Shown here: in pieces, positions 1 through 64,000 of the stretch
How the letters are laid out: each line of letters starts with the position of its first letter
Position numbering within the stretch: position 1 is the stretch's first letter
DNA from: a virus
Virus record (IMG/VR): IMGVR_UViG_3300032287_001394
Reading direction: 5' to 3' (one strand)
Length of the DNA: 64,000 nt
Made by a program: the position numbers and the translations under genes
The notes under the pieces: generated by a model
Database searches by the model: none
Told to the model about the DNA's origin: nothing
What the model saw: the letters and a program-made list of their open reading frames with translations, nothing else

Positions 1-225
1 CTTAACCAACTTATGGTTAAACAACTTAAGAACCGTTATAATGATCCAAGTTATTATAAACGCTTTGTGATTGGTGTTGATAGGTCTAAGATGAAACTAT
101 ATGATGTAGAAGTATCTGCGCAAAATAACATCTCAGATTCTGGTCAAGATGATAAACCTGTATTCGATAAGTCAGACTTTGGTAAGCGGGTCACGGCTGA
201 AGAGTTTACGGGATTTAAGTTTTAA
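1..225 (+). CDS. 41: Replicative DNA helicase gp41, C-terminal part (truncated by window)
   Basis: VKQLKNRYNDP...RFVIGVDRSKMKLYDVE is the characteristic T4-like gp41 C-terminus. Confidence 0.9.
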   Translation, partial: LNQLMVKQLKNRYNDPSYYKRFVIGVDRSKMKLYDVEVSAQNNISDSGQDDKPVFDKSDFGKRVTAEEFTGFKF

Positions 226-226
226 C

Positions 227-250
227 AAAGGGGCTTCGGCTCCTTTTTTT
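227..250 (+). terminator. Rho-independent terminator with UUCG tetraloop
   Basis: aaaggggc-TTCG-gctccttt followed by T-run, directly after the gp41 stop. Confidence 0.9.
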
Positions 251-257
251 ATAAATA
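250..257 (+). promoter_or_regulatory. T4-type late promoter
   Basis: TATAAATA 4 nt before ATG 262. Confidence 0.8.
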
Positions 258-261
258 GACT

Positions 262-1653
262 ATGGCTAAAATATACTATCAAAGCGAAGCAGGATTTTCT
301 AAAATAAATGAAAAAAATGCTGCATTTAAAAAGACTTTCCCTAAATTAAAAGGTTATAATAATCTATATTTAGAGACTGATGATGGTAAATTTAATGGTA
401 CTCCAACACTAAAACTTGTCTCAAAAGAAAAGACAGTTTTTCAAGAAATATATAAGATCTTAGCTAGTAATGCAAATACTAAAGCTGTTGAAAAAGAAAA
501 GTTTAACGTAGCAACATTTACCTCTGCAGCATTTACTATAAAATTATATAAGTCTGGTGGAGGTTTTGCAAATATCATAGATTTTGATGGTAATGCAGTA
601 AACTCTAAGACTCCTACTACAGCACAACAAGAAGATGCTATAAAGTTTATATTAGAAACTGGTTCAAAATATCCTACTAAAGAAACTATTAATAAAGCTA
701 TTAAGTTTGAATTTGATAAGTCATGGCACGAATCTTTTATAAAATCATATAATGCTATTATAACAGTCATACCTAAAACATCACTATCACAATACAACTA
801 TTATAGAGATAGTAATAAAGACAAGATAGAATTTTTAAATAATATTACTGATGCCAAGATCCTTCCAGATAAGAAGGACAATTGGAATCCATCTGATATA
901 TGGTGTGTTAAAAAAACTAAAGAAGTTGCATTAAATAAAGAAGCTAATACGCTATATAAATCTATCATATCTAATAAGTCGACAGTAGAAGATCTAAATG
1001 GATTCATATCAACTAAGTTTAAAGATAAGTCTTTAATAGGTATATCTTTAAAAAAGGTTGATGGTAAAACGGCTACTATCACTAAGATAGAAACTGATAC
1101 CAAAATGTCAGATAATTTAACTTATACTGGAATCACAGATAAGTTTGAGTACTTAACTATAAACAGTTACTTTGACTTTCTTTTAGATTTTACTTTCTAT
1201 AAAGAAGTCATAAACTATAGGTTTAGATTTAGACCGAGAGCAAAGTCTGGACAATTAAAAACATATGGAGAAGGACAACCCCAGACTGCAAAAGTATTTG
1301 ATGGTGCTATATCAGCAAACTTAATCAATGAATTATTTCCGAATATAACTGGTTGGATATCATATTGTGAAACTACTATTCCTATAAAAAGTACTGTTAG
1401 GAACACAATTCAAGGTCAGCCATATGATAAGAACTTTGCAGCATTTATTAAATCTCCAAAGTTTAGCTTTGTAAATGTAAGCGGATTAGATGATAAAGAA
1501 CCTGATCCATATAAGATACGTAGAGCGTGTGTATTACTTTACTACATATGGCATCTTGAAACAGTAGCTAATAAGAAGGATGTATTTAAAAAGATGTTTT
1601 TGGCAGCTAAAAAGCTTAATTCTTTCTCATCCATTCATTATAAAGTATATTAA
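262..1653 (+). CDS. Hypothetical protein, possible PD-(D/E)xK nuclease-like fold
   Basis: 463-aa ORF; WNPSDIW...IGISLKK motif pair; very AT-rich. Confidence 0.5.
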   Translation: MAKIYYQSEAGFSKINEKNAAFKKTFPKLKGYNNLYLETDDGKFNGTPTLKLVSKEKTVFQEIYKILASNANTKAVEKEKFNVATFTSAAFTIKLYKSGGGFANIIDFDGNAVNSKTPTTAQQEDAIKFILETGSKYPTKETINKAIKFEFDKSWHESFIKSYNAIITVIPKTSLSQYNYYRDSNKDKIEFLNNITDAKILPDKKDNWNPSDIWCVKKTKEVALNKEANTLYKSIISNKSTVEDLNGFISTKFKDKSLIGISLKKVDGKTATITKIETDTKMSDNLTYTGITDKFEYLTINSYFDFLLDFTFYKEVINYRFRFRPRAKSGQLKTYGEGQPQTAKVFDGAISANLINELFPNITGWISYCETTIPIKSTVRNTIQGQPYDKNFAAFIKSPKFSFVNVSGLDDKEPDPYKIRRACVLLYYIWHLETVANKKDVFKKMFLAAKKLNSFSSIHYKVY

Positions 1654-1678
1654 CAATCCATTACAATCCATTACAATC
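1653..1678. repeat. 10-bp tandem repeat (ACAATCCATT x2.6)
   Basis: acaatccatt acaatccatt acaatc in the intergenic region. Confidence 0.9.
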
Positions 1679-1683
1679 TCGTA

Positions 1684-1712
1684 ACACCTTTAATTAGATA
1701 GTATGGTATAAT
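1684..1712 (+). promoter_or_regulatory. Sigma70-type promoter, degenerate -35
   Basis: acacct-TTAATT...TGG-TATAAT, same spacing as the promoter family elsewhere. Confidence 0.55.
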
Positions 1713-1729
1713 AAGAATATAGAGAATTT

Positions 1730-2338
1730 ATGCTCAAATTTAAAGAATACATAACAGAACAAAAAGAAGGCTACCTAAGCATATTTGACATAGATGACAC
1801 CTTATTCCATACGACTGCCCAAATCATAATCCGTAAGTCTGGTAAGGTTTTAAAGAAGCTGTCTTCAGCTGACTTTAACCATTATAAATTAGATCCTGGA
1901 GAGTCTGCAGACTTCTCAGAGTTTGAGGATGCAGAGAAGTTCAATAAAGAATCAACACCTATCACAAAGATGTTTAATAAGGCTAAGGCACTCCTTGCTG
2001 ATACCCACAAGCATCCAAACAATAAAGTCATCATAGTCACAGCAAGACCTGACTCAGATGATAAGAACAAATTCCTAGCCACCTTCCGTAAGTACGGCTT
2101 CCCAATCGATAATGTAAGGGTAGAAAGGGCTGGCAAGATATCAGCACTATCTGCTCCGCAATCAAAAGCAATCATCATCCACAACTATCTACAAACCAAA
2201 CAATTTAATAAAGTAAGGCTGTTCGATGATAGTATAAATAACCTAAAGGAGTTTCTCAAGTTAGAGAAACATTTTCCAGATGTTAAGTTTACAGCTTGGC
2301 ATGCACATATAGATGGGTCAGTGAGACAAGTAAAATGA
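1730..2338 (+). CDS. HAD-superfamily phosphatase with capsid-targeting-like N-terminus
   Basis: FDIDDTL motif I, VTAR motif II, FDDS motif IV; N-terminus MLKFKEYITE. Confidence 0.8.
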   Translation: MLKFKEYITEQKEGYLSIFDIDDTLFHTTAQIIIRKSGKVLKKLSSADFNHYKLDPGESADFSEFEDAEKFNKESTPITKMFNKAKALLADTHKHPNNKVIIVTARPDSDDKNKFLATFRKYGFPIDNVRVERAGKISALSAPQSKAIIIHNYLQTKQFNKVRLFDDSINNLKEFLKLEKHFPDVKFTAWHAHIDGSVRQVK

Positions 2339-3522
2339 TAGAATTTAAGCAATTCATAACAGAAGCCAAAGATGATGGCAAAGTAAAGCATATCCACCAT
2401 CCAGAGGATAGACCATTAATCGATGGTAAGAAGGGTTTTGAACATGCTATGGGTGTCTTACATCAAGCTTCTGAACATGTAGCTAAAGGTAAGAACGATT
2501 CAAGCATGACGATGAAGTACGACGGCTCTCCAGCTATTGTATTCGGTCATGACCCAAAGACAAAGAAGTTCTTTGTAGCTTCTAAGTCTGCATTCAATAA
2601 GAACCCAAAGATCAACTATACTCCTGAAGACATCGAACGAAACCATGGCCATGCGCCAGGTCTTGTAGAGAAGCTTAAGGATGCATTAGCACACTTACCT
2701 AAGATAGCACCTAAAGAAGGTGTATTCCAAGGCGACCTAATGTTTAGTGGTAAAGATGTAAGGCATAACCCAAACGGATCAGCATCATTCACACCTAATA
2801 CCATCACATACTCTGCACATGGTACAGAAGCACATGCGGTCAAGAAAGCTAAACTTGGCGTGGTAGTCCATACTCAATATAATGGTAGAAACCTGGCAGA
2901 CATGAAAGCTTCACCACAATTAACACATAAGTTTAAGACACATACTGATGTATGGAATAAACCTGCAACACATAATTCTAGTATAACAAACTATTCACCA
3001 GCTGACCAACTTAAGTTTAAAAAACATATGGAAGCTGCACAAAAGATCCATACAGAAGGTGGTAAACAGATGTATACTGCTACTGAACAGCATCATGGCG
3101 AAGGTGGTCATCTAGCTACTTACATCAATCAAACTGTTCGTAACGTAGCAAAGCCTACGGCCCAAGGATTACAACAACACATCATGGATAAGTCTCAGAT
3201 CGTTCAATCAAGACTTAAGACTGCAGCAAAAGCACAAGAGAAACAACAGTCAGCACAAGCAGAAGTCAACTATATCCAAAAGAACCGAGAACACTATGAC
3301 AACCTATTAAAGATGCATCAACACCTTGCTGCAGCAAAGAACGTATTAGTCAGTACACTTAACCAACATCCTGGTACCCTTAGTCATCATATCGATGGTA
3401 AAGAGACACATCCAGAAGGTTACGTGGTGACACATAAGAATGAACCTACAAAGTTAGTAAACAGAGCAGAGTTCAGCAGAGCAAACCTAATGAAAGTGAG
3501 GAAACCAAATGTTAACGTTTAA
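2335..3522 (+). CDS. Conserved T4-like protein with ligase-like nucleotidyltransferase motifs
   Basis: Start re-set to ATG 2335 (ATGA overlap); KYDG, FQGDL, EGYVV and KLV motifs in order; N-terminus MIEFKQFITE. Confidence 0.6.
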   Translation: MIEFKQFITEAKDDGKVKHIHHPEDRPLIDGKKGFEHAMGVLHQASEHVAKGKNDSSMTMKYDGSPAIVFGHDPKTKKFFVASKSAFNKNPKINYTPEDIERNHGHAPGLVEKLKDALAHLPKIAPKEGVFQGDLMFSGKDVRHNPNGSASFTPNTITYSAHGTEAHAVKKAKLGVVVHTQYNGRNLADMKASPQLTHKFKTHTDVWNKPATHNSSITNYSPADQLKFKKHMEAAQKIHTEGGKQMYTATEQHHGEGGHLATYINQTVRNVAKPTAQGLQQHIMDKSQIVQSRLKTAAKAQEKQQSAQAEVNYIQKNREHYDNLLKMHQHLAAAKNVLVSTLNQHPGTLSHHIDGKETHPEGYVVTHKNEPTKLVNRAEFSRANLMKVRKPNVNV

Positions 3523-3784
3523 AGAATACTTAGAAGAAGACAAATATAAATCAGAGACTGGTGGATTGACTCGTGCTGGTGTAGATAAGTATAATAGAGA
3601 AAATCCAGGAAGTAACTTGAAGATGGCTGTGACGACTCCTCCATCAAAGTTAGACCCTAAAGGTAAAGCCGCAGGAAGACGTAAATCGTTCTGTGCTCGT
3701 ATGGGCGGAGTTAAAGGTCCTATGAAAGACGAAAACGGTAAACCAACAAGGAAAGCATTAGCATTAAGGAAATGGAATTGTTAA
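3509..3784 (+). CDS. Small basic conserved phage protein
   Basis: RRKSFCARM...ALRKWNC motif; N-terminus MLTFKEYLEE. Confidence 0.7.
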   Translation: MLTFKEYLEEDKYKSETGGLTRAGVDKYNRENPGSNLKMAVTTPPSKLDPKGKAAGRRKSFCARMGGVKGPMKDENGKPTRKALALRKWNC

Positions 3785-4386
3785 ACTTTAAAGACTTCAT
3801 TACAGAGGACAAAGACCCACAACACCACCACGTGTTGGCTTTTGGTCGTATGAACCCTCCAACTTCTGGCCATATGGCAGTAATTAACAAAGTTCATGAT
3901 GTGGCTAAGAAGCAAGGCGCAGAACACACTGTCGTGACTTCACACAGCCATGATCCTAAGAAAAACCCATTGTCTCCTCAACAAAAGAAGAAACACCTTA
4001 AACGATTTGCACCAGGTACAAACTTTGAGTCATCATCTGCAGAACATCCAACTATCCTACATCACGCAGCAGAACTACATAAGAAAGGTGTCACACACCT
4101 ACATGTAGTAGTAGGATCAGATCGTAAGAAAGAGATGACATCCTTATTAAATAGGTATAATAATAAGAAGTCTAGTCATGGTCACTATAACTTTAAGAAG
4201 ATAACTGTACACTCTGCAGGTCAAAGAGATCCTGATTCAGAGGGTGCAAGTGGAGTATCAGGTACTAAACAAAGAGAGCATGCCCGTACTGGTAACTATG
4301 CGGCGTTCCGCAAGGGCGTACCAGAACATGTATCGCATGCACACGCTAAAGAATTGATGCACGACGTACAACATGGAAGCAAATAG
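3772..4386 (+). CDS. Cytidylyltransferase-like (HxGH-class) nucleotidyltransferase
   Basis: FGRMNPPTSGH, VVGSDR, SAGQRDPD, SGTK motifs. Confidence 0.8.
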   Translation: MELLNFKDFITEDKDPQHHHVLAFGRMNPPTSGHMAVINKVHDVAKKQGAEHTVVTSHSHDPKKNPLSPQQKKKHLKRFAPGTNFESSSAEHPTILHHAAELHKKGVTHLHVVVGSDRKKEMTSLLNRYNNKKSSHGHYNFKKITVHSAGQRDPDSEGASGVSGTKQREHARTGNYAAFRKGVPEHVSHAHAKELMHDVQHGSK

Positions 4387-7300
4387 TGACAGACTTAAAT
4401 GAATTATTCAAGGTCATAGCAGAAGGTAAAAAACAGTACGAAGAGACTGATCCTATAGGCCAACAAATCAAGCAAGCTAAAGAGCATGTTAAGGAAGACT
4501 TAAGCTCACTATTTGCACAGTTATCAACCCTCAAAGAAGACCTAGAAAAAGAATTAGTAGTAGAAGAAGCCAAGTTAGTAAGCCTTATCGATTCAGATTC
4601 AATCAAGCGTGATGCTAAAAACATCGTTAATGAAGTATTTGGTCAGATTCAAAAACCAATTATCACTGAAGAAATCCCTGCTCAGCCAGTTATCCATACA
4701 CCAGAAGTCAGAGCAAAACAAGTCGATGCAGATGTTGACAAGTATCTGACAGACAAATCATTCCAACAACCAAATCCCGATCTAGTAACTAAAAACATTG
4801 ATGACATCCGTAATAAGATTAAGTTCTTAGAGCAAGCCATTGGTCGTGTTGCTGCTGCCGGTCCAGGTGGCGGTGAAGTTAACCTCAGATATTTAGATGA
4901 CGTAGATCGTTCAACTATTACAGATGGTTGGTACTTAAGATACAATGCAACTAAGAAAAAATTCGAATTTGCAGAAGTAATATCAAGCGGTGGTAACGGA
5001 GCTACTGGTCCTGCTGGTGCAACTGGTCCAGGTGGAGGAGATACTGGAGCTACTGGCATTACAGGTTCAAGTGGAGCACAAGGAGCTTCAGGATTAAATG
5101 GTTCTACAGGTCCCACAGGAGCTAATGGAGTAAGTGGAGCATCCGGTACTAACGGTGCAACTGGTATTCAAGGAGCTTCAGGTACACAAGGATCTACAGG
5201 AGTTCAAGGTGCAAGTGGAAGTACTGGTTTAACTGGTGCCACAGGATTGACTGGTGCATCTGGCCCATCAGGAGCAAGCGGAGTTAATGGCTCCACAGGA
5301 ATTCAAGGAACTAGCGGTGTTCAAGGTGCTTCAGGTTCAACAGGTATAGACGGAGCTAGTGGAGCAACAGGTTTACAAGGAGCATCTGGTATTAATGGTG
5401 CTACAGGAACAAGTGGAGCTTCAGGAGTTAATGGTTCAACCGGTATTAGTGGTGCAACTGGAATCGACGGAGCATCTGGCATTCAAGGAGCTTCAGGTTC
5501 TACTGGTATTAGTGGAGCATCTGGTGTTGGAGTTCAAGGGGCAAGTGGAAGTACAGGATTAACTGGAGCCACGGGAATACCGGGTGCTTCTGGAATTGGT
5601 GGTGCAACGGGGGCATTGCCAGACTTGCCAACAGGCGAACCAATGGGTCATACTGATAGAACACAATCAATTATATCTTTTGATGATGCATCCCGAACAT
5701 TTAGTATATCACCAGTTGCCGCTTCATTTGAAATATGGACAAGAGGTGTTAAAAGAACTATCACTGATACTCGACAAGTAACTATTCCAGACACTACTGG
5801 ATTATATTATATCTATTTTGATCCAGATGGAATTTTGCAATATAGAACAACATTCTTTGATTGGCCAAATGATTGCGTAACAGCATATGTTTATTGGAAT
5901 GATGTAACAAATGATGCTCCATTTGTAGCAGATGAAAGACATGGTATTGTTTTAGATTGGCAAACACATGAGTATCTACATAGAACTCGTGGAGCAGCAA
6001 TTGCAAATGGATTTGATGCTACAAACTATATTGTAAATGGGGATGGATCTTTAGATTCACATATGCAAATTGATATTGCATCTGGTACTTTCTTTGATGA
6101 AGATCTACAAGTAGATATTGTTAATACAAATACTCCAGTAGCTAATACGTGGGATCAAGATCTAGCGGGTCCAGCTAGGATACCTATGTTCTATATTAAT
6201 AGTGCTGGCGGTTGGGTTATAGATACTCCAACTAACTTTCCTGTTAAAATGGGTACTTTACCAAAATATAATCTATATTCTGGTGGTGTTTGGACTACTC
6301 CAGATATTGATAACAATAAATTTGGTATTACATTTATTATTGCAACAAATAATATTAACTATCCAGTTATAGGAATCATAGGCCAAAATTCACATGCAAA
6401 TCAAGGAGATGCTGAAGCAGTTGACTTTTCAGAACTAAATCTTGCCGGATTTCCAGTTGTTGAGATGAGACCTCTTTATAAATTAGTATATGAATGTAAA
6501 GCTAGTTACACAAATTCTGTTAATGCACGTTTAAAATCTATATGGGATCAAAGAAGTTTTGAAAGTACAGTTTCAGCTATAGCAACATATACTGATCATG
6601 GAGCTTTAGGTGGTTTATCTGATGACGATCACCCACAATATCTACTAAGAACTGATGCTGTTTCATTTGTAGGTGCGACAGGTGCTACTGGTATTCAAGG
6701 CGCATCAGGTTCTACAGGATTAACTGGGGCTACAGGAATAAGTGGTGCTTCAGGAATAAGTGGTGCTTCAGGAATAAGTGGCTCGGCTTCTACTTTAACA
6801 GGAACATCTCTTGCGACTGGAATTGTATCATCAAGTTTAACATCAGTTGGTACATTAACTAATTTGTCAGTCACAAACACTATTACTGGATCAGTGAGTG
6901 GCAATGCTGGTACTGTAACCAACGGAGTTTACACAAATAGTATAGGTGCTGTCACGGACATAATGTTAGCCGGGTCGATTGCTAACAACAAACTAACCAA
7001 TAGTTCAATAACTGTAAATGGAACAGATATTAGTTTAGGATCAAGTGCTACTATCCTAGCCGCTAATCCAAACGCCTTAACTATTGGCACTGGATTAAGT
7101 GGTACAAATTATACCGGCGCTTCAGCAGTCACAATCGCATTGGCTTCGGGTTATGGTGATACACAGAACCCTTATGCCAGTAAGACAGCCAACTATTTCC
7201 TAGCCGCACCAAACGGATCTAATGGGGTTCCAACATTCCGTGCTATTGTAGCCGCTGACATACTGGGTACACTAAATCAAAATACCACAGGCTCAGCGGC

Positions 7301-8696
7301 AACACTGACCACAGCACGAAACATCAATGGTGTCGGCTTTAATGGCAGTGCAGACATTAACATACCTACATTAACAGATGGTACCAACTCAATAAAGATC
7401 ACAGCAGTGCCAGCAGCACTAACTGGTGCTACCGGTGATGTTGTGGGTAGTGTGGCATTTGACAGCACCTACATTTATTATTGTTTCCAAGCATTCACAG
7501 GTACAAGCTATTCCTTGACAGTAATATCAGGCCTCGGTGAATTCTCAGAGCGTGTTAATGCCGGTTCTTCCGAACTTCGGACTGCAATAGTTGCAGCCTT
7601 TGCCGCTACACCTGCAGGATGGTCATATGGCGGATATCCTGTAAACAATATCACGGCCGCTTCCGGTTCCTCTATCAATATCTTTAGGGATTATGGTTCG
7701 CCAATCTCCAACGGCAACTCTTACACATTAATACAACCGCCAGCAACCGCCAACTGGAAAGCAACTCCTTGGGGGGCTATAACAAGTGCGGCAGCAGGAT
7801 CTTTGACTGGAAATACATTAGCCAGCGGTGTAACAGCAAGCAGTCTAACCAGTTTTGGTGCTACGCCAGCAATGACCAGTCCAGCAATTACCACAAGTCT
7901 AACAACACCAAGCACAAGTTTTGATTTAATCAATACTACTGCTACAACTGTAAACTTTGCTGGTGCCGCTACCACTTTAGGTGTTGGAGCAGGTACAGGC
8001 ACAACTACTATCAACAATAACCTGTCAATGGCCAGTGGCAGGACCATAGGCACAACTGCCACTGTCACAAGTAATCACGCAACGGCATTCAGTGCAGGCG
8101 ACAGTGCTATCAGCAATGTGGCATTGTCTGTGCCCAGAAATGCTGCCATTCGTGATCGTACCAACGGAGCCAGTGTAATATACTTTGATGTTAGCAATGG
8201 TGGAACCACTAACGGAGAATTCCAGTTCCGTAGTAGCAGTGCGTTTACCAATGTATTGACCATGAACACCACTGCGTTTAATGTTAATACCAATGCCGTT
8301 GTTACAGCAAGAACACCTAGCCTAGCAAGAACAGCATTCAATGCCGCAATGGGCACTGAACTTACTGTGGATAATATGCGTTTCCGCATAACAAATTCTG
8401 GGCTTGCTGGCATATTTCCCCAGGTTATTGGCAACGGTTCAGCGAGGAATCTTGCCTGGACAGTGGTGGCTGCAAGATCAGGCAGTGCAGTAACACAAGC
8501 AGGCAGCACTGGAACAATCGTAGCGGATAATGCCTGGACTACTTTATACAGTCTTGGCGGTATGGATAGTGCTGGCGACACTTTTACAGCTACCTTACAG
8601 GATAAAGCAGAAAGTCGTATCTATCGTGTTACATTTATGCGCAGTGATGATGGCAACACAACAGGTTATAATATTATAGCCGAAAGATTGTTGTAA
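4386..8696 (+). CDS. Collagen-repeat fibre / virion appendage protein
   Basis: 1436 aa; GGGEVNLRYLDDVD; long G-X-Y (GAT/GAS) tract; S/T/G-rich fibre-like C-terminal half. Confidence 0.75.
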   Translation: MTDLNELFKVIAEGKKQYEETDPIGQQIKQAKEHVKEDLSSLFAQLSTLKEDLEKELVVEEAKLVSLIDSDSIKRDAKNIVNEVFGQIQKPIITEEIPAQPVIHTPEVRAKQVDADVDKYLTDKSFQQPNPDLVTKNIDDIRNKIKFLEQAIGRVAAAGPGGGEVNLRYLDDVDRSTITDGWYLRYNATKKKFEFAEVISSGGNGATGPAGATGPGGGDTGATGITGSSGAQGASGLNGSTGPTGANGVSGASGTNGATGIQGASGTQGSTGVQGASGSTGLTGATGLTGASGPSGASGVNGSTGIQGTSGVQGASGSTGIDGASGATGLQGASGINGATGTSGASGVNGSTGISGATGIDGASGIQGASGSTGISGASGVGVQGASGSTGLTGATGIPGASGIGGATGALPDLPTGEPMGHTDRTQSIISFDDASRTFSISPVAASFEIWTRGVKRTITDTRQVTIPDTTGLYYIYFDPDGILQYRTTFFDWPNDCVTAYVYWNDVTNDAPFVADERHGIVLDWQTHEYLHRTRGAAIANGFDATNYIVNGDGSLDSHMQIDIASGTFFDEDLQVDIVNTNTPVANTWDQDLAGPARIPMFYINSAGGWVIDTPTNFPVKMGTLPKYNLYSGGVWTTPDIDNNKFGITFIIATNNINYPVIGIIGQNSHANQGDAEAVDFSELNLAGFPVVEMRPLYKLVYECKASYTNSVNARLKSIWDQRSFESTVSAIATYTDHGALGGLSDDDHPQYLLRTDAVSFVGATGATGIQGASGSTGLTGATGISGASGISGASGISGSASTLTGTSLATGIVSSSLTSVGTLTNLSVTNTITGSVSGNAGTVTNGVYTNSIGAVTDIMLAGSIANNKLTNSSITVNGTDISLGSSATILAANPNALTIGTGLSGTNYTGASAVTIALASGYGDTQNPYASKTANYFLAAPNGSNGVPTFRAIVAADILGTLNQNTTGSAATLTTARNINGVGFNGSADINIPTLTDGTNSIKITAVPAALTGATGDVVGSVAFDSTYIYYCFQAFTGTSYSLTVISGLGEFSERVNAGSSELRTAIVAAFAATPAGWSYGGYPVNNITAASGSSINIFRDYGSPISNGNSYTLIQPPATANWKATPWGAITSAAAGSLTGNTLASGVTASSLTSFGATPAMTSPAITTSLTTPSTSFDLINTTATTVNFAGAATTLGVGAGTGTTTINNNLSMASGRTIGTTATVTSNHATAFSAGDSAISNVALSVPRNAAIRDRTNGASVIYFDVSNGGTTNGEFQFRSSSAFTNVLTMNTTAFNVNTNAVVTARTPSLARTAFNAAMGTELTVDNMRFRITNSGLAGIFPQVIGNGSARNLAWTVVAARSGSAVTQAGSTGTIVADNAWTTLYSLGGMDSAGDTFTATLQDKAESRIYRVTFMRSDDGNTTGYNIIAERLL
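4990..5615 (+). repeat. Collagen-like G-X-Y coding repeat
   Basis: Roughly 200 codons of GAT/GAS/GxQ triplets; a second short tract near 6670-6785 includes a near-triple caggaataagtggtgctt. Confidence 0.9.
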
Positions 8697-8731
8697 ATAG
8701 AATTATCAATAACTAAATTTTGTGAGAAAAT

Positions 8732-9082
8732 ATGAAAAAACTAACATTTATAGCAGTATTACTTTTAACTAGTTGTAGCTTCATCATGCCAGTACCGCAT
8801 GATCCAGCAGAAGCGTCAAAGCTTATAGATATTAAACAGAAAATGGAAACTCTAACCTGTGGAGCAACAAAAGACTTCCCAAGGTGGCAGTCCACAGTCG
8901 ACGACCTTAGATGGTTGAACATGTATACAGAGTTTAGAGCAGACCCACAAGCAAAGACAATTGAAGAACTATACATCGCGACTCAAAAGGCGAGGGACGG
9001 ATCAGAAGCATACTGTGAAGCTACCCTTAAACTACAAAAGACTAGAATCCTAGTTATAGAAAAAGCATGGAAAGGACGTTAA
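8732..9082 (+). CDS. Putative lipoprotein
   Basis: MKK + hydrophobic core + LTSC lipobox. Confidence 0.7.
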   Translation: MKKLTFIAVLLLTSCSFIMPVPHDPAEASKLIDIKQKMETLTCGATKDFPRWQSTVDDLRWLNMYTEFRADPQAKTIEELYIATQKARDGSEAYCEATLKLQKTRILVIEKAWKGR

Positions 9083-9083
9083 A

Positions 9084-9320
9084 ATGTCAGTATTAAACGA
9101 ACTAAGAGCAGCAATGACAGAGCCAGGTATCAAAGGTGCATTGGCCCAACAGTTACATGATATCACAGAACAATACAATGATGGCATCCTAAATGGTGAT
9201 GAGTTCAAAGACTTGGTTACCCAGATAGGTGACGTACAAGCTAACGATGATCTTGCAGGAGATGAGATAACTTCAAGATGGGTCGCAAATATTACGAAAG
9301 TGATACTCTCCGCTGTATAA
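9084..9320 (+). CDS. Hypothetical protein
   Basis: 78-aa ORF packed between neighbours. Confidence 0.7.
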   Translation: MSVLNELRAAMTEPGIKGALAQQLHDITEQYNDGILNGDEFKDLVTQIGDVQANDDLAGDEITSRWVANITKVILSAV

Positions 9321-9323
9321 ATA
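9316..9323 (+). promoter_or_regulatory. Late promoter
   Basis: TATAAATA upstream of ATG 9358. Confidence 0.75.
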
Positions 9324-9357
9324 ATAGTAACAGTAATACTTTTATAGATGGATAACA

Positions 9358-10935
9358 ATGAAGAACTATAGACAACTCATAAAGGGTTTGCCTTCCAAGA
9401 CCGTCATCATGACAGTCGGAAGCTTTAACCCTCCTACCTCGGTCAACGAGATGGCATTCAAACTAGTAGATAAGCTAGTTGAATCCCATAATGCTGACCA
9501 CATAATCTACGTTACAGAAGACAAGGACAACTTACCTATTGATCGTAAGCTGCACTTCCTTGAGCTCATGTTTGGTGCTATGAACTTTAAGCCATTGAAC
9601 GAGTCAAACCTAACTTCTGAACTAATCAGATTAAAGAGTAAGTATAAAGATGTTATCGTAGTATCTTCAGAAGATAAAGCCAAGCTATATGAGTCATTAC
9701 AAGTGGTTACTACAAGCAACGACTTAGACCATTCTAAGATCAAGTCATATGTAACAAAAGGCGACTTTGCCTCATTTAAGAAACAGATGCCTTCTACACT
9801 AAGAGAGCTGGATGCTCGTAGGCTAATGAACGAGATGAGACAAGTTACTGGCCTCGAGTTACTCAAAGAAGAAGTCAAGTTCACAGTCGATGCACTCAGA
9901 GAGAAGTATTTTAAAGGTCAGATCTACCACATAGGTGATATCGTTGAGTCTGCTGGACAACAGTACGAGATCATGGATCGTGGTTCAAACTACCTTGTGG
10001 TAGTTAATAATACTGGTGACCTATCACGCAAATGGATAAAAGACGTAAAGTTAGTAGAAGCATGCTGGTCTGGATATAAACAAGTTGGCACTAAGAAAAA
10101 AGGCAGCAGAACGGTCCCTAACTGTGTACCAGAATCTGTATTAAACCCTGCAGATCCACATAAAGACTATGCTGAGAAGAGCAAGACTCTACAAGACTTG
10201 TCACGTAACAAAGACGTAGATCAAAAATCTGTACAACAAAGACGCTTAGATCTAGACAAAGAATACGGTAAACTTAAAGAAGAAGTATTTAGCTATAAAG
10301 GCTATGTACCTAAGAACCTTAACAGTGAGTTAGTAGAAGCATTCAAGCTTGTCGCTGTAGACTCTAAAGATCCTGTAGCAATGCTTAATGCTATCAAAAC
10401 AACTGATACATACTTACAACTACATGGTAAGATTGGTGACAATCCAGATATCAATCAGCTTAAGACATATAAAGATGCTCACATTAAAGCTACTGAAGCC
10501 TTACAAAAGATTGGTGTATACAATGCTGAAGAAGAGAAGCCAGATACTAAGTTAGCAAGAAACGTATTAACATATCAAGACTTCATGAAAGCTGGCAAAG
10601 AACCTGTGCCTGAAAATACAGAGAAATATGTAGGTGAACCTCATACGACTCCAGGTCATACACTTGCTACACGTCAACATCTACGTAGACAAAAGGTTGC
10701 ATATGTAAATGAAGCTGCATCAGTTACAGATGGAGAAGTAGAAGGACAAGTGGTTACTAAGATTAAACCGTTACCACCTGAACTAACTCCACCGCCTGAT
10801 GAACCAGGTAAACAAAGAGGTAAAGGCAATAGTGCTTTCTTTGAGAAGAAGAATAAGAAAGTAGAGAAAGAAGCTCTAGACTACCTTGACTTAGATTCAT
10901 GGTTAAGACAACAATCACAACAGGCACACGGATAA
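9358..10935 (+). CDS. Degenerate cytidylyltransferase-like domain plus appended small modules
   Basis: GSFNPPTSVN (HxGH motif lost); LREKYFKGQIY segment; ACWSGY...VPNCVPE module. Confidence 0.65.
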   Translation: MKNYRQLIKGLPSKTVIMTVGSFNPPTSVNEMAFKLVDKLVESHNADHIIYVTEDKDNLPIDRKLHFLELMFGAMNFKPLNESNLTSELIRLKSKYKDVIVVSSEDKAKLYESLQVVTTSNDLDHSKIKSYVTKGDFASFKKQMPSTLRELDARRLMNEMRQVTGLELLKEEVKFTVDALREKYFKGQIYHIGDIVESAGQQYEIMDRGSNYLVVVNNTGDLSRKWIKDVKLVEACWSGYKQVGTKKKGSRTVPNCVPESVLNPADPHKDYAEKSKTLQDLSRNKDVDQKSVQQRRLDLDKEYGKLKEEVFSYKGYVPKNLNSELVEAFKLVAVDSKDPVAMLNAIKTTDTYLQLHGKIGDNPDINQLKTYKDAHIKATEALQKIGVYNAEEEKPDTKLARNVLTYQDFMKAGKEPVPENTEKYVGEPHTTPGHTLATRQHLRRQKVAYVNEAASVTDGEVEGQVVTKIKPLPPELTPPPDEPGKQRGKGNSAFFEKKNKKVEKEALDYLDLDSWLRQQSQQAHG

Positions 10936-10937
10936 AT

Positions 10938-11387
10938 ATGGATAAATTAATAGCATCTCTTAAAGTAGCATTAGGTAATACATTTACGATGTATTTCAAA
11001 GCACACTCATATCATTGGAATGTGGAAGGCCTACATTTTTCTATGTTTCATGACTTCTTCGGCGAAATCTATGAAGACGTATATGGTGCAGTAGATCCTC
11101 TTTCAGAAGAACTACGTAAGCTTGATGCATACGCGCCTATTAGTTTGATGGAGATCTATGGTTATAAGACTATCATGGAAGATAGTTCAAAACCAGATAC
11201 AGCTATAGAGATGGTAATGAACTTATTAACAGCTAATACAGAAGTATTAAATTGTCTATCACCATTATTTGATGAAGCGACAACACAAAAACAACAAGGT
11301 CTTGCAAACTTTATTGCAGATCGTATGGATAGACATAAATTTTTCGAATGGCAACTACAAGCAACACTTAAGAACCTCGGAGCGTAA
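10938..11387 (+). CDS. dps: Dps / ferritin-like protein
   Basis: HSYHWNVEG..F...H..F.E.Y ferroxidase signature; start re-set to ATG 10938. Confidence 0.9.
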   Translation: MDKLIASLKVALGNTFTMYFKAHSYHWNVEGLHFSMFHDFFGEIYEDVYGAVDPLSEELRKLDAYAPISLMEIYGYKTIMEDSSKPDTAIEMVMNLLTANTEVLNCLSPLFDEATTQKQQGLANFIADRMDRHKFFEWQLQATLKNLGA

Positions 11388-11389
11388 GA

Positions 11390-14101
11390 ATGAAATCATA
11401 CAAAGACATGGTAAACGAAGTATTAACTAAGATGACTCCATTAGAGACATGGATCGACGACTTCGTACACTCTAAGAATGCTAAGTTTGCTGGTAAGTCT
11501 ACAGCAGAACGTATATCTATGGCTAAGGGTGCATACTATGCTAAACAAAGACGTGAATCAGTAGAAGAAGCTGCAGCAGTATCGCAAAATAGTACAGCTA
11601 TCACTGACATGAACGAAGATCATTTAGTACACGTTAATGACGGTTCTAAATACGATGAACAACCACATGAAAAAGATGTGGAACATGTCAAATCGCACAT
11701 AGCACTTTTTGGTGGTAAGTTTGATAGTCATTCAGACAAAGGCGCATTCTTTAAATTTCCTGACAAAGATAAAGCTGAACGATTTGTCAATCATGCTAAT
11801 AAATGCCCACACAAGACATGCTCTGCAGAACATGTTACAGAAGCTGTAGAGTATAAAGGTATCGGTACAGACGTGGTTGACAAGAAAAAGAAACTAAACC
11901 CACAACCAAATTTTACAACTGATAAAAAACAAGTTAAAGACTTTAAAGAAGAAGTTAAAAAATCTACTGGCGATCTTAAGAAAGCATGCTGGAAAGGTTA
12001 CACTGCAGTTGGTCTTAAGATGAAAGATGGTAGAAAAGTGCCTAACTGTGTGCCTGAAGAAGTACAAGTACAAGTAGAAGCTAAAGTATATGATCCATTT
12101 ACAAAGAAGATGGTTCCTACTAAACCAATCAAAGTTCAAGCTGGTGGCGGCGCAACTAAGAACGGAGTTCCTGTTGAGACAGGTCCATCTAAGTATAAGA
12201 GTAAATTGCCTATGAGCAAAGCTGCAGGGGTATTAGCTGCAGAAGAAGTAGAACTAATCGCTAAGCATGAAGTTAAAGCTAATGCACCTCATAAATCAGG
12301 TGGTCATGTCATCTTAACTAAGTCATCTAATAAATGGCATGTATTACACAATAAGAAGAGCTCACCTGAAGCTAAAGATCTACATCGTTCAAAACTATTA
12401 CACTCATACGCTGATGAAAAAGAAGCAAGAGCTAAGTTTAAAGAATTACATGAAGAACAGATCGATGAGTTATCTAAAGGATTAGTTGCTAGATACGCAA
12501 ATAAAGTAGCAAAAACTACACAAGCTAATTATGATAAATCTAAAGATAAATTTCAATTCTCGTCAGGTAGACAAGATGGAATGAAAAATGCAGTTAAGAG
12601 ATTAACTAAAGAAGAAGTAGATTTGCACACAGATTTGTGGTCTATTAAAAATACAAAAACTGGTCAAGTATATCATAGTTCTGGTAAATATCCGATCACT
12701 AAAAATAGTCCTACATTCAAAAAAATTAAAGCTGCTGGTGGAGATCATGTACACGCTGCATTGTATAAAAACGGTAAATTAGTTGAAGAAACAGAACAGA
12801 TCGATGAAGTCTCTAAGTCAACATTAATGAGATACATCCCTAAAGCATCGAGAGATGTAGGTTCACACACTTATGCAGGTAAAGAAGCCGGTGAATGGGC
12901 AAGCCATTACACAAGAGCCGGTGACTGGTCTGCAGCAGAGAAACACTCTAAGAAATCTTATGCAGACTTTATGAAAGCAAACAAACGTATTGCTGGTATC
13001 GACACAGCTACTAAGAAGCTTGGTACACAAAAAGAAGAAGTAGAGTTAGATGAAGCTAAATACGGTATTGACGTTCATCGCAACAAGTTATCTAAACTAT
13101 TAACTCACGCTGGTAATGCTGGTATTAAAGCTAAAGTTGTTTCTCATAATCCAAATTGGGAAAAACAAAACGCTGGTGGCGAACATACAGTTTCTTTACA
13201 CGGTAAAGATGAACATATTCGTAAATTTATTCAAAAACATCATGACAGTGATCCACAGGGAACTGATGATTATAAAGAATATGGCAAATCACTTAAAGAA
13301 TCAGAACATATAGATGAAGCTATCGCTAAGAAGTTACCAGTACAACATGCAGTTGATGCAGTACATGCTACATTAGGTCCTAAATCAGCTACACGCTTCT
13401 TATCACACTTAAGCCCAGGTTCTGATAAGCATACTACATGGGATAAAGTAAACGATGCATTAGTGAAACAAGGTGTACAGACACATCACATTGCTTCTAT
13501 TGCACAAAAGACATCTCATATGAACGAAGAAGTTGTTGACGAATCAAGAGGTCATAAAGTATTAGCTACATTCTTTAAGAACCGAGAAGTTGCACAAAGA
13601 TCTTATCAAGGTAATCCTGCTAAGGATGCTGAAGTAGCTCAAGGTGGTGGTAGTCCAGCAGATCAAGGTATCGCTGCAGCTAAGAGAGACGCAGAAGAAC
13701 TTAAAAAAAAAGTAAGTGAGGCAAAGGCACCTGCAGTACACGCGGCTGAGCCTAAGAAGACAAAGTCTACGCCTAAGGAATATGCTAGCGCTACTATACC
13801 AGGTACAAAACGTGTAGCACATGCAAAGCCTGATGATAACGAAGTAGGTGGTGGTACTGCTACAAGGATTGCTGAAGATCAATATACGTCAGAGTATAAG
13901 ATCAAGTCTTATGTAGATCCGGTTACTGGTGAGAATAAGACTAGAAAGATTAGACCTCATCGTATTAATTTTAAATCATCTAAGATGAATGCTGCACCAG
14001 CACAAATGACAGAGCCAACAAAAGTTACAGAAGATGATAAAGTATACGATGAAAAATGGAAAAAAGTTAAATTTACAGATTTTATAAAGGGAGCTAAGTA
14101 A
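11390..14101 (+). CDS. Modular K/H/E-rich putative internal-head (poly)protein
   Basis: 903 aa; N-terminus MKSYKDMVNE; repeated EEQIDE/EEVELDE linkers. Confidence 0.6.
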   Translation: MKSYKDMVNEVLTKMTPLETWIDDFVHSKNAKFAGKSTAERISMAKGAYYAKQRRESVEEAAAVSQNSTAITDMNEDHLVHVNDGSKYDEQPHEKDVEHVKSHIALFGGKFDSHSDKGAFFKFPDKDKAERFVNHANKCPHKTCSAEHVTEAVEYKGIGTDVVDKKKKLNPQPNFTTDKKQVKDFKEEVKKSTGDLKKACWKGYTAVGLKMKDGRKVPNCVPEEVQVQVEAKVYDPFTKKMVPTKPIKVQAGGGATKNGVPVETGPSKYKSKLPMSKAAGVLAAEEVELIAKHEVKANAPHKSGGHVILTKSSNKWHVLHNKKSSPEAKDLHRSKLLHSYADEKEARAKFKELHEEQIDELSKGLVARYANKVAKTTQANYDKSKDKFQFSSGRQDGMKNAVKRLTKEEVDLHTDLWSIKNTKTGQVYHSSGKYPITKNSPTFKKIKAAGGDHVHAALYKNGKLVEETEQIDEVSKSTLMRYIPKASRDVGSHTYAGKEAGEWASHYTRAGDWSAAEKHSKKSYADFMKANKRIAGIDTATKKLGTQKEEVELDEAKYGIDVHRNKLSKLLTHAGNAGIKAKVVSHNPNWEKQNAGGEHTVSLHGKDEHIRKFIQKHHDSDPQGTDDYKEYGKSLKESEHIDEAIAKKLPVQHAVDAVHATLGPKSATRFLSHLSPGSDKHTTWDKVNDALVKQGVQTHHIASIAQKTSHMNEEVVDESRGHKVLATFFKNREVAQRSYQGNPAKDAEVAQGGGSPADQGIAAAKRDAEELKKKVSEAKAPAVHAAEPKKTKSTPKEYASATIPGTKRVAHAKPDDNEVGGGTATRIAEDQYTSEYKIKSYVDPVTGENKTRKIRPHRINFKSSKMNAAPAQMTEPTKVTEDDKVYDEKWKKVKFTDFIKGAK

Positions 14102-15882
14102 TGTTAAAGTTTAATGACTACTTAAAAGAGGCTGCATTGTCAGCTAAACAAAAGAAGATCGCAGCGGTCGCTGGCGACAAGGACAAGATTGATGCTGCAG
14201 ACTTAGCTGCTTTAAGAAACGGTAAGAAACCAGTTGAAGAAGCTAGTTGCTCTGGCAATATGAAGAAGGAAGAGCTCGTTGGCAATCAACATAAGCTTGA
14301 CAAGAATAAGAACGGCAAGTTAGATGCTCATGATTTTAAGTTACTTCGTAAAGAAGATAAAGATACCCATAGCCTGGATCATGAAATGGAAAAACATGGG
14401 GATACTTTTGGTCATCATCATGACTCATATGATCATGATAATAGTGATGTTGATAGATATTATGTTAAAAAACAAAAACAACATGTAAATGCTGCAGAAG
14501 AAGCTCTTAAAAAGGGTGATAAAAAAACTATGCATGCACATTTAACACATTTTTACCACCTTGCAGGAGAAGCACATGATTATGCAGGTAGAGATGAAGA
14601 ATCAGCTGAAGCTAGTGATTTAAAACATCATCATAAAAAATTAGCTGGTAAAGTCCATGTTAATGAAGAAGTAGAGTTAGACGAAGGTCGTGTTAAAGAA
14701 CTTGCAATGGATCTTAAAGATATGAGTCATGACGAGTTCCATAAACAATATGGTAAACCTAAGTCTCATTTCGATCCTACTAACTTTAAAAAACCAGTAG
14801 AACCTGGTAAAGGTATGGATCGTGCAAGAGCTTTAGCTCAACGCGGTATGCAATCATTATCTAAAGAAGAAGTAGAACGCATTGAAGAGAAGTTAACACA
14901 AATCGATGAGTTATCTAAGAAGACTTTAGGTTCATATGCTAAGAAAGCAACTAAAGATCTTAAATCACAAAAGACTAATTATGATTACCTACACTCAGAT
15001 GATGATGCAGAACATGAAGATGATGGTTCAGAAACTATGAAAGGCTTTGATGCTAGACGCATCCGTAATAAAGAAAAGGGTATCGATAGAGCTGTTAGTA
15101 AATTAGCTAAAGAAGAGACAGAACAAATCGATGAGTTATCAAAGAAGACTTTAGGTTCATATGTAAATAAAGCAGCTAAAGATTCACGTATCCATGGCCA
15201 AATAGCCACTGATTTTGAAAACACTGCTGATAAAGCTAGAAAGCAATCAAAGAAAGATTCTTTTGAAAGATTAAACAGAAAATATTTAGAAAAATCATGG
15301 AAGCGTGAAGATGGTATTGCTAAAGCTGTAGGTAAATTAACTAAAGAAGAAGTAGAGTTAGAAGAAGCTACTACTCGTAAAGACTTCCAAATGGTTGCTG
15401 ATCTTATCAAAGGTCATGAGTCTGCTGATAAACGTAAAGAGTTAGCTACACATCATGCTGGTATATTTGCTAAACAAAACCCTCGCTTCGATCATGCTAA
15501 GTTCATGAAAGCAGCTGGAGTTAATGAAGAAGTACAACAAGAAGTGTCACCATATCTTAAAGCAACACTTAAAGTTATGGATGAAGGTAAGATCGATAAC
15601 CTTAGAGATGCACAGAAGTTAAGACAAGATACACAATCTGCTTACGATAAGAACTACAAACCAGACACAAGTCATCCGCATATCCAAGTAGTTAAAGGTA
15701 ACGCGTATGGTGGTGCGAACCAAAAAGATGATGAAGGTGATGAGAAGCCTGATGAAACAAAAGAGAAAAAAGGTCGTGGCAGACCTACTGGATCTAAATC
15801 AGGTGCTAGACAAAAAGGTGGTGGACATGAAGACGGCGGTATTCCTGTGCATAACTTAAACTTGCCAAAATCATATAAATAG
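14101..15882 (+). CDS. Modular putative internal-head (poly)protein
   Basis: 593 aa; N-terminus MLKFNDYLKE; QIDELSKKTLGSY twice; EEVELDE/EEVELEE linkers. Confidence 0.6.
   Translation: MLKFNDYLKEAALSAKQKKIAAVAGDKDKIDAADLAALRNGKKPVEEASCSGNMKKEELVGNQHKLDKNKNGKLDAHDFKLLRKEDKDTHSLDHEMEKHGDTFGHHHDSYDHDNSDVDRYYVKKQKQHVNAAEEALKKGDKKTMHAHLTHFYHLAGEAHDYAGRDEESAEASDLKHHHKKLAGKVHVNEEVELDEGRVKELAMDLKDMSHDEFHKQYGKPKSHFDPTNFKKPVEPGKGMDRARALAQRGMQSLSKEEVERIEEKLTQIDELSKKTLGSYAKKATKDLKSQKTNYDYLHSDDDAEHEDDGSETMKGFDARRIRNKEKGIDRAVSKLAKEETEQIDELSKKTLGSYVNKAAKDSRIHGQIATDFENTADKARKQSKKDSFERLNRKYLEKSWKREDGIAKAVGKLTKEEVELEEATTRKDFQMVADLIKGHESADKRKELATHHAGIFAKQNPRFDHAKFMKAAGVNEEVQQEVSPYLKATLKVMDEGKIDNLRDAQKLRQDTQSAYDKNYKPDTSHPHIQVVKGNAYGGANQKDDEGDEKPDETKEKKGRGRPTGSKSGARQKGGGHEDGGIPVHNLNLPKSYK
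15874..15881 (+). promoter_or_regulatory. Late promoter
   Basis: TATAAATA, then AAGGAG RBS and ATG 15905. Confidence 0.8.
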
Positions 15883-15904
15883 ATAAAAATTAAGGAGTAA
15901 TAAA

Positions 15905-16885
15905 ATGGCTTTATGGGGAAAAACAGATACTTTAGCTTCGGCTCCAAAGTATGTAGCAAGAAAGGCGGTATTCGATGCGCAAGCTAAAGTTAGCTCAGCG
16001 AACGATACTATCGACCTAACAGATGCAAATACAAACTTTTCAACTGGTGACGGTGTTGTTTACACTGGTGCTAGTGGTATTGGTTTAACACAAGGTACAG
16101 CATACTATGCGATGAGACAAACAGATAACACTATCAAGCTTGCTACTACAGAAGCTGGTGCTAAAGCTGGTGCTACAGGTATTAACCTAACAGCTGGCGC
16201 TACTGGTGCTATCGGTTACCTACAACGTAATGCTGAAGGTAATGAAGCAACTGGAGCATCAGGTGCTACTGGCTCTTCACTACAATTCTCACCTGCAGGT
16301 GATCATGTATACAATGGTCGTGACTTATACTTCATCGATGCTGATGAAGCACAACAAGCTGAAAACATTGCACGTGGTCTTAACACACCAGGTTGGACAA
16401 ACTATCGTTCATATACTGATGCTAATGGCAACGTTAGAAATAAATCAGAAGTATTAATTGCTATGGGTGCATATACTGGCGCTACTGGTTCTGGTACATT
16501 CCAAGCTCAAACTGGTGATGCTTCAGATGACACAGTATTAGTTGATGGTACAATCACTATCGGTACACAACCTGCAAGTCAATCTAAAGTTGCTGGTTCT
16601 GGCGCTGGTAACAAGGGTGTATTCACTGTTGTTGCTACATTAGCTGGTGCTGGTTCATTGACATATCAATGGCAAGTTCAAGAGTCATCAGAATCTGGTG
16701 CAACATGGACTAACGTATCACGTGGTTCTGGCGGTACAACAGCTACTTACACAACAGGTAATACAGCTGTAACAGCGTCACCAACTGGTGATACTAATGG
16801 AGACAAATATCGTGTTATCGTTTCTTCAACTGGTTCTACAAGCGTAACATCATCAACAGCAGTATTAACAGTAACAGCAAGCTAA
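15905..16885 (+). CDS. Virion structural/decoration protein with C-terminal Ig-like domain
   Basis: MALWG start, TPGW motif, QPASQS...LTYQWQ...YRVIVS...AVLTV Ig-like pattern. Confidence 0.7.
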   Translation: MALWGKTDTLASAPKYVARKAVFDAQAKVSSANDTIDLTDANTNFSTGDGVVYTGASGIGLTQGTAYYAMRQTDNTIKLATTEAGAKAGATGINLTAGATGAIGYLQRNAEGNEATGASGATGSSLQFSPAGDHVYNGRDLYFIDADEAQQAENIARGLNTPGWTNYRSYTDANGNVRNKSEVLIAMGAYTGATGSGTFQAQTGDASDDTVLVDGTITIGTQPASQSKVAGSGAGNKGVFTVVATLAGAGSLTYQWQVQESSESGATWTNVSRGSGGTTATYTTGNTAVTASPTGDTNGDKYRVIVSSTGSTSVTSSTAVLTVTAS

Positions 16886-16892
16886 CTAAGTG

Positions 16893-16916
16893 GGGGAGGT
16901 TAACTCCCCTTCTTTT
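16893..16916 (+). terminator. Rho-independent terminator
   Basis: ggggag-gttaa-ctcccc followed by ttctttt. Confidence 0.75.
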
Positions 16917-16919
16917 AAT

Positions 16920-17297
16920 ATGAATCAAATGTTGACAGAAGATAATTTTTTGACCTATGCGATGCATCATTACGACAATAGCCAATGCTATTCGTTGGAA
17001 GAGTTTAATGATGACTTGAAAAGGTTTCTTTACTTGAAGAAGTTATTCAATAGGTATAAGAGCGAGGCTGACTTAAAACAAAACCTCATCTTAAACCATT
17101 TAATAGTCATATATAATATATTCGGCGAACACGCCACTAATATGTTATTCTTTAAGATAGAAGAAGAGTATTGGGACACACTAATAACTTTCTTAGTATT
17201 CCTTAACAGGATGCCAGAAGAAGTGACTCAATATAATATAAAGTTATCAGAAGTTGAATTAGACAATCATATAATACAAACACTTAGGAAAATATAA
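16920..17297 (+). CDS. Conserved T4-like hypothetical protein
   Basis: EEFNDDLKRFLYLKKLF...LILNHLIVIYNIFG; start re-set to ATG 16920. Confidence 0.75.
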   Translation: MNQMLTEDNFLTYAMHHYDNSQCYSLEEFNDDLKRFLYLKKLFNRYKSEADLKQNLILNHLIVIYNIFGEHATNMLFFKIEEEYWDTLITFLVFLNRMPEEVTQYNIKLSEVELDNHIIQTLRKI

Positions 17298-17842
17298 TGT
17301 CGCAAATAGTAGACAATTTAATAGCTTACAGAGTACTCACTATGTTGGTTAAGCCCTTCAGCGAGACTGATGCCTATAGACTTGGCATCATCGATAATAA
17401 AGGAAAAAATCTCATAAAGCCTTCTTCGCTCTCTACAACAGAGCAGAAGAGTGCATACACGTTCCTACATCGACTAGTCTTTAATATGAAGAAGATAATC
17501 AACAAACTGCCGGGTGGAGAAAGCAAGTTAAAGAGTGTCATATCTGCATACTTCTTGATAAGAGAGTATTACGAAAAGAATGATAGATCAACTTCAATGA
17601 TGGAACAAAAGTTTCATAAACTAATGGAGACTGATGCTATCTTAGCAGAAGAATCTATATTAGTAGAGAAGTTTATTAAGAAGATCGAAGAAGAGGGTGA
17701 AGGCGGAGCTCCAGCAAACGTAACCGGTGCAGGAGTTTCAACAGACATCCCATTACCTAAGAAGAAAGATCTTGATAAGTATAAACAGACGAACCAAGCT
17801 GGTGTAGTGTCGATGGCTCGTCGTAATAATAAGGTGATGTAA
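17297..17842 (+). CDS. Conserved T4-like hypothetical protein
   Basis: PFSETDAYRLGIID...AYTFLHRLVFNMKK. Confidence 0.75.
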   Translation: MSQIVDNLIAYRVLTMLVKPFSETDAYRLGIIDNKGKNLIKPSSLSTTEQKSAYTFLHRLVFNMKKIINKLPGGESKLKSVISAYFLIREYYEKNDRSTSMMEQKFHKLMETDAILAEESILVEKFIKKIEEEGEGGAPANVTGAGVSTDIPLPKKKDLDKYKQTNQAGVVSMARRNNKVM

Positions 17843-17843
17843 T

Positions 17844-18443
17844 ATGTGGTTATTGAATATTATACCCGATAGTATACTGTACGGGTTTATCTTATCTGTA
17901 ATGGGTATTGGTGCAGCGCTATTTGTATTTGGTACATTTACTGTATTCCTTCCATTAGTTAAAACGTATGGATTATTAATGAGGACAGTTGGTATCATCT
18001 TACTCATTGGAAGCGTATATCTATATGGTGGATATGGTACTGAAATGAAGTGGAGAGCTGAAGCTGCCAAACTTAAGGCAGACATGGACCGTAAGGTAGC
18101 ATTGTCAGAAAAGAAGTCAAAACAAATAGTAACTAAGTATGTAGTACAAACAAAAGTAATCAAGGAGAAGGGTGATGCAATTAAGAAGTTATCTCAACAT
18201 GTTAAAGAAGCTGATGCTAAGTGCATTGTGCCTAAGTCTTTTGTCTTGCTCCACGATTCTGCCGCAAAAAATGAAGTTCCCGACACCTCCGCAGGAGTTA
18301 ATGGTTCCGCCTCCAGAACTAATCTCTCTACCATCGGAGAAACAGTAACAATTAACTATAACAACTATCATCAGTTAAGTGAGCAATTAAAAGCGTTACA
18401 AGACTGGGTAAGTTCACAAGAGAAGATCTATAATGGCAAATAG
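17844..18443 (+). CDS. Membrane protein, possible spanin (Rz-like)
   Basis: Two N-terminal TM segments, coiled coil, CIVPKSFVLLHD and QLKALQDWV. Confidence 0.5.
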   Translation: MWLLNIIPDSILYGFILSVMGIGAALFVFGTFTVFLPLVKTYGLLMRTVGIILLIGSVYLYGGYGTEMKWRAEAAKLKADMDRKVALSEKKSKQIVTKYVVQTKVIKEKGDAIKKLSQHVKEADAKCIVPKSFVLLHDSAAKNEVPDTSAGVNGSASRTNLSTIGETVTINYNNYHQLSEQLKALQDWVSSQEKIYNGK

Positions 18444-18822
18444 TAACGAATTAGAACAATTAGAGCGAATAGTTCTTAAGTTAGATGATTCAATTGATAA
18501 GTTAACAGAGGTTTCTGCTAACATCAGTAAATTACTAGCCGTACAGGAACAGCGTATGAATACAATAGAAAAAGATACAGATAGGAATCAAGATGATATC
18601 CGTCATTTGTATAGCAAACTTGATTCAGTATCTAAAGCTTTAACAGATAAGATGGATGAATCAATGAAGAATTCATCTGCTGGTCATGATCGCATTGAGA
18701 AAGCTTTCGAACTTAAAGTAGAAGAAGTTAATAAAAGATTAAATGCATTAGAAGCATGGCGCTGGTTGGTTATTGGAGGCGCGATTGTAATCGGTTGGTT
18801 TGTTAATAGATTCTTTAAATGA
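18433..18822 (+). CDS. Coiled-coil protein with C-terminal TM helix
   Basis: Heptad-rich body, LEAWRWLVIGGAIVIGW tail. Confidence 0.7.
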   Translation: MANSNELEQLERIVLKLDDSIDKLTEVSANISKLLAVQEQRMNTIEKDTDRNQDDIRHLYSKLDSVSKALTDKMDESMKNSSAGHDRIEKAFELKVEEVNKRLNALEAWRWLVIGGAIVIGWFVNRFFK

Positions 18823-19535
18823 ACTATACGCAATATATCACCGAATTAAAACTTCAATTACAGTATCATTCTGAATTGAATCCCAAACTATGGGATGATT
18901 TCCAATTAAAATCTCAAGTAAGAGACAAACTACTTCAGTTTGCAGAAGTGTGGAGAGAATTTGCTAAAATACCTAAAAACGCTGTCAAAGAAGTTATCCT
19001 TCTCGGGGGAAACGCTAATTACAATTATACTGATATGTCTGACCTTGACGTACATTTGGTCGTTGACAAGTCTTTAATCGCTAAAGATAATCCATTATTA
19101 GATGACTACCTACAAGACAAGAAACAAATGTGGACTATGGCCCACAAGATTACTATCCTTGGTTATGGATTAGAACCATACGCACAAGATGAGTCTGTAC
19201 AATACCCAAAGAATCAAGGCGTGTATTCATTAACAAACGATGAATGGATATGTAAACCAGTATTCATTGGCGATGAGATGATTAAGGACCCATACCTTAA
19301 GAAAAAGGTTAAGTTCTATATGCATATGATAGATGACATGATTAAAAACCATGTAGACCTTGACTCAGTAAAACACTTCAAAGAAAAACTTAGAGACATG
19401 AGAGGTGCTGCCATTAAACGCGGTGGAGAATTTTCCTTTGAAAACCTAGTCTTTAAAGAACTACGCAACCAAGGATACTTAGATAAACTATCCGCCTATC
19501 AAAGAACTAATCAAGATCAAGAATTGAGTTTATAA
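18819..19535 (+). CDS. Pol-beta-superfamily nucleotidyltransferase
   Basis: LLGGNANYNY...SDLDVH (hG[GS]...DxD); N-terminus MNYTQYITE. Confidence 0.75.
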   Translation: MNYTQYITELKLQLQYHSELNPKLWDDFQLKSQVRDKLLQFAEVWREFAKIPKNAVKEVILLGGNANYNYTDMSDLDVHLVVDKSLIAKDNPLLDDYLQDKKQMWTMAHKITILGYGLEPYAQDESVQYPKNQGVYSLTNDEWICKPVFIGDEMIKDPYLKKKVKFYMHMIDDMIKNHVDLDSVKHFKEKLRDMRGAAIKRGGEFSFENLVFKELRNQGYLDKLSAYQRTNQDQELSL

Positions 19536-19903
19536 TGCAAAATGAATTTTGGGGTTATCATTTAATATTAGATTGTCACGCGTGTGATGTACCTAGTATT
19601 CAAAGTAAAGAAAATGTTTATAATTGGATTAAAAAACTAGTTAAAGATATTGACATGGAACCAATCGGTGAACCTCGTATTGAATATACTGCAGCAGAGT
19701 TTCCAGATAAAGCTGGATTTACAGCGGTACAGATCATAGTAACATCAAGTATAGTTGCACACTTTATTGATTCTACAGGCGATGTTTATATAGATGTATT
19801 CTCATGTAAGCCATTTGATAATGACACTGTCATCAAATCTATAGAAGAAGCTTTCCAACCTAAAAAGATCCGCCCTAACTATTTAACCCGTCAAGCTGGC
19901 TAA
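19535..19903 (+). CDS. speD: S-adenosylmethionine decarboxylase-family proenzyme
   Basis: GYHLILDC...GFTAVQIIVTSSIVAHF...YIDVFSCKPF. Confidence 0.85.
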   Translation: MQNEFWGYHLILDCHACDVPSIQSKENVYNWIKKLVKDIDMEPIGEPRIEYTAAEFPDKAGFTAVQIIVTSSIVAHFIDSTGDVYIDVFSCKPFDNDTVIKSIEEAFQPKKIRPNYLTRQAG

Positions 19904-19907
19904 TAAT

Positions 19908-19936
19908 TGTACTTTAATTAGCGCTTGAGGTATAAT
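19908..19936 (+). promoter_or_regulatory. Sigma70-type promoter
   Basis: TGTACT-17 nt-TATAAT, ATG 5 nt later. Confidence 0.8.
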
Positions 19937-19941
19937 ACATT

Positions 19942-20175
19942 ATGAAGTATTTTGATATCAAGTGGATCTCCACTGCCCTTTTTATATTCTGCGGAACATT
20001 AGTAGCTTTGAAGCTACCATATATGCAATATGCCTTTCCAGGCTTTATCATAGCCCATGGTATATTGGCACACCACTTCTATAGAGTACATCCAAATAAA
20101 CCATTATTGATTCAAAACATCTATTTCTTTTTCTTAAACACTGCAGCCAGTTACATTTGGCTATTCAAAGGATAA
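19942..20175 (+). CDS. Small membrane protein
   Basis: 77 aa, about three hydrophobic segments. Confidence 0.7.
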   Translation: MKYFDIKWISTALFIFCGTLVALKLPYMQYAFPGFIIAHGILAHHFYRVHPNKPLLIQNIYFFFLNTAASYIWLFKG

Positions 20176-20177
20176 TC

Positions 20178-20444
20178 ATGACATTTAAACCATTAGGCAA
20201 AAAAGTATTAGTAGCAGAAAACAAGCGCGAGAGTCAAACAGCTTCAGGTATTATACTTGAAGGGACCCAGGGCCTAGGAGAGTCAAAGACAGGTACAGTA
20301 ATGGCAATCGGCCCAGAGGTGACCCAAGTGCAGGTGGGAGACAAGATCCTATTGGAATGGAATAAAGCGGCAGTAACTACTGTAGATGGTGCGCAACGTG
20401 TAATCATCTTAGAAGAAAACATCGTAGCAGTATTAGATAATTAA
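20178..20444 (+). CDS. groES: GroES-like co-chaperonin
   Basis: FKPLGKKVLV...TASGIIL...GTVMAIG...VQVGDKIL...EENIVAVL; start re-set to ATG 20178. Confidence 0.9.
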   Translation: MTFKPLGKKVLVAENKRESQTASGIILEGTQGLGESKTGTVMAIGPEVTQVQVGDKILLEWNKAAVTTVDGAQRVIILEENIVAVLDN

Positions 20445-20473
20445 TGTACTTTAATTGAGTTGTATTATATAAT
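20445..20473 (+). promoter_or_regulatory. Sigma70-type promoter
   Basis: TGTACT-17 nt-TATAAT, ATG 6 nt later. Confidence 0.8.
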
Positions 20474-20479
20474 GGGTCT

Positions 20480-21487
20480 ATGTTATACATTGATGCAAAA
20501 TACGTAGGTCAAATCTCCTACAAACTCCGCAACTTTAAAAAGAAGAATGACTACTATTGGAACTTTAGTTGTCCGATATGTGGTGACTCCAAGAAGAACG
20601 AACTCAAGGCTCGAGGCTTTGTCTATAAGAACCAAGACAGACTAGTCTATAAGTGTCATAACTGTGGTGTATCCACATCTATCGGCGGGTTATTAAAGCA
20701 ACTTGATCCGTTAGTCTATAATGAATATGTGTTAGAACGCTATAAAGAAAATACTTCTAAACACATGCCTCATGCTAATGTCAAAGAAGTGGTACCAGAG
20801 ATTGCACCTGAAATAAGCACTGATCTTATCAAAGCTGGTGCACAGTCTATACAATCTAATCAAGAAGCATTACAATACGTGATGTCTCGTAAGATCCCAG
20901 CTGAACGCTGGAAAGATCTATATTATGTGCCTAAGTTTAAAGAGTTTGTTAATAACCTTAAGTATACATTTCCCGATACAACATACGATGCACCAAGATT
21001 AATCATCCCATTCTTTGATGAAGACGGTAAGTGTATAGCGTTTCAAGGCAGAGCATTCGGCAAAGAGATGCCTAAGTATGTGACCATCAAGCTTAATGAG
21101 AAGAAAGAAAAGATCTATGGTCTCGATCGTATGGATCATAACAAACGAATCTATGTGACAGAAGGTCCTATCGATTCTATGTTTATCCCTAATGCTATCG
21201 CTGTCGCTGGTGCAGGGTTCGATACTAAGTTCATCGATGCTATCAAAGATAATGCTACATTGATAATGGATAACGAACCAAGGTCTAAAGAGATTACCAA
21301 GTTTATTGAAAAGCTTATAGATAATAATTACACAGTATGTCTATGGCCAGATACCATACAAGAGAAAGATATCAATGAGATGGTGTTAGCAGGAAAACCT
21401 ATAGAGTCAATCATGGATACTATAAATACAAATACCTTCCAAGGCATGGAAGCTAAATTGCAATTTACTCAATGGAGAAAGTGTTGA
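20480..21487 (+). CDS. 61: DNA primase gp61
   Basis: CPICGDS...CHNC zinc finger; EGPIDS and DNEPR TOPRIM motifs. Confidence 0.95.
   Translation: MLYIDAKYVGQISYKLRNFKKKNDYYWNFSCPICGDSKKNELKARGFVYKNQDRLVYKCHNCGVSTSIGGLLKQLDPLVYNEYVLERYKENTSKHMPHANVKEVVPEIAPEISTDLIKAGAQSIQSNQEALQYVMSRKIPAERWKDLYYVPKFKEFVNNLKYTFPDTTYDAPRLIIPFFDEDGKCIAFQGRAFGKEMPKYVTIKLNEKKEKIYGLDRMDHNKRIYVTEGPIDSMFIPNAIAVAGAGFDTKFIDAIKDNATLIMDNEPRSKEITKFIEKLIDNNYTVCLWPDTIQEKDINEMVLAGKPIESIMDTINTNTFQGMEAKLQFTQWRKC
21421..21428 (+). promoter_or_regulatory. Possible late promoter for galE
   Basis: TATAAATA inside the 3' end of primase. Confidence 0.5.
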
Positions 21488-22353
21488 AAGTATTAATCAC
21501 AGGAGTTACTGGTTATATTGGCTCTCACCTAGCAAAGGTGTTATATGAAGCAGGTCACCACATCGTAGGTCTAGATTTAGAATGGAAGAAGCATAATGAT
21601 GTAAGTAGATACTGTCATCGCATCCTTATCAAAGACGTTACAAAGCACATATGTGATGAAGACTACGATGTCATCGTCCATCTTGCTGGATTAATTCAAG
21701 TAGAAGAAAGCGTTGCGCACCCAACAAAGTATTACTCAACAAATCTTGGTGGTACTGTTAACATGTTAAGGCAGAACATTAATGGTGAACCACACTTTAT
21801 ATTTGCATCTACCGCTGGTGCATTCGATGCACAGTCACCGTATGCAAGGTCTAAGCTAGCAGCAGAAGACGTTATCAAAGAAAAATCAAAGAACTATACT
21901 ATATTTAGATTCTTTAACGTAGCAGGTTCTGATGGTATGCATAGACAAGTTGGTAGAGCATCACACTTAATTCGCATCGCTGCTGAAGCTGCAGCTGGTA
22001 AACGAGACTATATGTCAATTTATGGAGAAGACTATGATACACCAGATGGTAGTTGTGTTAGGGATTATATCCACGTTGTGGATCTTGTTAACGCTATTCG
22101 TGATACGATTAAGCATGGTGCCTTTAACACGCCATATGAATGTATTGGTTCGGGCCAAGGATACTCGGTCAAAGAAGTAGTTAAGGCCATGAAAGACGTT
22201 ACAAATCAAGACTTTACTGTAAAGATGGCCGGTCGTAGAGATGGAGATCCGGCTTCTTTAGCAATTGATAATCAATTCAATCTGTTGCATCCACAATATC
22301 AACTAAAAGATATGTGTCTGTCGGCATATAATATTGAGAACAGAAAGGTATAA
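21472..22353 (+). CDS. galE: UDP-glucose 4-epimerase
   Basis: GVTGYIG Rossmann motif, YARSK, RFFNVAG, DGSCVRDYIHVVDL; exact start uncertain. Confidence 0.9.
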   Translation: MEKVLKVLITGVTGYIGSHLAKVLYEAGHHIVGLDLEWKKHNDVSRYCHRILIKDVTKHICDEDYDVIVHLAGLIQVEESVAHPTKYYSTNLGGTVNMLRQNINGEPHFIFASTAGAFDAQSPYARSKLAAEDVIKEKSKNYTIFRFFNVAGSDGMHRQVGRASHLIRIAAEAAAGKRDYMSIYGEDYDTPDGSCVRDYIHVVDLVNAIRDTIKHGAFNTPYECIGSGQGYSVKEVVKAMKDVTNQDFTVKMAGRRDGDPASLAIDNQFNLLHPQYQLKDMCLSAYNIENRKV

Positions 22354-22355
22354 AT

Positions 22356-22772
22356 ATGAAAATAGGTTTCACTGCTTCTACCTTTGATTTATTACATGCT
22401 GGTCATATAAGTATGTTAAGGGAAGCAAAAGAGAATTGTGAATACCTGATATGTGGTCTTCAGATCGACCCTTCTGTTGATAGACCAACTAAGAACTCAC
22501 CTATCCAAACAATAGTAGAGAGACAAGTACAGCTATCAGCAGTTAAATATGTTGATGAGATCATAGTATATAGGACTGAGCAAGATCTAGAGGATATACT
22601 TGAGATGTATCATATAGATATAAGAATACTTGGTGATGAATACAGAGATAAAGATTTTACAGGTAAGGACATCTGCAAGAAACGTGGTATCCAACTCTAC
22701 TTCAATAAGAGAGACCATCGCTTCTCATCATCTGAGTTAAGAAAACAAGTAATAGATAAATCTAAAATTTAA
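22356..22772 (+). CDS. tagD: Glycerol-3-phosphate cytidylyltransferase-like protein
   Basis: FDLLHAGH, RFSSSELR. Confidence 0.85.
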   Translation: MKIGFTASTFDLLHAGHISMLREAKENCEYLICGLQIDPSVDRPTKNSPIQTIVERQVQLSAVKYVDEIIVYRTEQDLEDILEMYHIDIRILGDEYRDKDFTGKDICKKRGIQLYFNKRDHRFSSSELRKQVIDKSKI

Positions 22773-22783
22773 TTGGAGTAATA

Positions 22784-24568
22784 ATGACTGACGAAGTCCA
22801 CGGTATTAAGGTAGACTATTTACGCGACTCATTGTTCGATGAGTTAGGAATGATTAGGTTAAAAGAGTCATACATGGCAGACGGTGAAGTAAGTCCTCAA
22901 GAAAGATTTGCATTCGTATCAAGCAAATTCGCAACAGACAAATTTCATGCACAAAGATTGTACGAGTATAGCAGTAAGCATTGGTTGTCATATGCTACGC
23001 CTATCCTTTCATTTGGCAGATCCAAGCGAGGATTACCTATATCATGTTTTTTAAACTTTATTGAAGATACGGCCGAAGGCCTAGTGGAGAATTTGAGTGA
23101 GACTAATTGGTTATCTATGCTTGGGGGTGGTGTTGGTATTGGCTTTGGAATCAGGTCTGCTGATGATAAGTCTACTGGCGTTATGCCTCATCTTAAAATG
23201 TATGATGCTAGCTCTCTTGCTTATCGTCAAGGCCGTACTCGTCGCGGTAGTTATGCTGCTTACTTGGATATTTCACACCCTGACATTCTAATGTTCCTTG
23301 AGATGCGTAAGCCTACAGGTGACCAAAACATGCGTTGCTTGAACTTACATCATGGTGTAAACATTCCTGATGCATTCATGGAGATCATTGAGAACTGTAT
23401 GAAAGATCCTGAAGCTAATGATGATTGGGAATTAAGAGATCCACATTCAGGTGAATTAAGAGAAACTGTATCTGCAAAAGAACTATGGCAAAAGCTATTA
23501 GAACTACGCATGACTACAGGAGAACCATATCTGCACTTCATTGATGAGTCTAATAGAAAGATGCCTCAATGGTTAAAAGACAAAGGTTTGAAGATACATC
23601 AATCTAACCTATGTTCAGAGATTATTCTACCTACTAATGAGAAGAGGACGGCTGTATGTTGTCTATCTAGTTTAAACTTGGAGTATTATGATGATTGGAA
23701 AAATGATAAACTTTTTCTTAAAGACGTTGCAGAAATGTTGGATAATGTGTTACAATATTTTATTGACACTGCTCCTTCTAGTATTAAGCGTGCTCGTTAT
23801 TCTGCTACTCGTGAGCGGAGCATTGGGATTGGTGCTCTTGGCTGGCATGCTTTGCTTCAGCGAAAAAATACTCCCTGGGAGAGTGCAATGGCAACCGGAC
23901 TTAATAAACAAATCTTCGCGCATATTAGATCAAGCCTTGATAAAGCAAATCAACAGTTGGGTAAAGAACGAGGAGAAGCTCCAGATGCCGAAGGTACTGG
24001 AAACCGTTTTTCTCATCTTATGGCTATTGCTCCCAATGCTAGCTCTTCTATTCTTATGGGAAATACATCTCCATCTATTGAGCCATTCAGAGCTAATGCC
24101 TACCGCCAAGATACTCTATCAGGATCTCACTTACACAAGAACCAGTATTTAGATAAAATTATTAAGGAAAAAGCTAATGATAAATATGATGAGATTTGGT
24201 CTTCGATTATTGCAAATGATGGTTCAGTTCAACATCTGGATATACTTGACGATTGGACCAAAGATGTGTTCAAGACTTCTATGGAGATTGACCAACGATG
24301 GGTGGTACAACACGCAGCAGATCGTCAAGAGTACATCGACCAAGCACAAAGCTTAAATGTATTCTTTAGACCTGATAGCAATATCAAGTATGTTCATGCA
24401 GTACATTTCCAAGCATGGAAACAAAAACTAAAAACAATGTATTATTGCAGATCTGACAAGATCGCTAAGGCCGACAAAGTATCTAAACGTATTGAACGTG
24501 AAGTCATCGCTGAGATTGATTTAAAAGCAATGACCGAAGGTGAAACATGTTTAGCTTGCGAAGGTTAA
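22784..24568 (+). CDS. nrdA: Ribonucleotide reductase class Ia, alpha subunit
   Basis: ISCF, SNLCSEI, APNASSS, KTMYYCRS, C-terminal CLACEG; short form with no obvious ATP cone. Confidence 0.95.
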   Translation: MTDEVHGIKVDYLRDSLFDELGMIRLKESYMADGEVSPQERFAFVSSKFATDKFHAQRLYEYSSKHWLSYATPILSFGRSKRGLPISCFLNFIEDTAEGLVENLSETNWLSMLGGGVGIGFGIRSADDKSTGVMPHLKMYDASSLAYRQGRTRRGSYAAYLDISHPDILMFLEMRKPTGDQNMRCLNLHHGVNIPDAFMEIIENCMKDPEANDDWELRDPHSGELRETVSAKELWQKLLELRMTTGEPYLHFIDESNRKMPQWLKDKGLKIHQSNLCSEIILPTNEKRTAVCCLSSLNLEYYDDWKNDKLFLKDVAEMLDNVLQYFIDTAPSSIKRARYSATRERSIGIGALGWHALLQRKNTPWESAMATGLNKQIFAHIRSSLDKANQQLGKERGEAPDAEGTGNRFSHLMAIAPNASSSILMGNTSPSIEPFRANAYRQDTLSGSHLHKNQYLDKIIKEKANDKYDEIWSSIIANDGSVQHLDILDDWTKDVFKTSMEIDQRWVVQHAADRQEYIDQAQSLNVFFRPDSNIKYVHAVHFQAWKQKLKTMYYCRSDKIAKADKVSKRIEREVIAEIDLKAMTEGETCLACEG

Positions 24569-24582
24569 TTAAAAGGGGAAAT

Positions 24583-25329
24583 ATGAAGAAGTTATTAGTA
24601 CTAGCATTATTAGCATTTGCGTCAGTAGTATCAGCAAATGATATCGATACAAAGTGTAAGCAGCATGTAATCTATGGTGCACCAGTTAAAGTTGAAGGTA
24701 ATAACCAATACCTATGTCGTACAGCTTATGCAGTGAATTATAATTATAGTACAAAAGTTGCATTCTATGCAGTAGAACATATTACTGTACAAAACCTTAC
24801 TAAAACTGCTGCACGTAAAGATGACTTTAGAGAAGATCCAGAAGTACCTGTGCAACACAGAGCAACATTAGCAGACTATACCGGTATGGGTTTTGATCGT
24901 GGTCATGTTGCTCCTGCTGCGGATATGACGTTTGATGCTAAAGCAATGTCTGAATCATTCTATTTAACTAATATGATGCCTCAAGTTCCTGGTAATAATC
25001 GTGGAATTTGGAAATACCTTGAAGAAAATGTTAGGTATTGGGTACAAGTTAAAGGTGAAGTGTATGTGATTACTGGTACTTTATTTGAAGGTCAACCAAA
25101 GATGATGAATAAGGTAGCTATCCCATCTCATGTATATAAGATAGCGATTGATCCTAAATCTGGTAAACAAATCGCGTATCTATTCCCTAATGAAAAACTA
25201 GATCCTAAGTTAATTGATAACTATGCAGTATCTGTTGCATCTATAGAACAAAAGACAGGTATTAACTTTTCGCCGCTACTATCAAACAACACTGCAGAAA
25301 AAGCAGTATTAAAACTGAAAGACTTCTAA
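24583..25329 (+). CDS. Exported DNA/RNA non-specific endonuclease (NucA/EndoG family)
   Basis: Signal peptide MKKLLVLALLAFASVVSA; DRGH catalytic motif; FYLTNMMPQ...NRGIW; RBS AGGGG. Confidence 0.9.
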   Translation: MKKLLVLALLAFASVVSANDIDTKCKQHVIYGAPVKVEGNNQYLCRTAYAVNYNYSTKVAFYAVEHITVQNLTKTAARKDDFREDPEVPVQHRATLADYTGMGFDRGHVAPAADMTFDAKAMSESFYLTNMMPQVPGNNRGIWKYLEENVRYWVQVKGEVYVITGTLFEGQPKMMNKVAIPSHVYKIAIDPKSGKQIAYLFPNEKLDPKLIDNYAVSVASIEQKTGINFSPLLSNNTAEKAVLKLKDF

Positions 25330-25330
25330 G

Positions 25331-26311
25331 ATGGCAAGTAAACTAACTGACACAAGAGAATATTTTAAACCATTCAATTATGCATGGGCTTATGATGCAT
25401 GGCTAAAACATGAACAAGCACATTGGCTTCATACAGAAGTTCCTATGGCAGAAGATGTAAAAGATTGGAAGAAGAAATTAACTAAGGAAGAAAAACTATT
25501 CCTTACTAATATCTTTAGGTTCTTTACACAAGGCGACATAGACGTGGCCGGTGGATATGTTAAGAACTATCTACCATATTTCCCACAACCCGAAATACGA
25601 ATGATGTTGATGGGTTTTGCAGCGCGCGAAGCATTACATATTGCAGCTTACTCTCATCTTATTGAAACATTAGGTATGCCTGAATCAACTTATAACGAAT
25701 TCTTGGAATACCAAGAGATGAGGGATAAACATGATTATGTCACCGAGCTTAGTTCTAAAAACGGAGATCTTTCTAGTACTGCTACTCATATTGCTGTGTT
25801 TTCAGCATTTACCGAGGGGATGCAGTTATTCAGTTCTTTTATTATGTTGCTTAATTTTCCTCGTCATGGCTTGATGAAGGGTATGGGTCAGATCGTTACA
25901 TGGTCAATCGTAGACGAAACCATGCATGCTGAGAACATGATTAAATTATTTAAGACGTTCATCAAAGAGAACAATGAAATCTGGAATGATGACTTAAAAG
26001 GTCGCATATATACTATAGCAGAAAAGATGGTGCAACTTGAAGATAAGTTTATTGACTTATGTTATCAAGGTGCTAATATGAGAGCGTTAGAGCCAGAAGA
26101 TGTTAAACAATATATTCGCTACATCGCTGATAGACGACTCATCTCATTAGGATTAAAAGGTATTTTTAAAGTTAAAAAGAACCCACTACCATGGGTGGAG
26201 GAGATGATTAATGCTCCTGTACATGGTAACTTCTTTGAGAACCGTGTGACCGACTATGCAAAAGGTGCACTCAAAGGTTCATGGGAAGACGTATGGGGAG
26301 GAGCCCAATAA
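25331..26311 (+). CDS. nrdB: Ribonucleotide reductase class Ia, beta subunit
   Basis: REALH and DETMH diiron motifs, EGMQLFSSF, NFFENRVTDY. Confidence 0.95.
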   Translation: MASKLTDTREYFKPFNYAWAYDAWLKHEQAHWLHTEVPMAEDVKDWKKKLTKEEKLFLTNIFRFFTQGDIDVAGGYVKNYLPYFPQPEIRMMLMGFAAREALHIAAYSHLIETLGMPESTYNEFLEYQEMRDKHDYVTELSSKNGDLSSTATHIAVFSAFTEGMQLFSSFIMLLNFPRHGLMKGMGQIVTWSIVDETMHAENMIKLFKTFIKENNEIWNDDLKGRIYTIAEKMVQLEDKFIDLCYQGANMRALEPEDVKQYIRYIADRRLISLGLKGIFKVKKNPLPWVEEMINAPVHGNFFENRVTDYAKGALKGSWEDVWGGAQ

Positions 26312-26454
26312 TGGCAACAAAATATTTTCACTGTGAGAACTGTGAATCAACAGGTAAGGTGACCGTTAAGACTAACGACGTCACTATAGAAGATATTGTG
26401 TTTTGTCCAGTATGTGGAGCAGATATCTTTGAAGAAGACGAAGACGAAGAATGA
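26311..26454 (+). CDS. 47-aa zinc-ribbon protein (not in ORF track)
   Basis: MATKYFHCENC...FCPVCGADIFEEDEDEE; overlaps both neighbours (TAATG, ATGA). Confidence 0.8.
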   Translation: MATKYFHCENCESTGKVTVKTNDVTIEDIVFCPVCGADIFEEDEDEE

Positions 26455-26882
26455 CATGGTATTATAAAGGTGAGCCAGTTGAAGAGATTGATGAGAAATA
26501 TACAGGATTTGTATATATCATTACTAATCTGGTTACTGACAAGAAGTATATCGGAAAAAAACTTTCAAAGTTCTCTAAAACGAATGTTCGAACTATTAAG
26601 CTTAAGAATGGGACAAAGAAGAAAAAGAAGATCAGAAGTAAGGTCGAGTCGGACTGGAAGACATATTGGTCTTCATCAAAAGAAGTTATTGATGATGTCA
26701 AAATATTGGGAGAGGATAAGTTTAAACGGGAAATCCTAATGTTTTGTTTATCTAAAGGGACAGCCTCATACTTTGAGGCTAAGTTCCAAATGCAGAATGA
26801 AGTGCTTGAACATCCTGATAAGTGGTATAATGGGATAGTTAATTGTCGTGTACATAGGAGTCATATAAAATATGAAGATTAG
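26451..26882 (+). CDS. GIY-YIG endonuclease
   Basis: GFVYIITN...YIGKK, later YFE and YN. Confidence 0.85.
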   Translation: MTWYYKGEPVEEIDEKYTGFVYIITNLVTDKKYIGKKLSKFSKTNVRTIKLKNGTKKKKKIRSKVESDWKTYWSSSKEVIDDVKILGEDKFKREILMFCLSKGTASYFEAKFQMQNEVLEHPDKWYNGIVNCRVHRSHIKYED

Positions 26883-27156
26883 ATTAGCGTTTTTAACAAT
26901 AACTTTAATAGCTGTAGTTGCTGCATATTTCGCTTATGCATCATATATCCAAACAAAGCATTATGAAAATATATTAGTTGAGTTTGATAAGCGATTAACA
27001 TATAATGCTAGTAGATTAGATAACATACAAGAAGAAGATCGTAAATTAAATGCTGACATAGATAGTCTTAATAATAAGATCAATGCACTTAATGAAAAAA
27101 TAAGAATTCAAGAAGCATTAATTAATGAAACAAGAGCTAGAACAAAAAGGAAGTAA
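26872..27156 (+). CDS. Membrane-anchored coiled-coil protein
   Basis: N-terminal TM followed by heptads. Confidence 0.65.
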   Translation: MKIRLAFLTITLIAVVAAYFAYASYIQTKHYENILVEFDKRLTYNASRLDNIQEEDRKLNADIDSLNNKINALNEKIRIQEALINETRARTKRK

Positions 27157-27158
27157 TT

Positions 27159-28139
27159 ATGAAAAGAGTATTGATCACTGGAGGTGCTGGATTCATAGCG
27201 CACCATGTAATAACATATATCTTAAACAAAACTGACTGGAACATAGTCACCTTAGATAGGTTAGATTTTTCAGGTAATTTAAACCGATTAGCTGAAGTAG
27301 TACCTAATGATGGCAGAGTAACAACTGTTTTTCATGATCTTAAAGCAGAATTAAATCCACAAATCATAAATGCAATTGGTGATATTGATATCATTTTACA
27401 TCTTGCAGCAGGTTCTCATGTAGACCGGTCTATTCAATTCCCAATGGAGTTTGTAATGGATAATGTTGTTGGTACATGTAATATTTTAAATTATGCAAGG
27501 TCATTGCCAAACTTAGAACGATTTATCTACTTTTCAACAGATGAAGTATTCGGTCCAGCTCCACAAGGTATTAACTATGGAGAATATGATCGATATAATT
27601 CATCTAACCCATACTCAGCTACCAAAGCTGGTGGAGAAGAACTCGCTGTAGCATTTGCTAATACATATGATTTACCATTATACATCACTCACACCATGAA
27701 TGTGTTTGGTGAAAGACAACATCCTGAAAAATATATTCCAGTTTGTATTAAACGCGTAAGAGATGGTGAAAAGATTACTATTCATTCAGATCCTACTAAA
27801 ACAATCCCAGGTAGTAGATATTATATTCATGCTTCTGAAGTAGCATCAGCATTATTATTCATACTTAACTTAAAAGATCAATCTAATGGATCTAAGTTTA
27901 ATGTAGTAGGTAAAGAAGAAATAAATAATCTACAGTTGGCTCAAATAATTGCTGATGTTCAAGGTAAACAACTCATCTATGAATTATCAGATTTCCATTC
28001 TGCTAGACCTGGGCACGACTTAAGGTATGCATTATCTGGAGAATATATGAGAAATCTTGGATGGGAACCACAAATATCACTAAAAGATCGAATATCTCAA
28101 GTTGTTTCTTGGACATTAGAAAACCATAGGTGGTTATGA
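27159..28139 (+). CDS. rfbB: dTDP-glucose 4,6-dehydratase
   Basis: GGAGFIA, SHVDRSI, STDEVFG, YSATK, RPGHDLRY. Confidence 0.9.
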   Translation: MKRVLITGGAGFIAHHVITYILNKTDWNIVTLDRLDFSGNLNRLAEVVPNDGRVTTVFHDLKAELNPQIINAIGDIDIILHLAAGSHVDRSIQFPMEFVMDNVVGTCNILNYARSLPNLERFIYFSTDEVFGPAPQGINYGEYDRYNSSNPYSATKAGGEELAVAFANTYDLPLYITHTMNVFGERQHPEKYIPVCIKRVRDGEKITIHSDPTKTIPGSRYYIHASEVASALLFILNLKDQSNGSKFNVVGKEEINNLQLAQIIADVQGKQLIYELSDFHSARPGHDLRYALSGEYMRNLGWEPQISLKDRISQVVSWTLENHRWL

Positions 28140-29155
28140 ACGATAAAGTAATGACAGGTGTAATGTTCGGCGCAGCTATATCGCTGTCTGCTATCGCAGC
28201 GTGGTATTCAATCGCAGGACTAACAGCAATATTTGCTGCTGCAGTAGTGCCTATCATTATCATGGGTGGAATCTTAGAAGTATCTAAGTTAGTCGTAGCC
28301 TCATGGTTATATCGCAATTGGACAGAAGTCCCTAATACATTTAAAGTATACTTCACTGTAGCCGTTGTTATTTTAATGATGCTTACTTCTATGGGTATCT
28401 TTGGCTTCTTGTCTAAGGCACACTTAGATCAAGCAGTGCCAGCTGGTGACGTAACAGCGCAAGTTACTATATACGATGATAAGATCATGACAGAACGAGA
28501 TAATATAGCTGCTGCTCGTAAAGCTATATCCCAAATGGATGCACAAGTCGATCAGAAGCTATCAAGATCTACTGATGAGAAGGGTGCAGATAAAGCAGTA
28601 CAGATCAGACGTTCACAATCATCAGAACGTAAGAAGTTACAGAATGAGATATCAGAATCACAAAAGGCTATCGTTAAGCTACAAACAGAGCGTGCACCTA
28701 TAGCATCTCAAGCCCGTAAGATCGAGGCTGAGGTAGGTCCTATTAAGTATATCGCAGCATTAATCTATGGTGATACTCTTGATGCTAATGTACTTGAAAA
28801 GGCTGTCCGTTGGGTCATCATCATGATCGTACTGGTATTTGATCCATTGGCAGTACTCATGCTTGTGGCTGTCAACTGGTCTCTAAAAAAAAGACAACCT
28901 GAAGTAGAACTAGAAAATATAGAGCCTTGGCTTAATTATCCTATTGATCTACCAAAAAGGAAAGCAAAGCCTAAGAAGCGTAAATGGCTTGAACCAGAAC
29001 CAGAGTCTACACCTCTACCAGAACCAGAGGATCGTTATGATCCTGATGAGTATGTATCCCCAGCCAAGACCATAGAGCAAGAAGTAGACGAGCTCAATAA
29101 GCCTTTGAATTCATTGGAAAGATTGAAGCAGAAATACGGCGAACCTAACATCTAA
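28136..29155 (+). CDS. Multi-TM coiled-coil membrane protein
   Basis: TM segments, TSMGIFGFLSKAH, EVGPIKYIA, VFDPLAV. Confidence 0.75.
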   Translation: MNDKVMTGVMFGAAISLSAIAAWYSIAGLTAIFAAAVVPIIIMGGILEVSKLVVASWLYRNWTEVPNTFKVYFTVAVVILMMLTSMGIFGFLSKAHLDQAVPAGDVTAQVTIYDDKIMTERDNIAAARKAISQMDAQVDQKLSRSTDEKGADKAVQIRRSQSSERKKLQNEISESQKAIVKLQTERAPIASQARKIEAEVGPIKYIAALIYGDTLDANVLEKAVRWVIIMIVLVFDPLAVLMLVAVNWSLKKRQPEVELENIEPWLNYPIDLPKRKAKPKKRKWLEPEPESTPLPEPEDRYDPDEYVSPAKTIEQEVDELNKPLNSLERLKQKYGEPNI

Positions 29156-29159
29156 TCAT

Positions 29160-29167
29160 TATAAATA
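29160..29167 (+). promoter_or_regulatory. Late promoter heading the curli locus
   Basis: TATAAATA 4 nt before ATG 29172. Confidence 0.8.
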
Positions 29168-29171
29168 GAAT

Positions 29172-29450
29172 ATGGGAGAGATATTCAAACTTATAGCAGA
29201 CGTAGGATTTCCAATAGCCGGAGCATGTGCGGCAGGTTACTTTGTATTCCTTACAGTTAGGTTTATCCTTGAAGGTGTTACTGGATCCGTAAAAGGTATG
29301 TCTGGTATCATCAAAGCTTTGGATAGAAGAGTAGCAGCTATGAATCATGATGTTATTCGCATCGACACTAAAGTATCTCATGCATTAGGTATCCCACCAG
29401 ATTTAGATAGAATTGCAAGAGCTGAGCAATCGGACGCTAGGAGAGACTAG
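29172..29450 (+). CDS. Small single-TM protein (paralog 1)
   Basis: VGFPIAG...GYFV TM followed by a helical tail. Confidence 0.75.
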   Translation: MGEIFKLIADVGFPIAGACAAGYFVFLTVRFILEGVTGSVKGMSGIIKALDRRVAAMNHDVIRIDTKVSHALGIPPDLDRIARAEQSDARRD

Positions 29451-29719
29451 TGGAAGACTTAGCAGATTTAATTAATAAGTATGGGTTTCCCATTATTGCG
29501 GCAGGCGGGTTAGGGTACTTCGTCTACTATGTTTGGAAATGGGTAACTGAAGAAATTGACCCTGTTATAGGTGAATCTAATAAAGTTTTAATTGAACTAA
29601 TCGATCGTATCAGGATGTTAGATAACGACTTGATTAGACTCAATCAAAAAGTGAACGTCATTTTATCTTTAAGAGAGAAGGAACAAAATGAAGCTCACGA
29701 CAAGGATACTAAGTCTTAG
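29450..29719 (+). CDS. Small single-TM protein (paralog 2)
   Basis: YGFPIIA...GYFV; DRIRMLDNDLIRL mirrors DRRVAAMNHDVIRI of paralog 1. Confidence 0.75.
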   Translation: MEDLADLINKYGFPIIAAGGLGYFVYYVWKWVTEEIDPVIGESNKVLIELIDRIRMLDNDLIRLNQKVNVILSLREKEQNEAHDKDTKS

Positions 29720-30140
29720 TATTTTATTGACAGGTTTTGCTGTTCAAGCACAACCGCTCCCTGATTATACATTCAAGAGCCCATCATTTAACGGTAATGG
29801 GTACTCTGCACACGTCTTGACTATTGAGAACCAAGAACACAATCGCAGAGATGCTATTGAAAAAGAAATCCAAGCAGCTCTTGATAAAGAAAAGAACGAA
29901 GCAAAGAATACGAATATATCTAAGTTCCTTAACAACCTAGAATCCCGTATCTATGCACAGATTTCTCAAAACGTGGCGACTGCCATGTTTGCAGATGGTG
30001 GTAGTAATGCCGGCACATTAAACTTTGAAGGCAACATCATCAATTGGACAAAGAGCTCTACTGAGATAACTCTTAACGTGACTGATTATGTAGGTAGCAG
30101 CACGTCTATATCAATACCATTAGGATCATTTCAGTTCTAA
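29688..30140 (+). CDS. csgF: Curli assembly protein CsgF
   Basis: Signal peptide, YTFKSPSFNGNG N-terminal CsgF-type motif, adjacent to csgG. Confidence 0.85.
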   Translation: MKLTTRILSLSILLTGFAVQAQPLPDYTFKSPSFNGNGYSAHVLTIENQEHNRRDAIEKEIQAALDKEKNEAKNTNISKFLNNLESRIYAQISQNVATAMFADGGSNAGTLNFEGNIINWTKSSTEITLNVTDYVGSSTSISIPLGSFQF

Positions 30141-30961
30141 TGAAACATTTTTTAATAATACTATCGCTTCTAGTTTTATCTGGTTGCGCGACTTCTACAG
30201 TTATTAAAGATGTAGAGAAACCTCTCATCTCTAAAAACTTAATGCAAAAGGAATTCGACATGCTTCCTGGCCCACATGGCAAGAAGCTATCTATTGCTGT
30301 ATATAGTTTTGCTGATAAGACTGGTCAGAGAAAACCAAGTGCTAACGTAGCTCAACTATCGACGGCAGTTACACAAGGTGCTGATGCATTCCTCATCAAG
30401 GCATTACAAGATGTGGGTAAAGGTCAGTGGTTTGATGTTGTCGAACGAGTTGGCTTGGATAGTCTAACTAAAGAGCGTCAGCTGATTCGCCAAATGCGCG
30501 AAGCTTACGAGGGTGACAAAGCCAAGCCTCTATCTCCCATGATGTTTGCGGGAATTATATTAGAAGGTGGTATCGTAGGATATGATTCATCGACAAGGTC
30601 TGGTGGATCTGCGATGAGGATGTTGGGCATTGGCCCACAAACACAATATTCTGAGGATATAGTAACTATCAGCTTAAGAGCTGTTAGTGTGAATTCAGGA
30701 AAAGTTTTAGTATCAGTGACAGTGCAGAAGACGGTTTATTCTGCTGCTGACAGCTTAGCGATGTTGAAGTTCGTTAAGAATGGAACACAAGCATTTGAAT
30801 TGGAGACAGGATTAACTATCAACGAGCCAGGTACATTAGCTGTTAAAGCTGCTGTTGAGGCTGCAGTTGTTGAGCTTATTAAAGAAGGAGAGAAGAAAGG
30901 TGTATGGGAGTTCTCATATCCTTATGTCGCTCCAGAAAATAAAATAGAGGAGACAAAATAG
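30140..30961 (+). CDS. csgG: Curli secretion channel CsgG
   Basis: LSGC lipobox; AVYSFADKTGQRK, STAVTQGA, WFDVVERVGLDSLTKERQLIR, EGGIVGYD. Confidence 0.95.
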   Translation: MKHFLIILSLLVLSGCATSTVIKDVEKPLISKNLMQKEFDMLPGPHGKKLSIAVYSFADKTGQRKPSANVAQLSTAVTQGADAFLIKALQDVGKGQWFDVVERVGLDSLTKERQLIRQMREAYEGDKAKPLSPMMFAGIILEGGIVGYDSSTRSGGSAMRMLGIGPQTQYSEDIVTISLRAVSVNSGKVLVSVTVQKTVYSAADSLAMLKFVKNGTQAFELETGLTINEPGTLAVKAAVEAAVVELIKEGEKKGVWEFSYPYVAPENKIEETK

Positions 30962-31744
30962 ATGAACAACTATTTAAAGATAATGGTTGCGATGATATTT
31001 TCGGCGTCTGCATTCGCAGCAGACAATAGTATCTACATTGACCAATCAGGTGATAATTCTACTATTGATATCACTCAAACGGGTGCTGGTAACGTTATTC
31101 GTGGGATTCAAGGAGTTGGTACTGGTAATACAACGCCAGCTAAGATCTATGGTAATAATACTGCTATAGATATCCAACAAGTTGGTTCTACTAACACGTT
31201 AAACTTAGGTGTGAATACATCTACTGCAACTGGTAGAGCATACGGTATTGACTTAACATACTACGTGACTGGTAATTCTGGTACTGCTACTATTAACAGT
31301 AATAACTCTGGTACAGGTACTTCTGGATCTAACTTTATTGACGTAAGACAAACAGGCAACTCTGCAGGTATTAACTTAAATATCTTAGGTTCTAAGAATG
31401 ACTTTACTGCTGTAACATCAGGTGGTTCTGGTAATAGTATCACAGCATCAATTACTGCTGACGAGACTGTTAATAATATATCAATGACTGGTGGTGGTAG
31501 CAATACATTAACACAGACTACTACAAGTAATAAAGCAACAAACAATATTACTACACTTGGTGCAAGTAATGGTATAGTGTTAACACAGTCTGGTACAGCT
31601 GGAACTAATGGTCATGCATTTACATTAAATCTAACTGGTTCAAGTAATACATTAAACGTAACACAATCAGGTACTATTGATACCACAGTGAACTTACTTA
31701 GCAATGGTAGTGGTAATGCATGGAACATCACAACTGGAAATTAA
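30962..31744 (+). CDS. Curlin-repeat protein (CsgA/CsgB-like)
   Basis: Signal peptide then repeated N-x5-Q-x-G-x2-N units (NSIYIDQSGDNSTIDITQTGAGN). Confidence 0.8.
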   Translation: MNNYLKIMVAMIFSASAFAADNSIYIDQSGDNSTIDITQTGAGNVIRGIQGVGTGNTTPAKIYGNNTAIDIQQVGSTNTLNLGVNTSTATGRAYGIDLTYYVTGNSGTATINSNNSGTGTSGSNFIDVRQTGNSAGINLNILGSKNDFTAVTSGGSGNSITASITADETVNNISMTGGGSNTLTQTTTSNKATNNITTLGASNGIVLTQSGTAGTNGHAFTLNLTGSSNTLNVTQSGTIDTTVNLLSNGSGNAWNITTGN

Positions 31745-32835
31745 TAGTTCTACTCTTATTCGCTGTTAATTCATACGCAGCGATAGGAACTATTACTGAA
31801 CAAAGTAATACCGCTCCTAGCATATCGCGAAAGAGCGGTACACTTTCAGGCACAAAAGGTACAGGCGTTGAGATGTCTGATACCATCAAAACAACTCAAG
31901 GTAAAGTAGGTATTACCTTTGAAGATAAAACAAAAGTAGACATCACAGAAAACTCGAAGTTAGTTATCGATGAGTTCGTCTATGATCCAAATTCTAAGAA
32001 GGGCGGAAAGTTAGCCGTTAACATTGCATTAGGAACTGCACGATATGCTTCTGGTCAAATTGCGAAGAACAATCCGCAGAGCGTGGCGATTAATACTCCT
32101 ACGGCTACTGTCGCTGTCCGTGGTACAGACTTTACTGCTACTGTTGATGAGTTAGGTAGATCCACATTCATACTATTGCCTTCATGTCCAAAAGGTTGGA
32201 TTGACATAGAAAAAGACTGTAAGACTGGTAAGATCGAAGTTATTACGGATGAAGGTAAGGTTCTATTAGATAAAGCATTCCAAGCTACGAGGGTAGATTC
32301 AAAAGAAACAAGGCCATTCAAACCAGTCATCGTTAATCTGACAGAAGACATGATTAATAACCTATTGGTATTATCTCCTCCAAAAGAACTAAGAGAGACT
32401 GATAAAGATAGACAGCGAAATAGAGAATCTGCAAAGGGAGCACTTGATGTTGACTTCCTTGCAGAGAATAAACTAGTAGACGTACTAGCTAAAGAAGAGA
32501 AAGAGATGTACCAAGATAAGTTATCTCGTAACCTGTTAGATAATGACTTCCTTGCAAACGTATTAGACATCATTAATGCGCAACTAGCAGCACAACTAGA
32601 TTTACTTGGTAAGACAAAGACAGGTTTATTACCTGATTATGTACCAACTTCAGGTGTTACAGTTGAGGTCGATGATTTACAAGTTACATTATGTCGTGAG
32701 GCTGGTGGAGATACTCAATGCATTACGACTCCAAAAAACCAAAATACTACTGTGACACAGACACAAGGTCCAGTAGAAATTAAGAATAGGATTAATAACG
32801 GTGGCGGCACTACTATCAATACTACTCAGAATTAG
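31720..32835 (+). CDS. Exported FecR-domain protein
   Basis: Signal peptide; DTIKT...ITFEDKT...ENSKLVIDEFVYDP...TPTATVAVRGTDF. Confidence 0.85.
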   Translation: MEHHNWKLIVLLLFAVNSYAAIGTITEQSNTAPSISRKSGTLSGTKGTGVEMSDTIKTTQGKVGITFEDKTKVDITENSKLVIDEFVYDPNSKKGGKLAVNIALGTARYASGQIAKNNPQSVAINTPTATVAVRGTDFTATVDELGRSTFILLPSCPKGWIDIEKDCKTGKIEVITDEGKVLLDKAFQATRVDSKETRPFKPVIVNLTEDMINNLLVLSPPKELRETDKDRQRNRESAKGALDVDFLAENKLVDVLAKEEKEMYQDKLSRNLLDNDFLANVLDIINAQLAAQLDLLGKTKTGLLPDYVPTSGVTVEVDDLQVTLCREAGGDTQCITTPKNQNTTVTQTQGPVEIKNRINNGGGTTINTTQN

Positions 32836-34069
32836 TCTTGTATTCTTATTAATATTTAGTACTGTGGCTCAGGCTATAACTTACTCTCCTAATGGGACAT
32901 CAGGATTAAATCTTGTTTATAATGGTAATGATGATGATAATTCTTATACTGTCAATCTGCCTTGGTCAATTAATTTTTTAGGTACTAACTATAGTTCTGT
33001 TTATGTTGGTACAAATGGATATATCACTTTATCCTCACCTAATTCTACTTACTCAGGATTCTCTCCTTCCAATCCAGCTGGTCCACATATAAGCATATAT
33101 CCCGCAGATCGTAGACTATATAAATTGTATTATGCGCAAATAGATGCAGGTACTGCTCAAGCACGATTTGTTATCAGAGCGCAGGGTGTTGATTATTCTA
33201 ATGCCGCGGTCACCTATATATGGGAGGTTCATTTTTATCCAGGTTCATCATATTTTGATATCTACTTTGTAGATGCACCATCATCAGGCAACGCTGGAAC
33301 TACAGGTATTAGTAATGGATCTACTTATGTTTCAACGTTTACCACAACTGAATTAACAGGTATTCGTATTAATGCTAATGGAACACTTGATACCGGTGCA
33401 CCAGCGTATAGTTCATCTATCACTATTGCACAACAAGCACGTAAGAACTCTGAGACTGCTCAAAGGACATCTCAATCTGGTAATGAAATACAGATTGAGC
33501 AGATAGGTGATAATAACAACATTACGATAAGACAAGGTGTTAACGTTACTGGTAAGAATAGGATTGAGTTATACTCTAATGGTAATTATAATACGCTTAA
33601 CTTAAATCAAGGTTATACTACAACAGGAACAGTATCAATAGGAGATAGTAATAACCATTATCTTAATTTAAACTTAATAGGCAATAATAACACAGTAACA
33701 AAACAACAGACTGGTACAAATAACTTTTTAGAGACAACTATAAGTGGTAACAATAATAATGTTACTAATCTTCAACAGGGTACTAGTGGTAAGATATTAT
33801 TTCAGAGTGTGAGTGGTAATAGTAATACAGTGACTACTAATCAGAAGGATTCTGGTCAGCATTACTTGGATCTTAAGTTAACTGGGAATGGTCATAATGT
33901 AGGTGTAACTCAACAAGGAACAGGTAACCACGCTGCTACGATTGACTTGACTAATTCAGGCGGTGCAGCAACACTTAACCTTAACCAGTTAGGATCTACA
34001 AATCAGATATATAGTATACAACAAAGCTGTGTTAATGCTGCAGGCTGTTCAACAAACATTAGCCAATGA
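32801..34069 (+). CDS. Secreted protein: N-terminal globular domain plus C-terminal curlin repeats
   Basis: DDNSYTVNLPWSINFLG...VGTNGYI domain; NEIQIEQIGDNNNITIRQG-type repeats; C-terminal CVNAAGC. Confidence 0.75.
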   Translation: MAALLSILLRISLVFLLIFSTVAQAITYSPNGTSGLNLVYNGNDDDNSYTVNLPWSINFLGTNYSSVYVGTNGYITLSSPNSTYSGFSPSNPAGPHISIYPADRRLYKLYYAQIDAGTAQARFVIRAQGVDYSNAAVTYIWEVHFYPGSSYFDIYFVDAPSSGNAGTTGISNGSTYVSTFTTTELTGIRINANGTLDTGAPAYSSSITIAQQARKNSETAQRTSQSGNEIQIEQIGDNNNITIRQGVNVTGKNRIELYSNGNYNTLNLNQGYTTTGTVSIGDSNNHYLNLNLIGNNNTVTKQQTGTNNFLETTISGNNNNVTNLQQGTSGKILFQSVSGNSNTVTTNQKDSGQHYLDLKLTGNGHNVGVTQQGTGNHAATIDLTNSGGAATLNLNQLGSTNQIYSIQQSCVNAAGCSTNISQ

Positions 34070-34127
34070 TTGACCATGCCAAGATTAATGCGCCTAATGC
34101 TAATAAAAGTTCTAAAGTATATAACAT
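34059..34127 (-). CDS. 22-aa hydrophobic peptide (not in ORF track)
   Basis: Minus strand AAAGGAGAATAAC-ATG; MLYTLELLLALGALILAWSIIG*. Confidence 0.55.
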   Translation of the reverse strand: MLYTLELLLALGALILAWSIIG

Positions 34128-34207
34128 GTTATTCTCCTTTCTATATTACTTATAGGAATAATATGTGTTTCTTTATATTATGTTTTTATAAGCTTATTCC
34201 AGGAATG

Positions 34208-34215
34208 TATAAATA
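34208..34215 (+). promoter_or_regulatory. Late promoter
   Basis: TATAAATA 6 nt before ATG 34222. Confidence 0.75.
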
Positions 34216-34221
34216 AACAAA

Positions 34222-34965
34222 ATGAAAAAGTATAAAACCATTTGCATTTCCGATACACATCTTGGTTCTAAGGATGCAAAGGCTGATTTACTTAATAACT
34301 TCCTTAAGAACCATGAGTGTGATAACCTATTTTTAGTAGGCGATATCATAGATGGTTGGAAGATCCAACAGAATAAATGGAAGTGGAAGCAAAGTCATAC
34401 TAACGTTATCCGTAGGATATTAGGTTATGCTAAACGCGGAACTAAAGTTACGTATGTGACAGGTAATCATGATGAGTTTATTAGACCATTTGTTAATCAA
34501 TTTTCTCTTGGTTCTATTACTATATGCAACCAAGCAGAGTACAGAGGCATTGATGGAAATCTATTCTTAGTAACACATGGCGACATGTTTGATGGCATTA
34601 CAAGAGTTGGCAAATGGATCGGGTTTCTTGGCGATACAGCTTATGACTGTGTATTATGGATCAACACTAAGTTTAATTACATAAGACATAGGTTAGGGTT
34701 TGGTTATTGGTCGTTAAGTAAGTTTCTTAAACATCAAGTAAAGAAAGCGATAGATTTTGTATTCAAATTCGAAGAAAACCTTGCAGGATACTGCGAACGA
34801 AAAAACTTTGACGGAGTTATTTGCGGGCATATCCATACTGCATCGATTAAGTCTATCAATGGAATAATCTATATGAACGACGGAGATTGGGTAGAATCAT
34901 GTTCAGCTCTAGTAGAACATGAAGATGGTAAATGGGAAATAATTTATTGGAATAAAATAATATGA
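34222..34965 (+). CDS. plcP: PlcP-like phospholipase C (LpxH-related metallophosphoesterase)
   Basis: SDTHLG, GDIIDGW, GNHDE, HGD, YWSLSKFLK, CGHIH, NDGDWVESCSALVEH. Confidence 0.8.
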   Translation: MKKYKTICISDTHLGSKDAKADLLNNFLKNHECDNLFLVGDIIDGWKIQQNKWKWKQSHTNVIRRILGYAKRGTKVTYVTGNHDEFIRPFVNQFSLGSITICNQAEYRGIDGNLFLVTHGDMFDGITRVGKWIGFLGDTAYDCVLWINTKFNYIRHRLGFGYWSLSKFLKHQVKKAIDFVFKFEENLAGYCERKNFDGVICGHIHTASIKSINGIIYMNDGDWVESCSALVEHEDGKWEIIYWNKII

Positions 34966-35093
34966 AAGTAAAAAAATTAGTACGCAAGATGTATCTAGCA
35001 TGTGTTAGACACCAAAAGAAGAAGCAAAAGAAACTTTGGTTTAAAGCATTGAAGAAAAGTTTACAACATAAGAAGACGCAAATCATACAATGA
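34962..35093 (+). CDS. 43-aa very basic peptide (not in ORF track)
   Basis: MKVKKLVRKMYLACVRHQKKKQKKLWFK...; ATGA overlaps on both sides. Confidence 0.65.
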   Translation: MKVKKLVRKMYLACVRHQKKKQKKLWFKALKKSLQHKKTQIIQ

Positions 35094-36082
35094 AGATATT
35101 AATAGTAACAGACAATTTAAGAGATCAAGTCAATGGCGTTGTCACCACATACAAAAATATTGAGGATCATGCTGTTTCTGCTGGCCATAGTATTGTTTAT
35201 TTTGATCCCCGGCAGTTCCGTCATATTGATTGTCCTTTTTATCCTGAGGTCAAACTTTCCATTCCTTCGTACTTTATCAGTAAGATTAAGAAGATGGGTG
35301 CGGATCGCATTCACATCGCGACAGAAGGTCCGCTAGGACTATTTGCAAAGTTCTACTGTGACGCAAACAAGATACCATACACCACAGCGTATCATACTAA
35401 GTTTCCAGAATTCTTAAAAAAATTACTATGGATACCTACATCTATCACATATAGGTATCTTAAATGGTTTCACAAGTATTCTAAGGCTACACTAGTCCCT
35501 TCACAATCAATGAAAGATGAGCTAGAATCAAAAGGATTTAAAAACTTAGTTACTTGGACAAGAGGTGTATCACACGAACTAATAACTAAGAGGACTACTT
35601 CTAAAAACAATCAACCACTAAAAGTATTATACGTAGGGCGCGTATCTAAAGAAAAGAACTTAGAAGACTTATGTAAGTTACAAGATGTCTATGATATCAC
35701 TATTGTAGGTGATGGCCCAACATTAAATGATTTAATTCGCAAGTATAGAAAAGTTTATTTTACTGGATATAAGTTTGGAGAAGAGTTATCTAAGATCTAT
35801 TCTGAGAACGATGTATTTGCCTTCCCATCTTTAACAGATACATTTGGTATAGTCATCATTGAAGCAATGTGTAATGGATTGCCAGTGGCAGCATATAGAG
35901 TAACCGGTCCACAGGATATAGTCGAGTATGGAGTTACAGGATACCTAAGTATGTATGGTAATGGGTTAGATTCTTCTATAGAAAAGTGTAGGTCATTAGA
36001 TAATATTAAAGTCCAAGATCTATCTGTTAATAAGTGGACGTGGAAAAACTGTTATGATATATTCATTAACACAATAAAATAA
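35090..36082 (+). CDS. GT4 glycosyltransferase, Agt-like glycolipid synthase
   Basis: QVNGVV, IHIATEGPLG, TTAYHTKFPE, YVGRVSKEKN, FPSLTDTFGIVIIEAM. Confidence 0.85.
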   Translation: MKILIVTDNLRDQVNGVVTTYKNIEDHAVSAGHSIVYFDPRQFRHIDCPFYPEVKLSIPSYFISKIKKMGADRIHIATEGPLGLFAKFYCDANKIPYTTAYHTKFPEFLKKLLWIPTSITYRYLKWFHKYSKATLVPSQSMKDELESKGFKNLVTWTRGVSHELITKRTTSKNNQPLKVLYVGRVSKEKNLEDLCKLQDVYDITIVGDGPTLNDLIRKYRKVYFTGYKFGEELSKIYSENDVFAFPSLTDTFGIVIIEAMCNGLPVAAYRVTGPQDIVEYGVTGYLSMYGNGLDSSIEKCRSLDNIKVQDLSVNKWTWKNCYDIFINTIK

Positions 36083-36083
36083 T

Positions 36084-36112
36084 TTTACTTTAATTAAATA
36101 TAATAATATAAT
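36084..36112 (+). promoter_or_regulatory. Sigma70-type promoter
   Basis: TTTACT-17 nt-TATAAT, ATG 6 nt later. Confidence 0.7.
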
Positions 36113-36118
36113 ACTATT

Positions 36119-38131
36119 ATGAAAAAAATATTACTAAGCCCATGGTTGGCTCTATTAACGTTAACATTATTAATAGCGATCAGAGTTACTGACCCATCAT
36201 TTGTAGAGTCAGTTAGACTAAGATACTTTGATACATTAATTACAAGTAAGCAACAAACTATTTCAAAACAGGTTCATGTCGTAAACATTGATGATAAGTC
36301 AATTGAACGACTAGGGCAATTCCCATTTCCAAGGACACAATATGCAAATATTATCGAAGATCTTTATGCTCGTGGCGCTGGCCTCGTTGTTTTTAATCTG
36401 TTTATGCCTGATAGTGATAGGTTTAGACAAGATGCTGGACTTGCTGATACCATCGCTAGACACCCTGTGGTCTTACCTCAGGTAGCTACATCAGACAAAC
36501 AAAAACCTGGTGCATTTAGACCAGGAGTTTCAGAGATTGGTGGTAAAGCTTCTGACTTTGCAGTAAATTATCCAGGCATTCAAGCCAATATATCATTATT
36601 TAACAGCAAAGCTGCTGGAATAGGAGTCGTAAATGTATTACCTGAAATTGATGGTGTTGTTCGTCGTATCCCTATGGTCGTTGCAAGTGAAGGCCAACTG
36701 TACCCAAGTATCAGTCTTGAAACAATGCGTGTTGCAGTCGGAGACCCAAGTTTCCAAGTTAAATCTACCGATGCAGGAATCGAAGCTGTTCGAATCCCCA
36801 AGTTCGCAAAGATTACCACTGACACCGTTGGCCGAATATGGGTCGACTGGTCGTCTAATCCAATTGAACACTCCGTTGTGGACCTCCCAAAATCATTCAA
36901 CGGAGGTATCGTCATCGTTGGGCTTACCGCTCGGGGACTTAATAACCCAGTCGCAACTGCCAGAGGTGCAATCTATCCGCATTATGTACAAGCTTCTGTA
37001 CTAGATACACTAACATCAGGCACCAGCATATCACGTCCTGACTGGGCAGATGGTGCTGAGATATTAGGATTAGTATTACTTTCTATCATATCAATTTTAT
37101 TAACAAGGTGGACATATGGATTTATTCCTGTCATTGCTATTCTCGGTGGTGTTTATTTCGGCAGTAGGTATATTTTCCAAGGACATTCGCTTTTACTGGA
37201 TGTTAGCTTTCCTATTATTGGGCTTGTGTTGGTTTACTTACACAGCTATACAGTTAAGTTCCTTAGCGAGTTAAGCCAGAAGTTACAGATCAAGAAACAG
37301 TTTGGTTCTTATGTAAGTCCTATCATCGTTGAACGTTTACAAAAAAATCCAGATCTTATTAAACTAGGTGGTGAAGAGAAGATGCTGACCGCAGTCATGA
37401 CTGACATGCGTAACTTTACTGGACTTGGCGAGAAGTATGGTGCAGACGTAGAAGGTTTTACTGCTATCATGAACCAATACATGACAGCGATCGCTCAACC
37501 GGTATTTAAGAATGATGGATGTTTAATTAAGTTTATTGGTGATGCATCACTACATATTCATGGTGCTCCGTTAGATGATGATAAACATGCATATCATGCA
37601 GTTAAGACGACGCTTGAAATGATTGAAGCAGTCGAAGAGTTTAATAAGCATTTAGAATCTATTGGCAAACCTCCTGTCGGTATGGGTGCTGGTGTCAATA
37701 CAGGTAAGATCTTAGTAGGTAACATCGGATCTGAAGGTAAGATGGGCTATGACGTGTTAGGTGATCCTGTCTCAGTAGCTGCACGATTAGAGAGTCAAAC
37801 AAAATCATATGGCGTATTGATGATCCTTGGTCCTGATACAGCTGAAGCAGTTAAAGATGACTTTGATGTCGTATGGTTAGATAACATCGCTGTTAAAGGT
37901 AAGACAGTTGGATTAGACATCTACACAGTCGGTAAGACTATCAAACATAAACATGAAGAGTATAAGAAAGAGTATACTCGCGGTAATTGGAAACGTGCCA
38001 CAGAATGGGCATTAGAACTCATCGACGATAAAGACGTCACCATCAAAGACTATTATCATAAGATGATAGAGAGAATGAATCAAGGTCTCCCAGCTAACTG
38101 GGATGGCACTTATCACGCTACCTCTAAGTAG
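36119..38131 (+). CDS. CHASE2-domain class III adenylate cyclase
   Basis: TM, CHASE2 (VNIDDKSI..LGQFPFPR, DGVVRRIP), 3 TM, cyclase domain (TDMRNFT, KFIGDA, YDVLGD..SVAARLE, VKGK). Confidence 0.9.
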   Translation: MKKILLSPWLALLTLTLLIAIRVTDPSFVESVRLRYFDTLITSKQQTISKQVHVVNIDDKSIERLGQFPFPRTQYANIIEDLYARGAGLVVFNLFMPDSDRFRQDAGLADTIARHPVVLPQVATSDKQKPGAFRPGVSEIGGKASDFAVNYPGIQANISLFNSKAAGIGVVNVLPEIDGVVRRIPMVVASEGQLYPSISLETMRVAVGDPSFQVKSTDAGIEAVRIPKFAKITTDTVGRIWVDWSSNPIEHSVVDLPKSFNGGIVIVGLTARGLNNPVATARGAIYPHYVQASVLDTLTSGTSISRPDWADGAEILGLVLLSIISILLTRWTYGFIPVIAILGGVYFGSRYIFQGHSLLLDVSFPIIGLVLVYLHSYTVKFLSELSQKLQIKKQFGSYVSPIIVERLQKNPDLIKLGGEEKMLTAVMTDMRNFTGLGEKYGADVEGFTAIMNQYMTAIAQPVFKNDGCLIKFIGDASLHIHGAPLDDDKHAYHAVKTTLEMIEAVEEFNKHLESIGKPPVGMGAGVNTGKILVGNIGSEGKMGYDVLGDPVSVAARLESQTKSYGVLMILGPDTAEAVKDDFDVVWLDNIAVKGKTVGLDIYTVGKTIKHKHEEYKKEYTRGNWKRATEWALELIDDKDVTIKDYYHKMIERMNQGLPANWDGTYHATSK

Positions 38132-38195
38132 CATATATCCTCCAGTCCGTGCTGTCCCAGGAGCTCCCGGGCATACCCAAAACAAAGTCTAATAT

Positions 38196-38230
38196 AATCA
38201 ATAACTTGCATAATACGTAAGTTATTGATC
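38196..38230. promoter_or_regulatory. Inverted pair of IHF-consensus-like sites
   Basis: AATCAATAACTTG (13/13 WATCAANNNNTTR) and inverted TAAGTTATTGATC (12/13). Confidence 0.55.
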
Positions 38231-38260
38231 CATATACAATATTTATTTTCAGCAGGCCTA

Positions 38261-38289
38261 TGTACTTTAATTAGCTAATCCGGTATAAT
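38261..38289 (+). promoter_or_regulatory. Sigma70-type promoter
   Basis: TGTACT-17 nt-TATAAT. Confidence 0.85.
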
Positions 38290-38321
38290 GGTTATATTAA
38301 ATCAAACAACGGAGAGAAACA

Positions 38322-38600
38322 ATGAAAAGCTTACAAGAACAAATCAAATGGGAAATGCAATGTTACGGTATGACAAAGGACCAATTAAAACGTATGGTTA
38401 AAGAGCAATCATTTCCAGGTACTGAAATCATGTTCGCGGCGGGATTATTAAGTGACGCACAAGAAGTTATCGGTGCTGACTTAAATGGTGCTAACGAAGG
38501 TTGGGTTTCACCTCAACAAGCTAATGAAGCTCGTCAATTCATCAACTGTGCAAAGGCAATTATATTTGAGTTGATGGAATCACGTAAAGAGCCAATCTAA
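38322..38600 (+). CDS. Hypothetical early protein
   Basis: 92-aa ORF with GGAGA RBS after the promoter. Confidence 0.75.
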   Translation: MKSLQEQIKWEMQCYGMTKDQLKRMVKEQSFPGTEIMFAAGLLSDAQEVIGADLNGANEGWVSPQQANEARQFINCAKAIIFELMESRKEPI

Positions 38601-38603
38601 GCA

Positions 38604-38632
38604 TGTACATTAATTAACTAATTTGGTATAAT
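38604..38632 (+). promoter_or_regulatory. Sigma70-type promoter
   Basis: TGTACA-17 nt-TATAAT, ATG 6 nt later. Confidence 0.85.
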
Positions 38633-38638
38633 AACATT

Positions 38639-38803
38639 ATGGAAAATCAAGATAACATTAAACTAAACGTAAAAGGTCTTAAGAGGGGTTACATGTATTC
38701 TACTCCAGACCCTATCGACTATGATGATCTCATAGAAGACGAACGTGAACTTTTAAATGCCATGGCCGATCCTCACTTTAACGGTCCTGGCTTTGACGAA
38801 TAA
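38639..38803 (+). CDS. 54-aa acidic hypothetical protein (not in ORF track)
   Basis: MENQDNIKLNVKGLKRG...NGPGFDE*, starts at the predicted TSS. Confidence 0.65.
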   Translation: MENQDNIKLNVKGLKRGYMYSTPDPIDYDDLIEDERELLNAMADPHFNGPGFDE

Positions 38804-38952
38804 GACTCTACGCCACTTAATACATATATGCGGACTATGTCGACTCAGCTTCCGCGGGTCAGTGTGGATACGCACGCTGTAGAGTCTTTTTTAAAGTGCA
38901 TTAGAGAGGTCAAACTAAGGGTACCTCTATTTGATCTAATGCACTTTAAAAA
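38802..38952 (+). ncRNA. Candidate structured RNA(s) immediately 5' of the tRNA
   Basis: 10-bp closing stem with two inner hairpins, then an 18-bp perfect inverted repeat. Confidence 0.5.
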
Positions 38953-39029
38953 GGGCCTATAGCTCAGTTGGTTAGAGCAGAGGACTCATAATCCTTTGGT
39001 CCATGGTTCGAGTCCATGTGGGCCCACCA
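38953..39029 (+). tRNA. tRNA with CAU anticodon, probably Ile2 (lysidine) type
   Basis: GGGCCTA/TGGGCCC acceptor stem, D arm, CTCATAA loop, GGTTCGAGTCC T arm, encoded CCA. Confidence 0.93.
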
Positions 39030-39054
39030 TTTTTTTTAACTTGAAAGGTATATC

Positions 39055-39312
39055 ATGCAATTATTAGAAGAAGATCGTAAGAAAATCAAAGGCGCATTAG
39101 GCGAGATCTCTGATTCAATGACACGAGTCGAGGCTGAAAAAGACTTTGTTAAAGAAGTACTTAAGAACCTTTATGACGAATTTAAGATCCCTAAGAAAAC
39201 TTTAGCTAAGCTTGCTAATACGTATCATAGACAAAACTTCAATGAAGAAGTAGCTTTGAACGATGAGTTCGAGACTATCTATCAAACAGTTACGAACCAA
39301 GAAGCAGAATAA
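39055..39312 (+). CDS. dsbA: Double-stranded DNA binding protein (T4 DsbA-like)
   Basis: EISDSMTRVEAEKD...LANTYHRQNF; position upstream of rnh. Confidence 0.75.
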   Translation: MQLLEEDRKKIKGALGEISDSMTRVEAEKDFVKEVLKNLYDEFKIPKKTLAKLANTYHRQNFNEEVALNDEFETIYQTVTNQEAE

Positions 39313-39313
39313 T

Positions 39314-39342
39314 TGTACATTATTAATTAATTATGGTATACT
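39314..39342 (+). promoter_or_regulatory. Sigma70-type promoter
   Basis: TGTACA-17 nt-TATACT, ATG 6 nt later. Confidence 0.8.
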
Positions 39343-39348
39343 GCCAAT

Positions 39349-40443
39349 ATGAAAACTAAAAAACCTACCAAAGAATGGCAAGAAAAAGCTATCGCTAAAG
39401 GCAAAGGCGATGGTGCTCCTGTGGTAACACAAGACGAGTATCGTACATCTTTGATGAAAGCGTTAGGATACTATAATCTTAATATGGATAATAGCGAACG
39501 TGCTAAAGTCGTCCTTAATTATCTTAAGAAGACTAATAAGAAGTATTATGATGTCTTATCTAAAGCGCCTGACTATGAATTCTTGTCTTTAGGATCATTA
39601 ATAACTATCCTTAATAAAGGTGAATACTTATCTGACAAAGATCAAAAAGGTATGCAAGATAAGCTTGACTCTCTATATGAGTGTTACTCTTATAATCAGC
39701 CAGTAATAGATGATCGTCCTAAGGCTCAAGTGATATCTATCGAGAAGCGAGTCATTGATGCAGCACGTACAGCATCTGAAGACATCGACTATGCTATCGA
39801 TAAGTTTATGCATTCAAAGGTGTGGGACTTCAATACTAAAGCACATCTATTATCTAATAATGTGTCGGGTATGGTGGCCAAAAAGATTGGTGATTACTAT
39901 AAGCTTAACGTTGACGAGATCGATGAAGCTATGGCTGGTACTGATGAGCAACTTACTGAAGGCTATTCATTCCTTACTAAGACTGAACTTAAGAAGTTTA
40001 GAGCTGCTATCCAATCCATCGTAGATGATTGTGCCCAACATCAAGTTACAGTTAAGAAGCCTAGAGCTGTTAAGGTTAAATCTCCGGCTTTAGTGGTTAA
40101 GAAACTTAAGTATATGTTTAAGCATGATCTATTGAATCTTAAGTCTATCAATCCAGCAGACATCGTTGGTGCTAAAGAGTTGTGGGTCTATAATATCAAG
40201 TATAGAAAGCTTGTAGCTTATGTAGCTGACGACTCTGATAGCTTAACAGTTAAAGGTACAACCATCATCAACTATAGTATCGCTAAGTCTTGGGCATGGA
40301 CTCTTAGGAATCCTGAGAAGTTCTTTAAAGATACACAGATCGGTAAGCGTGCACTTAATGCTGCAGCAAAAGCTTTGACTACAAAGCCTGTAGCACCAAA
40401 TGGGCGTGTCAATGAAGAAACAATTTTATTAGGTGCATTTTAA
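39349..40443 (+). CDS. Conserved T4-like hypothetical protein
   Basis: C-terminal LWVYNIKYRKL...VKGTTI...TLRNPE...NGRVNEETILL. Confidence 0.75.
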   Translation: MKTKKPTKEWQEKAIAKGKGDGAPVVTQDEYRTSLMKALGYYNLNMDNSERAKVVLNYLKKTNKKYYDVLSKAPDYEFLSLGSLITILNKGEYLSDKDQKGMQDKLDSLYECYSYNQPVIDDRPKAQVISIEKRVIDAARTASEDIDYAIDKFMHSKVWDFNTKAHLLSNNVSGMVAKKIGDYYKLNVDEIDEAMAGTDEQLTEGYSFLTKTELKKFRAAIQSIVDDCAQHQVTVKKPRAVKVKSPALVVKKLKYMFKHDLLNLKSINPADIVGAKELWVYNIKYRKLVAYVADDSDSLTVKGTTIINYSIAKSWAWTLRNPEKFFKDTQIGKRALNAAAKALTTKPVAPNGRVNEETILLGAF

Positions 40444-41336
40444 TGATCATATTAGATTATAGTCAGATAGCATTAAGTAATATCTTACCATTTCAGAAGG
40501 ATATAAAGAATCAAACTCCTGAAGAGATTAAGAACTTAATCCGTCATACTACACTATCAACCATCAAATCTTATAAGAAGAAGTACAAGGAATATGGTGA
40601 AGTGGTCATCGCGTGTGATGGTCCTTCATATTGGCGTAAGACAGTATTCCCTCATTATAAAGCACACCGTAAAGCTAATCGTGATAAATCAGATCTTGAT
40701 TGGAAGTTTATATTCGAGACTCTTTCTGAATTAAGACAAGACCTTATCGACTATTTCCCGTATAAAGTATTGATCAATGAAGGCGCAGAGGCAGATGACA
40801 TCATAGCTGTACTTACAGAGTTTACGCAAGAACACTTATTACATCAGAACGGGTTATTTCCTGAACCACAAAAAGTATTGATCGTCTCATCTGATAAAGA
40901 CTTCATTCAACTACAACGTAATAAGAACGTACGTCAGTGGTCGCCTATGCAACGTAAGTTTGTAGAAGGATCTCAGAAGGAAGTTCAAGAGTATACTATT
41001 CAGCACATCGTAAAAGGTGATAGCGGTGATGGTATACCAAACATCTTATCAAGAGATGATGTGTTTGTATCAGGTGATAGACAAAAGCCTTTCTCAGCAA
41101 AACGTTTACCTGATTTTTTTGAGAAGGGTATAGAAGCATGTAAGAACGATGAAGAGAAGAGAAACTATCAGCGTAATCAACAGTTAGTTAACTTTGACTT
41201 TATACCTGAACCATTAGCTAAGATTATCATATATACTTATGAGAATACTAAACCTAAAGGTGATAAGAATTCTATTATGGAATATTTAATTAAAAACCAA
41301 TGTCGACTACTACTCGACGAAATTGAGGACTTTTAA
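40443..41336 (+). CDS. rnh: T4 RNase H (5'-3' exonuclease)
   Basis: YWRK..FPHYKAHRK, EADDIIA, SSDKDFIQL, GDSGDGIPN. Confidence 0.95.
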   Translation: MIILDYSQIALSNILPFQKDIKNQTPEEIKNLIRHTTLSTIKSYKKKYKEYGEVVIACDGPSYWRKTVFPHYKAHRKANRDKSDLDWKFIFETLSELRQDLIDYFPYKVLINEGAEADDIIAVLTEFTQEHLLHQNGLFPEPQKVLIVSSDKDFIQLQRNKNVRQWSPMQRKFVEGSQKEVQEYTIQHIVKGDSGDGIPNILSRDDVFVSGDRQKPFSAKRLPDFFEKGIEACKNDEEKRNYQRNQQLVNFDFIPEPLAKIIIYTYENTKPKGDKNSIMEYLIKNQCRLLLDEIEDF

Positions 41337-41337
41337 A

Positions 41338-41757
41338 ATGGCAACAACATTTTTACCAGAGATACTTGAAGCGGTCAATAATGATCCTAAGTTATTAGGC
41401 ACCAAATATAGGGGTAACGCTGCGCTTCGCATAGTATTCGAATACGCATTCTTACCTGAAAAGAAGTTCCTTCTACCTGAAGATGAACCTCCTTATAGAC
41501 CAGATGCCGCACCTATTGGCATGAATCCAGCTATCCTTACACAAGAGCTTAGAAGGTTCTATGTATTCCTTAGAAAAGACTTGAAGCCTATCAAGCGAGA
41601 GGCATTATTCATATCTTTATTGGAATCAGTACATCCGACTGAGGCCAAATTAATCTTAGCTATCAAAGACCAAAAGATACCAAAGCTATATAAAAAGATC
41701 ACGCGTAAGCTTGTAGAAGAGGCAGGCTTCATCGCACCAGAAGCGCCCAAAGCATAA
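41338..41757 (+). CDS. Conserved T4-like hypothetical protein
   Basis: LPEDEPPY...KREALFISLLESVHPTEAKL. Confidence 0.75.
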   Translation: MATTFLPEILEAVNNDPKLLGTKYRGNAALRIVFEYAFLPEKKFLLPEDEPPYRPDAAPIGMNPAILTQELRRFYVFLRKDLKPIKREALFISLLESVHPTEAKLILAIKDQKIPKLYKKITRKLVEEAGFIAPEAPKA

Positions 41758-41829
41758 ATTTGCATAAATAGATAGTAAGCTATATATCAGACAGTTCATG
41801 AGTCTGGGTGCGTTTTAAATTGTCTTTAT

Positions 41830-41879
41830 AATCAATAAGTTATGTTAGCATGTACTTTAATCAAAGGATGTGGTAGTAT
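41830..41879 (+). promoter_or_regulatory. IHF-like site plus sigma70-type promoter
   Basis: AATCAATAAGTTA at 41830-41842; TGTACT-17 nt-TAGTAT. Confidence 0.6.
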
Positions 41880-41886
41880 ATTAGGT

Positions 41887-42423
41887 ATGATAAGACAAAT
41901 ATTACTTTATAAAACAGATAAGATCTCGGTCTATTGCACCCCAGCAGTAAGACGCTTATCACCTCGCAGGCTTACTACGTTTGTAAAGCAATGCATAGCT
42001 GCTGAAAAAACTCTCATCAAAAGTATATCTAATAAGTATCCCAAAAAGTCAAATGATGTTAAGTATACATTCTTGTTTAAGAACTATAAAACTGATGAGA
42101 TGTTAGGTTCATGTGACCAAGAATATGATGACGATATCATGATCGAGCTTAACGCTAAGAATACATCTAACTTATGTAAGACTATAGCACATGAGTTAGT
42201 TCACGCCAGGCAATTTATATCTGGTCAATTGAAATATAATGTTAGGATCCAATATCTTACGTATGAAAACGATAACCATAGATACATATATCGTAGACAG
42301 CCGTGGGAACTTGAAGCCTATAAACTTGAGCAAAAAGGTGCACTTAAGATTAAGAAGTGGTTAATGGAACACCCACGCTTCTTACCTAAAATTGAAGATG
42401 AATATATTTTACCTAGATACTGA
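41887..42423 (+). CDS. HExxH metallopeptidase-like protein
   Basis: IAHELVHARQF...PWELEAY; start re-set to ATG 41887. Confidence 0.75.
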   Translation: MIRQILLYKTDKISVYCTPAVRRLSPRRLTTFVKQCIAAEKTLIKSISNKYPKKSNDVKYTFLFKNYKTDEMLGSCDQEYDDDIMIELNAKNTSNLCKTIAHELVHARQFISGQLKYNVRIQYLTYENDNHRYIYRRQPWELEAYKLEQKGALKIKKWLMEHPRFLPKIEDEYILPRY

Positions 42424-42967
42424 TCCTAAAAAAGCAGCAGAATACCACGTAGATAAACACTGTGTCAAGATGATACTAGAATCTTGTCAACTATTATGTA
42501 CTGCACATCGAATATTAGATGGCGATCAATTTATCGGTAAGACTGCAACTGGTCGTAATATCAAACGTTGGTTATTATCTGACGAACGAAATGAAACATT
42601 GTATACTGCTACACATGTCAATCACCCATCTGCAGTATGGTGTAGACAAAACCGCGATAATTATTATTGGCTATGGTGTTTACTTAAAGAATTATGTGCC
42701 GAGTATACATATCGATATGGTAAGATCCACAAGTGTCAAGAAATTGGTTTAGTAGATAAACTAAAATGGTTTCCTAATAATCTACCACATGGAGAATTTA
42801 CGGATCCAACTCCAGCGATGCCTGATCAATATAAGATCCCAGGTGATGGTGTACAGTCATATCGCAACTATTATAACGGCGAAAAGCAAAGAATGTTCTC
42901 TTGGAAGAAAAGGCAAGTCCCAGGGTTTATAAATAAAACTACAGAGGAAAATTATGCCAACATATGA
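42398..42967 (+). CDS. Pyrimidine-dimer-glycosylase-like family protein
   Basis: MNIFYLD...DKHCVKMILESCQLL...HVNHPSAVW...EYTYRYGKIH. Confidence 0.6.
   Translation: MNIFYLDTDPKKAAEYHVDKHCVKMILESCQLLCTAHRILDGDQFIGKTATGRNIKRWLLSDERNETLYTATHVNHPSAVWCRQNRDNYYWLWCLLKELCAEYTYRYGKIHKCQEIGLVDKLKWFPNNLPHGEFTDPTPAMPDQYKIPGDGVQSYRNYYNGEKQRMFSWKKRQVPGFINKTTEENYANI
42928..42935 (+). promoter_or_regulatory. Late promoter
   Basis: TATAAATA, then GAGG RBS and ATG 42954. Confidence 0.7.
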
Positions 42968-43202
42968 TTTTAGAAACAAAGATACTGGTGAAGTATTTGA
43001 AAGAGTTATGAGTATCGCTGCAAAGGCAGAGTTCCTCGAAGCTAACCCAAATCTTGAGCCATTAATTACTGGCCTTAATCCATTAATAGATCCAGTTAGA
43101 TTAGGTATTCATAAAGCCGATAACGGATTTAAAGAAGTGTTACAACGAATCCACGAGAAGACTCCTGGAAGCATACTAAATAAAACAAGTAAATATATTT
43201 AA
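42954..43202 (+). CDS. FmdB-like small protein
   Basis: MPTYDFRNKDTGEVFE...GFKEVLQRIH. Confidence 0.7.
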   Translation: MPTYDFRNKDTGEVFERVMSIAAKAEFLEANPNLEPLITGLNPLIDPVRLGIHKADNGFKEVLQRIHEKTPGSILNKTSKYI

Positions 43203-43262
43203 ATATGGGCCTTGCTGAACCCCATAGCAATATAAGTTCAGCTGTTAATAAAGGAGAAACAT

Positions 43263-43406
43263 ATGTTAACAAACATTATCGTATTTTTAGTTGGTGCTCA
43301 TTTGGGTGCAAAATACCCACAAAAAGCAACACTAATCGTTGACACAGCTGTATCTTTTGCAAAAGCAGTATGGGCAAAAGTAACAGGATTAGTGGCTAAA
43401 AAATAA
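43263..43406 (+). CDS. 47-aa amphipathic/hydrophobic peptide (not in ORF track)
   Basis: AAGGAG RBS; MLTNIIVFLVGAHLGAKYP...; TAATG coupling to the endolysin. Confidence 0.75.
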   Translation: MLTNIIVFLVGAHLGAKYPQKATLIVDTAVSFAKAVWAKVTGLVAKK

Positions 43407-44047
43407 TGGCATTCGAATTCGATTTTACTGAGCAAAAACTAGGCAAGATTCTCACGCGTAATAAGAACGTTCACGCGTGGTATGAAGCGATGGCTGTACA
43501 GTTACCTCAATTTGAAGTAACTACTGCAAAACGCGTTGCTGCTTTTGTAGCTCAGTGTGCTCATGAATCCGCGGACTTCACGACTCTACAAGAAAACTTA
43601 AACTACTCTGCTGACGCATTAAACAAACTATTTGGTAAGTATTTTGCTGCAGCTGGTAGAGATGCTGCTCCATATCATCGTAAACCTGAAATGATCGCTA
43701 ATGTAATATATGCGAATCGTATGGGTAACGGAGATACTGCAAGCGGTGACGGTTATAAGTTTAGAGGACGTGGTCCAATTCAATTAACAGGTAAGGCTAA
43801 CTATCAAGCGTTTGCTACAGACTTCTTTGAAGATCCTGAAACAGTGATAAATGATCCTGACCTCGTGACAGATGATGTACCAACTTCCTTATATTCAGCG
43901 CTTTGGTTTTGGAATAAAAACAAAATCAATAAGTATGCTGATGCAAGTGACATTAAAGGGATGACAAAGGTTATCAATGGTGGATATATTGGTTTAGAAG
44001 ACCGTATCAAACATTATAACCATGCAATCGAAGTCCTCGAAGCTTAA
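43406..44047 (+). CDS. Glycoside hydrolase family 19 endolysin
   Basis: AQCAHES, ENLNYS, FRGRGPIQLTGKANY, SALWFW, TKVINGG..GLEDR. Confidence 0.9.
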   Translation: MAFEFDFTEQKLGKILTRNKNVHAWYEAMAVQLPQFEVTTAKRVAAFVAQCAHESADFTTLQENLNYSADALNKLFGKYFAAAGRDAAPYHRKPEMIANVIYANRMGNGDTASGDGYKFRGRGPIQLTGKANYQAFATDFFEDPETVINDPDLVTDDVPTSLYSALWFWNKNKINKYADASDIKGMTKVINGGYIGLEDRIKHYNHAIEVLEA

Positions 44048-44048
44048 T

Positions 44049-44077
44049 TGTACTTTAATTAAGTCCTAATGTATAAT
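44049..44077 (+). promoter_or_regulatory. Sigma70-type promoter
   Basis: TGTACT-17 nt-TATAAT; the -10 overlaps the first codons of the next ORF. Confidence 0.65.
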
Positions 44078-44605
44078 AAGAAAGTAGCGGTACTATGTAA
44101 TGGTCCCAGTCGGTCAGCCTATGATCCCAATAAAGAATATGCATACCGCATAGGTTGCAATATTCCTTGGACTAAGGTTGACTGCACTGTGATACTAGAC
44201 CCTCAGATGGTTAAAGTATTGGTCAAAGACATATCGCTCATAGACTGTGGTGTATACTTTAGTGAATCTGCATGGGATTATGTTGAAGAAGTTGGAGCTT
44301 CGTCTTTGTTTAACAGTTTAGGCATCATACAAAAGACTCGTAAAGGTTTATCAAGCGGTAATCTAGCATGTCTTAAAGCTATCGAGCTCGGTTATAAAGA
44401 CATAGATATATACGGAGCTGATGCATTTACTACAAAAGACATACGTAGTAATAATGTCAGTAAGAGTTATACAAGAAACTTCTTAGACTCAGATAGTATG
44501 AACATGTCTCCAAATTGGAGAACTAATTTTAATAAGATGATTAAAGATCATCCTAATGTTAAGTTTAATTTTATTGAAAGGAATGGAAATGTTAAATCAT
44601 TATAA
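44069..44605 (+). CDS. Hypothetical protein, possible sugar-transferase-like Rossmann fold
   Basis: VLCNGPS, IGCN, SSG..A...A..LG...I.IYGAD pattern. Confidence 0.5.
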   Translation: MYNKKVAVLCNGPSRSAYDPNKEYAYRIGCNIPWTKVDCTVILDPQMVKVLVKDISLIDCGVYFSESAWDYVEEVGASSLFNSLGIIQKTRKGLSSGNLACLKAIELGYKDIDIYGADAFTTKDIRSNNVSKSYTRNFLDSDSMNMSPNWRTNFNKMIKDHPNVKFNFIERNGNVKSL

Positions 44606-44816
44606 AAATGAATTAATAACTATCGCTGTAGTATTTGGTTTATTAAGCTATACGATTTCTGTAGTTGCAGCTGAACCGGTTAAATCAAAACCTGTTATAG
44701 TTAAAGCTAAGAAGGAAGTCGCAAAGCCTGCTAAAGAAGTAAAACCTGCAGAGCCAGTAAAAAAAGATCCTAACCGTAAAAAACCTACGCTTAAGAAAAA
44801 ATACGCAGATAAATAA
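44589..44816 (+). CDS. Small exported/membrane K/P-rich protein
   Basis: Hydrophobic N-terminus, low-complexity basic tail. Confidence 0.55.
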   Translation: MLNHYKNELITIAVVFGLLSYTISVVAAEPVKSKPVIVKAKKEVAKPAKEVKPAEPVKKDPNRKKPTLKKKYADK

Positions 44817-45467
44817 TTGAAGAACTTTATACATCATGAGTTTCCAGTGTTGCAACGAATTGATTCAGAACAGGGTCGAGTATATCAAACCCCATCTGGA
44901 GATAAATATCCTAGTGTAACACAAGTAACAGGTCTCTTAAATAAACAATTCATCGTCGAATGGCGTAAAAGAGTTGGAGAAGAAGAGGCAAATAGAGTAT
45001 CAACACTGGCTTCCGGTCGAGGTACTCGTATTCATGGACTATGTGAGGATTTCTTATTAGGGAATCCAACTCAAGCCGACATGTTCGACGTTGAGATGTG
45101 GAATGATTTACGACCAGTCGTGGATAAGATAGACAATATACATGCTCTAGAGAGCAAGTTATATTCCGATAAACTACAATTGGCAGGAACTGTTGACTGT
45201 ATCGGAGAGTTTGATGGATTACTTAGCGTCATTGACTTTAAGACATCCAAACGACCCAAAGATATTAATAATATAGATAATTACTTTATACAGGCAACTG
45301 CTTATTCAGTTATGTTCGAAGAACTTACAGGAATTAAAGTTCCAGACTTAACGATAATCATAGGAGTAGACGATGCAAAACCACAAATCTTCCAACAGAA
45401 GCGCAAGGGCTTCATCCATCAATTAGTTGATCTTCGTCAACAATTTAAAAAATTAAATTTACTTTAA
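44817..45467 (+). CDS. PD-(D/E)xK exonuclease
   Basis: YPSVT, RGTRIH, AGTVDC, IDFKTS, YFIQATAY. Confidence 0.9.
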   Translation: MKNFIHHEFPVLQRIDSEQGRVYQTPSGDKYPSVTQVTGLLNKQFIVEWRKRVGEEEANRVSTLASGRGTRIHGLCEDFLLGNPTQADMFDVEMWNDLRPVVDKIDNIHALESKLYSDKLQLAGTVDCIGEFDGLLSVIDFKTSKRPKDINNIDNYFIQATAYSVMFEELTGIKVPDLTIIIGVDDAKPQIFQQKRKGFIHQLVDLRQQFKKLNLL

Positions 45468-45486
45468 TTAACAACTAAAGTATAAT
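45458..45486 (+). promoter_or_regulatory. Sigma70-type promoter
   Basis: TTTACT-17 nt-TATAAT. Confidence 0.75.
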
Positions 45487-45536
45487 ACTACTAAGCGCAT
45501 AAAAAGCTAAGTACTAATCGTAAGGAGAATATCCCC

Positions 45537-46064
45537 ATGAGAAAAACTTTCGCCGCAATATTGGCTATATGTTACCTGTGTTATTTTAATATAGCACATA
45601 CAGAAATAATACATCAAGAAATAAAACCACCAAAAAAACTAACTAAGGTGGAGAAACAACAAGTAGAATGTCTAGCACAGAATATGTACTATGAGGCTGG
45701 ATATGAACCTACTAAAGGACAGATCGCTGTCGCACTAGTGACTCTTAATAGAGTACACTCTGGATTGTATCCAAAATCTATATGTGGTACTATGACACAA
45801 AAGACCGAGTATACATGTCAGTTTAGTTGGTACTGTGATGACTATAAGAGAGTCAAAGCTACATCTTATAGATATACAAAGCATGAGAAAGAAGTATTTA
45901 ATAATATTAGATCTTTAGCTTTACATACATACTTAAACTATCAAACTATGCAAGATATTACGCATGGTGCATTATTTTTCCACACTAAGGATATTAATCC
46001 TAGATGGCAAAATGTTCGTGTAACAACTACTATTGGAAATCATATATTTTATAGAAAGGCTTGA
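45537..46064 (+). CDS. SleB-like cell wall hydrolase
   Basis: CLAQNMYYEA, VTLNRV, CQFSW, GALFFH, IGNHIFY; signal/TM N-terminus. Confidence 0.9.
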   Translation: MRKTFAAILAICYLCYFNIAHTEIIHQEIKPPKKLTKVEKQQVECLAQNMYYEAGYEPTKGQIAVALVTLNRVHSGLYPKSICGTMTQKTEYTCQFSWYCDDYKRVKATSYRYTKHEKEVFNNIRSLALHTYLNYQTMQDITHGALFFHTKDINPRWQNVRVTTTIGNHIFYRKA

Positions 46065-46753
46065 TCGTGGCACAACTTGCAAATGAAAATCCAGCTAATA
46101 TATTTAGCGGACTACTTAATAATGTACATATCAATACGATCGAGTCTGTATATAGAACTCATGAAGTATTTCTTGATCAAGAGATAGAGGACCCTAGTAA
46201 GTATCGAGAGCTAGTCTCTCTGCTTATCAATGCATCCGAGAATGACAAGATCCACCTGTTTATCAATTCCCCAGGTGGTAACCTTGATTCTGCCGGAGCA
46301 ATCATATCAGGCATCCTCTCGTCTCAGGCAGAAGTGACTGCATTCCTAATGGGTGCATGTCACTCTGCTGCCTCTCTAATCGCCATGTATTGCCATGCTG
46401 TCCATGTATATGATACTGCATACATCATGATCCATACGGCATCATTCGGCTCTGCCGGTAATACACCAACAGTCAAGGCTCACACAGATTTTACAGTCAA
46501 ACAGTGTGAGAAGCTATTGATTGATGCATACGAAGGTTTCTTAAGCAAGGCAGAACTTGATAAGGTATTGAACGGTCTTGAATTGTGGTTCAATGCAGAA
46601 GAGATCAAGCCTAGACTAAAGAAGAGGTTTGAAGCTGTACAATTACAAGATAAGAAAGCTGCTGAGAAACAAAATGAGATCGTGGATCAACCAAAGCCTG
46701 CCGCCAAGAAAGCTAAAGTAAAAGTTAAAGTTGAGGACGGCGCAATCGATTAG
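46061..46753 (+). CDS. ClpP-like protease
   Basis: INSPGG, CHSAAS (catalytic Ser), IMIH (catalytic His). Confidence 0.85.
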   Translation: MIVAQLANENPANIFSGLLNNVHINTIESVYRTHEVFLDQEIEDPSKYRELVSLLINASENDKIHLFINSPGGNLDSAGAIISGILSSQAEVTAFLMGACHSAASLIAMYCHAVHVYDTAYIMIHTASFGSAGNTPTVKAHTDFTVKQCEKLLIDAYEGFLSKAELDKVLNGLELWFNAEEIKPRLKKRFEAVQLQDKKAAEKQNEIVDQPKPAAKKAKVKVKVEDGAID

Positions 46754-46756
46754 TTG

Positions 46757-46785
46757 TGTACATTAATTCTTTATTATGGTATAAT
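46757..46785 (+). promoter_or_regulatory. Sigma70-type promoter
   Basis: TGTACA-17 nt-TATAAT. Confidence 0.85.
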
Positions 46786-46810
46786 ATATTTTTAAATCAA
46801 GGAAAGTGAA

Positions 46811-47068
46811 ATGAACGTGGCTCAACATATAAATCACAGTTATCAAACTGGCAATAAGCAAGAACTTCTCAGAGTCAAAGGTGAACTAGATAAACAACTC
46901 AAAGAGCTTGATGTATTCTTTGAAGAGTATCTTGAAGTATTCGACGATCAACTTAATGCATCAGATAAATCTTCTCCAGTATGGAAAGCGTATAATGATA
47001 AGTATAAAGTTTATGAGAACCTTAAGCATAGTTTTAAGATGACAGATTATTATTTAGGCATGCTATAA
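46811..47068 (+). CDS. Hypothetical protein
   Basis: 85-aa helical ORF with RBS. Confidence 0.7.
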   Translation: MNVAQHINHSYQTGNKQELLRVKGELDKQLKELDVFFEEYLEVFDDQLNASDKSSPVWKAYNDKYKVYENLKHSFKMTDYYLGML

Positions 47069-47295
47069 TGGAAGGCAAGATATTTAAGACTACGAATGAG
47101 TTTGCCTTGTTTATAGAAGAACTGGTATCACACAAGCGAATATCTCATATGGATGCAGTCTTATTGTATTGTGAAAAGAACTTCATAGATCCTGAAGACA
47201 TCAGCAAACTAATCAATAAAAACCTCAAACAAAAAATCGAACTTAATATGATTGAAGCTAATTATTTACCCAAAAAGGGTACTCTTGATATATGA
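47068..47295 (+). CDS. 33: Late transcription co-activator gp33
   Basis: FALFIEELV...MDAVLLYCEKN.IDPEDI..LINKNLKQKIE; order 33-59-32. Confidence 0.85.
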   Translation: MEGKIFKTTNEFALFIEELVSHKRISHMDAVLLYCEKNFIDPEDISKLINKNLKQKIELNMIEANYLPKKGTLDI

Positions 47296-47897
47296 CAGGA
47301 TTTAAGGCATTTAGATACTATCTAGCCTTAAAGCTGCATTTCAACAATGATAAGTACAACGTATTTGAAAACAAAGGCAACATCAAGTACTCATATGAAA
47401 ACTTTAATTCTCGAAATGATAGGCATATATTTGAGAAGCTAGCCAGAAAGTTTGATACAGACAAGGACTTAATCCAATTCCTTGCGGCAAACTTTGCATA
47501 TGGTCATGACAACATGATATTTGCCATAGAAGAAGCTAACGAGTACTATCTCGAATGGCAAAAGAGAAAACAAAGTATTAGCCGTATATTTAAGGATGAC
47601 CTCAATACTATTGAGCTAGAATCTCAGAAGCATGCCTTATCTCTGGACCAAATAATTAATTTTACTTTAAATGAATATCCGAGTATAATTAAACTATACT
47701 TAGGAAAAAAGATAGCCATTGAGTCTGTATCAATACTTAATGACTTATTGGACTTTATACCCAAGTGGAAGCAGAACCAATCGGGCATGCTTATACTAGA
47801 GTCTGATATAAGAAAGATAGAAAAGCTTAAAGGGTTTGTTAAGTATGAGCAAGATAAAATTAAACCAATTTTTAACGAATTTATTGCAATCTTTTGA
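47292..47897 (+). CDS. 59: Helicase loader gp59
   Basis: YLALKLHF...Y, F..RND...FEKLARK; gene order. Confidence 0.85.
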   Translation: MTGFKAFRYYLALKLHFNNDKYNVFENKGNIKYSYENFNSRNDRHIFEKLARKFDTDKDLIQFLAANFAYGHDNMIFAIEEANEYYLEWQKRKQSISRIFKDDLNTIELESQKHALSLDQIINFTLNEYPSIIKLYLGKKIAIESVSILNDLLDFIPKWKQNQSGMLILESDIRKIEKLKGFVKYEQDKIKPIFNEFIAIF

Positions 47898-47906
47898 TGT
47901 GGGTTG

Positions 47907-47914
47907 TATAAATA
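47907..47914 (+). promoter_or_regulatory. Late promoter
   Basis: TATAAATA upstream of gene 32. Confidence 0.65.
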
Positions 47915-47973
47915 AAAATGAGTAGCAGTTATACTCTATACACATTTAATACTAAAAATATAAGGAAAATACG

Positions 47974-48897
47974 ATGGACATTAATACACTCCGCGCTTCG
48001 CGCAATCAAGACTTCGGTGCAATCGCATCAGCATTCGAAAAAGTAGCAAACCCACAACAATCAAACTCATATGAAGATGACCGTTTCTGGAAGATGGAAC
48101 GAGATAAAGCTGGTAATGCCACAGCAGTCATTCGCTTCTTACCACGTGTAGAAGGTGATGAACTTCCATGGGTAAAGATCTTCTCTCATGGCTTCAAAGG
48201 ACCAACAGGTAAATGGTACATTGAGAACTCACTCACTACATTAGGTCAGAACGATCCAGTTGGTGAACTCAATACAAAACTATGGAACTCTGGTTCAGAT
48301 GCTAACAAAGAGATCGCACGTCTACAAAAACGTAGACTACACTTCATCTCAAACATCTTGGTTGTATCAGATCCTAAACACCCAGAAAACGAAGGCAAAG
48401 TAATGTTATTCAAGTATGGTAAGAAGATCTTTGATATGATCATGAACAAGGCTCGTCCTACATTTGAAGATGAGAAACCAGTTAATGTATTTGATCTATG
48501 GGAAGGTGCAAACTTCAAGATCCGTATGCGTACGGTAGAAGGTTATCCTAACTATGACCAATCAGCATTCGCTGAGCCAACTCCAGTAGCACCAAGCGAT
48601 GAAGCTATCTTAGCTGTTGCTAATAGACAAGTTAAACTTGGTGAGTTCCTTGAAGCTAAAAACTTTAAGAGTTATGAAGAACTTAAGACTAAGTTGGATT
48701 CAGTATTAAGTGGCGATGGTCAAGTTCCTACAGCAGAACAGCTTACTAATGAGCCGTTACCTGTAGCAGCTCCACCATCATTTACATCAGCTCCATCTCC
48801 AACTTATGCTGCAGCACCAGCAGCTAAAGCCCCAGAGATTAATGAAGATGATGACGATGTCATGTCATTCTTTCAAAAGATAGCTGACGAAGCTTAA
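47974..48897 (+). CDS. 32: Single-stranded DNA-binding protein gp32
   Basis: DDRFWK, AVIRFLP, WYIENSLTT, YGKKIFD, GANFKI, acidic tail. Confidence 0.95.
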   Translation: MDINTLRASRNQDFGAIASAFEKVANPQQSNSYEDDRFWKMERDKAGNATAVIRFLPRVEGDELPWVKIFSHGFKGPTGKWYIENSLTTLGQNDPVGELNTKLWNSGSDANKEIARLQKRRLHFISNILVVSDPKHPENEGKVMLFKYGKKIFDMIMNKARPTFEDEKPVNVFDLWEGANFKIRMRTVEGYPNYDQSAFAEPTPVAPSDEAILAVANRQVKLGEFLEAKNFKSYEELKTKLDSVLSGDGQVPTAEQLTNEPLPVAAPPSFTSAPSPTYAAAPAAKAPEINEDDDDVMSFFQKIADEA

Positions 48898-48910
48898 TTA
48901 GATGTAAAAG

Positions 48911-48936
48911 AAAAGGGAGCGAAAGCTCCCTTTTTT
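48911..48936. terminator. Bidirectional terminator between convergent genes
   Basis: aaaagggagc-gaaa-gctccctttt. Confidence 0.9.
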
Positions 48937-50710
48937 ATGTGGCAAATCTGGAGTTATAATATTTTCTTATTGAATGGTCTTGATCCCTGACTGGGACATT
49001 TACTGCGGTATTCTGAGTTTGTTTACTTACAGTAGTAGGTGCATTTACTATAGTATTGGATGAGGCTGCATTACTTGGAGTCTTAGCTATAGCATTCTCT
49101 GAAGATTGTGCTGCAACTCTATCAGCATTATTAATTGCAGTCTTAATAGCTTTTATGTGTTGATCACCATCACTATTCTGTATCTTTTCATAATCCTTTT
49201 CACTTATCTCTTTTCCATTTACTGTATATTTTCCAGTAGCTGGATCATAACGCGCACTATAGTTATCTTTTTCTTTATAGGACATTGTTTCACTAGATGA
49301 TGATATAATTTTAGGTTTATCATCGCTAAAATATTGATCATAGGCACCTTTACCGGCACCAATTAATCCACCTACACCAGCACCGACAGCAGTACCAACT
49401 CCTGGAATTACAGAGCCTATCATAGCTCCATAACCAGCATACTTAGTTGCAGTACCGGCAACACCTACAGCTTTACCGGTCTTTTCATATCCAGCTTCTT
49501 TAAGTTTATCACCGCCCATTTGGATGCCTTCGCCAGCAAGACTAGCTATAGCTCCAATACCGAATCCTTTTGCTAATTTACCAACACCACCTACTTTAGA
49601 CAAATATCCAGCGCCTTTTTTAAGAATTGCGCCTTTGCCACCAACTAGATTGGAAGCTGCATTAGCTACACCGCCTAGAGCTCCTCCGCCTGATGTTTCA
49701 ATACCTTTAACAGCTTCAAGCAAATCAGTATCAGCTTTAGCTTTACGTTCGTTCTCAACTTTGGTGATATTGATTAATTCTTCCATAGGTTGAGATGCAC
49801 TCTCTATGGCTTGGAGTTGAGAAGATTCTTCTTCTGATACGTTTAGCTTATCATCAGTTGGACCAGCAAACTGAATAGCACCTTTCTTTTCACCCTGTAA
49901 TCTAGGATCTACATCGATAACTGCTTGACCGGCTTCTGCAAGTTTTTTAACTTGTTGTTTACCGCCAGTAGTTCTTTCATATTCTTCGTCTGATATACCA
50001 GCTTCTCTATACTTCTCTCTATTATATTCTTCTGATTGTAAACCGGCACGAGCCTTGATAGTATCTTGTCCACGTCTTTGATAATATTGTTCAACAGCTG
50101 CTTTACTACCAAACTGTTTTAAGTTCTCCATGCCAGCATTTGCTTCAGTCATGCGAGTAGCCGTTCTTAATCGTTCTTCACGGACTGCTAACTTATTGTC
50201 AATAAATCCACCTTCTTTGACAAGACCAGTGGTTTGTGCTAGACCTCTTAATGAACCTAATTTATAACGTAATGAGTTAGTGTCAAACTTATCTCCACCT
50301 CGGCCCATTATCTTTTCTTTAAACTGTTGGCCGATACCTCTATAGTCAAGCTTTTGCTTACCAGCAATCTCTTCAGCTCTATTAGCTTTTACTTTATTTT
50401 TACCTAATACAGAATCAGATATAGTCTTTGTTAACTTCTCTATGTTTGTAGTTAACTTCTTATTAGACTCTAATAGATGTTGTCCACTCTTTCTTTCTTC
50501 TTGTTTAGATTGAATTTCTTTAGAATCTTTAACGACTGGTTCCGCAAGTGTCTTAGCACTTATGTTATCAGCTGATATGCTTTTTGCAGATAGATTGTTA
50601 GTACGTAACTGTTGTACGACTTGTTGAAAAGCCTTAGGGTTCATAGTAGTACCCATACTTTTTTGAAAGTCTTGCTCTGTCTTAAAACTTAATCCAGGAT
50701 CTTTTGCCAT
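48935..50710 (-). CDS. Putative tape-measure / baseplate hub protein
   Basis: 591 aa helical, glycine-zipper GAMIGSVIPGVGTAVGAGVGGLIG; downstream of gp26/gp51-like genes. Confidence 0.55.
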   Translation of the reverse strand: MAKDPGLSFKTEQDFQKSMGTTMNPKAFQQVVQQLRTNNLSAKSISADNISAKTLAEPVVKDSKEIQSKQEERKSGQHLLESNKKLTTNIEKLTKTISDSVLGKNKVKANRAEEIAGKQKLDYRGIGQQFKEKIMGRGGDKFDTNSLRYKLGSLRGLAQTTGLVKEGGFIDNKLAVREERLRTATRMTEANAGMENLKQFGSKAAVEQYYQRRGQDTIKARAGLQSEEYNREKYREAGISDEEYERTTGGKQQVKKLAEAGQAVIDVDPRLQGEKKGAIQFAGPTDDKLNVSEEESSQLQAIESASQPMEELINITKVENERKAKADTDLLEAVKGIETSGGGALGGVANAASNLVGGKGAILKKGAGYLSKVGGVGKLAKGFGIGAIASLAGEGIQMGGDKLKEAGYEKTGKAVGVAGTATKYAGYGAMIGSVIPGVGTAVGAGVGGLIGAGKGAYDQYFSDDKPKIISSSSETMSYKEKDNYSARYDPATGKYTVNGKEISEKDYEKIQNSDGDQHIKAIKTAINNADRVAAQSSENAIAKTPSNAASSNTIVNAPTTVSKQTQNTAVNVPVRDQDHSIRKYYNSRFAT

Positions 50711-50889
50711 TACCTACTTTCCAGTTTTTGTTTTTCTTCTTCTAAATGCTTAACTAACATAGCTACATAAATTTCACGTTCAAATGGGAACATCTCTTCA
50801 ATCTCAGTCAACGAATACTTGTGGTATTGCATGAGAGCGAAGTTCATCTTATAATAGTTGGCTAAGCTCTCGTGACTGAGATTAATTAA
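50710..50889 (-). CDS. gp51-like baseplate hub assembly ORF (first ATG at 50847; probably entered by -1 frameshift)
   Basis: SHESLANYYKMNFALMQYHKYSLTEIEEMFPFEREIY; not in ORF track. Confidence 0.8.
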   Translation of the reverse strand, partial: LINLSHESLANYYKMNFALMQYHKYSLTEIEEMFPFEREIYVAMLVKHLEEEKQKLESR

Positions 50890-51599
50890 AAAAAACTTGC
50901 CAGACCCTCCATCGTCTTAACATGATGCTTATTACATACAGGACAATCATATTCAACTGTCTGCTGTAGCTTAGGCATAGTTAAGAAGAAGCTTTCAATC
51001 TTCTTAAATTGCTCTTGAGTTAAGTTCTCAAGGAAATCAATCACTTCTTGTTTAGTTTGATCTTTAGTATTAAACACTTCTTCTGTGGTATAGACTGATT
51101 CCATACAGTCAGCTACTACATCAAATATACTATTAATGTCACCTTCTTTTATCTTTTCTAACTTATCTAAAGTAGCAAGAGTAGGATTATTCATAACGAT
51201 ACCTACATCATCAAATAAAGATATTTTGTTATCATGTCCTTCTGGGAACTCAACTGCAAACTTAGAGATATCAAGGTTAACTTGAGCTTTAGCTTTATCA
51301 TCATCACATGTGTCACATAAGAATAATAACTCTACTATCTCGCCTACAGACTTTGCTCGTATCTGTGTAAACAAATACTCATAGTCAAACGTAGCTAACT
51401 TATCAACATCAACATTATCTACTATACAGTTTTCAATAATAGACTTAAGTGTGTTTATCATGACTTTTGGATCTTCAGACTGCTGAGCTAATAATAAAGA
51501 CTTCTCTTCTTTAACTAGGAACGGTCTAAACTTTACTTCCTTCTTTGTAGAAGGGATCGTCACGTTATATAATGGTGCATTCATCTTTGGTAATGCCAT
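50886..51599 (-). CDS. Baseplate hub assembly protein (gp26-like)
   Basis: MALPK, FRPFLVKEEK, IRAKSVGE, CxxC pairs, ends EGLASFF. Confidence 0.85.
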   Translation of the reverse strand: MALPKMNAPLYNVTIPSTKKEVKFRPFLVKEEKSLLLAQQSEDPKVMINTLKSIIENCIVDNVDVDKLATFDYEYLFTQIRAKSVGEIVELLFLCDTCDDDKAKAQVNLDISKFAVEFPEGHDNKISLFDDVGIVMNNPTLATLDKLEKIKEGDINSIFDVVADCMESVYTTEEVFNTKDQTKQEVIDFLENLTQEQFKKIESFFLTMPKLQQTVEYDCPVCNKHHVKTMEGLASFF

Positions 51600-51600
51600 A

Positions 51601-52035
51601 CTATTCTCCTTTATTCATGTCTTTAATCATCTTACTCAATTCACTTGTAGATCCCACAAATATTGCGTTATTATTAGTGACTTGTTTATTTGGTTGGCCT
51701 TCAGCGTTAGCTTTAGGTGCATCCAACTTTTGTTTACGTTCACTCAATGCTAGTAGCTGTTCGTTAGTGTCAGCTAGTTGTTTCATTAAGTTACCTACTA
51801 CTTCAAATGCTCTCGGATGCTCAGATTGTTTGGCTATCTCTAGTGCATGATACAATGCATCCTGTCCTTGATTCAATAGTTTGTGTAGATTATTTCTAGC
51901 AGAATCATAGTCATAGTTGACGTTCTCTTCTACCTTATTAGAAGCTGGGACAATCTCTTGTCCCGTGCTTGCAACTTCACCCTGTTTAAGAGGTTCTACA
52001 TCAAATATCTTTGATAAATTTTCATCAGACTTCAT
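51601..52035 (-). CDS. Terminase small subunit-like (gp16)
   Basis: DYDSARNNL, SEHPRAFEV, NNNAIFVGSTSEL. Confidence 0.7.
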   Translation of the reverse strand: MKSDENLSKIFDVEPLKQGEVASTGQEIVPASNKVEENVNYDYDSARNNLHKLLNQGQDALYHALEIAKQSEHPRAFEVVGNLMKQLADTNEQLLALSERKQKLDAPKANAEGQPNKQVTNNNAIFVGSTSELSKMIKDMNKGE

Positions 52036-52049
52036 AATATACCTTTATG

Positions 52050-52559
52050 TTACATAATCTTACGTGTTGGTGTTGCTCTAGCTGCAGGAGCAGCTGGTGT
52101 TTCTGATTCACTATAATCCTCTACACTTGGTGGTGCAGGAGGTGTTGGCTCTGATCTAGGAGCTTGTGATCTTAACGCCATTGGTTGCATAGGCGGCGGA
52201 ACGGCCGCTTCAGACTTTTTTGATGATGAATATGCATTAGCACCAAAGAAAGCTGCAACTAAAGCTGAGATAGCTACAAAGTATGTAGGAGCAATATTAC
52301 CGATAATAGTTGCTGCATCATCTACGTTTAACCATGAAGCAATAACGATCGTTACTGGATAGAGTAACATGCCCCATAGAGCGAACCATGTCATCTTACG
52401 CATAGCGTCGCGCTGAGCGTCTTGATCTTCAAGCTCTCTGCGTTTAAACTCTAGGTACATAGCTAGCTCTTGGCTACTTACATAGCCGTCACCATTTGTA
52501 TCTGCTTCTGCTAATTGTCTGTAAGCATTATCGCTTACACCTTGTTTTATATCTGCCAT
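52050..52559 (-). CDS. EF-hand-like, two-TM membrane protein
   Basis: DTNGDGYVSSQE loop; two TM helices; Pro-rich tail. Confidence 0.7.
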   Translation of the reverse strand: MADIKQGVSDNAYRQLAEADTNGDGYVSSQELAMYLEFKRRELEDQDAQRDAMRKMTWFALWGMLLYPVTIVIASWLNVDDAATIIGNIAPTYFVAISALVAAFFGANAYSSSKKSEAAVPPPMQPMALRSQAPRSEPTPPAPPSVEDYSESETPAAPAARATPTRKIM

Positions 52560-52568
52560 TTTATTTCC

Positions 52569-53312
52569 TTATATTTTTATGCTTCCTTGACCAACTGAAG
52601 CTGTTTCTGATGAGAATAATGAAGCCCTACCTTGCTCAAATGAGTTAAATCCGGTTTGATATTGATTAAAGTTTGTATAGTAAGTATCAGGTATTTCTGC
52701 CGTATCACCTAAATATTCATTAAGAGAATCTTGTGAATTGGAGAATAAATCACCAATACCTGAATTATTACTATAAGTATTTGTTGTGGCTGAAGATCTC
52801 CAATATTTGTAGTTCATAGCTACAACCATCTTCATGACTTCTTTATTTCCATAATCCATTTGCACTGGATTTAAAGCTTTAGGATAGCACTGATATAATG
52901 TAACTTGATAGCGACTCTTATCTGCAACATCAAATACATCTATTACAATATCCGTAGTATAATCTCTATAATAACTAAATGTTCTTGTCACTGGATCTTG
53001 TATTGCACCCATCCAATTATCAAATAATAACTTAACTGACATGGAGTTGTCTACATAGAATCCCATATTTATTGTATCAAATAATTTATTATGTGGCATC
53101 TCGCGAGCCTCGCCAAACGTCTTAGCCGCAGTAGTTTCTAGTGTAATACCTGGTAAATTTATATTATCACAATATAATAATACTTTTCTTAGGTCTCTGC
53201 TGTACTTACCTTCAACTATAGCATTTGGTAATGTGAACATGACAGCGAACCGCGAAGTTCGCATCAATCCTTCTCCAGCTACAGCTGATATGAATTCGTT
53301 TAATGTTGCCAT
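52569..53312 (-). CDS. Tail tube initiator / gp54-like (tube fold)
   Basis: LYCDNINLPG, FYVD, FDNWM, YPK; start re-set to ATG 53312. Confidence 0.7.
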   Translation of the reverse strand: MATLNEFISAVAGEGLMRTSRFAVMFTLPNAIVEGKYSRDLRKVLLYCDNINLPGITLETTAAKTFGEAREMPHNKLFDTINMGFYVDNSMSVKLLFDNWMGAIQDPVTRTFSYYRDYTTDIVIDVFDVADKSRYQVTLYQCYPKALNPVQMDYGNKEVMKMVVAMNYKYWRSSATTNTYSNNSGIGDLFSNSQDSLNEYLGDTAEIPDTYYTNFNQYQTGFNSFEQGRASLFSSETASVGQGSIKI

Positions 53313-53314
53313 TA

Positions 53315-53896
53315 TTATCCTATCGAGTCTTTCCAGACTTTTGCTTTTTGAGCTCCTACAAATTGTTCTACTGGCAACAGCATAGCCGTAGTCCAATCAG
53401 GAGCATCTATCTTCCTAAATGTAGATCTAACATGATCATTTAGGTAGTGTTTAACACATGGTTGGGCCCAATTAAACTTAGACACCCCGCCTATAAGTTT
53501 CCAAGAAAGCTTAAGACGAGTATTTTCAGTCAAGTTACTATCAGTAGCAAAATCCATTAATCTTTGTAATAGCATGACACGCATTTGGTATGGTATATAG
53601 TGCATGTTTAATCCCATAAATCCACCCGGAACTCTTTTAAATGGGAATACTAATGGAAATTTATCATAGTATGGTAAGGTATCTTTATGCTTAGGATCAT
53701 AGAAGAACATGTACAAACTGCCTGGAACGACCTGAGCTTTTACTTGTTTTGGATTTGAATTCATTACCTTTTGACGGGTAATATTCTGTCTACCAAGTAA
53801 GATAGCTTGTTGTTGAAACCATGCCCTTGACCTAAATGCAGCCTGCTTTAGTTCATATGGATTCTGTTTAAATACGTCTTTTAATTGCTGAGCCAT
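53315..53896 (-). CDS. 2: DNA end protector protein gp2
   Basis: YDPKHKDTLPYYDKFPLVF, GLNMHY, CVKHYL, LLPVEQF. Confidence 0.9.
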   Translation of the reverse strand: MAQQLKDVFKQNPYELKQAAFRSRAWFQQQAILLGRQNITRQKVMNSNPKQVKAQVVPGSLYMFFYDPKHKDTLPYYDKFPLVFPFKRVPGGFMGLNMHYIPYQMRVMLLQRLMDFATDSNLTENTRLKLSWKLIGGVSKFNWAQPCVKHYLNDHVRSTFRKIDAPDWTTAMLLPVEQFVGAQKAKVWKDSIG

Positions 53897-53901
53897 TTGA
53901 T

Positions 53902-53909
53902 TATTTATA
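53902..53909 (-). promoter_or_regulatory. Late promoter (minus strand)
   Basis: tatttata = TATAAATA on the minus strand, upstream of gene 2. Confidence 0.75.
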
Positions 53910-53911
53910 TG

Positions 53912-54349
53912 TTATTTCAGGCCTAATTCATTTTCTGTGATGATAACAAACTCATATCCTCTATCTTTACAATACTCTGTAGCGGCTTTCCATTTAGCCT
54001 GATTCTTAATAAAAGACATTGATTCTGTAATATAGTGTTTAGTCCTACGACCTGGATACTCTGGTGGCTGGGTTTGTTTAGCTGGTTTAACTTCAACAAG
54101 ATATGTTTTTGTTTGGTTATCTCGCGTCTTAACACGGATCTTAAAGTCTATGAAATATCTATGGAGTCTATTATCTGTAGGACATCTATATGGGACCACA
54201 GTCTCCTCAGAACACCATTTTAATATAGATGGGTTCTTATCACACCATGATGCAAAGCGGGTCTCCCAACTGGATCTCATGATTATGTTGGTAGGGTCTC
54301 CTTCATACTTCTCAGGAAACATTGGTTTGTATCTTCGTTTATGAAACAT
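53912..54349 (-). CDS. 4: Head completion nuclease gp4
   Basis: RSSWE, WCSEE, HRYFIDF, VEVKP, NQAKW, ITENELG; start re-set to ATG 54349. Confidence 0.9.
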   Translation of the reverse strand: MFHKRRYKPMFPEKYEGDPTNIIMRSSWETRFASWCDKNPSILKWCSEETVVPYRCPTDNRLHRYFIDFKIRVKTRDNQTKTYLVEVKPAKQTQPPEYPGRRTKHYITESMSFIKNQAKWKAATEYCKDRGYEFVIITENELGLK

Positions 54350-54354
54350 ATTCT

Positions 54355-54371
54355 TATTTATCATATAAATA
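54355..54371. promoter_or_regulatory. Divergent late promoters
   Basis: TATAAATA (+) at 54364-54371; GATAAATA variant (-) at 54355-54362. Confidence 0.65.
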
Positions 54372-54396
54372 ATAATAAACATATGCAGGAGCAAGT

Positions 54397-55578
54397 ATGG
54401 CACTAGGACCACAAGGATTAAATGCAGCTAATTTTGCATCAGGAGCAATGCCAACTCCACGTCAAATAGATGCAGCACGATTACCAAAATCAGAACAATC
54501 GAAAATAGGAGATTATTCAGGTAGCACTCTTTATAACAGTAGAGGTGGACCTGCTTCGTTTGACACTAATAAGTATAATATATCACAGCATTCATATCCT
54601 TATGATTTAATGGGTCCTGTAGGAGAGTATGGCGGCAACTATGTCATATTCTATATCAATGTTGCGGTTGATTCAAAACTTCTTAAAGATCCAAGTACAC
54701 AAACTGTAGAAGATAATACTCCAAGAGATAATGGAGATTTAACAGCTTTATCTAATAAGTATGATACTGGAGCATTGGGTGCTGTAGCTGCTCCTGCCGC
54801 TGTGGGTATTGGTGGAGCATTATTAGGTGGAGATAAAAAAGCTGCAGCGCAAGCTGCAGGTATAGCTGCTATAGGAGCGTTAGGTTTAGAAACTGTAGCA
54901 TCTACGTTCTCAGGTGCAAAGAAAAGATTAGCTACAGCAATCGCATTACACACACCAAACAATATGTCTACTACATATAGTATCAACTATGATGAAGAAG
55001 ATACTGACGTTTATGCTATGGGTTTGGCTGCAGCTGGTGGTTCTGCTGCTCTTGCTGAAGCAGTAAAACAAAATGGTTTAAGCGATACTGCGGCATCCTC
55101 AGGCAATGCTGTAGTAGCTGCAGCATTATCACAAGGTCTTAAATTGCCTGGTACCGGAGGAATCTCTAAGATTACTGGTCTTGCGCCCAATCCTAGAAAA
55201 GAACAAATATTTAAACATGTTAACTTTAGAAATTTTACATTTGACTATCAGTTCTATCCAAGAGACGCTAAAGAAGCAGAGAACGTATTAAACATCATAT
55301 ATGAATTCAAGTATCATATGCATCCAGAGTTTAAAGATGCGAATAACTTCTTATACATATATCCATCAGAGTTTGACATATTCTATTATAATAATGGCCA
55401 AGAAAACTTAAATGTTAATAGACATACGTCGTGTGTACTTACAGATATGGTAGTTAACTATTCTCCAAATGGACAGTTTGCCGCATTTGAAAATGGTATG
55501 CCAACACAAATTAATGTAACATTAACCTTTAAAGAGCTTGCAACCCTTACTAAAGAAAAAATACAGGATAGACTATAA
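54397..55578 (+). CDS. 48: Baseplate tail-tube cap gp48-like
   Basis: NPRKEQIFKHVNFRNFTFDYQFYP, CVLTDMVVNYSP, LTFKE. Confidence 0.8.
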   Translation: MALGPQGLNAANFASGAMPTPRQIDAARLPKSEQSKIGDYSGSTLYNSRGGPASFDTNKYNISQHSYPYDLMGPVGEYGGNYVIFYINVAVDSKLLKDPSTQTVEDNTPRDNGDLTALSNKYDTGALGAVAAPAAVGIGGALLGGDKKAAAQAAGIAAIGALGLETVASTFSGAKKRLATAIALHTPNNMSTTYSINYDEEDTDVYAMGLAAAGGSAALAEAVKQNGLSDTAASSGNAVVAAALSQGLKLPGTGGISKITGLAPNPRKEQIFKHVNFRNFTFDYQFYPRDAKEAENVLNIIYEFKYHMHPEFKDANNFLYIYPSEFDIFYYNNGQENLNVNRHTSCVLTDMVVNYSPNGQFAAFENGMPTQINVTLTFKELATLTKEKIQDRL

Positions 55579-56066
55579 TGTACTTCGAAAACTTCCCTAC
55601 ATTTTTATATGATTTTAAGATCAATGGTAAGACTGAATATAAGTTAGTCAAAGACATCTCACAAAACGTTCGTATTCGTAAAGAGATATTATCTAGCGTA
55701 ACTTTATATGATGAGTATGATATTAGAGACGGTGAGACCCCAGAGATCATATCAGAAAAAGTATATGGCACTCCTCTATATCATTGGGTGGTCATGCTAT
55801 GTAATGATAAATATAACTACGTTGATGATTTTCCATTACCAAGTTATGAATTAGAAAAACACATCACTAATAAGTATGGTTCTGGTAATGAATATGATAT
55901 ACATCACTATGTAAATGCAAATGGATTTATAGTAGATTCCAGTCAAGGCACTTCCGTATCTAATTATGATTATGAGGTTTCTGTAAATGAATCAAAGCGC
56001 AGGATCAAATTAATCACTCCATCATTATTAAACACTATCCTCAAAAACTTTAAAGATATTATATAA
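55578..56066 (+). CDS. 53: Baseplate wedge gp53
   Basis: MYFENFP, GETPEIISEKVYG, NESKRRIKL. Confidence 0.9.
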   Translation: MYFENFPTFLYDFKINGKTEYKLVKDISQNVRIRKEILSSVTLYDEYDIRDGETPEIISEKVYGTPLYHWVVMLCNDKYNYVDDFPLPSYELEKHITNKYGSGNEYDIHHYVNANGFIVDSSQGTSVSNYDYEVSVNESKRRIKLITPSLLNTILKNFKDII

Positions 56067-57358
56067 TGCCAGCTTATAATGAAGCCATACGTTTCGCAGG
56101 AGACGTTGCATTTGATGAAATTCGTATCATATCATCGAACGGGTTTGGTCAAGATGTAACCAATCAAGTAGTAGCTATAGAACTATATGAAGATCTATGG
56201 TCTCCATTCATGTCTGGTGTCTTAGCATTAAAAGATTCATTAGATCTTACAAACTTATTTCCTTTTGTAGGTGAAGAGTTTGTTAATATCAAGATACATA
56301 CGCCATCATTTGAAGGCAAAGACAAAACAATAAATGATCAATTCTATATCTATAAGATGACAAATAGAATTGCAAAGGGTGATAGGAGTGCTATATATGA
56401 ACTACATTTCATATCACGGGAAGCTATCGTCGACCTTAATAAAGCTACAAGTAAAGCTTATTCTGGAAAATGCTCAGACATAGCAAGAGCTATTATTACT
56501 GGAGTTGATGGGTTAGAATCTAAGAAATCTGCTATCATTGAAGAAACACCTAATGGCGTTAAGTTTGTAGCAAACTATTGGCCACCAGTAAAGAGTCTTA
56601 ATTATACAGCCGAGACTGCTTCAAATAGAGATGGTGCTGCTAATTACTTATTCTTTGAAAATAGGTTAGGTCTTAATTTTGTATCATTAGATTACCTATA
56701 TAAAGGCGATGTAATACAAGAGTTTGTGCAAGATAATTACATGAGAGACTTTACTGCAGATGGCAGAACATATAGAAATGTTGAAAAAGAGTATCAACGA
56801 ATCGTTGATATAACTATACCAGAAATATTTGATTATATGGATAAAGTTAGATCAGGTATGTATGCAAATAAGATGACTAACTATGACTTAGTAACTAAGA
56901 AGTACGTAGTTAAGACGTTTGATATGCTAGAAGACTTTAATAAGAATGCTCATTTAAATGAGTTTGCATCTGCATCAAACAAATCAATAAGAAGATTTAA
57001 TGCGATGGGTTTTACTTATCCCAAATATCATGGTAATTTTAATAACTTTGGTGATGTAACTAACTCTAAGACTATTCAAAAACGCATGTCGCAATTAAGA
57101 CAAGCAGAAGCAACTAAGATACAGATAGTAGTTCCTGGTCGAACTGACTATACTGTCGGCAAAAAAGTAAGAGTTAAACTTAATAAGTTCAACCCTATAG
57201 AAGGTGCAGATTCGCAACAAGACACAGTAGATAATATGTTCTCTGGAAACTATCTGATATCAGGTATCAATCATTTTATCAATAGAGAGAAGCACCAATG
57301 CCATATGGAATTAATGAAGGATTCATTTATAGTAGATTTAGATAAAGGTGGGAAGTAA
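56066..57358 (+). CDS. Baseplate hub protein (gp27-like)
   Basis: ELYEDL, YLFFEN, VPG..D..VG, SGNYLISGINH; between gp53 and gp5. Confidence 0.65.
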   Translation: MPAYNEAIRFAGDVAFDEIRIISSNGFGQDVTNQVVAIELYEDLWSPFMSGVLALKDSLDLTNLFPFVGEEFVNIKIHTPSFEGKDKTINDQFYIYKMTNRIAKGDRSAIYELHFISREAIVDLNKATSKAYSGKCSDIARAIITGVDGLESKKSAIIEETPNGVKFVANYWPPVKSLNYTAETASNRDGAANYLFFENRLGLNFVSLDYLYKGDVIQEFVQDNYMRDFTADGRTYRNVEKEYQRIVDITIPEIFDYMDKVRSGMYANKMTNYDLVTKKYVVKTFDMLEDFNKNAHLNEFASASNKSIRRFNAMGFTYPKYHGNFNNFGDVTNSKTIQKRMSQLRQAEATKIQIVVPGRTDYTVGKKVRVKLNKFNPIEGADSQQDTVDNMFSGNYLISGINHFINREKHQCHMELMKDSFIVDLDKGGK

Positions 57359-59775
57359 TGCATTTATATACAGGATGCGTAGAGAATAGACAAGATCCAT
57401 TAAAACTTGGTAGATGCCAGGTTCGTGTGGTAGGTCTACACAATAGTGATAAGACCCAGTTAAAGACAGAAGATTTGCCATGGGCATATCCTATGCAACC
57501 TATTACCTCGGCGGGTATATCAGGAGTAGGTCATACTCCGTTAGGTCCAGTTGAAGGTTCATGGGTCGTTATCATGTTCAGAGACGATGATGAACAACAA
57601 CCAATCATCTTAGGTACAATCGGCGGTATACCACAAGCACAGGGTACCATAGATCAAGACAATGATCAGATGATCCTCAAAGAAGATGGTATGCTCGCGG
57701 GTTCAGATGGTCAAACTACTACAAACACCAATGGCGATACTGTAACTAATACTTCCTCAACTCCTGGAGAAGAAGATGTTGGGTTAAATCTTGCAAGTAA
57801 GTATACTCCGTCGTCAGATGCGATAAACTTAATCAAACAATATGAAGGATTAAGACTAACTGCGTATCAAGACTCTGTTGGTATATGGACTATAGGCTAC
57901 GGCACTACAACTATTAATGGGGTTGCAGTCTATGAAGGTCAAACTATTACTCAAGCACAAGCTGACGAGTATTTGTTAGATCATATAGAGAATAATGTGT
58001 CTCCTATAATAAACACAAAAGTTAAAGCTCCAATCACCCAATCAATGTATGACGCACTATGTTGTTTTACATATAACCTAGGTTCTGGTAATTTAAGTAA
58101 GTCTACACTATTAAAAGAACTAAACACTACAAAATATCTAGATACCGCGACATCATTCTTAGACTATAATAAAGCCGGTGGAGTAGTATTAGCTGGTCTA
58201 ACTAAACGCAGGTCTGCAGAAAAAGATCTATTCTTAAAAGATGGTATACCTAGTATTTCAGGAGATCTAACTCCAGTACAAGGAGCCAATGCTCCTGTTG
58301 ATTCATCTAATACTAGTTCAGGCCTTAATAATGGCGGTGCTGCTGTTGTTATGGGATTTAAAGATCCTAAAGGCAAGTATCCATTATATCTAAATGAACC
58401 TGACACTAATAAACTAGCTAGACATGAAGACATCAAGAAGACTATAGTCTACAAGAAAGAATTAGCAAGAGAGAAAGCAGTGCTGACTGCCGCTGGTAAA
58501 ACTTGGGATCAAGCTCATATCCCTTACAATGCTTCATATCCTTATAATCATGTATTCATGACAGAGTCCGGCCATATCATGGAGTTTGATGATACCCAAT
58601 ACTCTGAACGCGTACACATATATCATAAGAGCGGCACCTTCACTGAGATAGATGCCAATGGCACACAAGTCAATAGGATAGTTGGAGATAACTACGAGAT
58701 ACTTGAACGAAACGGCCATGTATACATCAAAGGTACCATGGATGTCACTATAGATGGTGATCATAACGTTAAAGTTAATAATGCTATGAACCTTGAAGTA
58801 GTCGGTAATGTTAACATGAAAGTTACTGGAAACATGAATGTTGATGTAGCAGGCACATATAACTTAAAAGCTTCAGGAATTAACTTAGAAACGCATACTG
58901 GTCCAATGAATATAAAATCGGCCAATAGCATTAACGTACAGTCCGCCGCGGCACAAAGCTTTAAAGCTGGAGCAACATTTAATGTTGATGCCGTACGTGT
59001 AGACATGAATAGCGGAACAGCTGGAGATGCATCTGGTTCTGGATTAGATACACTTTCTGTTGCTACTCCAGAATTGCCAGAGTTTACAGACTTAGTAGTC
59101 ATAACTCGTGGGGCAGAGGCCGCCGCACATTATGAGACTCCAGAAGAGGGTGATGCTACCGCTTATACTGCTAAACAAATTAGCGATGGTACATTAAGAG
59201 CTGATGAGAAAGATTTTGGTACAGCACAAGGATCAGCGACAGCAAGTCCTAATGATGTGGCACCATTACCACAAAGCTGTAACTTAATTAGTAGTATGGA
59301 TAAGTTTACTCCAGACTTACAATTGTCAACACACTTTAATCTTGGATCATTAACTAAAAACGGCACACGCATGCCAGTCAATCAGCAAGGATTAACTGCA
59401 CAAGAGATAGTATGTAATCTTAAAGGTCTTGCTGAGAATTGTTTAGAGCCTATTATTAGGCTGTATCCAAGTATGATCATTACTTCAGGATTTAGAAGAC
59501 CTAACGATGTGGCTGCGTCTAGCAAGACATCACAACATTACCTAGGTCAAGCTGCAGACATTGTAATCCCAGGATTTAGTAGACAGAAACATTATGATGC
59601 CATTCAAGCTATACAACAATTAATACCATATGACCAACTAATACTAGAATATTCTGGTGCAAATACTGTATGGATCCATGTGTCATTTAAGTATACTGCT
59701 AATAGACAGATGGCATTTACCATGAGAGACCATACCAAAGTTGGTGATACAGGACAGTTTACGCTGATAGCATAA
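57358..59775 (+). CDS. 5: Tail spike gp5: OB fold, GH24 lysozyme, beta-helix, C-terminal M15 peptidase
   Basis: DPLKLGRCQVRV; EGLRLTAYQDSVGIWTIGYG; YPYNHV..TESGH; SGFR...SQHYLGQAADI...WIHVS. Confidence 0.9.
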   Translation: MHLYTGCVENRQDPLKLGRCQVRVVGLHNSDKTQLKTEDLPWAYPMQPITSAGISGVGHTPLGPVEGSWVVIMFRDDDEQQPIILGTIGGIPQAQGTIDQDNDQMILKEDGMLAGSDGQTTTNTNGDTVTNTSSTPGEEDVGLNLASKYTPSSDAINLIKQYEGLRLTAYQDSVGIWTIGYGTTTINGVAVYEGQTITQAQADEYLLDHIENNVSPIINTKVKAPITQSMYDALCCFTYNLGSGNLSKSTLLKELNTTKYLDTATSFLDYNKAGGVVLAGLTKRRSAEKDLFLKDGIPSISGDLTPVQGANAPVDSSNTSSGLNNGGAAVVMGFKDPKGKYPLYLNEPDTNKLARHEDIKKTIVYKKELAREKAVLTAAGKTWDQAHIPYNASYPYNHVFMTESGHIMEFDDTQYSERVHIYHKSGTFTEIDANGTQVNRIVGDNYEILERNGHVYIKGTMDVTIDGDHNVKVNNAMNLEVVGNVNMKVTGNMNVDVAGTYNLKASGINLETHTGPMNIKSANSINVQSAAAQSFKAGATFNVDAVRVDMNSGTAGDASGSGLDTLSVATPELPEFTDLVVITRGAEAAAHYETPEEGDATAYTAKQISDGTLRADEKDFGTAQGSATASPNDVAPLPQSCNLISSMDKFTPDLQLSTHFNLGSLTKNGTRMPVNQQGLTAQEIVCNLKGLAENCLEPIIRLYPSMIITSGFRRPNDVAASSKTSQHYLGQAADIVIPGFSRQKHYDAIQAIQQLIPYDQLILEYSGANTVWIHVSFKYTANRQMAFTMRDHTKVGDTGQFTLIA

Positions 59776-60314
59776 TGCCATTTAGTCCAACTACTACATC
59801 ATTAAACACGTTAAATGAGTTTAAGAATTTAAGTCATACTATAACGTATGTATCAGGAGGTGCTACAGGAGCTACAGGTGCTGGAGTTAGTTATCCAGTA
59901 ACTATAACTGCAGCTGAAAGCAATCCTACGATTACTATATCTGGAAATATTATATCTGGATATTACTCTGACGTATTTGTAGGAGAGATAGCATATAGGA
60001 CTATTGATGATCAGTTCATTACTGTTACAACTTGGCAAGCAATAGAAAATGCGGTTAATAATGGCACATTATCAGAGATATATTACTATTATGCAGATAC
60101 GCGGGTAAATTATGTTTATACATATACCGCGACTGCTAATGGAGAAACAAAAGCCTATACTATTACAGTTACTAATGATTGGACTTATGGAAGAGATCAA
60201 CTATTACGATATGTACATCCTTCACAAGTTTCTGGCATAGTATGGATAAATAACAGTGGACAACCCGTTACATGGAATAATGTTAATGGTAACACAATTA
60301 CTTGGAATAATTAA
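59775..60314 (+). CDS. Hypothetical structural protein
   Basis: T/Y/N-rich beta-type sequence with GATGATGA. Confidence 0.65.
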   Translation: MPFSPTTTSLNTLNEFKNLSHTITYVSGGATGATGAGVSYPVTITAAESNPTITISGNIISGYYSDVFVGEIAYRTIDDQFITVTTWQAIENAVNNGTLSEIYYYYADTRVNYVYTYTATANGETKAYTITVTNDWTYGRDQLLRYVHPSQVSGIVWINNSGQPVTWNNVNGNTITWNN

Positions 60315-60652
60315 TGACTATACCTAATACTCTCGCTAATTTATCAGGTTCGATACAACTATCGTTACTTGATGATAACTTTACATATTTAGATGCAGCA
60401 ATAGCAACCGCTGTAGTTGGTGCAACTAGCTTTGTAAACGTTGCAACCTTAGTAGCAGGTGCTGGCGCGACAGGAGCTACAGGCTCTATAACTGGTGCAT
60501 CATTTAAAACATCAAATTGGACAATTACTGGCGCATCAGGTGCCACAGGAGCTTTATACTTTTCAATTGGTGGTGTAAACAAAGCTAAGTTAGATATAGA
60601 TGGAAACTTTAGTGTAACTGGTGATGTCATAGCATTTGAGACTATTACTTAA
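60314..60652 (+). CDS. Small fibre-like structural protein
   Basis: LDDNFTYL, GATG motifs, VTGDVIAF. Confidence 0.65.
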   Translation: MTIPNTLANLSGSIQLSLLDDNFTYLDAAIATAVVGATSFVNVATLVAGAGATGATGSITGASFKTSNWTITGASGATGALYFSIGGVNKAKLDIDGNFSVTGDVIAFETIT

Positions 60653-60654
60653 TC

Positions 60655-61677
60655 ATGGCTTTACCATCTAGCGGAAGAATTAAATTAAGTGATGTTAATA
60701 CTGAATTAGGATTATCATCTACTACACGTATAACTTTAGGTCAAGCTACTGTTAGGACTTTGACTGGTGTTTCTTCTGGTAGGATTAGGTTAGCTGCAGA
60801 TGGATATGGTAAATCTAATAGAGCAGTATTGAGTTATATTTTCTCTAGTAATACTACACAAACTACAATTAATCCAGCTGCTGTAGCTGGATATATAGCT
60901 GGAAAGACAGACTTAACCATAACAGTTAATAGTGGAGTGTATGTTTATTCTACAAATACATCAGTTGCTGGACTAACTATATCAGGATTCTCAGCTGGTG
61001 ATACTATTGCATTAGTGAATAATGGCTATATTATAGGCAGAGGTGGAAATGGTGCGACAGGTACAAGTAATAATTCTCAAAATAGCGGGTTATCCGGAGG
61101 ACCTGCTTTAAGTATATCATATAATGTTACTATAACCAATAATAGTTATATAGCTGGTGGCGGTGGTGGGGGAGGATGTTATGTCGTTGGCGGTGGAGGC
61201 GGTGCAGGAGGTGGAAATGGAGGTAATTCTTTCACGCAACCCGCTGGTCAAGGAATTGGAGGAGCTGGAGGTGGCCCAGGTGAAGTTGGGCAAAATAGTA
61301 TCCCACCCTATTCTAGCCCGCGGGCTAGTCCCGGCGGTGGAGCAGGAGGAGCCGGATCAGTTAATATGACATTTAACGGAAATAATGGATTCGGCGGTGG
61401 AGGCGGAGGTAGAATTTTACCTGGAGTTGGTGGGGTAGCTTACAGTGGATACTCCGACTGGCGTGCCGGTAATGGTGGTTCTGGTAACTCTCCAGGATCA
61501 AGTCCTCCATATTCTAGTAACTTTTGGTTTGCTGGTGCCGGTGGCGGAGGTTGGGGAGCAGCAGGAGGAAATGCCTTTGGAGCAGCAAGTGGAGGAGCAG
61601 GTGGTAAAGCTATAGCACTCAATGGATATTCAGTCACGTATGCAGTAACAGGCACAATTTATGGAGCAGTTAGTTAG
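60655..61677 (+). CDS. Glycine-rich adhesin-like protein (gp38-like)
   Basis: MALPSSG.I.LSDVNTELG start; GRGGNG and poly-Gly tracts separated by variable loops. Confidence 0.65.
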   Translation: MALPSSGRIKLSDVNTELGLSSTTRITLGQATVRTLTGVSSGRIRLAADGYGKSNRAVLSYIFSSNTTQTTINPAAVAGYIAGKTDLTITVNSGVYVYSTNTSVAGLTISGFSAGDTIALVNNGYIIGRGGNGATGTSNNSQNSGLSGGPALSISYNVTITNNSYIAGGGGGGGCYVVGGGGGAGGGNGGNSFTQPAGQGIGGAGGGPGEVGQNSIPPYSSPRASPGGGAGGAGSVNMTFNGNNGFGGGGGGRILPGVGGVAYSGYSDWRAGNGGSGNSPGSSPPYSSNFWFAGAGGGGWGAAGGNAFGAASGGAGGKAIALNGYSVTYAVTGTIYGAVS

Positions 61678-61686
61678 GAGATAATT

Positions 61687-61893
61687 ATGGCAAGAAAATG
61701 GGCAGTACATAACCAAATTACAGGATTACAAGAAGAGCTTGATTCATTTGAAGCAATCAAGACTCGCAGGTTAGAGATCATTGAACAATCTCGCCTATTT
61801 GATATAACAGTTTTAGTACAAAACGAAGATGAAACATGGACACAAACATTAGCTGATGCCAATGGTGATCCAGTTCCACCACCAACAGAATAA
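61687..61893 (+). CDS. Hypothetical protein
   Basis: 68-aa ORF with AGGAG RBS. Confidence 0.65.
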   Translation: MARKWAVHNQITGLQEELDSFEAIKTRRLEIIEQSRLFDITVLVQNEDETWTQTLADANGDPVPPPTE

Positions 61894-62177
61894 TGCCAGC
61901 AGCTACTAGATTAGGAGATGTTTGTACAGGACATGGATGCTTTCCTCCAAGAGTTAATGACGAGGCATCTGATAATGTATTCATCAATGGAATCGGTGCT
62001 CATCGAGTAGATGACCATTGGGTGACTCACTGCTGTACTATTATTTGTCATGATGGTGTGGCTGCAGAAGGCTCATCAACCGTGTTTATCAATGGAAAGG
62101 CTGCTGTTAGGATAGGTGATATGATTTCATGTGGATCAGCCTCAGCAGAAGGTTCTCCTAATGTATTCTTTGGATAA
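61893..62177 (+). CDS. PAAR spike-tip protein (gp5.4)
   Basis: MPAATRLGD.CTGH, AAVRIGD, GSPNVF. Confidence 0.92.
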   Translation: MPAATRLGDVCTGHGCFPPRVNDEASDNVFINGIGAHRVDDHWVTHCCTIICHDGVAAEGSSTVFINGKAAVRIGDMISCGSASAEGSPNVFFG

Positions 62178-62182
62178 AAGCA

Positions 62183-62190
62183 TATAAATA
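62183..62190 (+). promoter_or_regulatory. Late promoter
   Basis: TATAAATA 4 nt before ATG 62195. Confidence 0.8.
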
Positions 62191-62194
62191 AGCT

Positions 62195-62587
62195 ATGGTA
62201 CGAAATACTAGGACATTCTCTGATTTAGACCTCAACTTTACTAAACACCCAGTAACGAAGGATGTCGTCCGTAAGTTTGATGAAGAAGCTATCAAGGCAT
62301 CAGTAAAGAACCTTGTCCTAACACAGAACTATGAGAGACCTTTCCATTCAGAGATAGGTTCACAAATTAGAGGGTTGTTGTTTGAGCCAGCCACCCCAAT
62401 GTTAAACGTCATGCTCAAGAGAGCTATAACTGACACCATAGTCAACTTTGAACCTAGAGTTAGACTTAATGAGGTATTAGTTACCATCTCTCCAGATAAC
62501 AATGAAGTGTATGTATCAGTATACTTTACTATCATAAACACTACTAAGCCATTGCAAGTGGATCTAGTACTAACGAGAACTCGATAA
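62195..62587 (+). CDS. 25: Baseplate wedge gp25
   Basis: FSDLDLNF..HP, ERPF, LLFE, FEPRV. Confidence 0.92.
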   Translation: MVRNTRTFSDLDLNFTKHPVTKDVVRKFDEEAIKASVKNLVLTQNYERPFHSEIGSQIRGLLFEPATPMLNVMLKRAITDTIVNFEPRVRLNEVLVTISPDNNEVYVSVYFTIINTTKPLQVDLVLTRTR

Positions 62588-64000
62588 TGTCAACAGCTAA
62601 TAAAATCATTAACACTACAGAGTTAGATTTTGATACAATTAAGTCAAACTTAAAAACATTCTTACAAGGACAATCAGCTTTTGCTGATTATGACTTTGAG
62701 GGTGCTGGCCTTTCGGTCCTTATTGACTTACTTGCATACAATACCCATTACAACGCTCTATATACAAACTTAGCTATCAATGAATCTTTCTTAGATTCTG
62801 CTAGCAAACGATCAAGCGTCGTTTCAAGAGCTAAAGAAATTGGGTATGTGCCTTATTCATCCTCTGCTGCCACTGCTGTTGTTAATATAGTCGTATCATC
62901 CACGACTACTACACCAGCCACTTTAACATTACCGGCTTATAGTTCATTTAGTACAAGTATAGATGGAGAACAATATACGTTTTATACTACAGAGAGTATA
63001 GTCTCTACTTTAGTAGGATCTACATATACATTCACAAATGTAAATATCAAAGAAGGTACACCATTAACATTTAAGTATACTGTAGCTGATGGTACCCAAT
63101 ACATAATCCCTAATCAAAATGTAGATATGTCTACCCTATCTGTCCGCATACAAGATAATGCGGCATCTTCTAATTTTGCCACATGGGTCAATCAAGAATT
63201 AATAATAAACTTAGACTCAGAATCTAAGGTATACTTTGTCAAAGAGATTGAAGGCCAATTCAATCAATTAGAATTCGGCAATGGAGTCATAGGTAAAGCT
63301 CTAGCAAACGGAAATCTAGTCAACCTCACATACTTAGTAACTAATGAGGATGCAGGTAATGGAGCTAGAGTATTCGCTTATACTGGTTCAACACTATTAG
63401 GTGGTTCTGTTGCAGTCACCACAGTCACTCCAGCTGTTGGAGGAGCTGTTGCAGAGACCATCGAATCGATTAGATACAATGCTCCTAGAGCTTATTCAGC
63501 ACAAAATAGAGCAGTGACAGTAGAAGACTATAGGACTATGATATTTAGACTCTATCCAGAAGCTCAGACGATCAATGTATGGGGAGGTGAAGATAATGAT
63601 CCACCTATCTATGGTAAAGTGTTCTTATCTATAAAACCCACAACTACGGATGTATTGACACAAAATCAAAAAGATTATATTAAAGACTCTATCTTAAAAG
63701 AAAAAAACGTTGTGTCTATAACTCCTGAGATTGTAGATCCAGAATTTATTAATATTAAAATAGAATCATCAATTTATTACAATCCTAGACTAACTGCTAA
63801 ATCCGAGAATACACTTAAATCATTAGTCGTTCAAACTATTAAAGACTATAACACAGATAACCTTAATTCATTTACTGGAGTATTTAGACATTCAAACCTC
63901 AGTGCATTGATAGATAATACTGAAGATTCTATCGTTAGTAATATTACTACTATAAAACTACATCGAGAAGTAGACGTACAGTACAATACTAATGCTAACT
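62587..64000 (+). CDS. 6: Baseplate wedge gp6 (truncated by window end; not in ORF track)
   Basis: ELDFDTIKSNLK, DYDFEGAGLSVLIDLLAYNTHYNA, QNRAVTVEDY, WGGEDNDPP.YGKV. Confidence 0.92.
   Translation, partial: MSTANKIINTTELDFDTIKSNLKTFLQGQSAFADYDFEGAGLSVLIDLLAYNTHYNALYTNLAINESFLDSASKRSSVVSRAKEIGYVPYSSSAATAVVNIVVSSTTTTPATLTLPAYSSFSTSIDGEQYTFYTTESIVSTLVGSTYTFTNVNIKEGTPLTFKYTVADGTQYIIPNQNVDMSTLSVRIQDNAASSNFATWVNQELIINLDSESKVYFVKEIEGQFNQLEFGNGVIGKALANGNLVNLTYLVTNEDAGNGARVFAYTGSTLLGGSVAVTTVTPAVGGAVAETIESIRYNAPRAYSAQNRAVTVEDYRTMIFRLYPEAQTINVWGGEDNDPPIYGKVFLSIKPTTTDVLTQNQKDYIKDSILKEKNVVSITPEIVDPEFINIKIESSIYYNPRLTAKSENTLKSLVVQTIKDYNTDNLNSFTGVFRHSNLSALIDNTEDSIVSNITTIKLHREVDVQYNTNAN

What the first reader, a model, noticed from the sequence alone, without database searches (positions are those of the whole stretch)
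1730..19535. Enzymes carrying capsid-targeting N-termini: a candidate injected RNA/nucleotide repair kit
Seen: seven ORFs begin with a shared short leader ending in a hydrophobic-x-E motif: MLKFKEYITE (1730, HAD phosphatase), MIEFKQFITE (2335), MLTFKEYLEE (3509), MELLNFKDFITE (3772, cytidylyltransferase), MKSYKDMVNE (11390), MLKFNDYLKE (14101), MNYTQYITE (18819, Pol-beta NTase). Known: T4 internal proteins use a similar 10-residue capsid targeting sequence (MKTYQEFIAE-like) that prohead protease gp21 removes after Glu. Inference: these enzymes are packaged and injected with the DNA. A phosphatase, a ligase-fold protein and nucleotidyltransferases together resemble an end-healing/sealing set that could counter host tRNA-cleaving or nucleotide-depleting defences before any phage transcription.
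Basis: partly seen in the sequence, partly recalled or inferred. Interest (0 to 1): 0.85.

Follow-up and report, generated by a model that had tools for sequence, protein, structure and literature searches.

The report
Capsid-targeting leaders on phage enzyme cargo
An uncultured aquatic T4-like phage puts the short address tag that T4 uses to load proteins into its head on seven or eight late proteins, four of them predicted enzymes, so it probably carries ready-made enzymes in its capsid; this also explains why a "cytidylyltransferase" keeps appearing in cyanophage particles.

Summary
The motif [FY]-x-[DEQ]-[FYM]-[ILV]-x-E occurs eight times in all six frames of the window. Seven occurrences lie 2-5 residues after the start Met of a real ORF (expected about 0.005). 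An eighth gene (9358) has the same leader with Glu10 changed to Gly.

The leader matches the T4 capsid targeting sequence at the four positions shown to matter in T4. One DNA pattern finds IPII, IPIII and gp61.1 in T4, and in cyanophage S-SM1 only the start of its cytidylyltransferase. That protein was detected in purified virions. In S-CREM2, orthologues of two window genes (3772 and 18819) were also detected in virions.

Further support:
- A collinear, 99%-complete relative encodes a gp21-type head protease.
- 63 of 77 DUF6267 orthologues have a TATAAATA late promoter just upstream.
- Synonymous codons show the constraint acts on the peptide.

The folds support an RNA-ligase-like enzyme, an HAD phosphatase, a HIGH-motif nucleotidyltransferase and a Pol-beta nucleotidyltransferase. 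Packaging is therefore well supported, though cleavage and injection remain untested. The "RNA repair kit" role is plausible but unproven, and the window has no kinase.

This scan has noted similar leaders in other T4-like phages.

The parts
1730..2338 (+). HAD-type phosphatase (202 aa, pI 9.4) with leader MLKFKEYITE (1730-1759)
   Evidence: DIDDT motif. phrog_415 'polynucleotide kinase' E 5.6e-9 and Pfam DUF2608 E 3.3e-5. The leader is present in close contigs, but the 60%-identical G001 orthologue lacks it.
2335..3522 (+). DUF6267, a ligase-like covalent nucleotidyltransferase (395 aa, pI 9.6, 7.8% His) with leader MIEFKQFITE (2335-2364)
   Evidence: Pfam DUF6267 E 2.9e-96. K61/D63/G64, E361/G362 and K373 are nearly invariant. 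AF2 pLDDT is 94 with residues 1-11 disordered. The top 15 structural matches are all ligases, RNA ligases first at Z 8.6-7.0. The leader is on 81 orthologous ORFs in relatives.
3509..3784 (+). DUF6321, a small basic protein (91 aa, pI 10.0) with leader MLTFKEYLEE (3509-3538)
   Evidence: Pfam DUF6321 E 3.1e-24. The leader is conserved on 37 orthologous ORFs of 55-365 aa.
3772..4386 (+). HIGH-motif (cytidylyltransferase-like) nucleotidyltransferase (204 aa, pI 9.8, 11.8% His) with leader MELLNFKDFITE (3772-3807)
   Evidence: Pfam CTP_transf_like 23.2 bits (cut-off 21) and TIGR00125 29.8 bits (cut-off 27.7). The G-R-x-N-P-P-T-x-G-H and S-G-T-K-x-R motifs are invariant or nearly so. Orthologues S-SM1 SSM1_190 (MKKFSAFLNE) and S-CREM2 gp154 (MKNFSSFLTE) were detected in virions.
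9358..10935 (+). 525-aa protein with a degenerate nucleotidyltransferase N-domain (TSVN in place of TxGH), further modules, and the leader-like start MKNYRQLIKG (9358-9387)
   Evidence: phrog_395/3041 cytidyltransferase hits. Relatives have MKNYRQLIKE or ...IRE. The G variant is shared by L003, L004, L005 and L014. TATAAATA lies at 9316 and at -37 to -42 in 6 of 10 orthologues.
11390..14101 (+). 903-aa basic modular protein with leader MKSYKDMVNE (11390-11419), a candidate polyprotein
   Evidence: It has repeated acidic linkers (EEQIDELSK, ETEQIDEVSK, KEEVELDE) that carry [LI]-x-E sites. Orthologue lengths range from 201 to 1093 aa.
14101..15882 (+). 593-aa basic/acidic modular protein with leader MLKFNDYLKE (14101-14130), a candidate polyprotein
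   Evidence: It has the repeated linkers NEEVELDE, TQIDELSKKTLGSY (twice) and KEEVELEE. The leader is conserved on 11 orthologues of 256-860 aa.
18819..19535 (+). Pol-beta-superfamily nucleotidyltransferase-like protein (238 aa) with the short leader MNYTQYITE (18819-18845)
   Evidence: G63 G64 ... S74 D75 x D77 are invariant. AF2 pLDDT is 89 with residues 1-7 disordered. Foldseek top hits are ANT(9), ANT(6), MNT antitoxins and CD-NTases at E 1e-3 to 1e-1. The 49%-identical S-CREM2 gp156 (MKKLISE...) was detected in virions.
2233..2240 (+). TATAAATA, a T4-type late-promoter consensus 102 nt upstream of the DUF6267 start
   Evidence: Of 77 DUF6267 orthologues, 63 have TATAAATA within 200 nt upstream, mostly at -52/-53 or -102. 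The background is 2.4% per 200-nt window.
9316..9323 (+). TATAAATA 42 nt upstream of gene 9358
15905..16885 (+). Neighbouring cluster gene without a leader: head/'S-layer domain' protein preceded by TATAAATA at 15874
   Evidence: phrog_613 head protein E 1.3e-35. Its N-terminus matches S-SM1 SSM1_195 (T4-GC425), which was detected in virions.

Best explanation
The region is the late 'head cargo' module of an uncultured aquatic T4-like myovirus (Kyanoviridae-like). It lies just upstream of the gene 61 primase, the same place as the virion-protein cluster between gp41 and gp61 in cyanophage S-SM1.

Seven proteins begin with a roughly 10-residue leader, M-x-x-[FY]-x-x-[FYM]-[ILV]-x-E, and an eighth has a variant of it. 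This leader is the counterpart of the T4 capsid targeting sequence MKTYQEFIAE.

Inferred mechanism:
- The leader binds the proteins to the scaffolding core while the prohead assembles.
- The gp21-type prohead protease then cuts after the Glu.
- The mature basic proteins stay in the head with the DNA.
- They probably leave with the DNA at infection, as T4 IPI-III and Alt do.

Predicted cargo:
- An HAD phosphatase.
- An RNA-ligase-like adenylyltransferase (DUF6267).
- A HIGH-motif nucleotidyltransferase.
- A Pol-beta-type nucleotidyltransferase.
- A small basic DUF6321 protein.
- Two or three large modular proteins whose repeated I-D-E and L-D-E linkers suggest they are cut into small basic pieces.

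What is shown: the motif, its conservation, the late promoters, the protease in a relative, the folds, and virion detection of orthologues.

What is inferred: targeting, cleavage, injection and any enzymatic role. The most likely role is nucleic-acid end healing and sealing or nucleotidyl transfer early in infection, at about 25-30%.
For: Motif in the window and its relatives:
- 7 of 8 strict-motif hits in six frames are at ORF starts, against about 0.005 expected.
- In 80 related IMG/VR loci (about 1 Mb), the loose motif is N-terminal 234 times and internal 84 times. It sits on orthologues of DUF6267 (81), the cytidylyltransferase (34), DUF6321 (37), and genes 9358, 14101, 11390 and the HAD gene.
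- Among 150 diverse DUF6267 representatives, 67 have the leader. Leaderless forms start exactly at the domain (KLKHLEHxED), so the leader is a separable module.
- Synonymous codons are used at F4, [FY]7, [LIV]8 and E10, so selection acts on the peptide.
- The leader is disordered in both AF2 models.

Match to T4:
- T4 positions 4 and 7 direct targeting, and 8 and 10 direct processing (PMC9026906).
- The pattern ATG-N6-TWY-N6-TWY-NTN-NNN-GAR hits T4 three times: ipII, ipIII and gene 61.1. The reversed-pattern control hits none.
- In S-SM1 the only hit is the start of T4-GC190, the cytidylyltransferase.

Virion proteomics on orthologues:
- T4-GC190 was found in purified S-SM1 virions with 25 peptide counts (PMC3037559 Table S8).
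- S-CREM2 gp154 (cytidylyltransferase, MKNFSSFLTE) and gp156 (49% identical to gene 18819) were detected in CsCl-purified virions (PMC10665884).
- The S-SM1 DUF6267 orthologue has no leader and is not in the virion table.

Assembly machinery and timing:
- G001, a 160-kb relative that is 99% complete and collinear at 70-85% nt identity, has Peptidase_S77 (gp21) and the portal, gp67-like, gp22 and gp23 genes.
- TATAAATA lies upstream of 63 of 77 DUF6267 orthologues, against a 2.4% background.

Protein properties:
- The leader proteins are basic, with pI 9.4-10.
- The five leader proteins with a single recognised domain have 2 internal [LI]xE sites against 6.0 expected, while other genes run at observed/expected 1.26.
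Against: - No prohead protease or capsid gene lies in the window itself, and no whole genome is held. The protease evidence comes from a relative.
- Cleavage after Glu and injection are untested anywhere in this phage group.
- S-PM2 and Syn9 virion proteomes did not detect the cytidylyltransferase (Table S8), although those data sets were shallower.
- The S-CREM2 authors themselves warn that abundant late proteins might co-purify with virions.
- Leader presence varies among close orthologues: the HAD gene in G001 lacks it, and so does DUF6267 in cyanophages. These enzymes therefore also work without packaging.
- The depletion of internal cleavage sites rests on small numbers (about p 0.02).
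- The strict motif was defined from the same seven sequences.
Confidence: 0.75

Rival explanations
1. The leader does target the proteins to the prohead, but they act only as core or scaffold material and DNA-charge neutralisers. In this reading the protease cuts them up, they are largely expelled or remain inert, and no active enzymes are delivered to the next host.
For: - Genes 9358, 11390 and 14101 are rich in repeated [LI]-x-E linkers: 23 sites against 15 expected.
- The cargo is basic, like the T4 internal proteins.
- T4 gp22, gp67 and gp68 are cut to fragments that leave the head (PMC5694885).
- The nucleotidyltransferase motif in gene 9358 is degenerate.
Against: - Catalytic motifs are nearly invariant across thousands of DUF6267 homologues and in the cytidylyltransferase and 18819 families.
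- The enzyme domains are depleted of internal [LI]xE sites.
- Twenty-five peptide counts for the cytidylyltransferase in mature S-SM1 virions argue that it persists.
Confidence: 0.12
2. The shared N-terminus is not a capsid address. It might be a relic of recombination between paralogous 5' ends, a translation-initiation or downstream-box feature of late mRNAs, or a tag for another location such as membrane assembly sites. Virion detection of the orthologues would then be carry-over of abundant late proteins.
For: - The S-CREM2 authors raise possible carry-over.
- Leaders come and go between close orthologues, as expected for a recombining module.
- All leader genes sit in one roughly 18-kb cluster.
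Against: - The conservation is at the amino-acid level, not the nucleotide level.
- The same pattern marks T4 IPII and IPIII, whose leader has been shown experimentally to be sufficient for packaging.
- In S-SM1 the cytidylyltransferase with a leader is in the virion, and the neighbouring DUF6267 without a leader is not.
- Two independent proteomes agree.
Confidence: 0.08
3. Alternative for the functional half: the packaged enzymes do not repair RNA. They might act on nucleotide cofactors or small molecules (NMN/NAD-type adenylyl transfer, nucleotide dephosphorylation), or on host defence proteins (AMPylation of HEPN-type toxins by the MNT-like enzyme), or on the injected DNA's own ends or nicks.
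For: - The cytidylyltransferase-like profile hits only the HIGH-motif superfamily weakly: MJ0951/UPF0348 at E 0.004, and PPAT and NMNAT at E about 1.
- The S-CREM2 paper calls it an NMNAT homologue.
- Gene 18819 resembles ANT and MNT adenylyltransferases.
- DNA ligases also match DUF6267, at Z 5.5-6.7.
- The window has no kinase.
- The HTVC008M HAD protein is NT5C-like.
Against: - RNA ligases rank above DNA ligases for DUF6267.
- The HAD protein hits the Pnkp PHROG.
- The HTVC008M cluster adds a Zeta/AAA_33 P-loop kinase, which would complete a kinase, phosphatase and ligase set.
Confidence: 0.35

Closest known systems
T4 internal proteins IPI, IPII and IPIII and their capsid targeting sequence (Mullaney & Black 1996; reviewed in PMC9026906)
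   Same: A 10-residue N-terminal leader with an aromatic residue at 4, a hydrophobic or aromatic residue at 7, I/L/V at 8 and Glu at 10. The mature proteins are basic and the genes are late. A gp21-type protease is present in the lineage. One DNA pattern detects both sets.
   Different: The cargo here is 7-8 proteins, including four with enzyme folds and 500-900-aa modular proteins, rather than three small non-enzymatic proteins. The genes form one cluster next to the primase gene. Packaging and cleavage have not been shown.
T4 Alt ADP-ribosyltransferase (packaged, injected enzyme; N-terminal propeptide cut at ITE-6, PMC5694885)
   Same: An enzyme loaded into the head through a short N-terminal propeptide ending in [IL]-x-E. 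Orthologues of gene 18819 have 6-7-residue leaders (MKTLNE, MKKLISE) like that of Alt.
   Different: The enzyme families are different. No C-terminal propeptide was examined here.
Virion-associated 'cytidylyltransferase' of cyanomyoviruses (T4-GC190 in S-SM1, PMC3037559; gp154 in S-CREM2, PMC10665884)
   Same: It is an orthologue of gene 3772, at 39% and 31% identity. It lies in the same cluster upstream of gp61 and has the same leader (MKKFSAFLNE, MKNFSSFLTE).
   Different: Neither paper links the virion detection to a capsid targeting sequence. I found no paper that does, though only open-access text was searched. The cyanophage proteins carry extra domains.
T4 RNA repair enzymes Pnkp (kinase plus HAD phosphatase) and Rnl1/Rnl2
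   Same: An HAD DxDxT phosphatase that matches the Pnkp PHROG. A ligase-fold protein with KxDG whose best structural matches are RNA ligases, including Rnl1 and Rnl2.
   Different: The window has no kinase domain. The T4 enzymes are not packaged and have no leader. DUF6267 has a long helical insert and no detectable sequence similarity to Rnl1 or Rnl2.

Membership tests
T4-type CTS-bearing head cargo proteins | N-terminal leader of about 10 residues with aromatic or hydrophobic residues at positions 4 and 7 (the targeting determinants) | tested here: met
   All seven leaders, and gene 9358, have F/Y at the equivalent of position 4 and F/Y/M/L at position 7. The determinants are taken from PMC9026906.
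T4-type CTS-bearing head cargo proteins | [L/I/V]-x-E at the end of the leader (the gp21 processing site) | tested here: met
   Seven of seven leaders have it. Gene 9358 has I-K-G in this lineage, so it fails for that one protein.
T4-type CTS-bearing head cargo proteins | gp21-type (Peptidase_S77) prohead protease and a scaffolding core in the same genome | tested here: inconclusive
   Neither is in the 64-kb window, and no genome is held. Both are present in the collinear, 99%-complete relative G001 and in Melnitz.
T4-type CTS-bearing head cargo proteins | Late expression | tested here: met
   TATAAATA lies at 2233 and 9316. It is conserved upstream of 63 of 77 DUF6267 orthologues against a 2.4% background. 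Transcription itself was not measured.
T4-type CTS-bearing head cargo proteins | Physical presence in purified virions | not testable with these tools
   There is published MS evidence for orthologues only: S-SM1 T4-GC190, and S-CREM2 gp154 and gp156.
T4-type CTS-bearing head cargo proteins | Removal of the leader by the protease, and ejection into the host | not testable with these tools
No data are available.
Covalent nucleotidyltransferases (ATP-dependent RNA/DNA ligases), for DUF6267 | Motif I KxDG with the catalytic lysine, plus motifs IV (EG) and V (K) | tested here: met
   K61, D63, G64, E361, G362 and K373 are at least 90% conserved in 74 diverse sequences.
Covalent nucleotidyltransferases (ATP-dependent RNA/DNA ligases), for DUF6267 | Adenylyltransferase domain fold | tested here: met
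   The AF2 model has pLDDT 94. The top 15 of 48,161 chains are all ligases: 5cot at Z 8.6, REL1 8.0, Trl1 7.6, Rnl2 7.4 and Rnl1 7.4. These Z values are moderate. Foldseek gave only E of 0.009 or worse.
HAD phosphatases (Pnkp-phosphatase-like), for gene 1730 | DxDxT nucleophile motif and the HAD fold | tested here: met
   The sequence has D-I-D-D-T at residues 20-24. phrog_415 scores E 5.6e-9, and DUF2608 scores 23.9 bits against a 22.6-bit cut-off. The fold was not modelled.
HIGH-motif (cytidylyltransferase-like) nucleotidyltransferases, for gene 3772 | (H/T)xGH and ISxTxxR-type motifs | tested here: met
   T31-S-G33-H34 and S163-G-T-K166-x-R168 are present, and most of these positions are invariant in 19 sequences. 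The protein scores over the Pfam and TIGR00125 cut-offs. Substrate specificity is unresolved.
Pol-beta superfamily nucleotidyltransferases, for gene 18819 | G[GS]-x(9-13)-Dx[DE] motif on the minimal NTase fold | tested here: inconclusive
   The GG...SDLD motif is invariant. Foldseek top hits are all ANT, MNT or CD-NTase, but only at E 1e-3 to 1e-1. There is no Pfam hit.
T4-type RNA end-healing and sealing pathway (Pnkp plus Rnl) | 5'-OH polynucleotide kinase (P-loop) alongside the phosphatase and the ligase | tested here: not met
   The window has no Walker-A kinase ORF. A Zeta_toxin/AAA_33 kinase sits in the equivalent cluster of Pelagibacter phage HTVC008M.

The most novel reading that the evidence does not exclude
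Aquatic T4-like phages (this lineage, pelagiphage and methylophage relatives, and in part the cyanomyoviruses) load a ready-made set of nucleic-acid enzymes into the capsid through a T4-type address tag. The set comprises an RNA-ligase-like sealing enzyme, a 3'-phosphatase and two nucleotidyltransferases. The phages would inject these enzymes with the DNA, so that damage by host anticodon nucleases, HEPN RNases or nucleotide-depleting defences is repaired or blocked before any phage gene is expressed.
Probability: 0.2. Interest if true: 0.85.

Novelty: new member of a known kind. Interest (0 to 1): 0.66.

Why it matters
- It gives a mechanistic reason, a T4-type capsid targeting sequence, for a puzzling result: a "cytidylyltransferase" and neighbouring unknown proteins recur in virion proteomes of marine cyanophages.
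- It extends CTS-directed cargo from three small T4 proteins and Alt to a multi-enzyme set in one of the most abundant phage groups in water.
- It assigns a fold and a likely chemistry (ligase-type adenylyl transfer) to DUF6267. This family has more than 2000 clusters at 50% identity, and I found no literature on it.
- It turns the question "what do marine T4-like phages inject besides DNA?" into one that can be tested by re-analysing existing mass-spectrometry data.

Tried and rejected
- **Near-identity DNA search against phage records:** no match, so this phage is not in the 'phages' collection.
- **Whole genome:** none is held. I used the IMG/VR relative G001 instead.
- **phmmer of the four enzymes against PDB sequences:** no useful hits.
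- **NCBIfam:** it adds only TIGR00125 for the cytidylyltransferase.
- **Foldseek against PDB:** no match at E of 1e-3 or better for either model. I relied on the consistency of the hit lists, the motifs and VIA-align.
- **TATAAATA count in the window as a whole:** not enriched, at 13 against 9.8 expected. The signal is positional, upstream of orthologues.
- **Walker-A scan for a kinase in the window:** negative.
- **Homologue of the HAD gene in T4, S-SM1 and Melnitz by six-frame search:** none at E of 1 or better.
- **DUF6321 against T4 gp61.1:** the similarity is limited to the first 19 residues, so I do not claim that the domains are homologous.
- **Loose-motif hits rejected as chance or internal Met:** 25949 (inside nrdB) and the MQAYGPYVHE and MDWYADFVCE families in relatives.
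- **Complex prediction of leader with protease or scaffold:** not attempted, because an enzyme-substrate pair is a poor use of that tool.

Full report
**What the window is.** The 64-kb window comes from an uncultured T4-like myovirus.
- It has no near-identical record among 50,697 phage genomes.
- Its proteins match Kyanoviridae best: Methylophilales phage Melnitz, Pelagibacter phage HTVC008M and many cyanomyoviruses.
- A 160-kb IMG/VR contig, G001 (99% complete by CheckV), is collinear with the window at 70-85% nucleotide identity. I used it as a stand-in for the missing genome.
- The finding's region lies directly upstream of the gene 61 primase, which starts at 20480.

- The strict motif [FY]-x-[DEQ]-[FYM]-[ILV]-x-E occurs eight times in the six-frame translation of the whole window. 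Seven occurrences are 2-5 residues after the start Met of the ORFs at 1730, 2335, 3509, 3772, 11390, 14101 and 18819.
- From the amino-acid composition, 0.25 hits are expected in the proteome and 0.005 at N-termini.
- The motif was written after seeing the seven leaders, so I tested it on other DNA. In 80 related IMG/VR loci (about 1 Mb), a looser form is N-terminal 234 times and internal 84 times. It sits on orthologues of the same gene families, with varied sequences such as MYSFLTFLKE, MQSFKTFLKE and MKSFLELVEE.
- Codon usage shows TTT/TTC, TAT/TAC, six Leu/Ile/Val codons and GAA/GAG at the conserved positions. Selection therefore acts on the peptide, not on an RNA element.
Gene 9358 starts MKNYRQLIKG. 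More distant relatives have ...IKE or ...IRE, and the Gly is shared by the four closest contigs.

**Is it a capsid targeting sequence?** Several independent lines say it probably is.
- In T4, residues 4 and 7 of MKTYQEFIAE direct targeting, and residues 8 and 10 direct processing by gp21 (PMC9026906). The leaders here conserve exactly those positions.
- The DNA pattern ATG-N6-TWY-N6-TWY-NTN-NNN-GAR, taken from the window's leaders, hits the T4 genome three times: ipII, ipIII and the small gene 61.1. The reversed control hits none.
- In cyanophage S-SM1 the pattern hits once, at the first codon of the T4-GC190 cytidylyltransferase (MKKFSAFLNE).
- G001 and Melnitz encode a Peptidase_S77 (gp21) protease. 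G001 also has portal, gp67-like, gp22 and gp23 genes.
- TATAAATA, the T4-type late promoter, lies within 200 nt upstream of 63 of 77 DUF6267 orthologues, mostly at -52/-53 or -102. The background is 2.4%. In the window it is at 2233 and 9316.
- The leader is disordered in both AlphaFold models.
- The leader is modular. Among 150 diverse DUF6267 representatives, 67 carry it, and the leaderless ones begin exactly at the conserved KLKHLEHxED. The HAD gene carries it in the window but not in G001.

**Experimental support from the literature.**
- Sullivan et al. 2010 detected T4-GC190 in purified S-SM1 virions with 25 peptide counts. They also detected several neighbours from the same gp41-gp61 cluster: GC1453, 1454, 1455, 425 and 426 (PMC3037559 Table S8).
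- The S-SM1 DUF6267 orthologue (GC71) has no leader and is absent from that table.
- In S-CREM2, gp154 (cytidylyltransferase, MKNFSSFLTE; 31% identical to gene 3772) and gp156 (49% identical to gene 18819; MKKLISE...) were detected in CsCl-purified virions (PMC10665884).
- The S-CREM2 authors note the "frequent detection" of cytidyltransferases in cyanophage virions. They do not mention a targeting sequence, and they caution about possible carry-over.
- I found no paper that connects these proteins to a CTS, and none on DUF6267. Only open-access text was searched.
- S-PM2 and Syn9 proteomes did not detect GC190. Those data sets were shallower.

**What the cargo is.**
- *Gene 1730* is an HAD phosphatase with a DIDDT motif. 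It matches the PHROG annotated as polynucleotide kinase, and DUF2608.
- *DUF6267 (2335)* has nearly invariant K61-x-D63-G64, E361-G362 and K373. Its model is confident (pLDDT 94). Its 15 best structural matches among 48,161 chains are all ligases. RNA ligases rank first (Naegleria nick-sealing ligase Z 8.6, REL1 8.0, Trl1 7.6, T4 Rnl2 and Rnl1 7.4), and DNA ligases score 5.5-6.7. These Z values are moderate, and the motifs carry much of the weight.
- *Gene 3772* is a HIGH-motif nucleotidyltransferase with intact TxGH and SGTKxR motifs. Its closest solved relative by profile is only MJ0951/UPF0348 at E 0.004, so its substrate is open.
- *Gene 18819* has an invariant GG...SDxD motif. Its fold lists only ANT, MNT and CD-NTase enzymes, with weak scores.
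- *Gene 3509* is a small basic DUF6321 protein.
- *Genes 9358, 11390 and 14101* are long, modular and basic, with repeated acidic linkers (EEVELDE, QIDELSK) that carry [LI]-x-E. This fits earlier first-reader notes that they may be polyproteins cut by the head protease. I did not test that further.
- The five leader proteins with a single recognised domain have only 2 internal [LI]xE sites against 6.0 expected, while other genes run above expectation. This is weak evidence that they are built to survive the protease.

**How it most likely works.** The proteins are made late and bind the scaffolding core through the leader. The shell encloses them, and the protease trims them after the leader Glu. 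In this lineage, gene 9358 is perhaps packaged uncut, since a substitution at position 10 (Asp in the T4 experiment) blocks processing but not targeting in T4. The proteins are then kept in the head with the DNA. By analogy with T4 IPs and Alt (PMC5694885) they would be ejected into the next host. Targeting, cleavage and ejection are all inferred.

**The "repair kit" idea.** It is reasonable but not established.
- For it: a Pnkp-like phosphatase, an RNA-ligase-like enzyme, and a Zeta/AAA_33 P-loop kinase in the equivalent HTVC008M cluster.
- Against it: the window has no kinase, two nucleotidyltransferases have unknown substrates, and cyanophages keep DUF6267 without packaging it.
- Roles in cofactor or nucleotide chemistry, in AMPylation of host toxins, or in DNA end repair are not excluded.

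**Novelty and score.** The mechanism is the known T4 one. What is new is the cargo, its breadth across aquatic T4-like phages, and the link to published but unexplained proteomics. This scan has flagged CTS-like leader sets in several other T4-related phages. I did not let that change the score. I rate this a new member of a known kind, with interest about 0.66.

Noticed in passing
L097:267-431 (T4 NC_000866 18966-19130, gene 61.1): T4 gp61.1 (54 aa) starts MKTFKEFIKE, a CTS-like leader, and lies next to primase gene 61, the same position as this cluster. Small Gly-rich proteins with the same layout (leader, EDGMG..GPTN.., basic tail) occur in relatives such as L071, L029, L051 and L068. This may be an overlooked T4 head peptide.
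   Followed up: partly
window 9358-10935: The N-domain is a paralogue of the 3772 nucleotidyltransferase, but its TxGH motif reads T-S-V-N, so it is probably inactive. In this lineage its leader has also lost the cleavage Glu (E10G).
   Followed up: partly
window 10070-10130 and 12000-12060 (protein residues ~235-258 of gene 9358 and ~199-222 of gene 11390): A short Cys-containing module, CW-x-GY...G-x-K-x-K-x-G...VPNCVPE, recurs in both large proteins. Similar CW-x-GY/CWPG stretches occur in small leader proteins of relatives. Its function is unknown.
   Followed up: no
window 4386-8696: A 1436-aa collagen-repeat tail-fibre gene starts (GTG) at the stop of the cytidylyltransferase-like gene. 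It seems to be co-transcribed with the cargo operon from the late promoter at 2233.
   Followed up: no
L099:397-1488:- (G001), L001:10923-12008, L100:7914-8972: Relatives carry an additional leader-bearing protein of about 360 aa (MLSFNDFLVE, MQGFKTFLSE, MLSFTGYSNLSE) just upstream of DUF6267. It has no Pfam match. The window has the HAD gene in that position instead.
   Followed up: partly
L100:10709-11371 (Pelagibacter phage HTVC008M): A Zeta_toxin/AAA_33 P-loop kinase (start MIPFILKE) sits between the DUF6267 and cytidylyltransferase genes of the pelagiphage cluster. An NT5C-type HAD protein lies further downstream.
   Followed up: partly
window 1730-4386: The leader-bearing enzymes are unusually rich in histidine: 11.8% in gene 3772 and 7.8% in DUF6267, often as HH or HxH runs. 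This may reflect metal binding or DNA interaction.
   Followed up: no
window 29688-34069: A run of ORFs has signal-peptide or lipoprotein-like N-termini downstream of a TATAAATA at 29160. Another first-reader note calls this a curli-like locus. I did not examine it.
   Followed up: no

Follow-up and report, generated by a model that had tools for sequence, protein, structure and literature searches.

The 64-kb window, that is, the whole stretch of DNA analysed here, derives from a T4-like myovirus encoding gp5, gp6 and gp48-type baseplate genes along with a primase and an RNR. It contains two adjacent ORFs, p903 and p593, whose stop and start codons overlap in the sequence TAATG. Both products are rich in Lys and His (14.7% and 5.0%, respectively, in p903; 15.0% and 5.6% in p593) and carry a series of acidic linkers (Table), as reported in a preliminary description, whose coordinates proved exact and whose quoted linkers were all found. 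The EEV-type sites at residues 186, 223, 284 and 407 of p903 and 476 of p593 are weaker. A module starting with IDE-[LV]SK..L..Y..K occurs four times across the two genes, as described there (p903 358 and 471; p593 268 and 343). The term "small basic modules" used in the same description is only partly right because, K-rich as the proteins are, some modules are acidic or neutral; four segments of p903 and p593 fall in this class, for example residues 48-195 of p593 with a pI of 6.2.

The two ORFs share a tightly packed block with p525 and a Dps/ferritin-like gene. p525 holds the CWxGY..PNCVPE mini-module at 10063-10134 and two KEEV joints, and its leader has decayed, with Gly at position 10 in contrast to Glu in its relatives; the Dps/ferritin-like gene is without a leader. 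Late expression of p903 and p593 is suggested on motif evidence by the T4 late-promoter-like sequence TATAAATA at 9316 ahead of the operon; 12 of the 13 matches to this motif in the window lie on the coding strand, most of them just 5' of gene starts. Neither a sigma-70-like nor a terminator signal is prominent in the block 9358-15882. Pfam searches with the whole p903 and p593 and with eight segments gave no match except subthreshold EF-hand and dockerin hits, PHROGs searches with the two proteins returned families of unknown function only, and megablast and tblastn searches with the whole proteins against cultured phages yielded nothing or a single 97-residue match to S-SKS1. No paper describing such proteins was found in the literature, and a search for phage head polyproteins or a capsid targeting sequence (CTS) in cyanophages produced nothing relevant.

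Table. Features of the p903/p593 locus and its surroundings, with nucleotide positions in the window and residue numbers in the respective proteins.
Feature	Position	Strand	Residues	Remarks
Four more leader-bearing ORFs	1730..4386	+		leader pattern scan
Leader-bearing ORF	at 1730			kinase/phosphatase-like
Leader-bearing ORF	at 2335			ligase-fold family
Leader-bearing ORF	at 3509			91 aa
Leader-bearing ORF	at 3772/3778			cytidyltransferase
T4 late-promoter-like TATAAATA	9316..9323	+		35 nt upstream of tightly packed block 9358-15882
p525	9358..10935	+		nucleotidyltransferase-like N-terminal domain, modules of p903/p593 family
Dps/ferritin-like gene	10899..11387	+		inside operon; Pfam Ferritin E 2.8e-17, phrog_3636
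p903, first modular protein	11390..14101	+		903 aa
CTS-like leader of p903	11390..11419	+		aromatic at 4, Met 7, Val 8, Glu 10; compared with T4 IPII/IPIII N-termini
Weak KEEV joint	11945..11959	+	p903 186-190	breakpoint in relatives
CWxGY..PNCVPE mini-module	11987..12058	+		paralogue in p525; predicted beta-hairpin (model)
EEV-type joint	12056..12079	+	p903 223-230	
Weaker EEV-type site			p903 284	
Linker ending QIDE	12443..12469	+	p903 352-360	
KEEV joint	12608..12625	+	p903 407-412	swap point in 99%-identical variant P0029
Linker EETEQIDE	12785..12808	+	p903 466-473	
Linker EEVELDE	13034..13054	+	p903 549-555	
Linker ESEHIDE	13298..13318	+	p903 637-643	
Linker EEVVDE	13526..13543	+	p903 713-718	
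p593, second modular protein	14101..15882	+		593 aa
CTS-like leader of p593	14101..14130	+		
EF-hand/dockerin-like calcium-loop motif	14299..14337	+		below Pfam thresholds
Linker EEVELDE	14665..14685	+	p593 189-195	
Double linker	14866..14910	+	p593 256-263 and 264-270	
Linker EETEQIDE	15112..15135	+	p593 338-345	
Linker EEVELEE	15346..15366	+	p593 416-422	
EEV-type joint	15526..15549	+	p593 476-483	
AT-hook-like GRGRP..GSK	15772..15810	+	p593 558-570	conserved C-terminal module; read by eye

Both proteins begin with a short leader resembling the N-terminus MKTYQEFIAE of T4 IPII and IPIII (read from NC_000866). In the T4 CTS, residues 4 and 7 are responsible for targeting and residues 8 and 10 for processing, and an Asp at position 10 blocks cutting (PMC9026906). 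The targeting positions are occupied by Y4/M7 in p903, F4/Y7 in p593 and Y4/F7 in T4, a likeness at the level of sequence only, while the processing site [IL(V)]-x-Glu takes the form V-N-E in p903 and L-K-E in p593. Of 80 homologues with a leader, 40 have their first acidic site, [LIVM]-x-[E/D], terminating at residue 13 and 22 at residue 10, with Glu at P1 in almost all of them, and the leaders end in Q-I-[ND]-E before V at residue 13 or in Y-L-K-E before A at residue 10. The two genes are fused in about 40 homologues, with the p593-type leader kept internally. Cuts at comparable sites are known in T4 Alt, at ITE-6 and LTE-619 (PMC5694885). Targeting of p903 and p593 to the head via the leader thus appears quite likely from these resemblances.

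The likeness to the T4 tag could, on the other hand, have arisen by chance in AT-rich start regions, p903 and p593 being cytoplasmic DNA-binding or nucleoid-remodelling proteins and not head proteins. Their K-rich composition and the AT-hook-like motif would suit such a role, as would the cyanophage proteins that share single modules and are without a leader, so that modules need not be head-bound. However, in a six-frame scan of the window, six unrelated ORFs from a single locus (all within 1.7-15.9 kb) had the leader pattern at their predicted start and no other ORF in the 64 kb did, with one stray match besides; the leader is retained even where it is internal, and the operon is preceded by the late-promoter-like motif and followed by a head-protein gene. 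A cytoplasmic role is, in view of these observations, very improbable.

The acidic linkers had been described as resembling protease sites, a description borne out across the family. Shuffles that preserve composition contain the motif EE[VT] 0.7 times for p903 and 0.4 times for p593, whereas the real sequences have it 7 and 5 times, an excess of about 10-fold, and [LI][DE]E occurs 4 and 5 times as against 0.7 and 1.0 in such shuffles; the bare [LIV]-x-E pattern is not clearly enriched over shuffles (16 versus 10.2±2.8 in p903, 10 versus 7.5±2.4 in p593). At least one linker is present in 240 of the 259 family members and at least three in 136. A sequence logo of the 412 eight-residue linkers in these 259 proteins shows Glu at P1 in 390 and Asp in none, a variable P2 with Asp in 312 and Glu in 66, and I, L or V at P3; the leader ends and the linkers have the same P4-P1.

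Modules are exchanged as cassettes at these linkers. The preliminary description had made its proposal depend on the boundaries of the modules in homologues, which indeed coincide with the linkers, modules being gained, lost and replaced exactly there. Large indels between homologues span linker to linker; a relative of about 95% identity (flanks at 92-98% DNA identity) is mosaic within p903/p593, with 10 of the 14 block ends at most 2 residues from a linker as against 13% expected, and in the variant P0029 identity is 99% as far as the KEE at residue 412, after which the sequence is unrelated. In metagenome contigs of lake and freshwater origin, taken from four studies, the joins and breaks fall at these linker positions (the stretch 14390-14689, without contig cover, was given no weight). 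As modules are exchanged at linker joints, the putative cargo set differs even between near-identical strains. A viral protein cluster of 57 aa corresponds to exactly one module (p593 424-478) and, together with the linker-to-linker indels and replacements, points to the modules as autonomous units, though many of the short homologues that seem to stand alone have the appearance of incomplete gene calls. Single-linkage clustering of the linker-cut segments collapsed all of them into one cluster, and no module census was obtained.

The exchange directly shown above is also compatible with capsid-targeted, large multi-domain internal proteins from which the leader alone is removed, the linkers being uncut acidic spacers conserved for in-frame recombination. 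Copies of the linker DNA are 71-96% identical across 28 nt, and three of the four p593 linkers and one p903 linker are placed by AlphaFold within long continuous helices and not in loops, although confidence is low for both models (pTM 0.32 and 0.27). In the p903 model, confident islands are separated by low-confidence stretches that contain most of the linkers. For recombination, however, DNA identity would suffice, and an invariant P1 Glu beside a freely varying acidic P2 is unneeded; moreover, the processing end of the leader is copied in the linker. The codons CAG, ATC and GAG are over-used in the linkers, the sites not being independent, but selection at the DNA level is not clearly shown because codon-pair context explains much of this over-use. 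The strict conservation of the linkers could in part be due to a role in recombination, but uncut spacers are rather unlikely as the whole explanation. Cutting at the linkers by the prohead protease is modestly favoured.

As regards the modules themselves, the functional hints are confined to the AT-hook-like motif and the EF-hand-like loop. The R-G-R-P core of the former is kept with basic flanks in the alignment consensus (read by eye). The p593 match to EF-hand_1 (E 0.01) scores 15.8 bits, short of the gathering threshold of 25.4, and that to Dockerin_1 (E 0.003) is likewise subthreshold, while the homologue P0064 falls just under the EF-hand_1 cut-off (25.3 versus 25.4 bits). The CWxGY..PNCVPE mini-module was found in 207 phage records, mostly of cyanophages. 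Foldseek searches of the PDB with both models gave no match at E <= 0.001, a weak ferredoxin-like resemblance of one p903 stretch of about 70-80 residues being a lead only, and the ESM Atlas feature matches were all < 0.9.

The AlphaFold model of p593 consists over much of its length of long charged helices, a scaffold-like prediction that raises the question of whether the two proteins are expendable components of the prohead core, comparable to T4 gp22, gp67 and gp68, with modules that are mere filler and are chopped so that the pieces exit the head. T4 core proteins are indeed cut to short fragments that leave the capsid (PMC5694885). Nevertheless, the head cluster of the relatives already includes a scaffold like gp22 and a core protein like gp68, several modules form compact, conserved units, the neighbouring leader-bearing ORFs encode enzymes, and the extreme turnover of modules between near-identical strains is more in keeping with host-facing cargo than with a component of assembly. 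A scaffold role is thus improbable.

T4 gp21 cleaves after (I/L)-x-E. The gp21-type protease is known here from relatives, as the 64-kb window stops short of the head cluster; two near-complete relatives, of 160 and 168 kb, encode a Peptidase_S77 (E 7e-40 and 2e-35) adjoining gp22, gp23 and a gp68-like gene. The cleavage site of the relatives' MCP could not be mapped onto T4 gp23 by alignment, since an unaligned insertion contains the T4 site, and the candidates L-N-E and L-F-E are guesses.

Taken as a whole, it is fairly probable that p903 and p593 are late-expressed, leader-docked head cargo that is cut by the protease at the linkers and whose modules are exchanged there. The leader, of 10-13 residues, would dock the proteins on the prohead core in the manner of the T4 CTS of IPI-III and Alt, and would be removed by the gp21-type protease after [ILV]-x-Glu. 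The same protease may then cut after the terminal Glu of each linker (consensus ..KLTK-EE-V-E-(Q)-[IL]-[DE]-E), releasing modules of about 55-185 residues, comparable in size to the mature internal proteins of T4. Every module would be left with an acidic tail and remain with the DNA, and some, such as the AT-hook-like C-terminal module, may bind it. The linkers, about 20-28 nt of near-identical DNA, serve as joints for in-frame deletion, duplication and exchange of modules between phages. One gene probably gives rise to many small head-packed proteins, since small swappable modules are joined by a linker with the cutting motif of the head protease.

p903 and p593 are probably capsid-targeted cargo polyproteins, a variant of the T4 internal proteins. 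They resemble T4 IPI, IPII, IPIII and Alt in the short leader with an aromatic residue at 4, a hydrophobic one at 7-8 and a Glu where the cut falls, as well as in being mostly basic, encoded in a hypervariable locus of a T4-type phage and probably late-expressed. The sequence similarity is, however, confined to the leader, and the two genes can be fused with the leader internal; whereas the T4 proteins consist of one module apiece and undergo a single cut (Alt one at each end), up to 11 linkers per protein would here give many products. Multiple prohead-protease sites after Glu within one polypeptide, predicted in the present case, are also found in T4 gp22, gp67 and gp68 and in long propeptides of head proteins from giant phages, namely SPN3US gp53/gp54 and the phiKZ inner-body proteins (PMC5694885, PMC10052503). 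The pieces of those proteins are waste cleared from the head, in contrast to the conserved, swappable modules of internal-protein size described here, and the giant-phage cleavage motifs are A/S/G-x-E as against I/L-x-E. The polyproteins of eukaryotic RNA viruses likewise derive from a single ORF and have one cognate protease and conserved sites between domains, an arrangement predicted for p903 and p593, but lineage and protease are unrelated, as is the place of action (here the prohead interior), and the module set of p903 and p593 is shuffled between strains and not fixed. Hyperplastic regions of T4-type phages contain modular shuffling cassettes, exchangeable units bounded by short conserved DNA repeats; here the repeats are intragenic and encode a peptide motif, and protein modules are exchanged instead of genes.

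Of all phage proteins, the internal head proteins are the first that the host encounters, and those of T4 disarm restriction systems; to our knowledge, they are almost unknown beyond the T-even coliphages. If the proposed processing holds, one gene would supply many internal head proteins, swapped as cassettes in populations, and the leader and linker together would constitute a sequence signature by which injected cargo can be recognised in metagenomes. The family would in that case also offer small proteins as anti-defence or DNA-binding candidates and a natural model for multi-payload loading of T4-type capsids. A more tentative possibility is that the linker is dual-purpose, its peptide being a prohead protease site and its DNA an in-frame recombination joint, by which populations may continuously reshuffle a collection of small, injected head-packed proteins with anti-defence or DNA-handling roles within one or two genes; the locus would then represent a natural system of combinatorial cassettes for injected effectors, beside enzymes with the same capsid tag. 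The family comprises 2,620 representative clusters at 50% identity and occurs in uncultured T4-like phages of freshwater and marine habitats, the phage carrying p903 and p593 being a freshwater one.

The window covers part of the genome of a T4-like myovirus. Its genes include those for a hub-lysozyme (gp5-type), a wedge (gp6-type), a tube cap (gp48-type), a primase, an RNR and a collagen-like fibre; the nearest cultured phage shows only ~33% identity, on one tail protein. Two modular proteins of this phage, p903 and p593, are best explained as capsid-targeted cargo polyproteins, for which we infer both targeting to the head and cutting at the conserved acidic linkers joining their modules. 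The preliminary description had proposed polyproteins cut inside the prohead by a gp21-type protease, and the two ORFs that it described were confirmed: they have the lengths given, overlap at stop and start, and are rich in K (~15%) and H (5-5.6%). All the linkers it quoted (EEQIDE, EETEQIDE, EEVELDE, ESEHIDE, EEVVDE and EEVELEE) are present, as are four copies of the IDE-[LV]SK module, and EE[VT] occurs 7 times in p903 and 5 times in p593 vs 0.7 and 0.4 in shuffled sequences.

Features of the window associated with the modular proteins
Feature	Position	Remarks
Four upstream leader-bearing ORFs	1730-4386	kinase/phosphatase-like; ligase-fold family member (phrog_455); 91-aa ORF; cytidyltransferase
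T4 late-promoter-like TATAAATA	9316	precedes block 9358-15882
Dps/ferritin-like gene	10899-11387	inside putative cargo operon; without leader
p903 ORF	11390-14101	903 aa
p593 ORF	14101-15882	593 aa; start overlaps p903 stop
QIDE linker sites	12454-12477, 12793-12816, 14895-14918, 15120-15143	
Head-protein-like gene (phrog_613)	15905-16885	directly after operon

The N-termini of p903 and p593 fit the leader pattern of T4 IPII and IPIII (MKTYQEFIAE, read from NC_000866). In the T4 capsid targeting sequence (CTS), loading is set by residues 4 and 7 and cutting by residues 8 and 10, with Asp at residue 10 abolishing cutting (PMC9026906). In a six-frame scan of the window, six predicted ORFs, all within 1.7-15.9 kb, began with the pattern, and there was one stray match. 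The four other ORFs lie upstream of p903 and p593 and are enzyme-like; since they share the CTS-like leader, enzymes may also be head cargo. The leader would load p903 and p593 onto the prohead core, of which the two might alternatively be expendable proteins. Leaders of the homologues end in Q-I-[ND]-E at residue 13, before V, or in Y-L-K-E at residue 10, before A. The two genes are fused in ~40 homologues, where the second leader, Met included, is now internal. Codons 5' of this internal leader (KKES/KEGV) form Shine-Dalgarno-like purine runs in fused homologues (P0005, P0023, P0026 and others; relative's locus L009, 8540-12334). Because the Met is kept and purine runs precede it, an internal restart may, judging from sequence, give the second protein separately.

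Linker contexts collected from 259 family members gave the consensus ..KLTK-EE-V-E-(Q)-[IL]-[DE]-E, after which come L/I/A and S. Counting back from the presumed cut, 390 of the 412 eight-residue linkers have Glu at P1 and not one has Asp; P2 is variable (Asp in 312, Glu in 66), P3 is I, L or V, and P4-P1 (Q-I-D-E) matches the leader ends. The linkers could instead be uncut spacers with a role in recombination only, but an acidic spacer would not need a fixed Glu at P1 beside a variable P2, an asymmetry that a Glu-specific protease would require. T4 Alt is cleaved at ITE-6 and LTE-619 (PMC5694885). Two relatives known from near-complete genomes, of 160 and 168 kb, encode a gp21-type protease (Peptidase_S77), its gene adjoining gp22, gp23 and a gp68-like gene; the window stops short of this head cluster. 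Such a protease would take off the leader and probably cut after every linker Glu, releasing modules of T4 internal-protein size; strong sites only would give pieces of ~350, 113, 82, 88, 75 and 185 residues from p903 and ~185, 68, 7, 75, 77 and 171 from p593. Cargo polyproteins of this kind would combine known elements, namely T4 internal proteins and multi-site prohead proteolysis; no description of a phage head polyprotein, or of a CTS outside coliphage-type T4 relatives, was found in the literature searched.

In-frame cassette exchange at the linkers was shown by comparison of the family (292 word-index matches; 2,620 representatives at 50% identity), whose members lie mainly on contigs of 150-170 kb. 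Homology-block ends, indels and mosaic breakpoints all place module boundaries at the linkers, the point on which the preliminary description had staked its proposal. Homology-block breakpoints fall at linkers in 60% of cases for p593 (19% expected) and 30% for p903 (14% expected), and pairwise alignments revealed linker-to-linker indels of 58-183 residues. Among the homologues, P0121 is missing one QIDE-to-QIDE module, P0006 lacks the one bounded by residues 555 and 643, and P0015 and P0017 lack 113 residues. P0029 matches p903 at 99% identity as far as KEE at residue 412, beyond which the two are unrelated. The relative's locus L002, with 92-98% DNA identity in the flanking genes, is mosaic within the two modular genes, 10 of its 14 block ends lying <=2 residues from a linker (13% expected). 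Flanking synteny is conserved and the modular genes vary in length (810-1093 aa plus 330-860 aa, or a single fused ORF of 1264 aa). In lake/freshwater metagenome contigs from four studies, junctions (11953>12076, 13046/13056>13305/13311, 14352>14665) and loose ends (12454, 12615, 13042, 13305, 15353) occupy the same places as the linker breakpoints; these show mosaic populations, not mechanism, as contigs can break at strain divergence. The linkers, as joints of cassette exchange, would double as cut sites.

The predicted p593 model (pLDDT 67.6, pTM 0.32) consists mainly of long helices, with 3 of 4 linkers within helices. In the p903 model (pLDDT 56.8), most linkers lie in low-confidence stretches between confident islands (20-55, 95-145, 200-222, 300-360 and 475-545). 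Fold searches with both models gave no significant match; a 57-aa viral protein cluster matches p593 424-478, exactly one module (TM 0.89). Alternatively, the proteins might be cytoplasmic and DNA-binding. As hints to function, an AT-hook-like GRGRP..GSK motif occurs in the conserved C-terminal module, and one module carries a subthreshold EF-hand-like loop.

The two genes end a packed block (9358-15882) in the order p525 (ORF 9358-10935), Dps-like gene, p903, p593, the Dps-like gene holding the same position in relatives L002, L006, L009 and L010. p525 and the cytidyltransferase at 3772-4386 are paralogues, but the nucleotide-binding motif is NPPTSVNE in p525 and NPPTSGH in the cytidyltransferase. 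At leader position 10, p525 carries Gly in place of the Glu of relatives; p525 may thus represent an enzyme domain that has decayed and is loaded but unprocessed. The phrog_613 product (N-terminus MALWG.., C-terminal half rich in Thr/Ser/Gly), kept in all relatives, may be a head decoration protein. TATAAATA is found at 250, 9316, 15874, 21421, 34208, 47907, 54364 and 62183 (+) and 53902 (-), many copies standing directly 5' of gene starts on the coding strand, like T4 late promoters, with a total in the window not above chance (13 vs 9.8).

The linkers ending in QIDE share a DNA core, CA(G/A)ATCGATGA(G/A), and their Ile codon is ATC in 17 of 19 sites across loci vs 30% for other Ile before Asp; codon-pair context only partly accounts for their Gln and Glu codon choice. 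The mini-module CWxGY..PNCVPE is shared by 207 phage records, mainly of cyanophages, whose carrier proteins are without the leader. In the cultured cyanophage S-CREM1 of Synechococcus (L030, 297-3814), a NadR-like nucleotidyltransferase gene lies immediately 5' of that for a 784-aa K-rich modular protein containing the CWxGY..PNCVP module, a gene pairing as in the window.

Follow-up and report, generated by a model that had tools for sequence, protein, structure and literature searches.

A viral locus of the curli (T8SS) kind with predicted curlin subunits, an exchangeable head and a conserved CHASE2 cyclase gene

RESULTS

Gene content and boundaries of the locus

The window, that is, the whole stretch of 64,000 nucleotides that was analyzed (IMG/VR record IMGVR_UViG_3300032287_001394), has a T4-like phage context, with genes for the baseplate, RNR and RNase H. 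Seven genes on the + strand fill the region 29172–34069, and neighbors abut or share 1 to 35 nt. They encode two small membrane peptides, TM1 (29172–29450) and TM2 (29450–29719), a CsgF homologue (29688–30140), the outer-membrane channel lipoprotein CsgG (30140–30961), a secreted curlin-repeat protein that we call CurA (30962–31744), a secreted FecR-domain protein (31720–32835), and a second curlin-repeat protein, CurB (32801–34069). This agrees with a previous sequence-only reading of the same DNA, which had listed these seven genes as all overlapping or abutting. The signal peptides of the last five proteins were judged by eye from the translations. That reading had recognized no csgE, csgC, or csgD, and this was borne out in that all + strand ORFs of at least 60 aa within 29172–34069 belong to other families.

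The conserved unit runs past 34069, where the sequence-only reading had ended it, and includes a gene on the same strand for a fusion of CHASE2 with a class III adenylate/guanylate cyclase (36119–38131; Pfam CHASE2, 2.5e-39; Guanylate_cyc, 1.6e-16). This gene adjoins the locus in all relatives whose contigs reach far enough. Two variable inserts, also on the + strand, stand between curB and the cyclase gene. One encodes a calcineurin-like metallophosphoesterase (34222–34965; Pfam Metallophos, 5.8e-12) with its own TATAAATA at 34208; it was found in the related loci L003, L009, L010, and L011 and is missing from L004 to L008. The other encodes a group 1 glycosyltransferase (35090–36082; Pfam Glycos_transf_1, 4.5e-22) and is confined among the relatives to L009 to L011. 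A synteny survey, which the sequence-only reading had called for, showed that the gene order is kept in the phages HTVC008M and Melnitz, whose curlin proteins are annotated in GenBank, as well as in 10 IMG/VR loci and 7 MAG contigs.

A T4-type late promoter consensus box, TATAAATA, is located at 29160–29167 on the + strand, 4 nt ahead of the ATG of TM1. The same box occurs at −10 to −13 from the TM1 start in 9 of the 14 related loci; over the whole window it is not enriched (13 observed, 9.8 expected). The locus had been described as late-expressed, a description that has this conserved box as its sole basis.

Small membrane peptides and pore proteins

TM1, a single-pass membrane peptide of 92 aa, has GFPI as its N-terminal motif and ends in a conserved tail, DRIARA..DARRD; TM2 has 89 aa and the conserved motif DRIRMLDNDLIRL. 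The two are paralogues, because both match phrog_18771 (1e-32 for TM1 and 2e-35 for TM2). Their matches to the holin family phrog_4898 are weak and below threshold (E of 0.0008 to 0.003; TM1, 0.003), as are the hmmscan matches to Pfam YvrJ in 6 of 20 family members (best E, 0.09). The Atlas look-alikes of TM2, YvrJ (0.87) and the BhlA holin (0.84), are likewise below threshold and serve as a lead only. The small upstream proteins have been named “histidine kinase” in the literature (PMC9599517). We rejected this name: the proteins have 89 to 92 aa and no kinase domain, hmmscan of the 20 family members at E ≤ 5 found no histidine kinase family (HisKA/DHp or HATPase_c), and there is no invariant His in the family alignment (A6).

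CsgF matches its Pfam family at 2.3e-15 (57.4 bits against a cutoff of 25.8) over profile positions 16 to 132 of 132, and phrog_35372 at 3.6e-54; a single-sequence search of the PDB with it gave no match. CsgG (Pfam, 1.2e-47) matches the E. coli CsgG chains at 2.5e-45 over residues 3 to 259. Its lipobox, LSGC, aligns with that of E. coli and is intact, as had been stated. At the constriction, it has S, Q, and L where E. coli has Y, N, and F (alignment read by eye).

Repeats and predicted folds of CurA and CurB

CurA (260 aa) carries about 11 curlin repeats of 22 residues and is the candidate main subunit. CurB (422 aa) is composed of a signal peptide, a head (residues ~26–200), a linker helix, and a curlin-repeat tail (~223–422) that ends in two invariant Cys. 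Both proteins show a periodicity of 22 to 23 residues. Against Pfam Curlin_rpt (PF07012), CurA of the window scores 17.1 bits, under the cutoff of 20.7, and CurB has no match; the two were therefore assigned to the curlins from their relatives, from profiles, and from predicted folds. Homologues pass the cutoff with 21.8 to 45.9 bits (HTVC008M, 33.1; L132, 45.9; L146, 32.5), and 16 of 29 CurB family members match at E ≤ 1 (best, 1.4e-5). When searched against the PDB, the CurA family profile (A2) found curlin chains only, with E. coli CsgA (8enq) at the top (E of 0.0027), and the sole match of the CurB family profile (A1) was 8c50 (E of 0.005).

The structural models point in the same direction. 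DSSP assigned two strands to each 22- to 23-residue repeat of both models. The AF2 model of CurA (m15a487792e26) had Pontibacter CsgA (8c50_A) as its top match (VIA; Z of 21.2, rmsd of 9.0, 228 residues aligned), followed at Z of 16.9 by the next-ranked structure. The tail in the CurB model (mcf0537e16b50) also matched 8c50_A best (Z of 17.8, rmsd of 8.5, 180 aligned) and matched the E. coli CsgA fibril 8enq_A at Z of 13.2 (rmsd of 8.4, 109 of 111 aligned). These scores are to be read with the high rmsd to CsgA (8.4 to 9.0 Å) and with generic β-helices (SufD-like) that come near it in score (Z of 16 to 17); Foldseek gave no significant match. CurA and the CurB tail are thus predicted to be curlin-type β-solenoids with two sheets, as in solved CsgA. 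The structure prediction proposed in the sequence-only reading was therefore in its favor, and its cautious suggestion that these candidate curlin subunits might form an amyloid-like fiber or a surface β-solenoid fits the periodicity, the profiles, and the predicted folds. CurA is as conserved across loci as CsgG and keeps its signal peptide.

Exchange of the CurB head

In close relatives, an unrelated sequence takes the place of the DNA encoding the head (32839–33398, + strand). In blastn comparisons with L003, L004, and L005, homology ends at 32838–32851 and restarts at 33398–33401, so that the break points are sharp and common to the relatives. Among 41 CurB relatives, six unrelated head types are found on one conserved tail: PA14, discoidin (F5/8 type C), a NIDO-like lead, and three without an identity. 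Some pairs have tails that are 96 to 99% identical and unrelated heads, and the converse pairs have heads 82 to 86% identical with tails of only 37 to 39% identity. The head type of the window has no Pfam match; its NIDO look-alikes in the Atlas (0.88 to 0.89) are a lead only, and the head region of the CurB model is of low confidence (pLDDT of 30 to 75). No other ORF of the window is similar to the head. These sequence comparisons show that the head is a recombination cassette that is swapped between related phages, and this exchange is an addition to the published picture.

FecR protein and CHASE2 cyclase

The FecR domain scores 36.8 bits against a Pfam cutoff of 24 (5.3e-9), and the protein matches phrog_37870 at 3.8e-142. 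It is extended at the C terminus by some 150 aa, and the C terminus of its family shows a curlin-like strand-turn-strand ending, which is a weak pattern. In the window, two genes are counted between the FecR gene and the CHASE2 cyclase gene. At E ≤ 1e-3, a search for FecR gave 11586 cluster representatives. In 6 of 72 bacterial loci without curli genes, the FecR ORF abuts a CHASE2 ORF, a neighborhood in curli-free bacteria that also adds to the published picture. Operons of a LysM-FecR protein and a CHASE2 kinase have been described in Burkholderiales (PMC5192318). Podophage versions of the viral region often lack the cyclase gene and the second curlin gene (Wittmers et al., PMC9599517), and the coupling therefore cannot be obligatory.

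Habitat and a bacterial counterpart

Lake and freshwater runs from 12 studies contained 40 to 52% of the sampled words of the locus DNA, and the two of them that were examined contained long near-identical pieces (e.g., X3, 3494 nt with 35 differences). The term “marine” therefore probably does not describe the phage of the window. Its recurrence in lake metagenomes, not marine ones, extends the published picture, in which freshwater fonsimyophages lack the curli operon (Zaragoza-Solas et al.).

A contig assigned to Caulobacteraceae carries genes for CsgF, CsgG, two curlin proteins, FecR, and a CHASE2 cyclase, flanked by genes for methylmalonyl-CoA mutase, acyl-CoA dehydrogenase, amidohydrolase, and DsbA. 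Since the source is a metagenome bin, the Caulobacteraceae label depends on the quality of the binning. The queries used here found neither TM1 nor TM2 within 10 kb of this block. A Caulobacteraceae chromosome with the pore-curlin-FecR-cyclase block minus the two membrane peptides is a further addition to what has been published. TM1 and TM2 are the only phage-specific parts of the module, and a role for them in timing or lysis control is possible.

DISCUSSION

Proposed working of the module and other explanations

The sequence-only reading had held that only csgF and csgG were known in phages. This is out of date, as Wittmers et al. (2022; PMC9599517) described a viral type VIII secretion region with CsgA/B, FecR, and adenylate cyclase in podo- and myophage versions, for which they proposed aggregation or “sibling capture” and a shield against superinfection. 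The core claim of phage-encoded curlin subunits is thus already in print and is not new. Considering the gene content and order, the homology, the predicted folds, the head shuffling, and the bacterial counterparts, we take the locus to be a member of this published region of HTVC008M- and Melnitz-like T4-like phages and suggest that it provides a fiber or stalk on which lectin-like heads can be exchanged and which is coupled to a cAMP sensor made of FecR and CHASE2. We put the probability of this reading at roughly 0.55. The genes of the locus would be transcribed from the T4-type late box, and their products would pass the inner membrane via Sec. The CsgG lipoprotein would form the outer-membrane channel with CsgF seated on it, through which CurA would leave unfolded and then fold or stack outside as a curlin-type β-solenoid. 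CurB would join or anchor to the CurA structure by its own curlin-repeat tail with its head held outward, and the display of heads would give the infected cell a ligand-binding, probably glycan-binding, surface. The FecR protein and the CHASE2 cyclase may act as a signaling pair from periplasm to cytoplasm that turns the state of the envelope or fiber into cAMP.

Several observations speak against this explanation. Export of the head, with its approximately 190 aa, would require passage through a channel for unfolded substrates, and CurA and CurB of the window fall below the Curlin_rpt cutoff. The locus has no CsgE, the constriction residues of CsgG are unlike those of E. coli, and cells infected with Melnitz did not clump (Buchholz et al., PMC9004378). 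These last three points would suit a view in which the pore itself matters, with CsgG, with or without CsgF, as a pinholin- or secretin-like channel for lysis timing or as an import channel and the repeat proteins accessory or vestigial. This pore-centered view was put forward by Buchholz et al. (2022; PMC9004378) and is among the options considered by Zaragoza-Solas et al. (2020), and the weak holin-like matches of TM1 and TM2 (phrog_4898 and the BhlA and YvrJ leads of the Atlas) would also fit it. However, we consider it improbable, as CurA is no less conserved than CsgG in all loci with its signal peptide retained, and the active exchange of the CurB head on a conserved tail indicates that an exposed function is under selection. 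The same pore and curlin set is moreover present in a bacterial chromosome without phage genes, TM1, or TM2 and therefore constitutes a secretion system by itself. That bacterial block, placed between housekeeping genes, also argues against the proposal that the repeat proteins are virion parts, such as fibers or decoration, and that the head cassette reflects ordinary shuffling of receptor-binding proteins. The predicted β-helix fold does match phage tailspikes as well (Z of 9 to 14), and modular exchange of lectin-like heads is typical of tail fibers. Yet a virion role of CurA and CurB is argued against by their Sec-type signal peptides and by the place of their genes, which have genes for replication and envelope sugars around them and are separated by more than 15 kb from the baseplate genes (54–60 kb) and the fiber gene (4386–8696). 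Their genes always follow csgF-csgG, and the head resembles no other ORF of the window, so that we regard this proposal as very improbable.

A less probable possibility is that the module serves mainly as a sensor across the envelope. The curlin-repeat proteins would then be a short surface antenna with a head that binds a ligand from outside, FecR would relay the signal through the periplasm to the CHASE2 cyclase, and the cAMP would adjust the infection, such as when lysis occurs via TM1/TM2. In the phage loci, the FecR gene is always placed between the two curlin genes with the cyclase always near, it overlaps the cyclase gene in the Caulobacteraceae locus, and FecR-CHASE2 pairs exist without curli in Campylobacterota and Burkholderiales (PMC5192318). 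The varied heads would suit ligand recognition, and the curlin-like ending of the FecR family points weakly the same way. However, the podophage versions that often go without the cyclase have kept the pore and CurA (PMC9599517), and CurA, with its approximately 11 repeats and CsgG-like conservation, resembles a structural subunit. A sensor is compatible with the proposed head-bearing fiber and does not exclude it.

Comparison with known systems

Compared with bacterial curli, the locus shares CsgG (homology at 2.5e-45 and the lipobox), a CsgF of the Pfam family, and secreted Q/N/G-rich repeats of 22 to 23 residues whose predicted solenoids best match solved CsgA, although the sequence similarity of the phage subunits to CsgA is marginal (profile E of 0.003 to 0.005). 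It differs from the E. coli system in having no CsgE, CsgC, or CsgD. These proteins do not define the wider curli family and are likewise missing from the alphaproteobacterial type (PMC9599517). The phage subunits are also longer: they have about 9 to 11 repeats, and E. coli CsgA has 5. One of the phage subunits bears a large N-terminal head, and the locus additionally encodes FecR, the CHASE2 cyclase, and two small membrane peptides.

The loci of the Caulobacteraceae MAGs (L016 and L018) have the same six-gene core and order, with an overlap of the FecR and cyclase genes and identities of 33 to 47% to the window. In contrast to the phage locus, both curlin genes are ahead of FecR and neither has a head, and housekeeping genes, not phage genes, are on the flanks. 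The FecR-CHASE2 pairs of Campylobacterota (L045, L046, L050, L085, and L089) have a secreted FecR protein directly upstream of a CHASE2 sensor, with gaps of 1 to 27 nt, and their cyclases match that of the window at about 1e-60. In the Burkholderiales pair, LysM-FecR is combined with a CHASE2 histidine kinase in the “BiofilmReg” operon (PMC5192318). Unlike the phage locus, such bacterial loci have no curli genes, and their FecR proteins are shorter (230 to 260 aa), without the C-terminal extension of the phage protein.

The viral T8SS of pelagiphages, known from HTVC008M (gp011–gp019), Melnitz (gp97–gp104), uncultivated pelagimyophages, and HTVC023P-type podophages (PMC7029224, PMC9004378, PMC9599517), comprises one or two small membrane proteins, CsgF, CsgG, a curlin protein, FecR, a second curlin protein, and a CHASE2 cyclase, as in the window. 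CsgE, CsgC, and CsgD are unannotated there too. The window proteins are 28 to 47% identical to those of HTVC008M and Melnitz. The pelagiphage systems are marine cases, in phages of SAR11 or OM43, whereas the phage DNA of the window recurs in lake and freshwater metagenomes. The window locus further differs by the phosphoesterase and glycosyltransferase genes inserted between curB and the cyclase gene and by the CurB head, whose type in the window matches no Pfam family; the head is absent in Melnitz and of the PA14 type in HTVC008M.

Results

The gene block proposed by the sequence-only reading was recovered where it had been placed, as seven plus-strand ORFs between 29172 and 34069, each abutting the next or overlapping it by 1-35 nt. 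It begins with two small membrane peptides, TM1 (29172-29450, 92 aa; phrog_18771, 1e-32) and TM2 (29450-29719, 89 aa; phrog_18771, 2e-35), which match the same PHROG and are thus paralogues, as had been claimed. These are followed by CsgF (29688-30140, 150 aa; Pfam 2.3e-15), CsgG (30140-30961, 273 aa; Pfam 1.2e-47; E. coli CsgG chains 2.5e-45), the curlin-repeat protein CurA (30962-31744, 260 aa), a FecR-domain protein (31720-32835, 371 aa; Pfam 5.3e-9), and CurB (32801-34069, 422 aa), which joins an N-terminal head to a curlin-repeat tail. Inspection of the translations by eye bore out the typical Sec signal peptides noted on the last five proteins (CsgF to CurB), and the CsgG lipobox is intact (LSGC, in register with that of E. 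coli). CsgG being a lipoprotein implies that the host of the phage is diderm. CsgF searched as a single sequence against the PDB gave no significant match. In the constriction loop of CsgG (30260-30300), S, Q, and L align with Y, N, and F of the E. coli protein, which we take to be its channel constriction residues, so the lining of the pore may differ from that of E. coli.

The window carries T4-type genes for a baseplate hub, a tail tube cap, and a tail fibre, together with genes for ribonucleotide reductase, primase, and RNase H. Among cultured phages, the window is closest to Pelagibacter phage HTVC008M and Methylophilales phage Melnitz (both members of the Kyanoviridae), with 28-47% identity at the protein level only; megablast found no near DNA match to the locus among 50,697 phage records, and the relatives there are likewise detectable only as proteins. 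One protein of the locus is encoded by a contig of 159,934 bp. Two inserted genes (34222-36082), for a calcineurin-like metallophosphoesterase and a group 1 glycosyltransferase, separate curB from the cyclase gene. Upstream of the locus are two genes for NAD-dependent sugar epimerases/dehydratases (21472-22353 and 27159-28139) as well as cytidylyltransferase-like genes (9358-10935), which places the curli module within an envelope-sugar gene island that differs in content among relatives. Directly before TM1, a membrane and coiled-coil protein of 341 aa (28130-29155; weak DUF4407 match, E 0.0015) keeps its position in seven related loci (L003-L007, L009, and L010) and is not in HTVC008M or Melnitz. 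The only tRNA gene of the window, a tRNA-Met (CAT), is at 38953-39029, where sequences from the metagenome runs pile up because tRNA-like contigs from other organisms match there.

Pfam alone fails to recognize the repeat proteins of the window (CurA, 17.1 bits against a cut-off of 20.7; CurB, no match), but the wider evidence is consistent with both being curlin-like. Homologues score above the Pfam cut-off (HTVC008M, 33.1 bits; Melnitz, 21.8; the related loci L146 and L132, 32.5 and 45.9), and 16 of 29 CurB relatives have Curlin_rpt matches at E ≤ 1. Both proteins are rich in N, Q, G, S, and T and have a periodicity of 22-23 residues. As single sequences, neither matched the PDB significantly; when family profiles were searched against all PDB sequences, the top match of CurA was E. 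coli CsgA (E 0.0027) and the sole match of CurB was a curlin protein from Pontibacter (E 0.005). Structure prediction, which the sequence-only reading had called for, gave AlphaFold2 models with two strands per repeat and a mean pLDDT of 69 (80-94 in the repeat regions). In an exhaustive VIA structural search, the predicted beta-strand repeats of both proteins best matched a solved CsgA, that of Pontibacter (8c50_A), for CurA at Z 21.2 (rmsd 9.0, 228 aligned; second match 16.9) and for CurB residues 223-422 at Z 17.8 (rmsd 8.5, 180 aligned), values to be read with the high rmsd and with the Z of 16-17 that generic beta-helices reach. For the E. coli CsgA fibril (8enq_A), the alignment took in 109 of 111 residues (Z 13.2, rmsd 8.4). 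CsgA was ranked first by VIA only; Foldseek against the PDB matched neither model at E ≤ 0.001. Across all loci, CurA equals CsgG in conservation, whereas the head of CurB is variable, an arrangement that fits CurA as the main subunit and CurB as an accessory, head-bearing one. At the close of the curlin tail, CurB has two cysteines (residues 410 and 416, window 34028-34048; S-C-V-N-A-A-G-C-S), six residues apart and invariant in all 29 close relatives and HTVC008M, which may form a disulfide-stapled cap at the end of the solenoid.

Close relatives of CurB have the curlin-repeat tail in common but not the N-terminal 190-290 residues. When 41 full-length CurB proteins encoded by IMG/VR loci were compared, their heads formed six groups, and no similarity could be detected from one group to another. 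Head and tail identities diverge in both directions: unrelated heads sit on tails that are 96-99% identical (the window and L109; L132 and L133; L162 and L170), and tails with just 37-39% identity bear heads with 82-86% identity (L130 compared with L133 or L170). When the window was compared with three relatives whose heads differ from its own, DNA homology ends at 32838-32851, inside the signal peptide, and restarts at 33398-33401, just before the linker helix. One head type contains a PA14 domain and another an F5/8 type C (discoidin) domain, domains that mostly serve adhesins and glycosidases as carbohydrate-binding modules; the CurB of Melnitz is headless. For the head type of the window, NIDO look-alikes in the Atlas (0.88-0.89) are a lead only, as NIDO had no Pfam match at E ≤ 1 among 29 family members. 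The heads of the CurB types had no similarity to any other ORF of the window, including the fibre gene at 4386-8696. Two lake DNA runs (X3 and X4) had little or no cover and no spanning contig over 32771-33504, which we do not count as evidence.

Alignment of the TM1/TM2 family resolved two conserved paralogue families, each with one N-terminal membrane helix carrying a GFPI motif and then a helical tail. The published label of "histidine kinase" for these small peptides is unsupported, since no kinase domain was found in the family and no histidine is invariant in the alignment. Their resemblances to holin, YvrJ, and BhlA were all below threshold.

A CHASE2/class III cyclase gene (36119-38131 in the window) accompanies the locus in all relatives, either directly after curB or beyond one or two variable genes. 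To this set there is a cellular counterpart: on two contigs of Caulobacteraceae MAGs (L016 and L018), genes for CsgF, CsgG, two curlins, FecR, and the CHASE2 cyclase are arranged in the same order as in the phages. The flanks of L018 encode methylmalonyl-CoA mutase, acyl-CoA dehydrogenase, an amidohydrolase, and DsbA; no other gene of the window matched this contig, and TM1 and TM2 were not found within 10 kb of either locus with the queries used. A Metallophos gene lies just upstream of csgF in L018 too (5776-6636). Such an arrangement is not typical of alphaproteobacteria: a CsgG homologue occurred in 7 of 401 sampled alphaproteobacterial genomes, and with the queries used, none of the seven had a FecR-type or CHASE2 ORF within ~9 kb of it. 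Five other contigs (L013-L015, L017, and L019), assigned to MAGs of Pelagibacter, Legionellales, Pirellulales, Bacteroidetes, and Planctomycetaceae, carry the complete module of the phage type with TM1 and TM2; they probably derive from phages and were placed in bacterial genomes by mis-binning. Two of them, L014 and L015, have the TM1-TM2 pair downstream and on the other strand.

FecR and CHASE2 genes also occur together without curli. Among 72 bacterial loci with a FecR-family pattern, the FecR ORF abuts a CHASE2 ORF in six, with gaps of 1-27 nt and no curli genes nearby. Five of these pairs are on Campylobacterota contigs, with cyclases that match the phage cyclase at ~1e-60, four of which had been in the search profile; L045 and L090 are independent. 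Complex prediction for the periplasmic domain of CHASE2 (23-310) and the mature FecR protein (21-371) gave a score of 0.00, which speaks neither for nor against binding. The last ~35 residues of the FecR protein (32730-32832) form a conserved family ending that resembles one curlin repeat (I.Q.G ... N.GG...I.I.Q). HMMs of CurA and the CurB tail hit this same spot in most members, at non-significant domain E values of 0.06-5, and the C-terminus might dock onto either the fibre or the pore.

The putative T4-type late promoter box TATAAATA is at 29160-29167, 4 nt ahead of the TM1 ATG. Nine of 14 relatives retain it at positions -10 to -13 from the TM1 start, with variable flanks; it is not enriched across the window as a whole. 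If the box acts as a late promoter, the mRNA would have almost no leader. Relatives show the same distance of 10-13 nt between the start of the box and the ATG, and in the window it is also seen at 250/262 and 34208/34222. Scans for sigma-70 promoters and terminators stayed at chance level. Contigs from two RNA libraries of one lake study (X19 and X20) match portions of TM1-TM2, CsgF, CsgG, and CurA, together with the FecR end and downstream genes, but they are no proof of transcription, as such libraries can contain DNA and the contigs come without 5' ends or expression levels.

Discussion

The claim of the sequence-only reading that the locus includes fibre subunits and not just the pore is right, yet it has already been published. 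HTVC008M gp011-gp019 and Melnitz gp97-gp104 have a gene set and order identical to those of the window; GenBank names HTVC008M gp016 "curlin-associated protein / CsgB" and Melnitz gp101 and gp103 "curlin associated repeat proteins", and both records also annotate the FecR-domain protein and adenylate cyclase. A repurposed pore has been argued by Buchholz et al. 2022 (PMC9004378). Wittmers et al. 2022 (PMC9599517) identified the CsgA/B fibre proteins, FecR, the "histidine kinase", and adenylate cyclase in podo- and myophage versions and listed the same possible uses as the earlier reading, whose interpretation is thus supported but already in print. The locus is a newly found freshwater member of this known phage module. 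We regard the CurB head cassette, the chromosomal counterpart, and the curli-free FecR-CHASE2 pairs as useful additions to the published work.

We found no mention of the CurB head cassette in the papers on the phage curli module that we consulted. Diversifying exchange of an exposed end resembles that of receptor-binding proteins and points to a ligand-binding role for CurB at the cell surface. We tentatively propose, with a probability of about three in ten, that CurB is a cell-borne second "receptor-binding protein", in which a constant curlin tail is built into a phage-made surface fibre and an exchangeable, partly lectin-type head of at least six types serves as a strain-matched adhesin on the infected cell and not on the virion. 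Such an adhesin might capture neighbouring host cells or particles, or might feed ligand binding into a FecR/CHASE2 cAMP sensor. The head types are concrete constructs for binding assays.

As to origin, the Caulobacteraceae chromosomal locus shows that the six-gene core is cellular, with pore, curlins, FecR, and CHASE2 cyclase captured by phages as one whole system, in agreement with the alphaproteobacterial origin of phage curli genes inferred from trees by Wittmers et al. 2022 (PMC9599517); TM1 and TM2 are the phage-specific addition. The curli-free abutting genes, together with the Burkholderiales operons of LysM-FecR and CHASE2 histidine kinase that have been tied to biofilm control (PMC5192318), suggest that FecR and CHASE2 act as a sensor pair. 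Taken with the head cassette and the chromosomal counterpart, these pairs point to a putative surface ligand-binding role coupled to cAMP signalling.

The module is very common. Searches at E ≤ 0.001 found 624 proteins with CurA and 1011 with CurB, and phage curli genes have been reported at 65 of 65 GOV2.0 stations, at ~0.1% of assembled viral proteins, and in metatranscriptomes (Wittmers et al. 2022, PMC9599517). If infected planktonic cells do bear adhesive fibres, models of encounter rate, aggregation, and carbon export for very abundant bacteria would change.

The published viral T8SS cases are marine, but the DNA of the phage of the window recurs in lakes and freshwater. The runs that contain 40-52% of the sampled words of the locus belong to 12 studies of lake water or freshwater, all of them metagenomes, and two of these runs carry long, near-identical pieces (in X3, 3494 nt with 35 differences). 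Freshwater fonsimyophages have been reported to have no curli operon (Zaragoza-Solas et al. 2020, PMC7029224). The phage curli system thus extends beyond the marine SAR11 and OM43 phages and circulates in lakes too.
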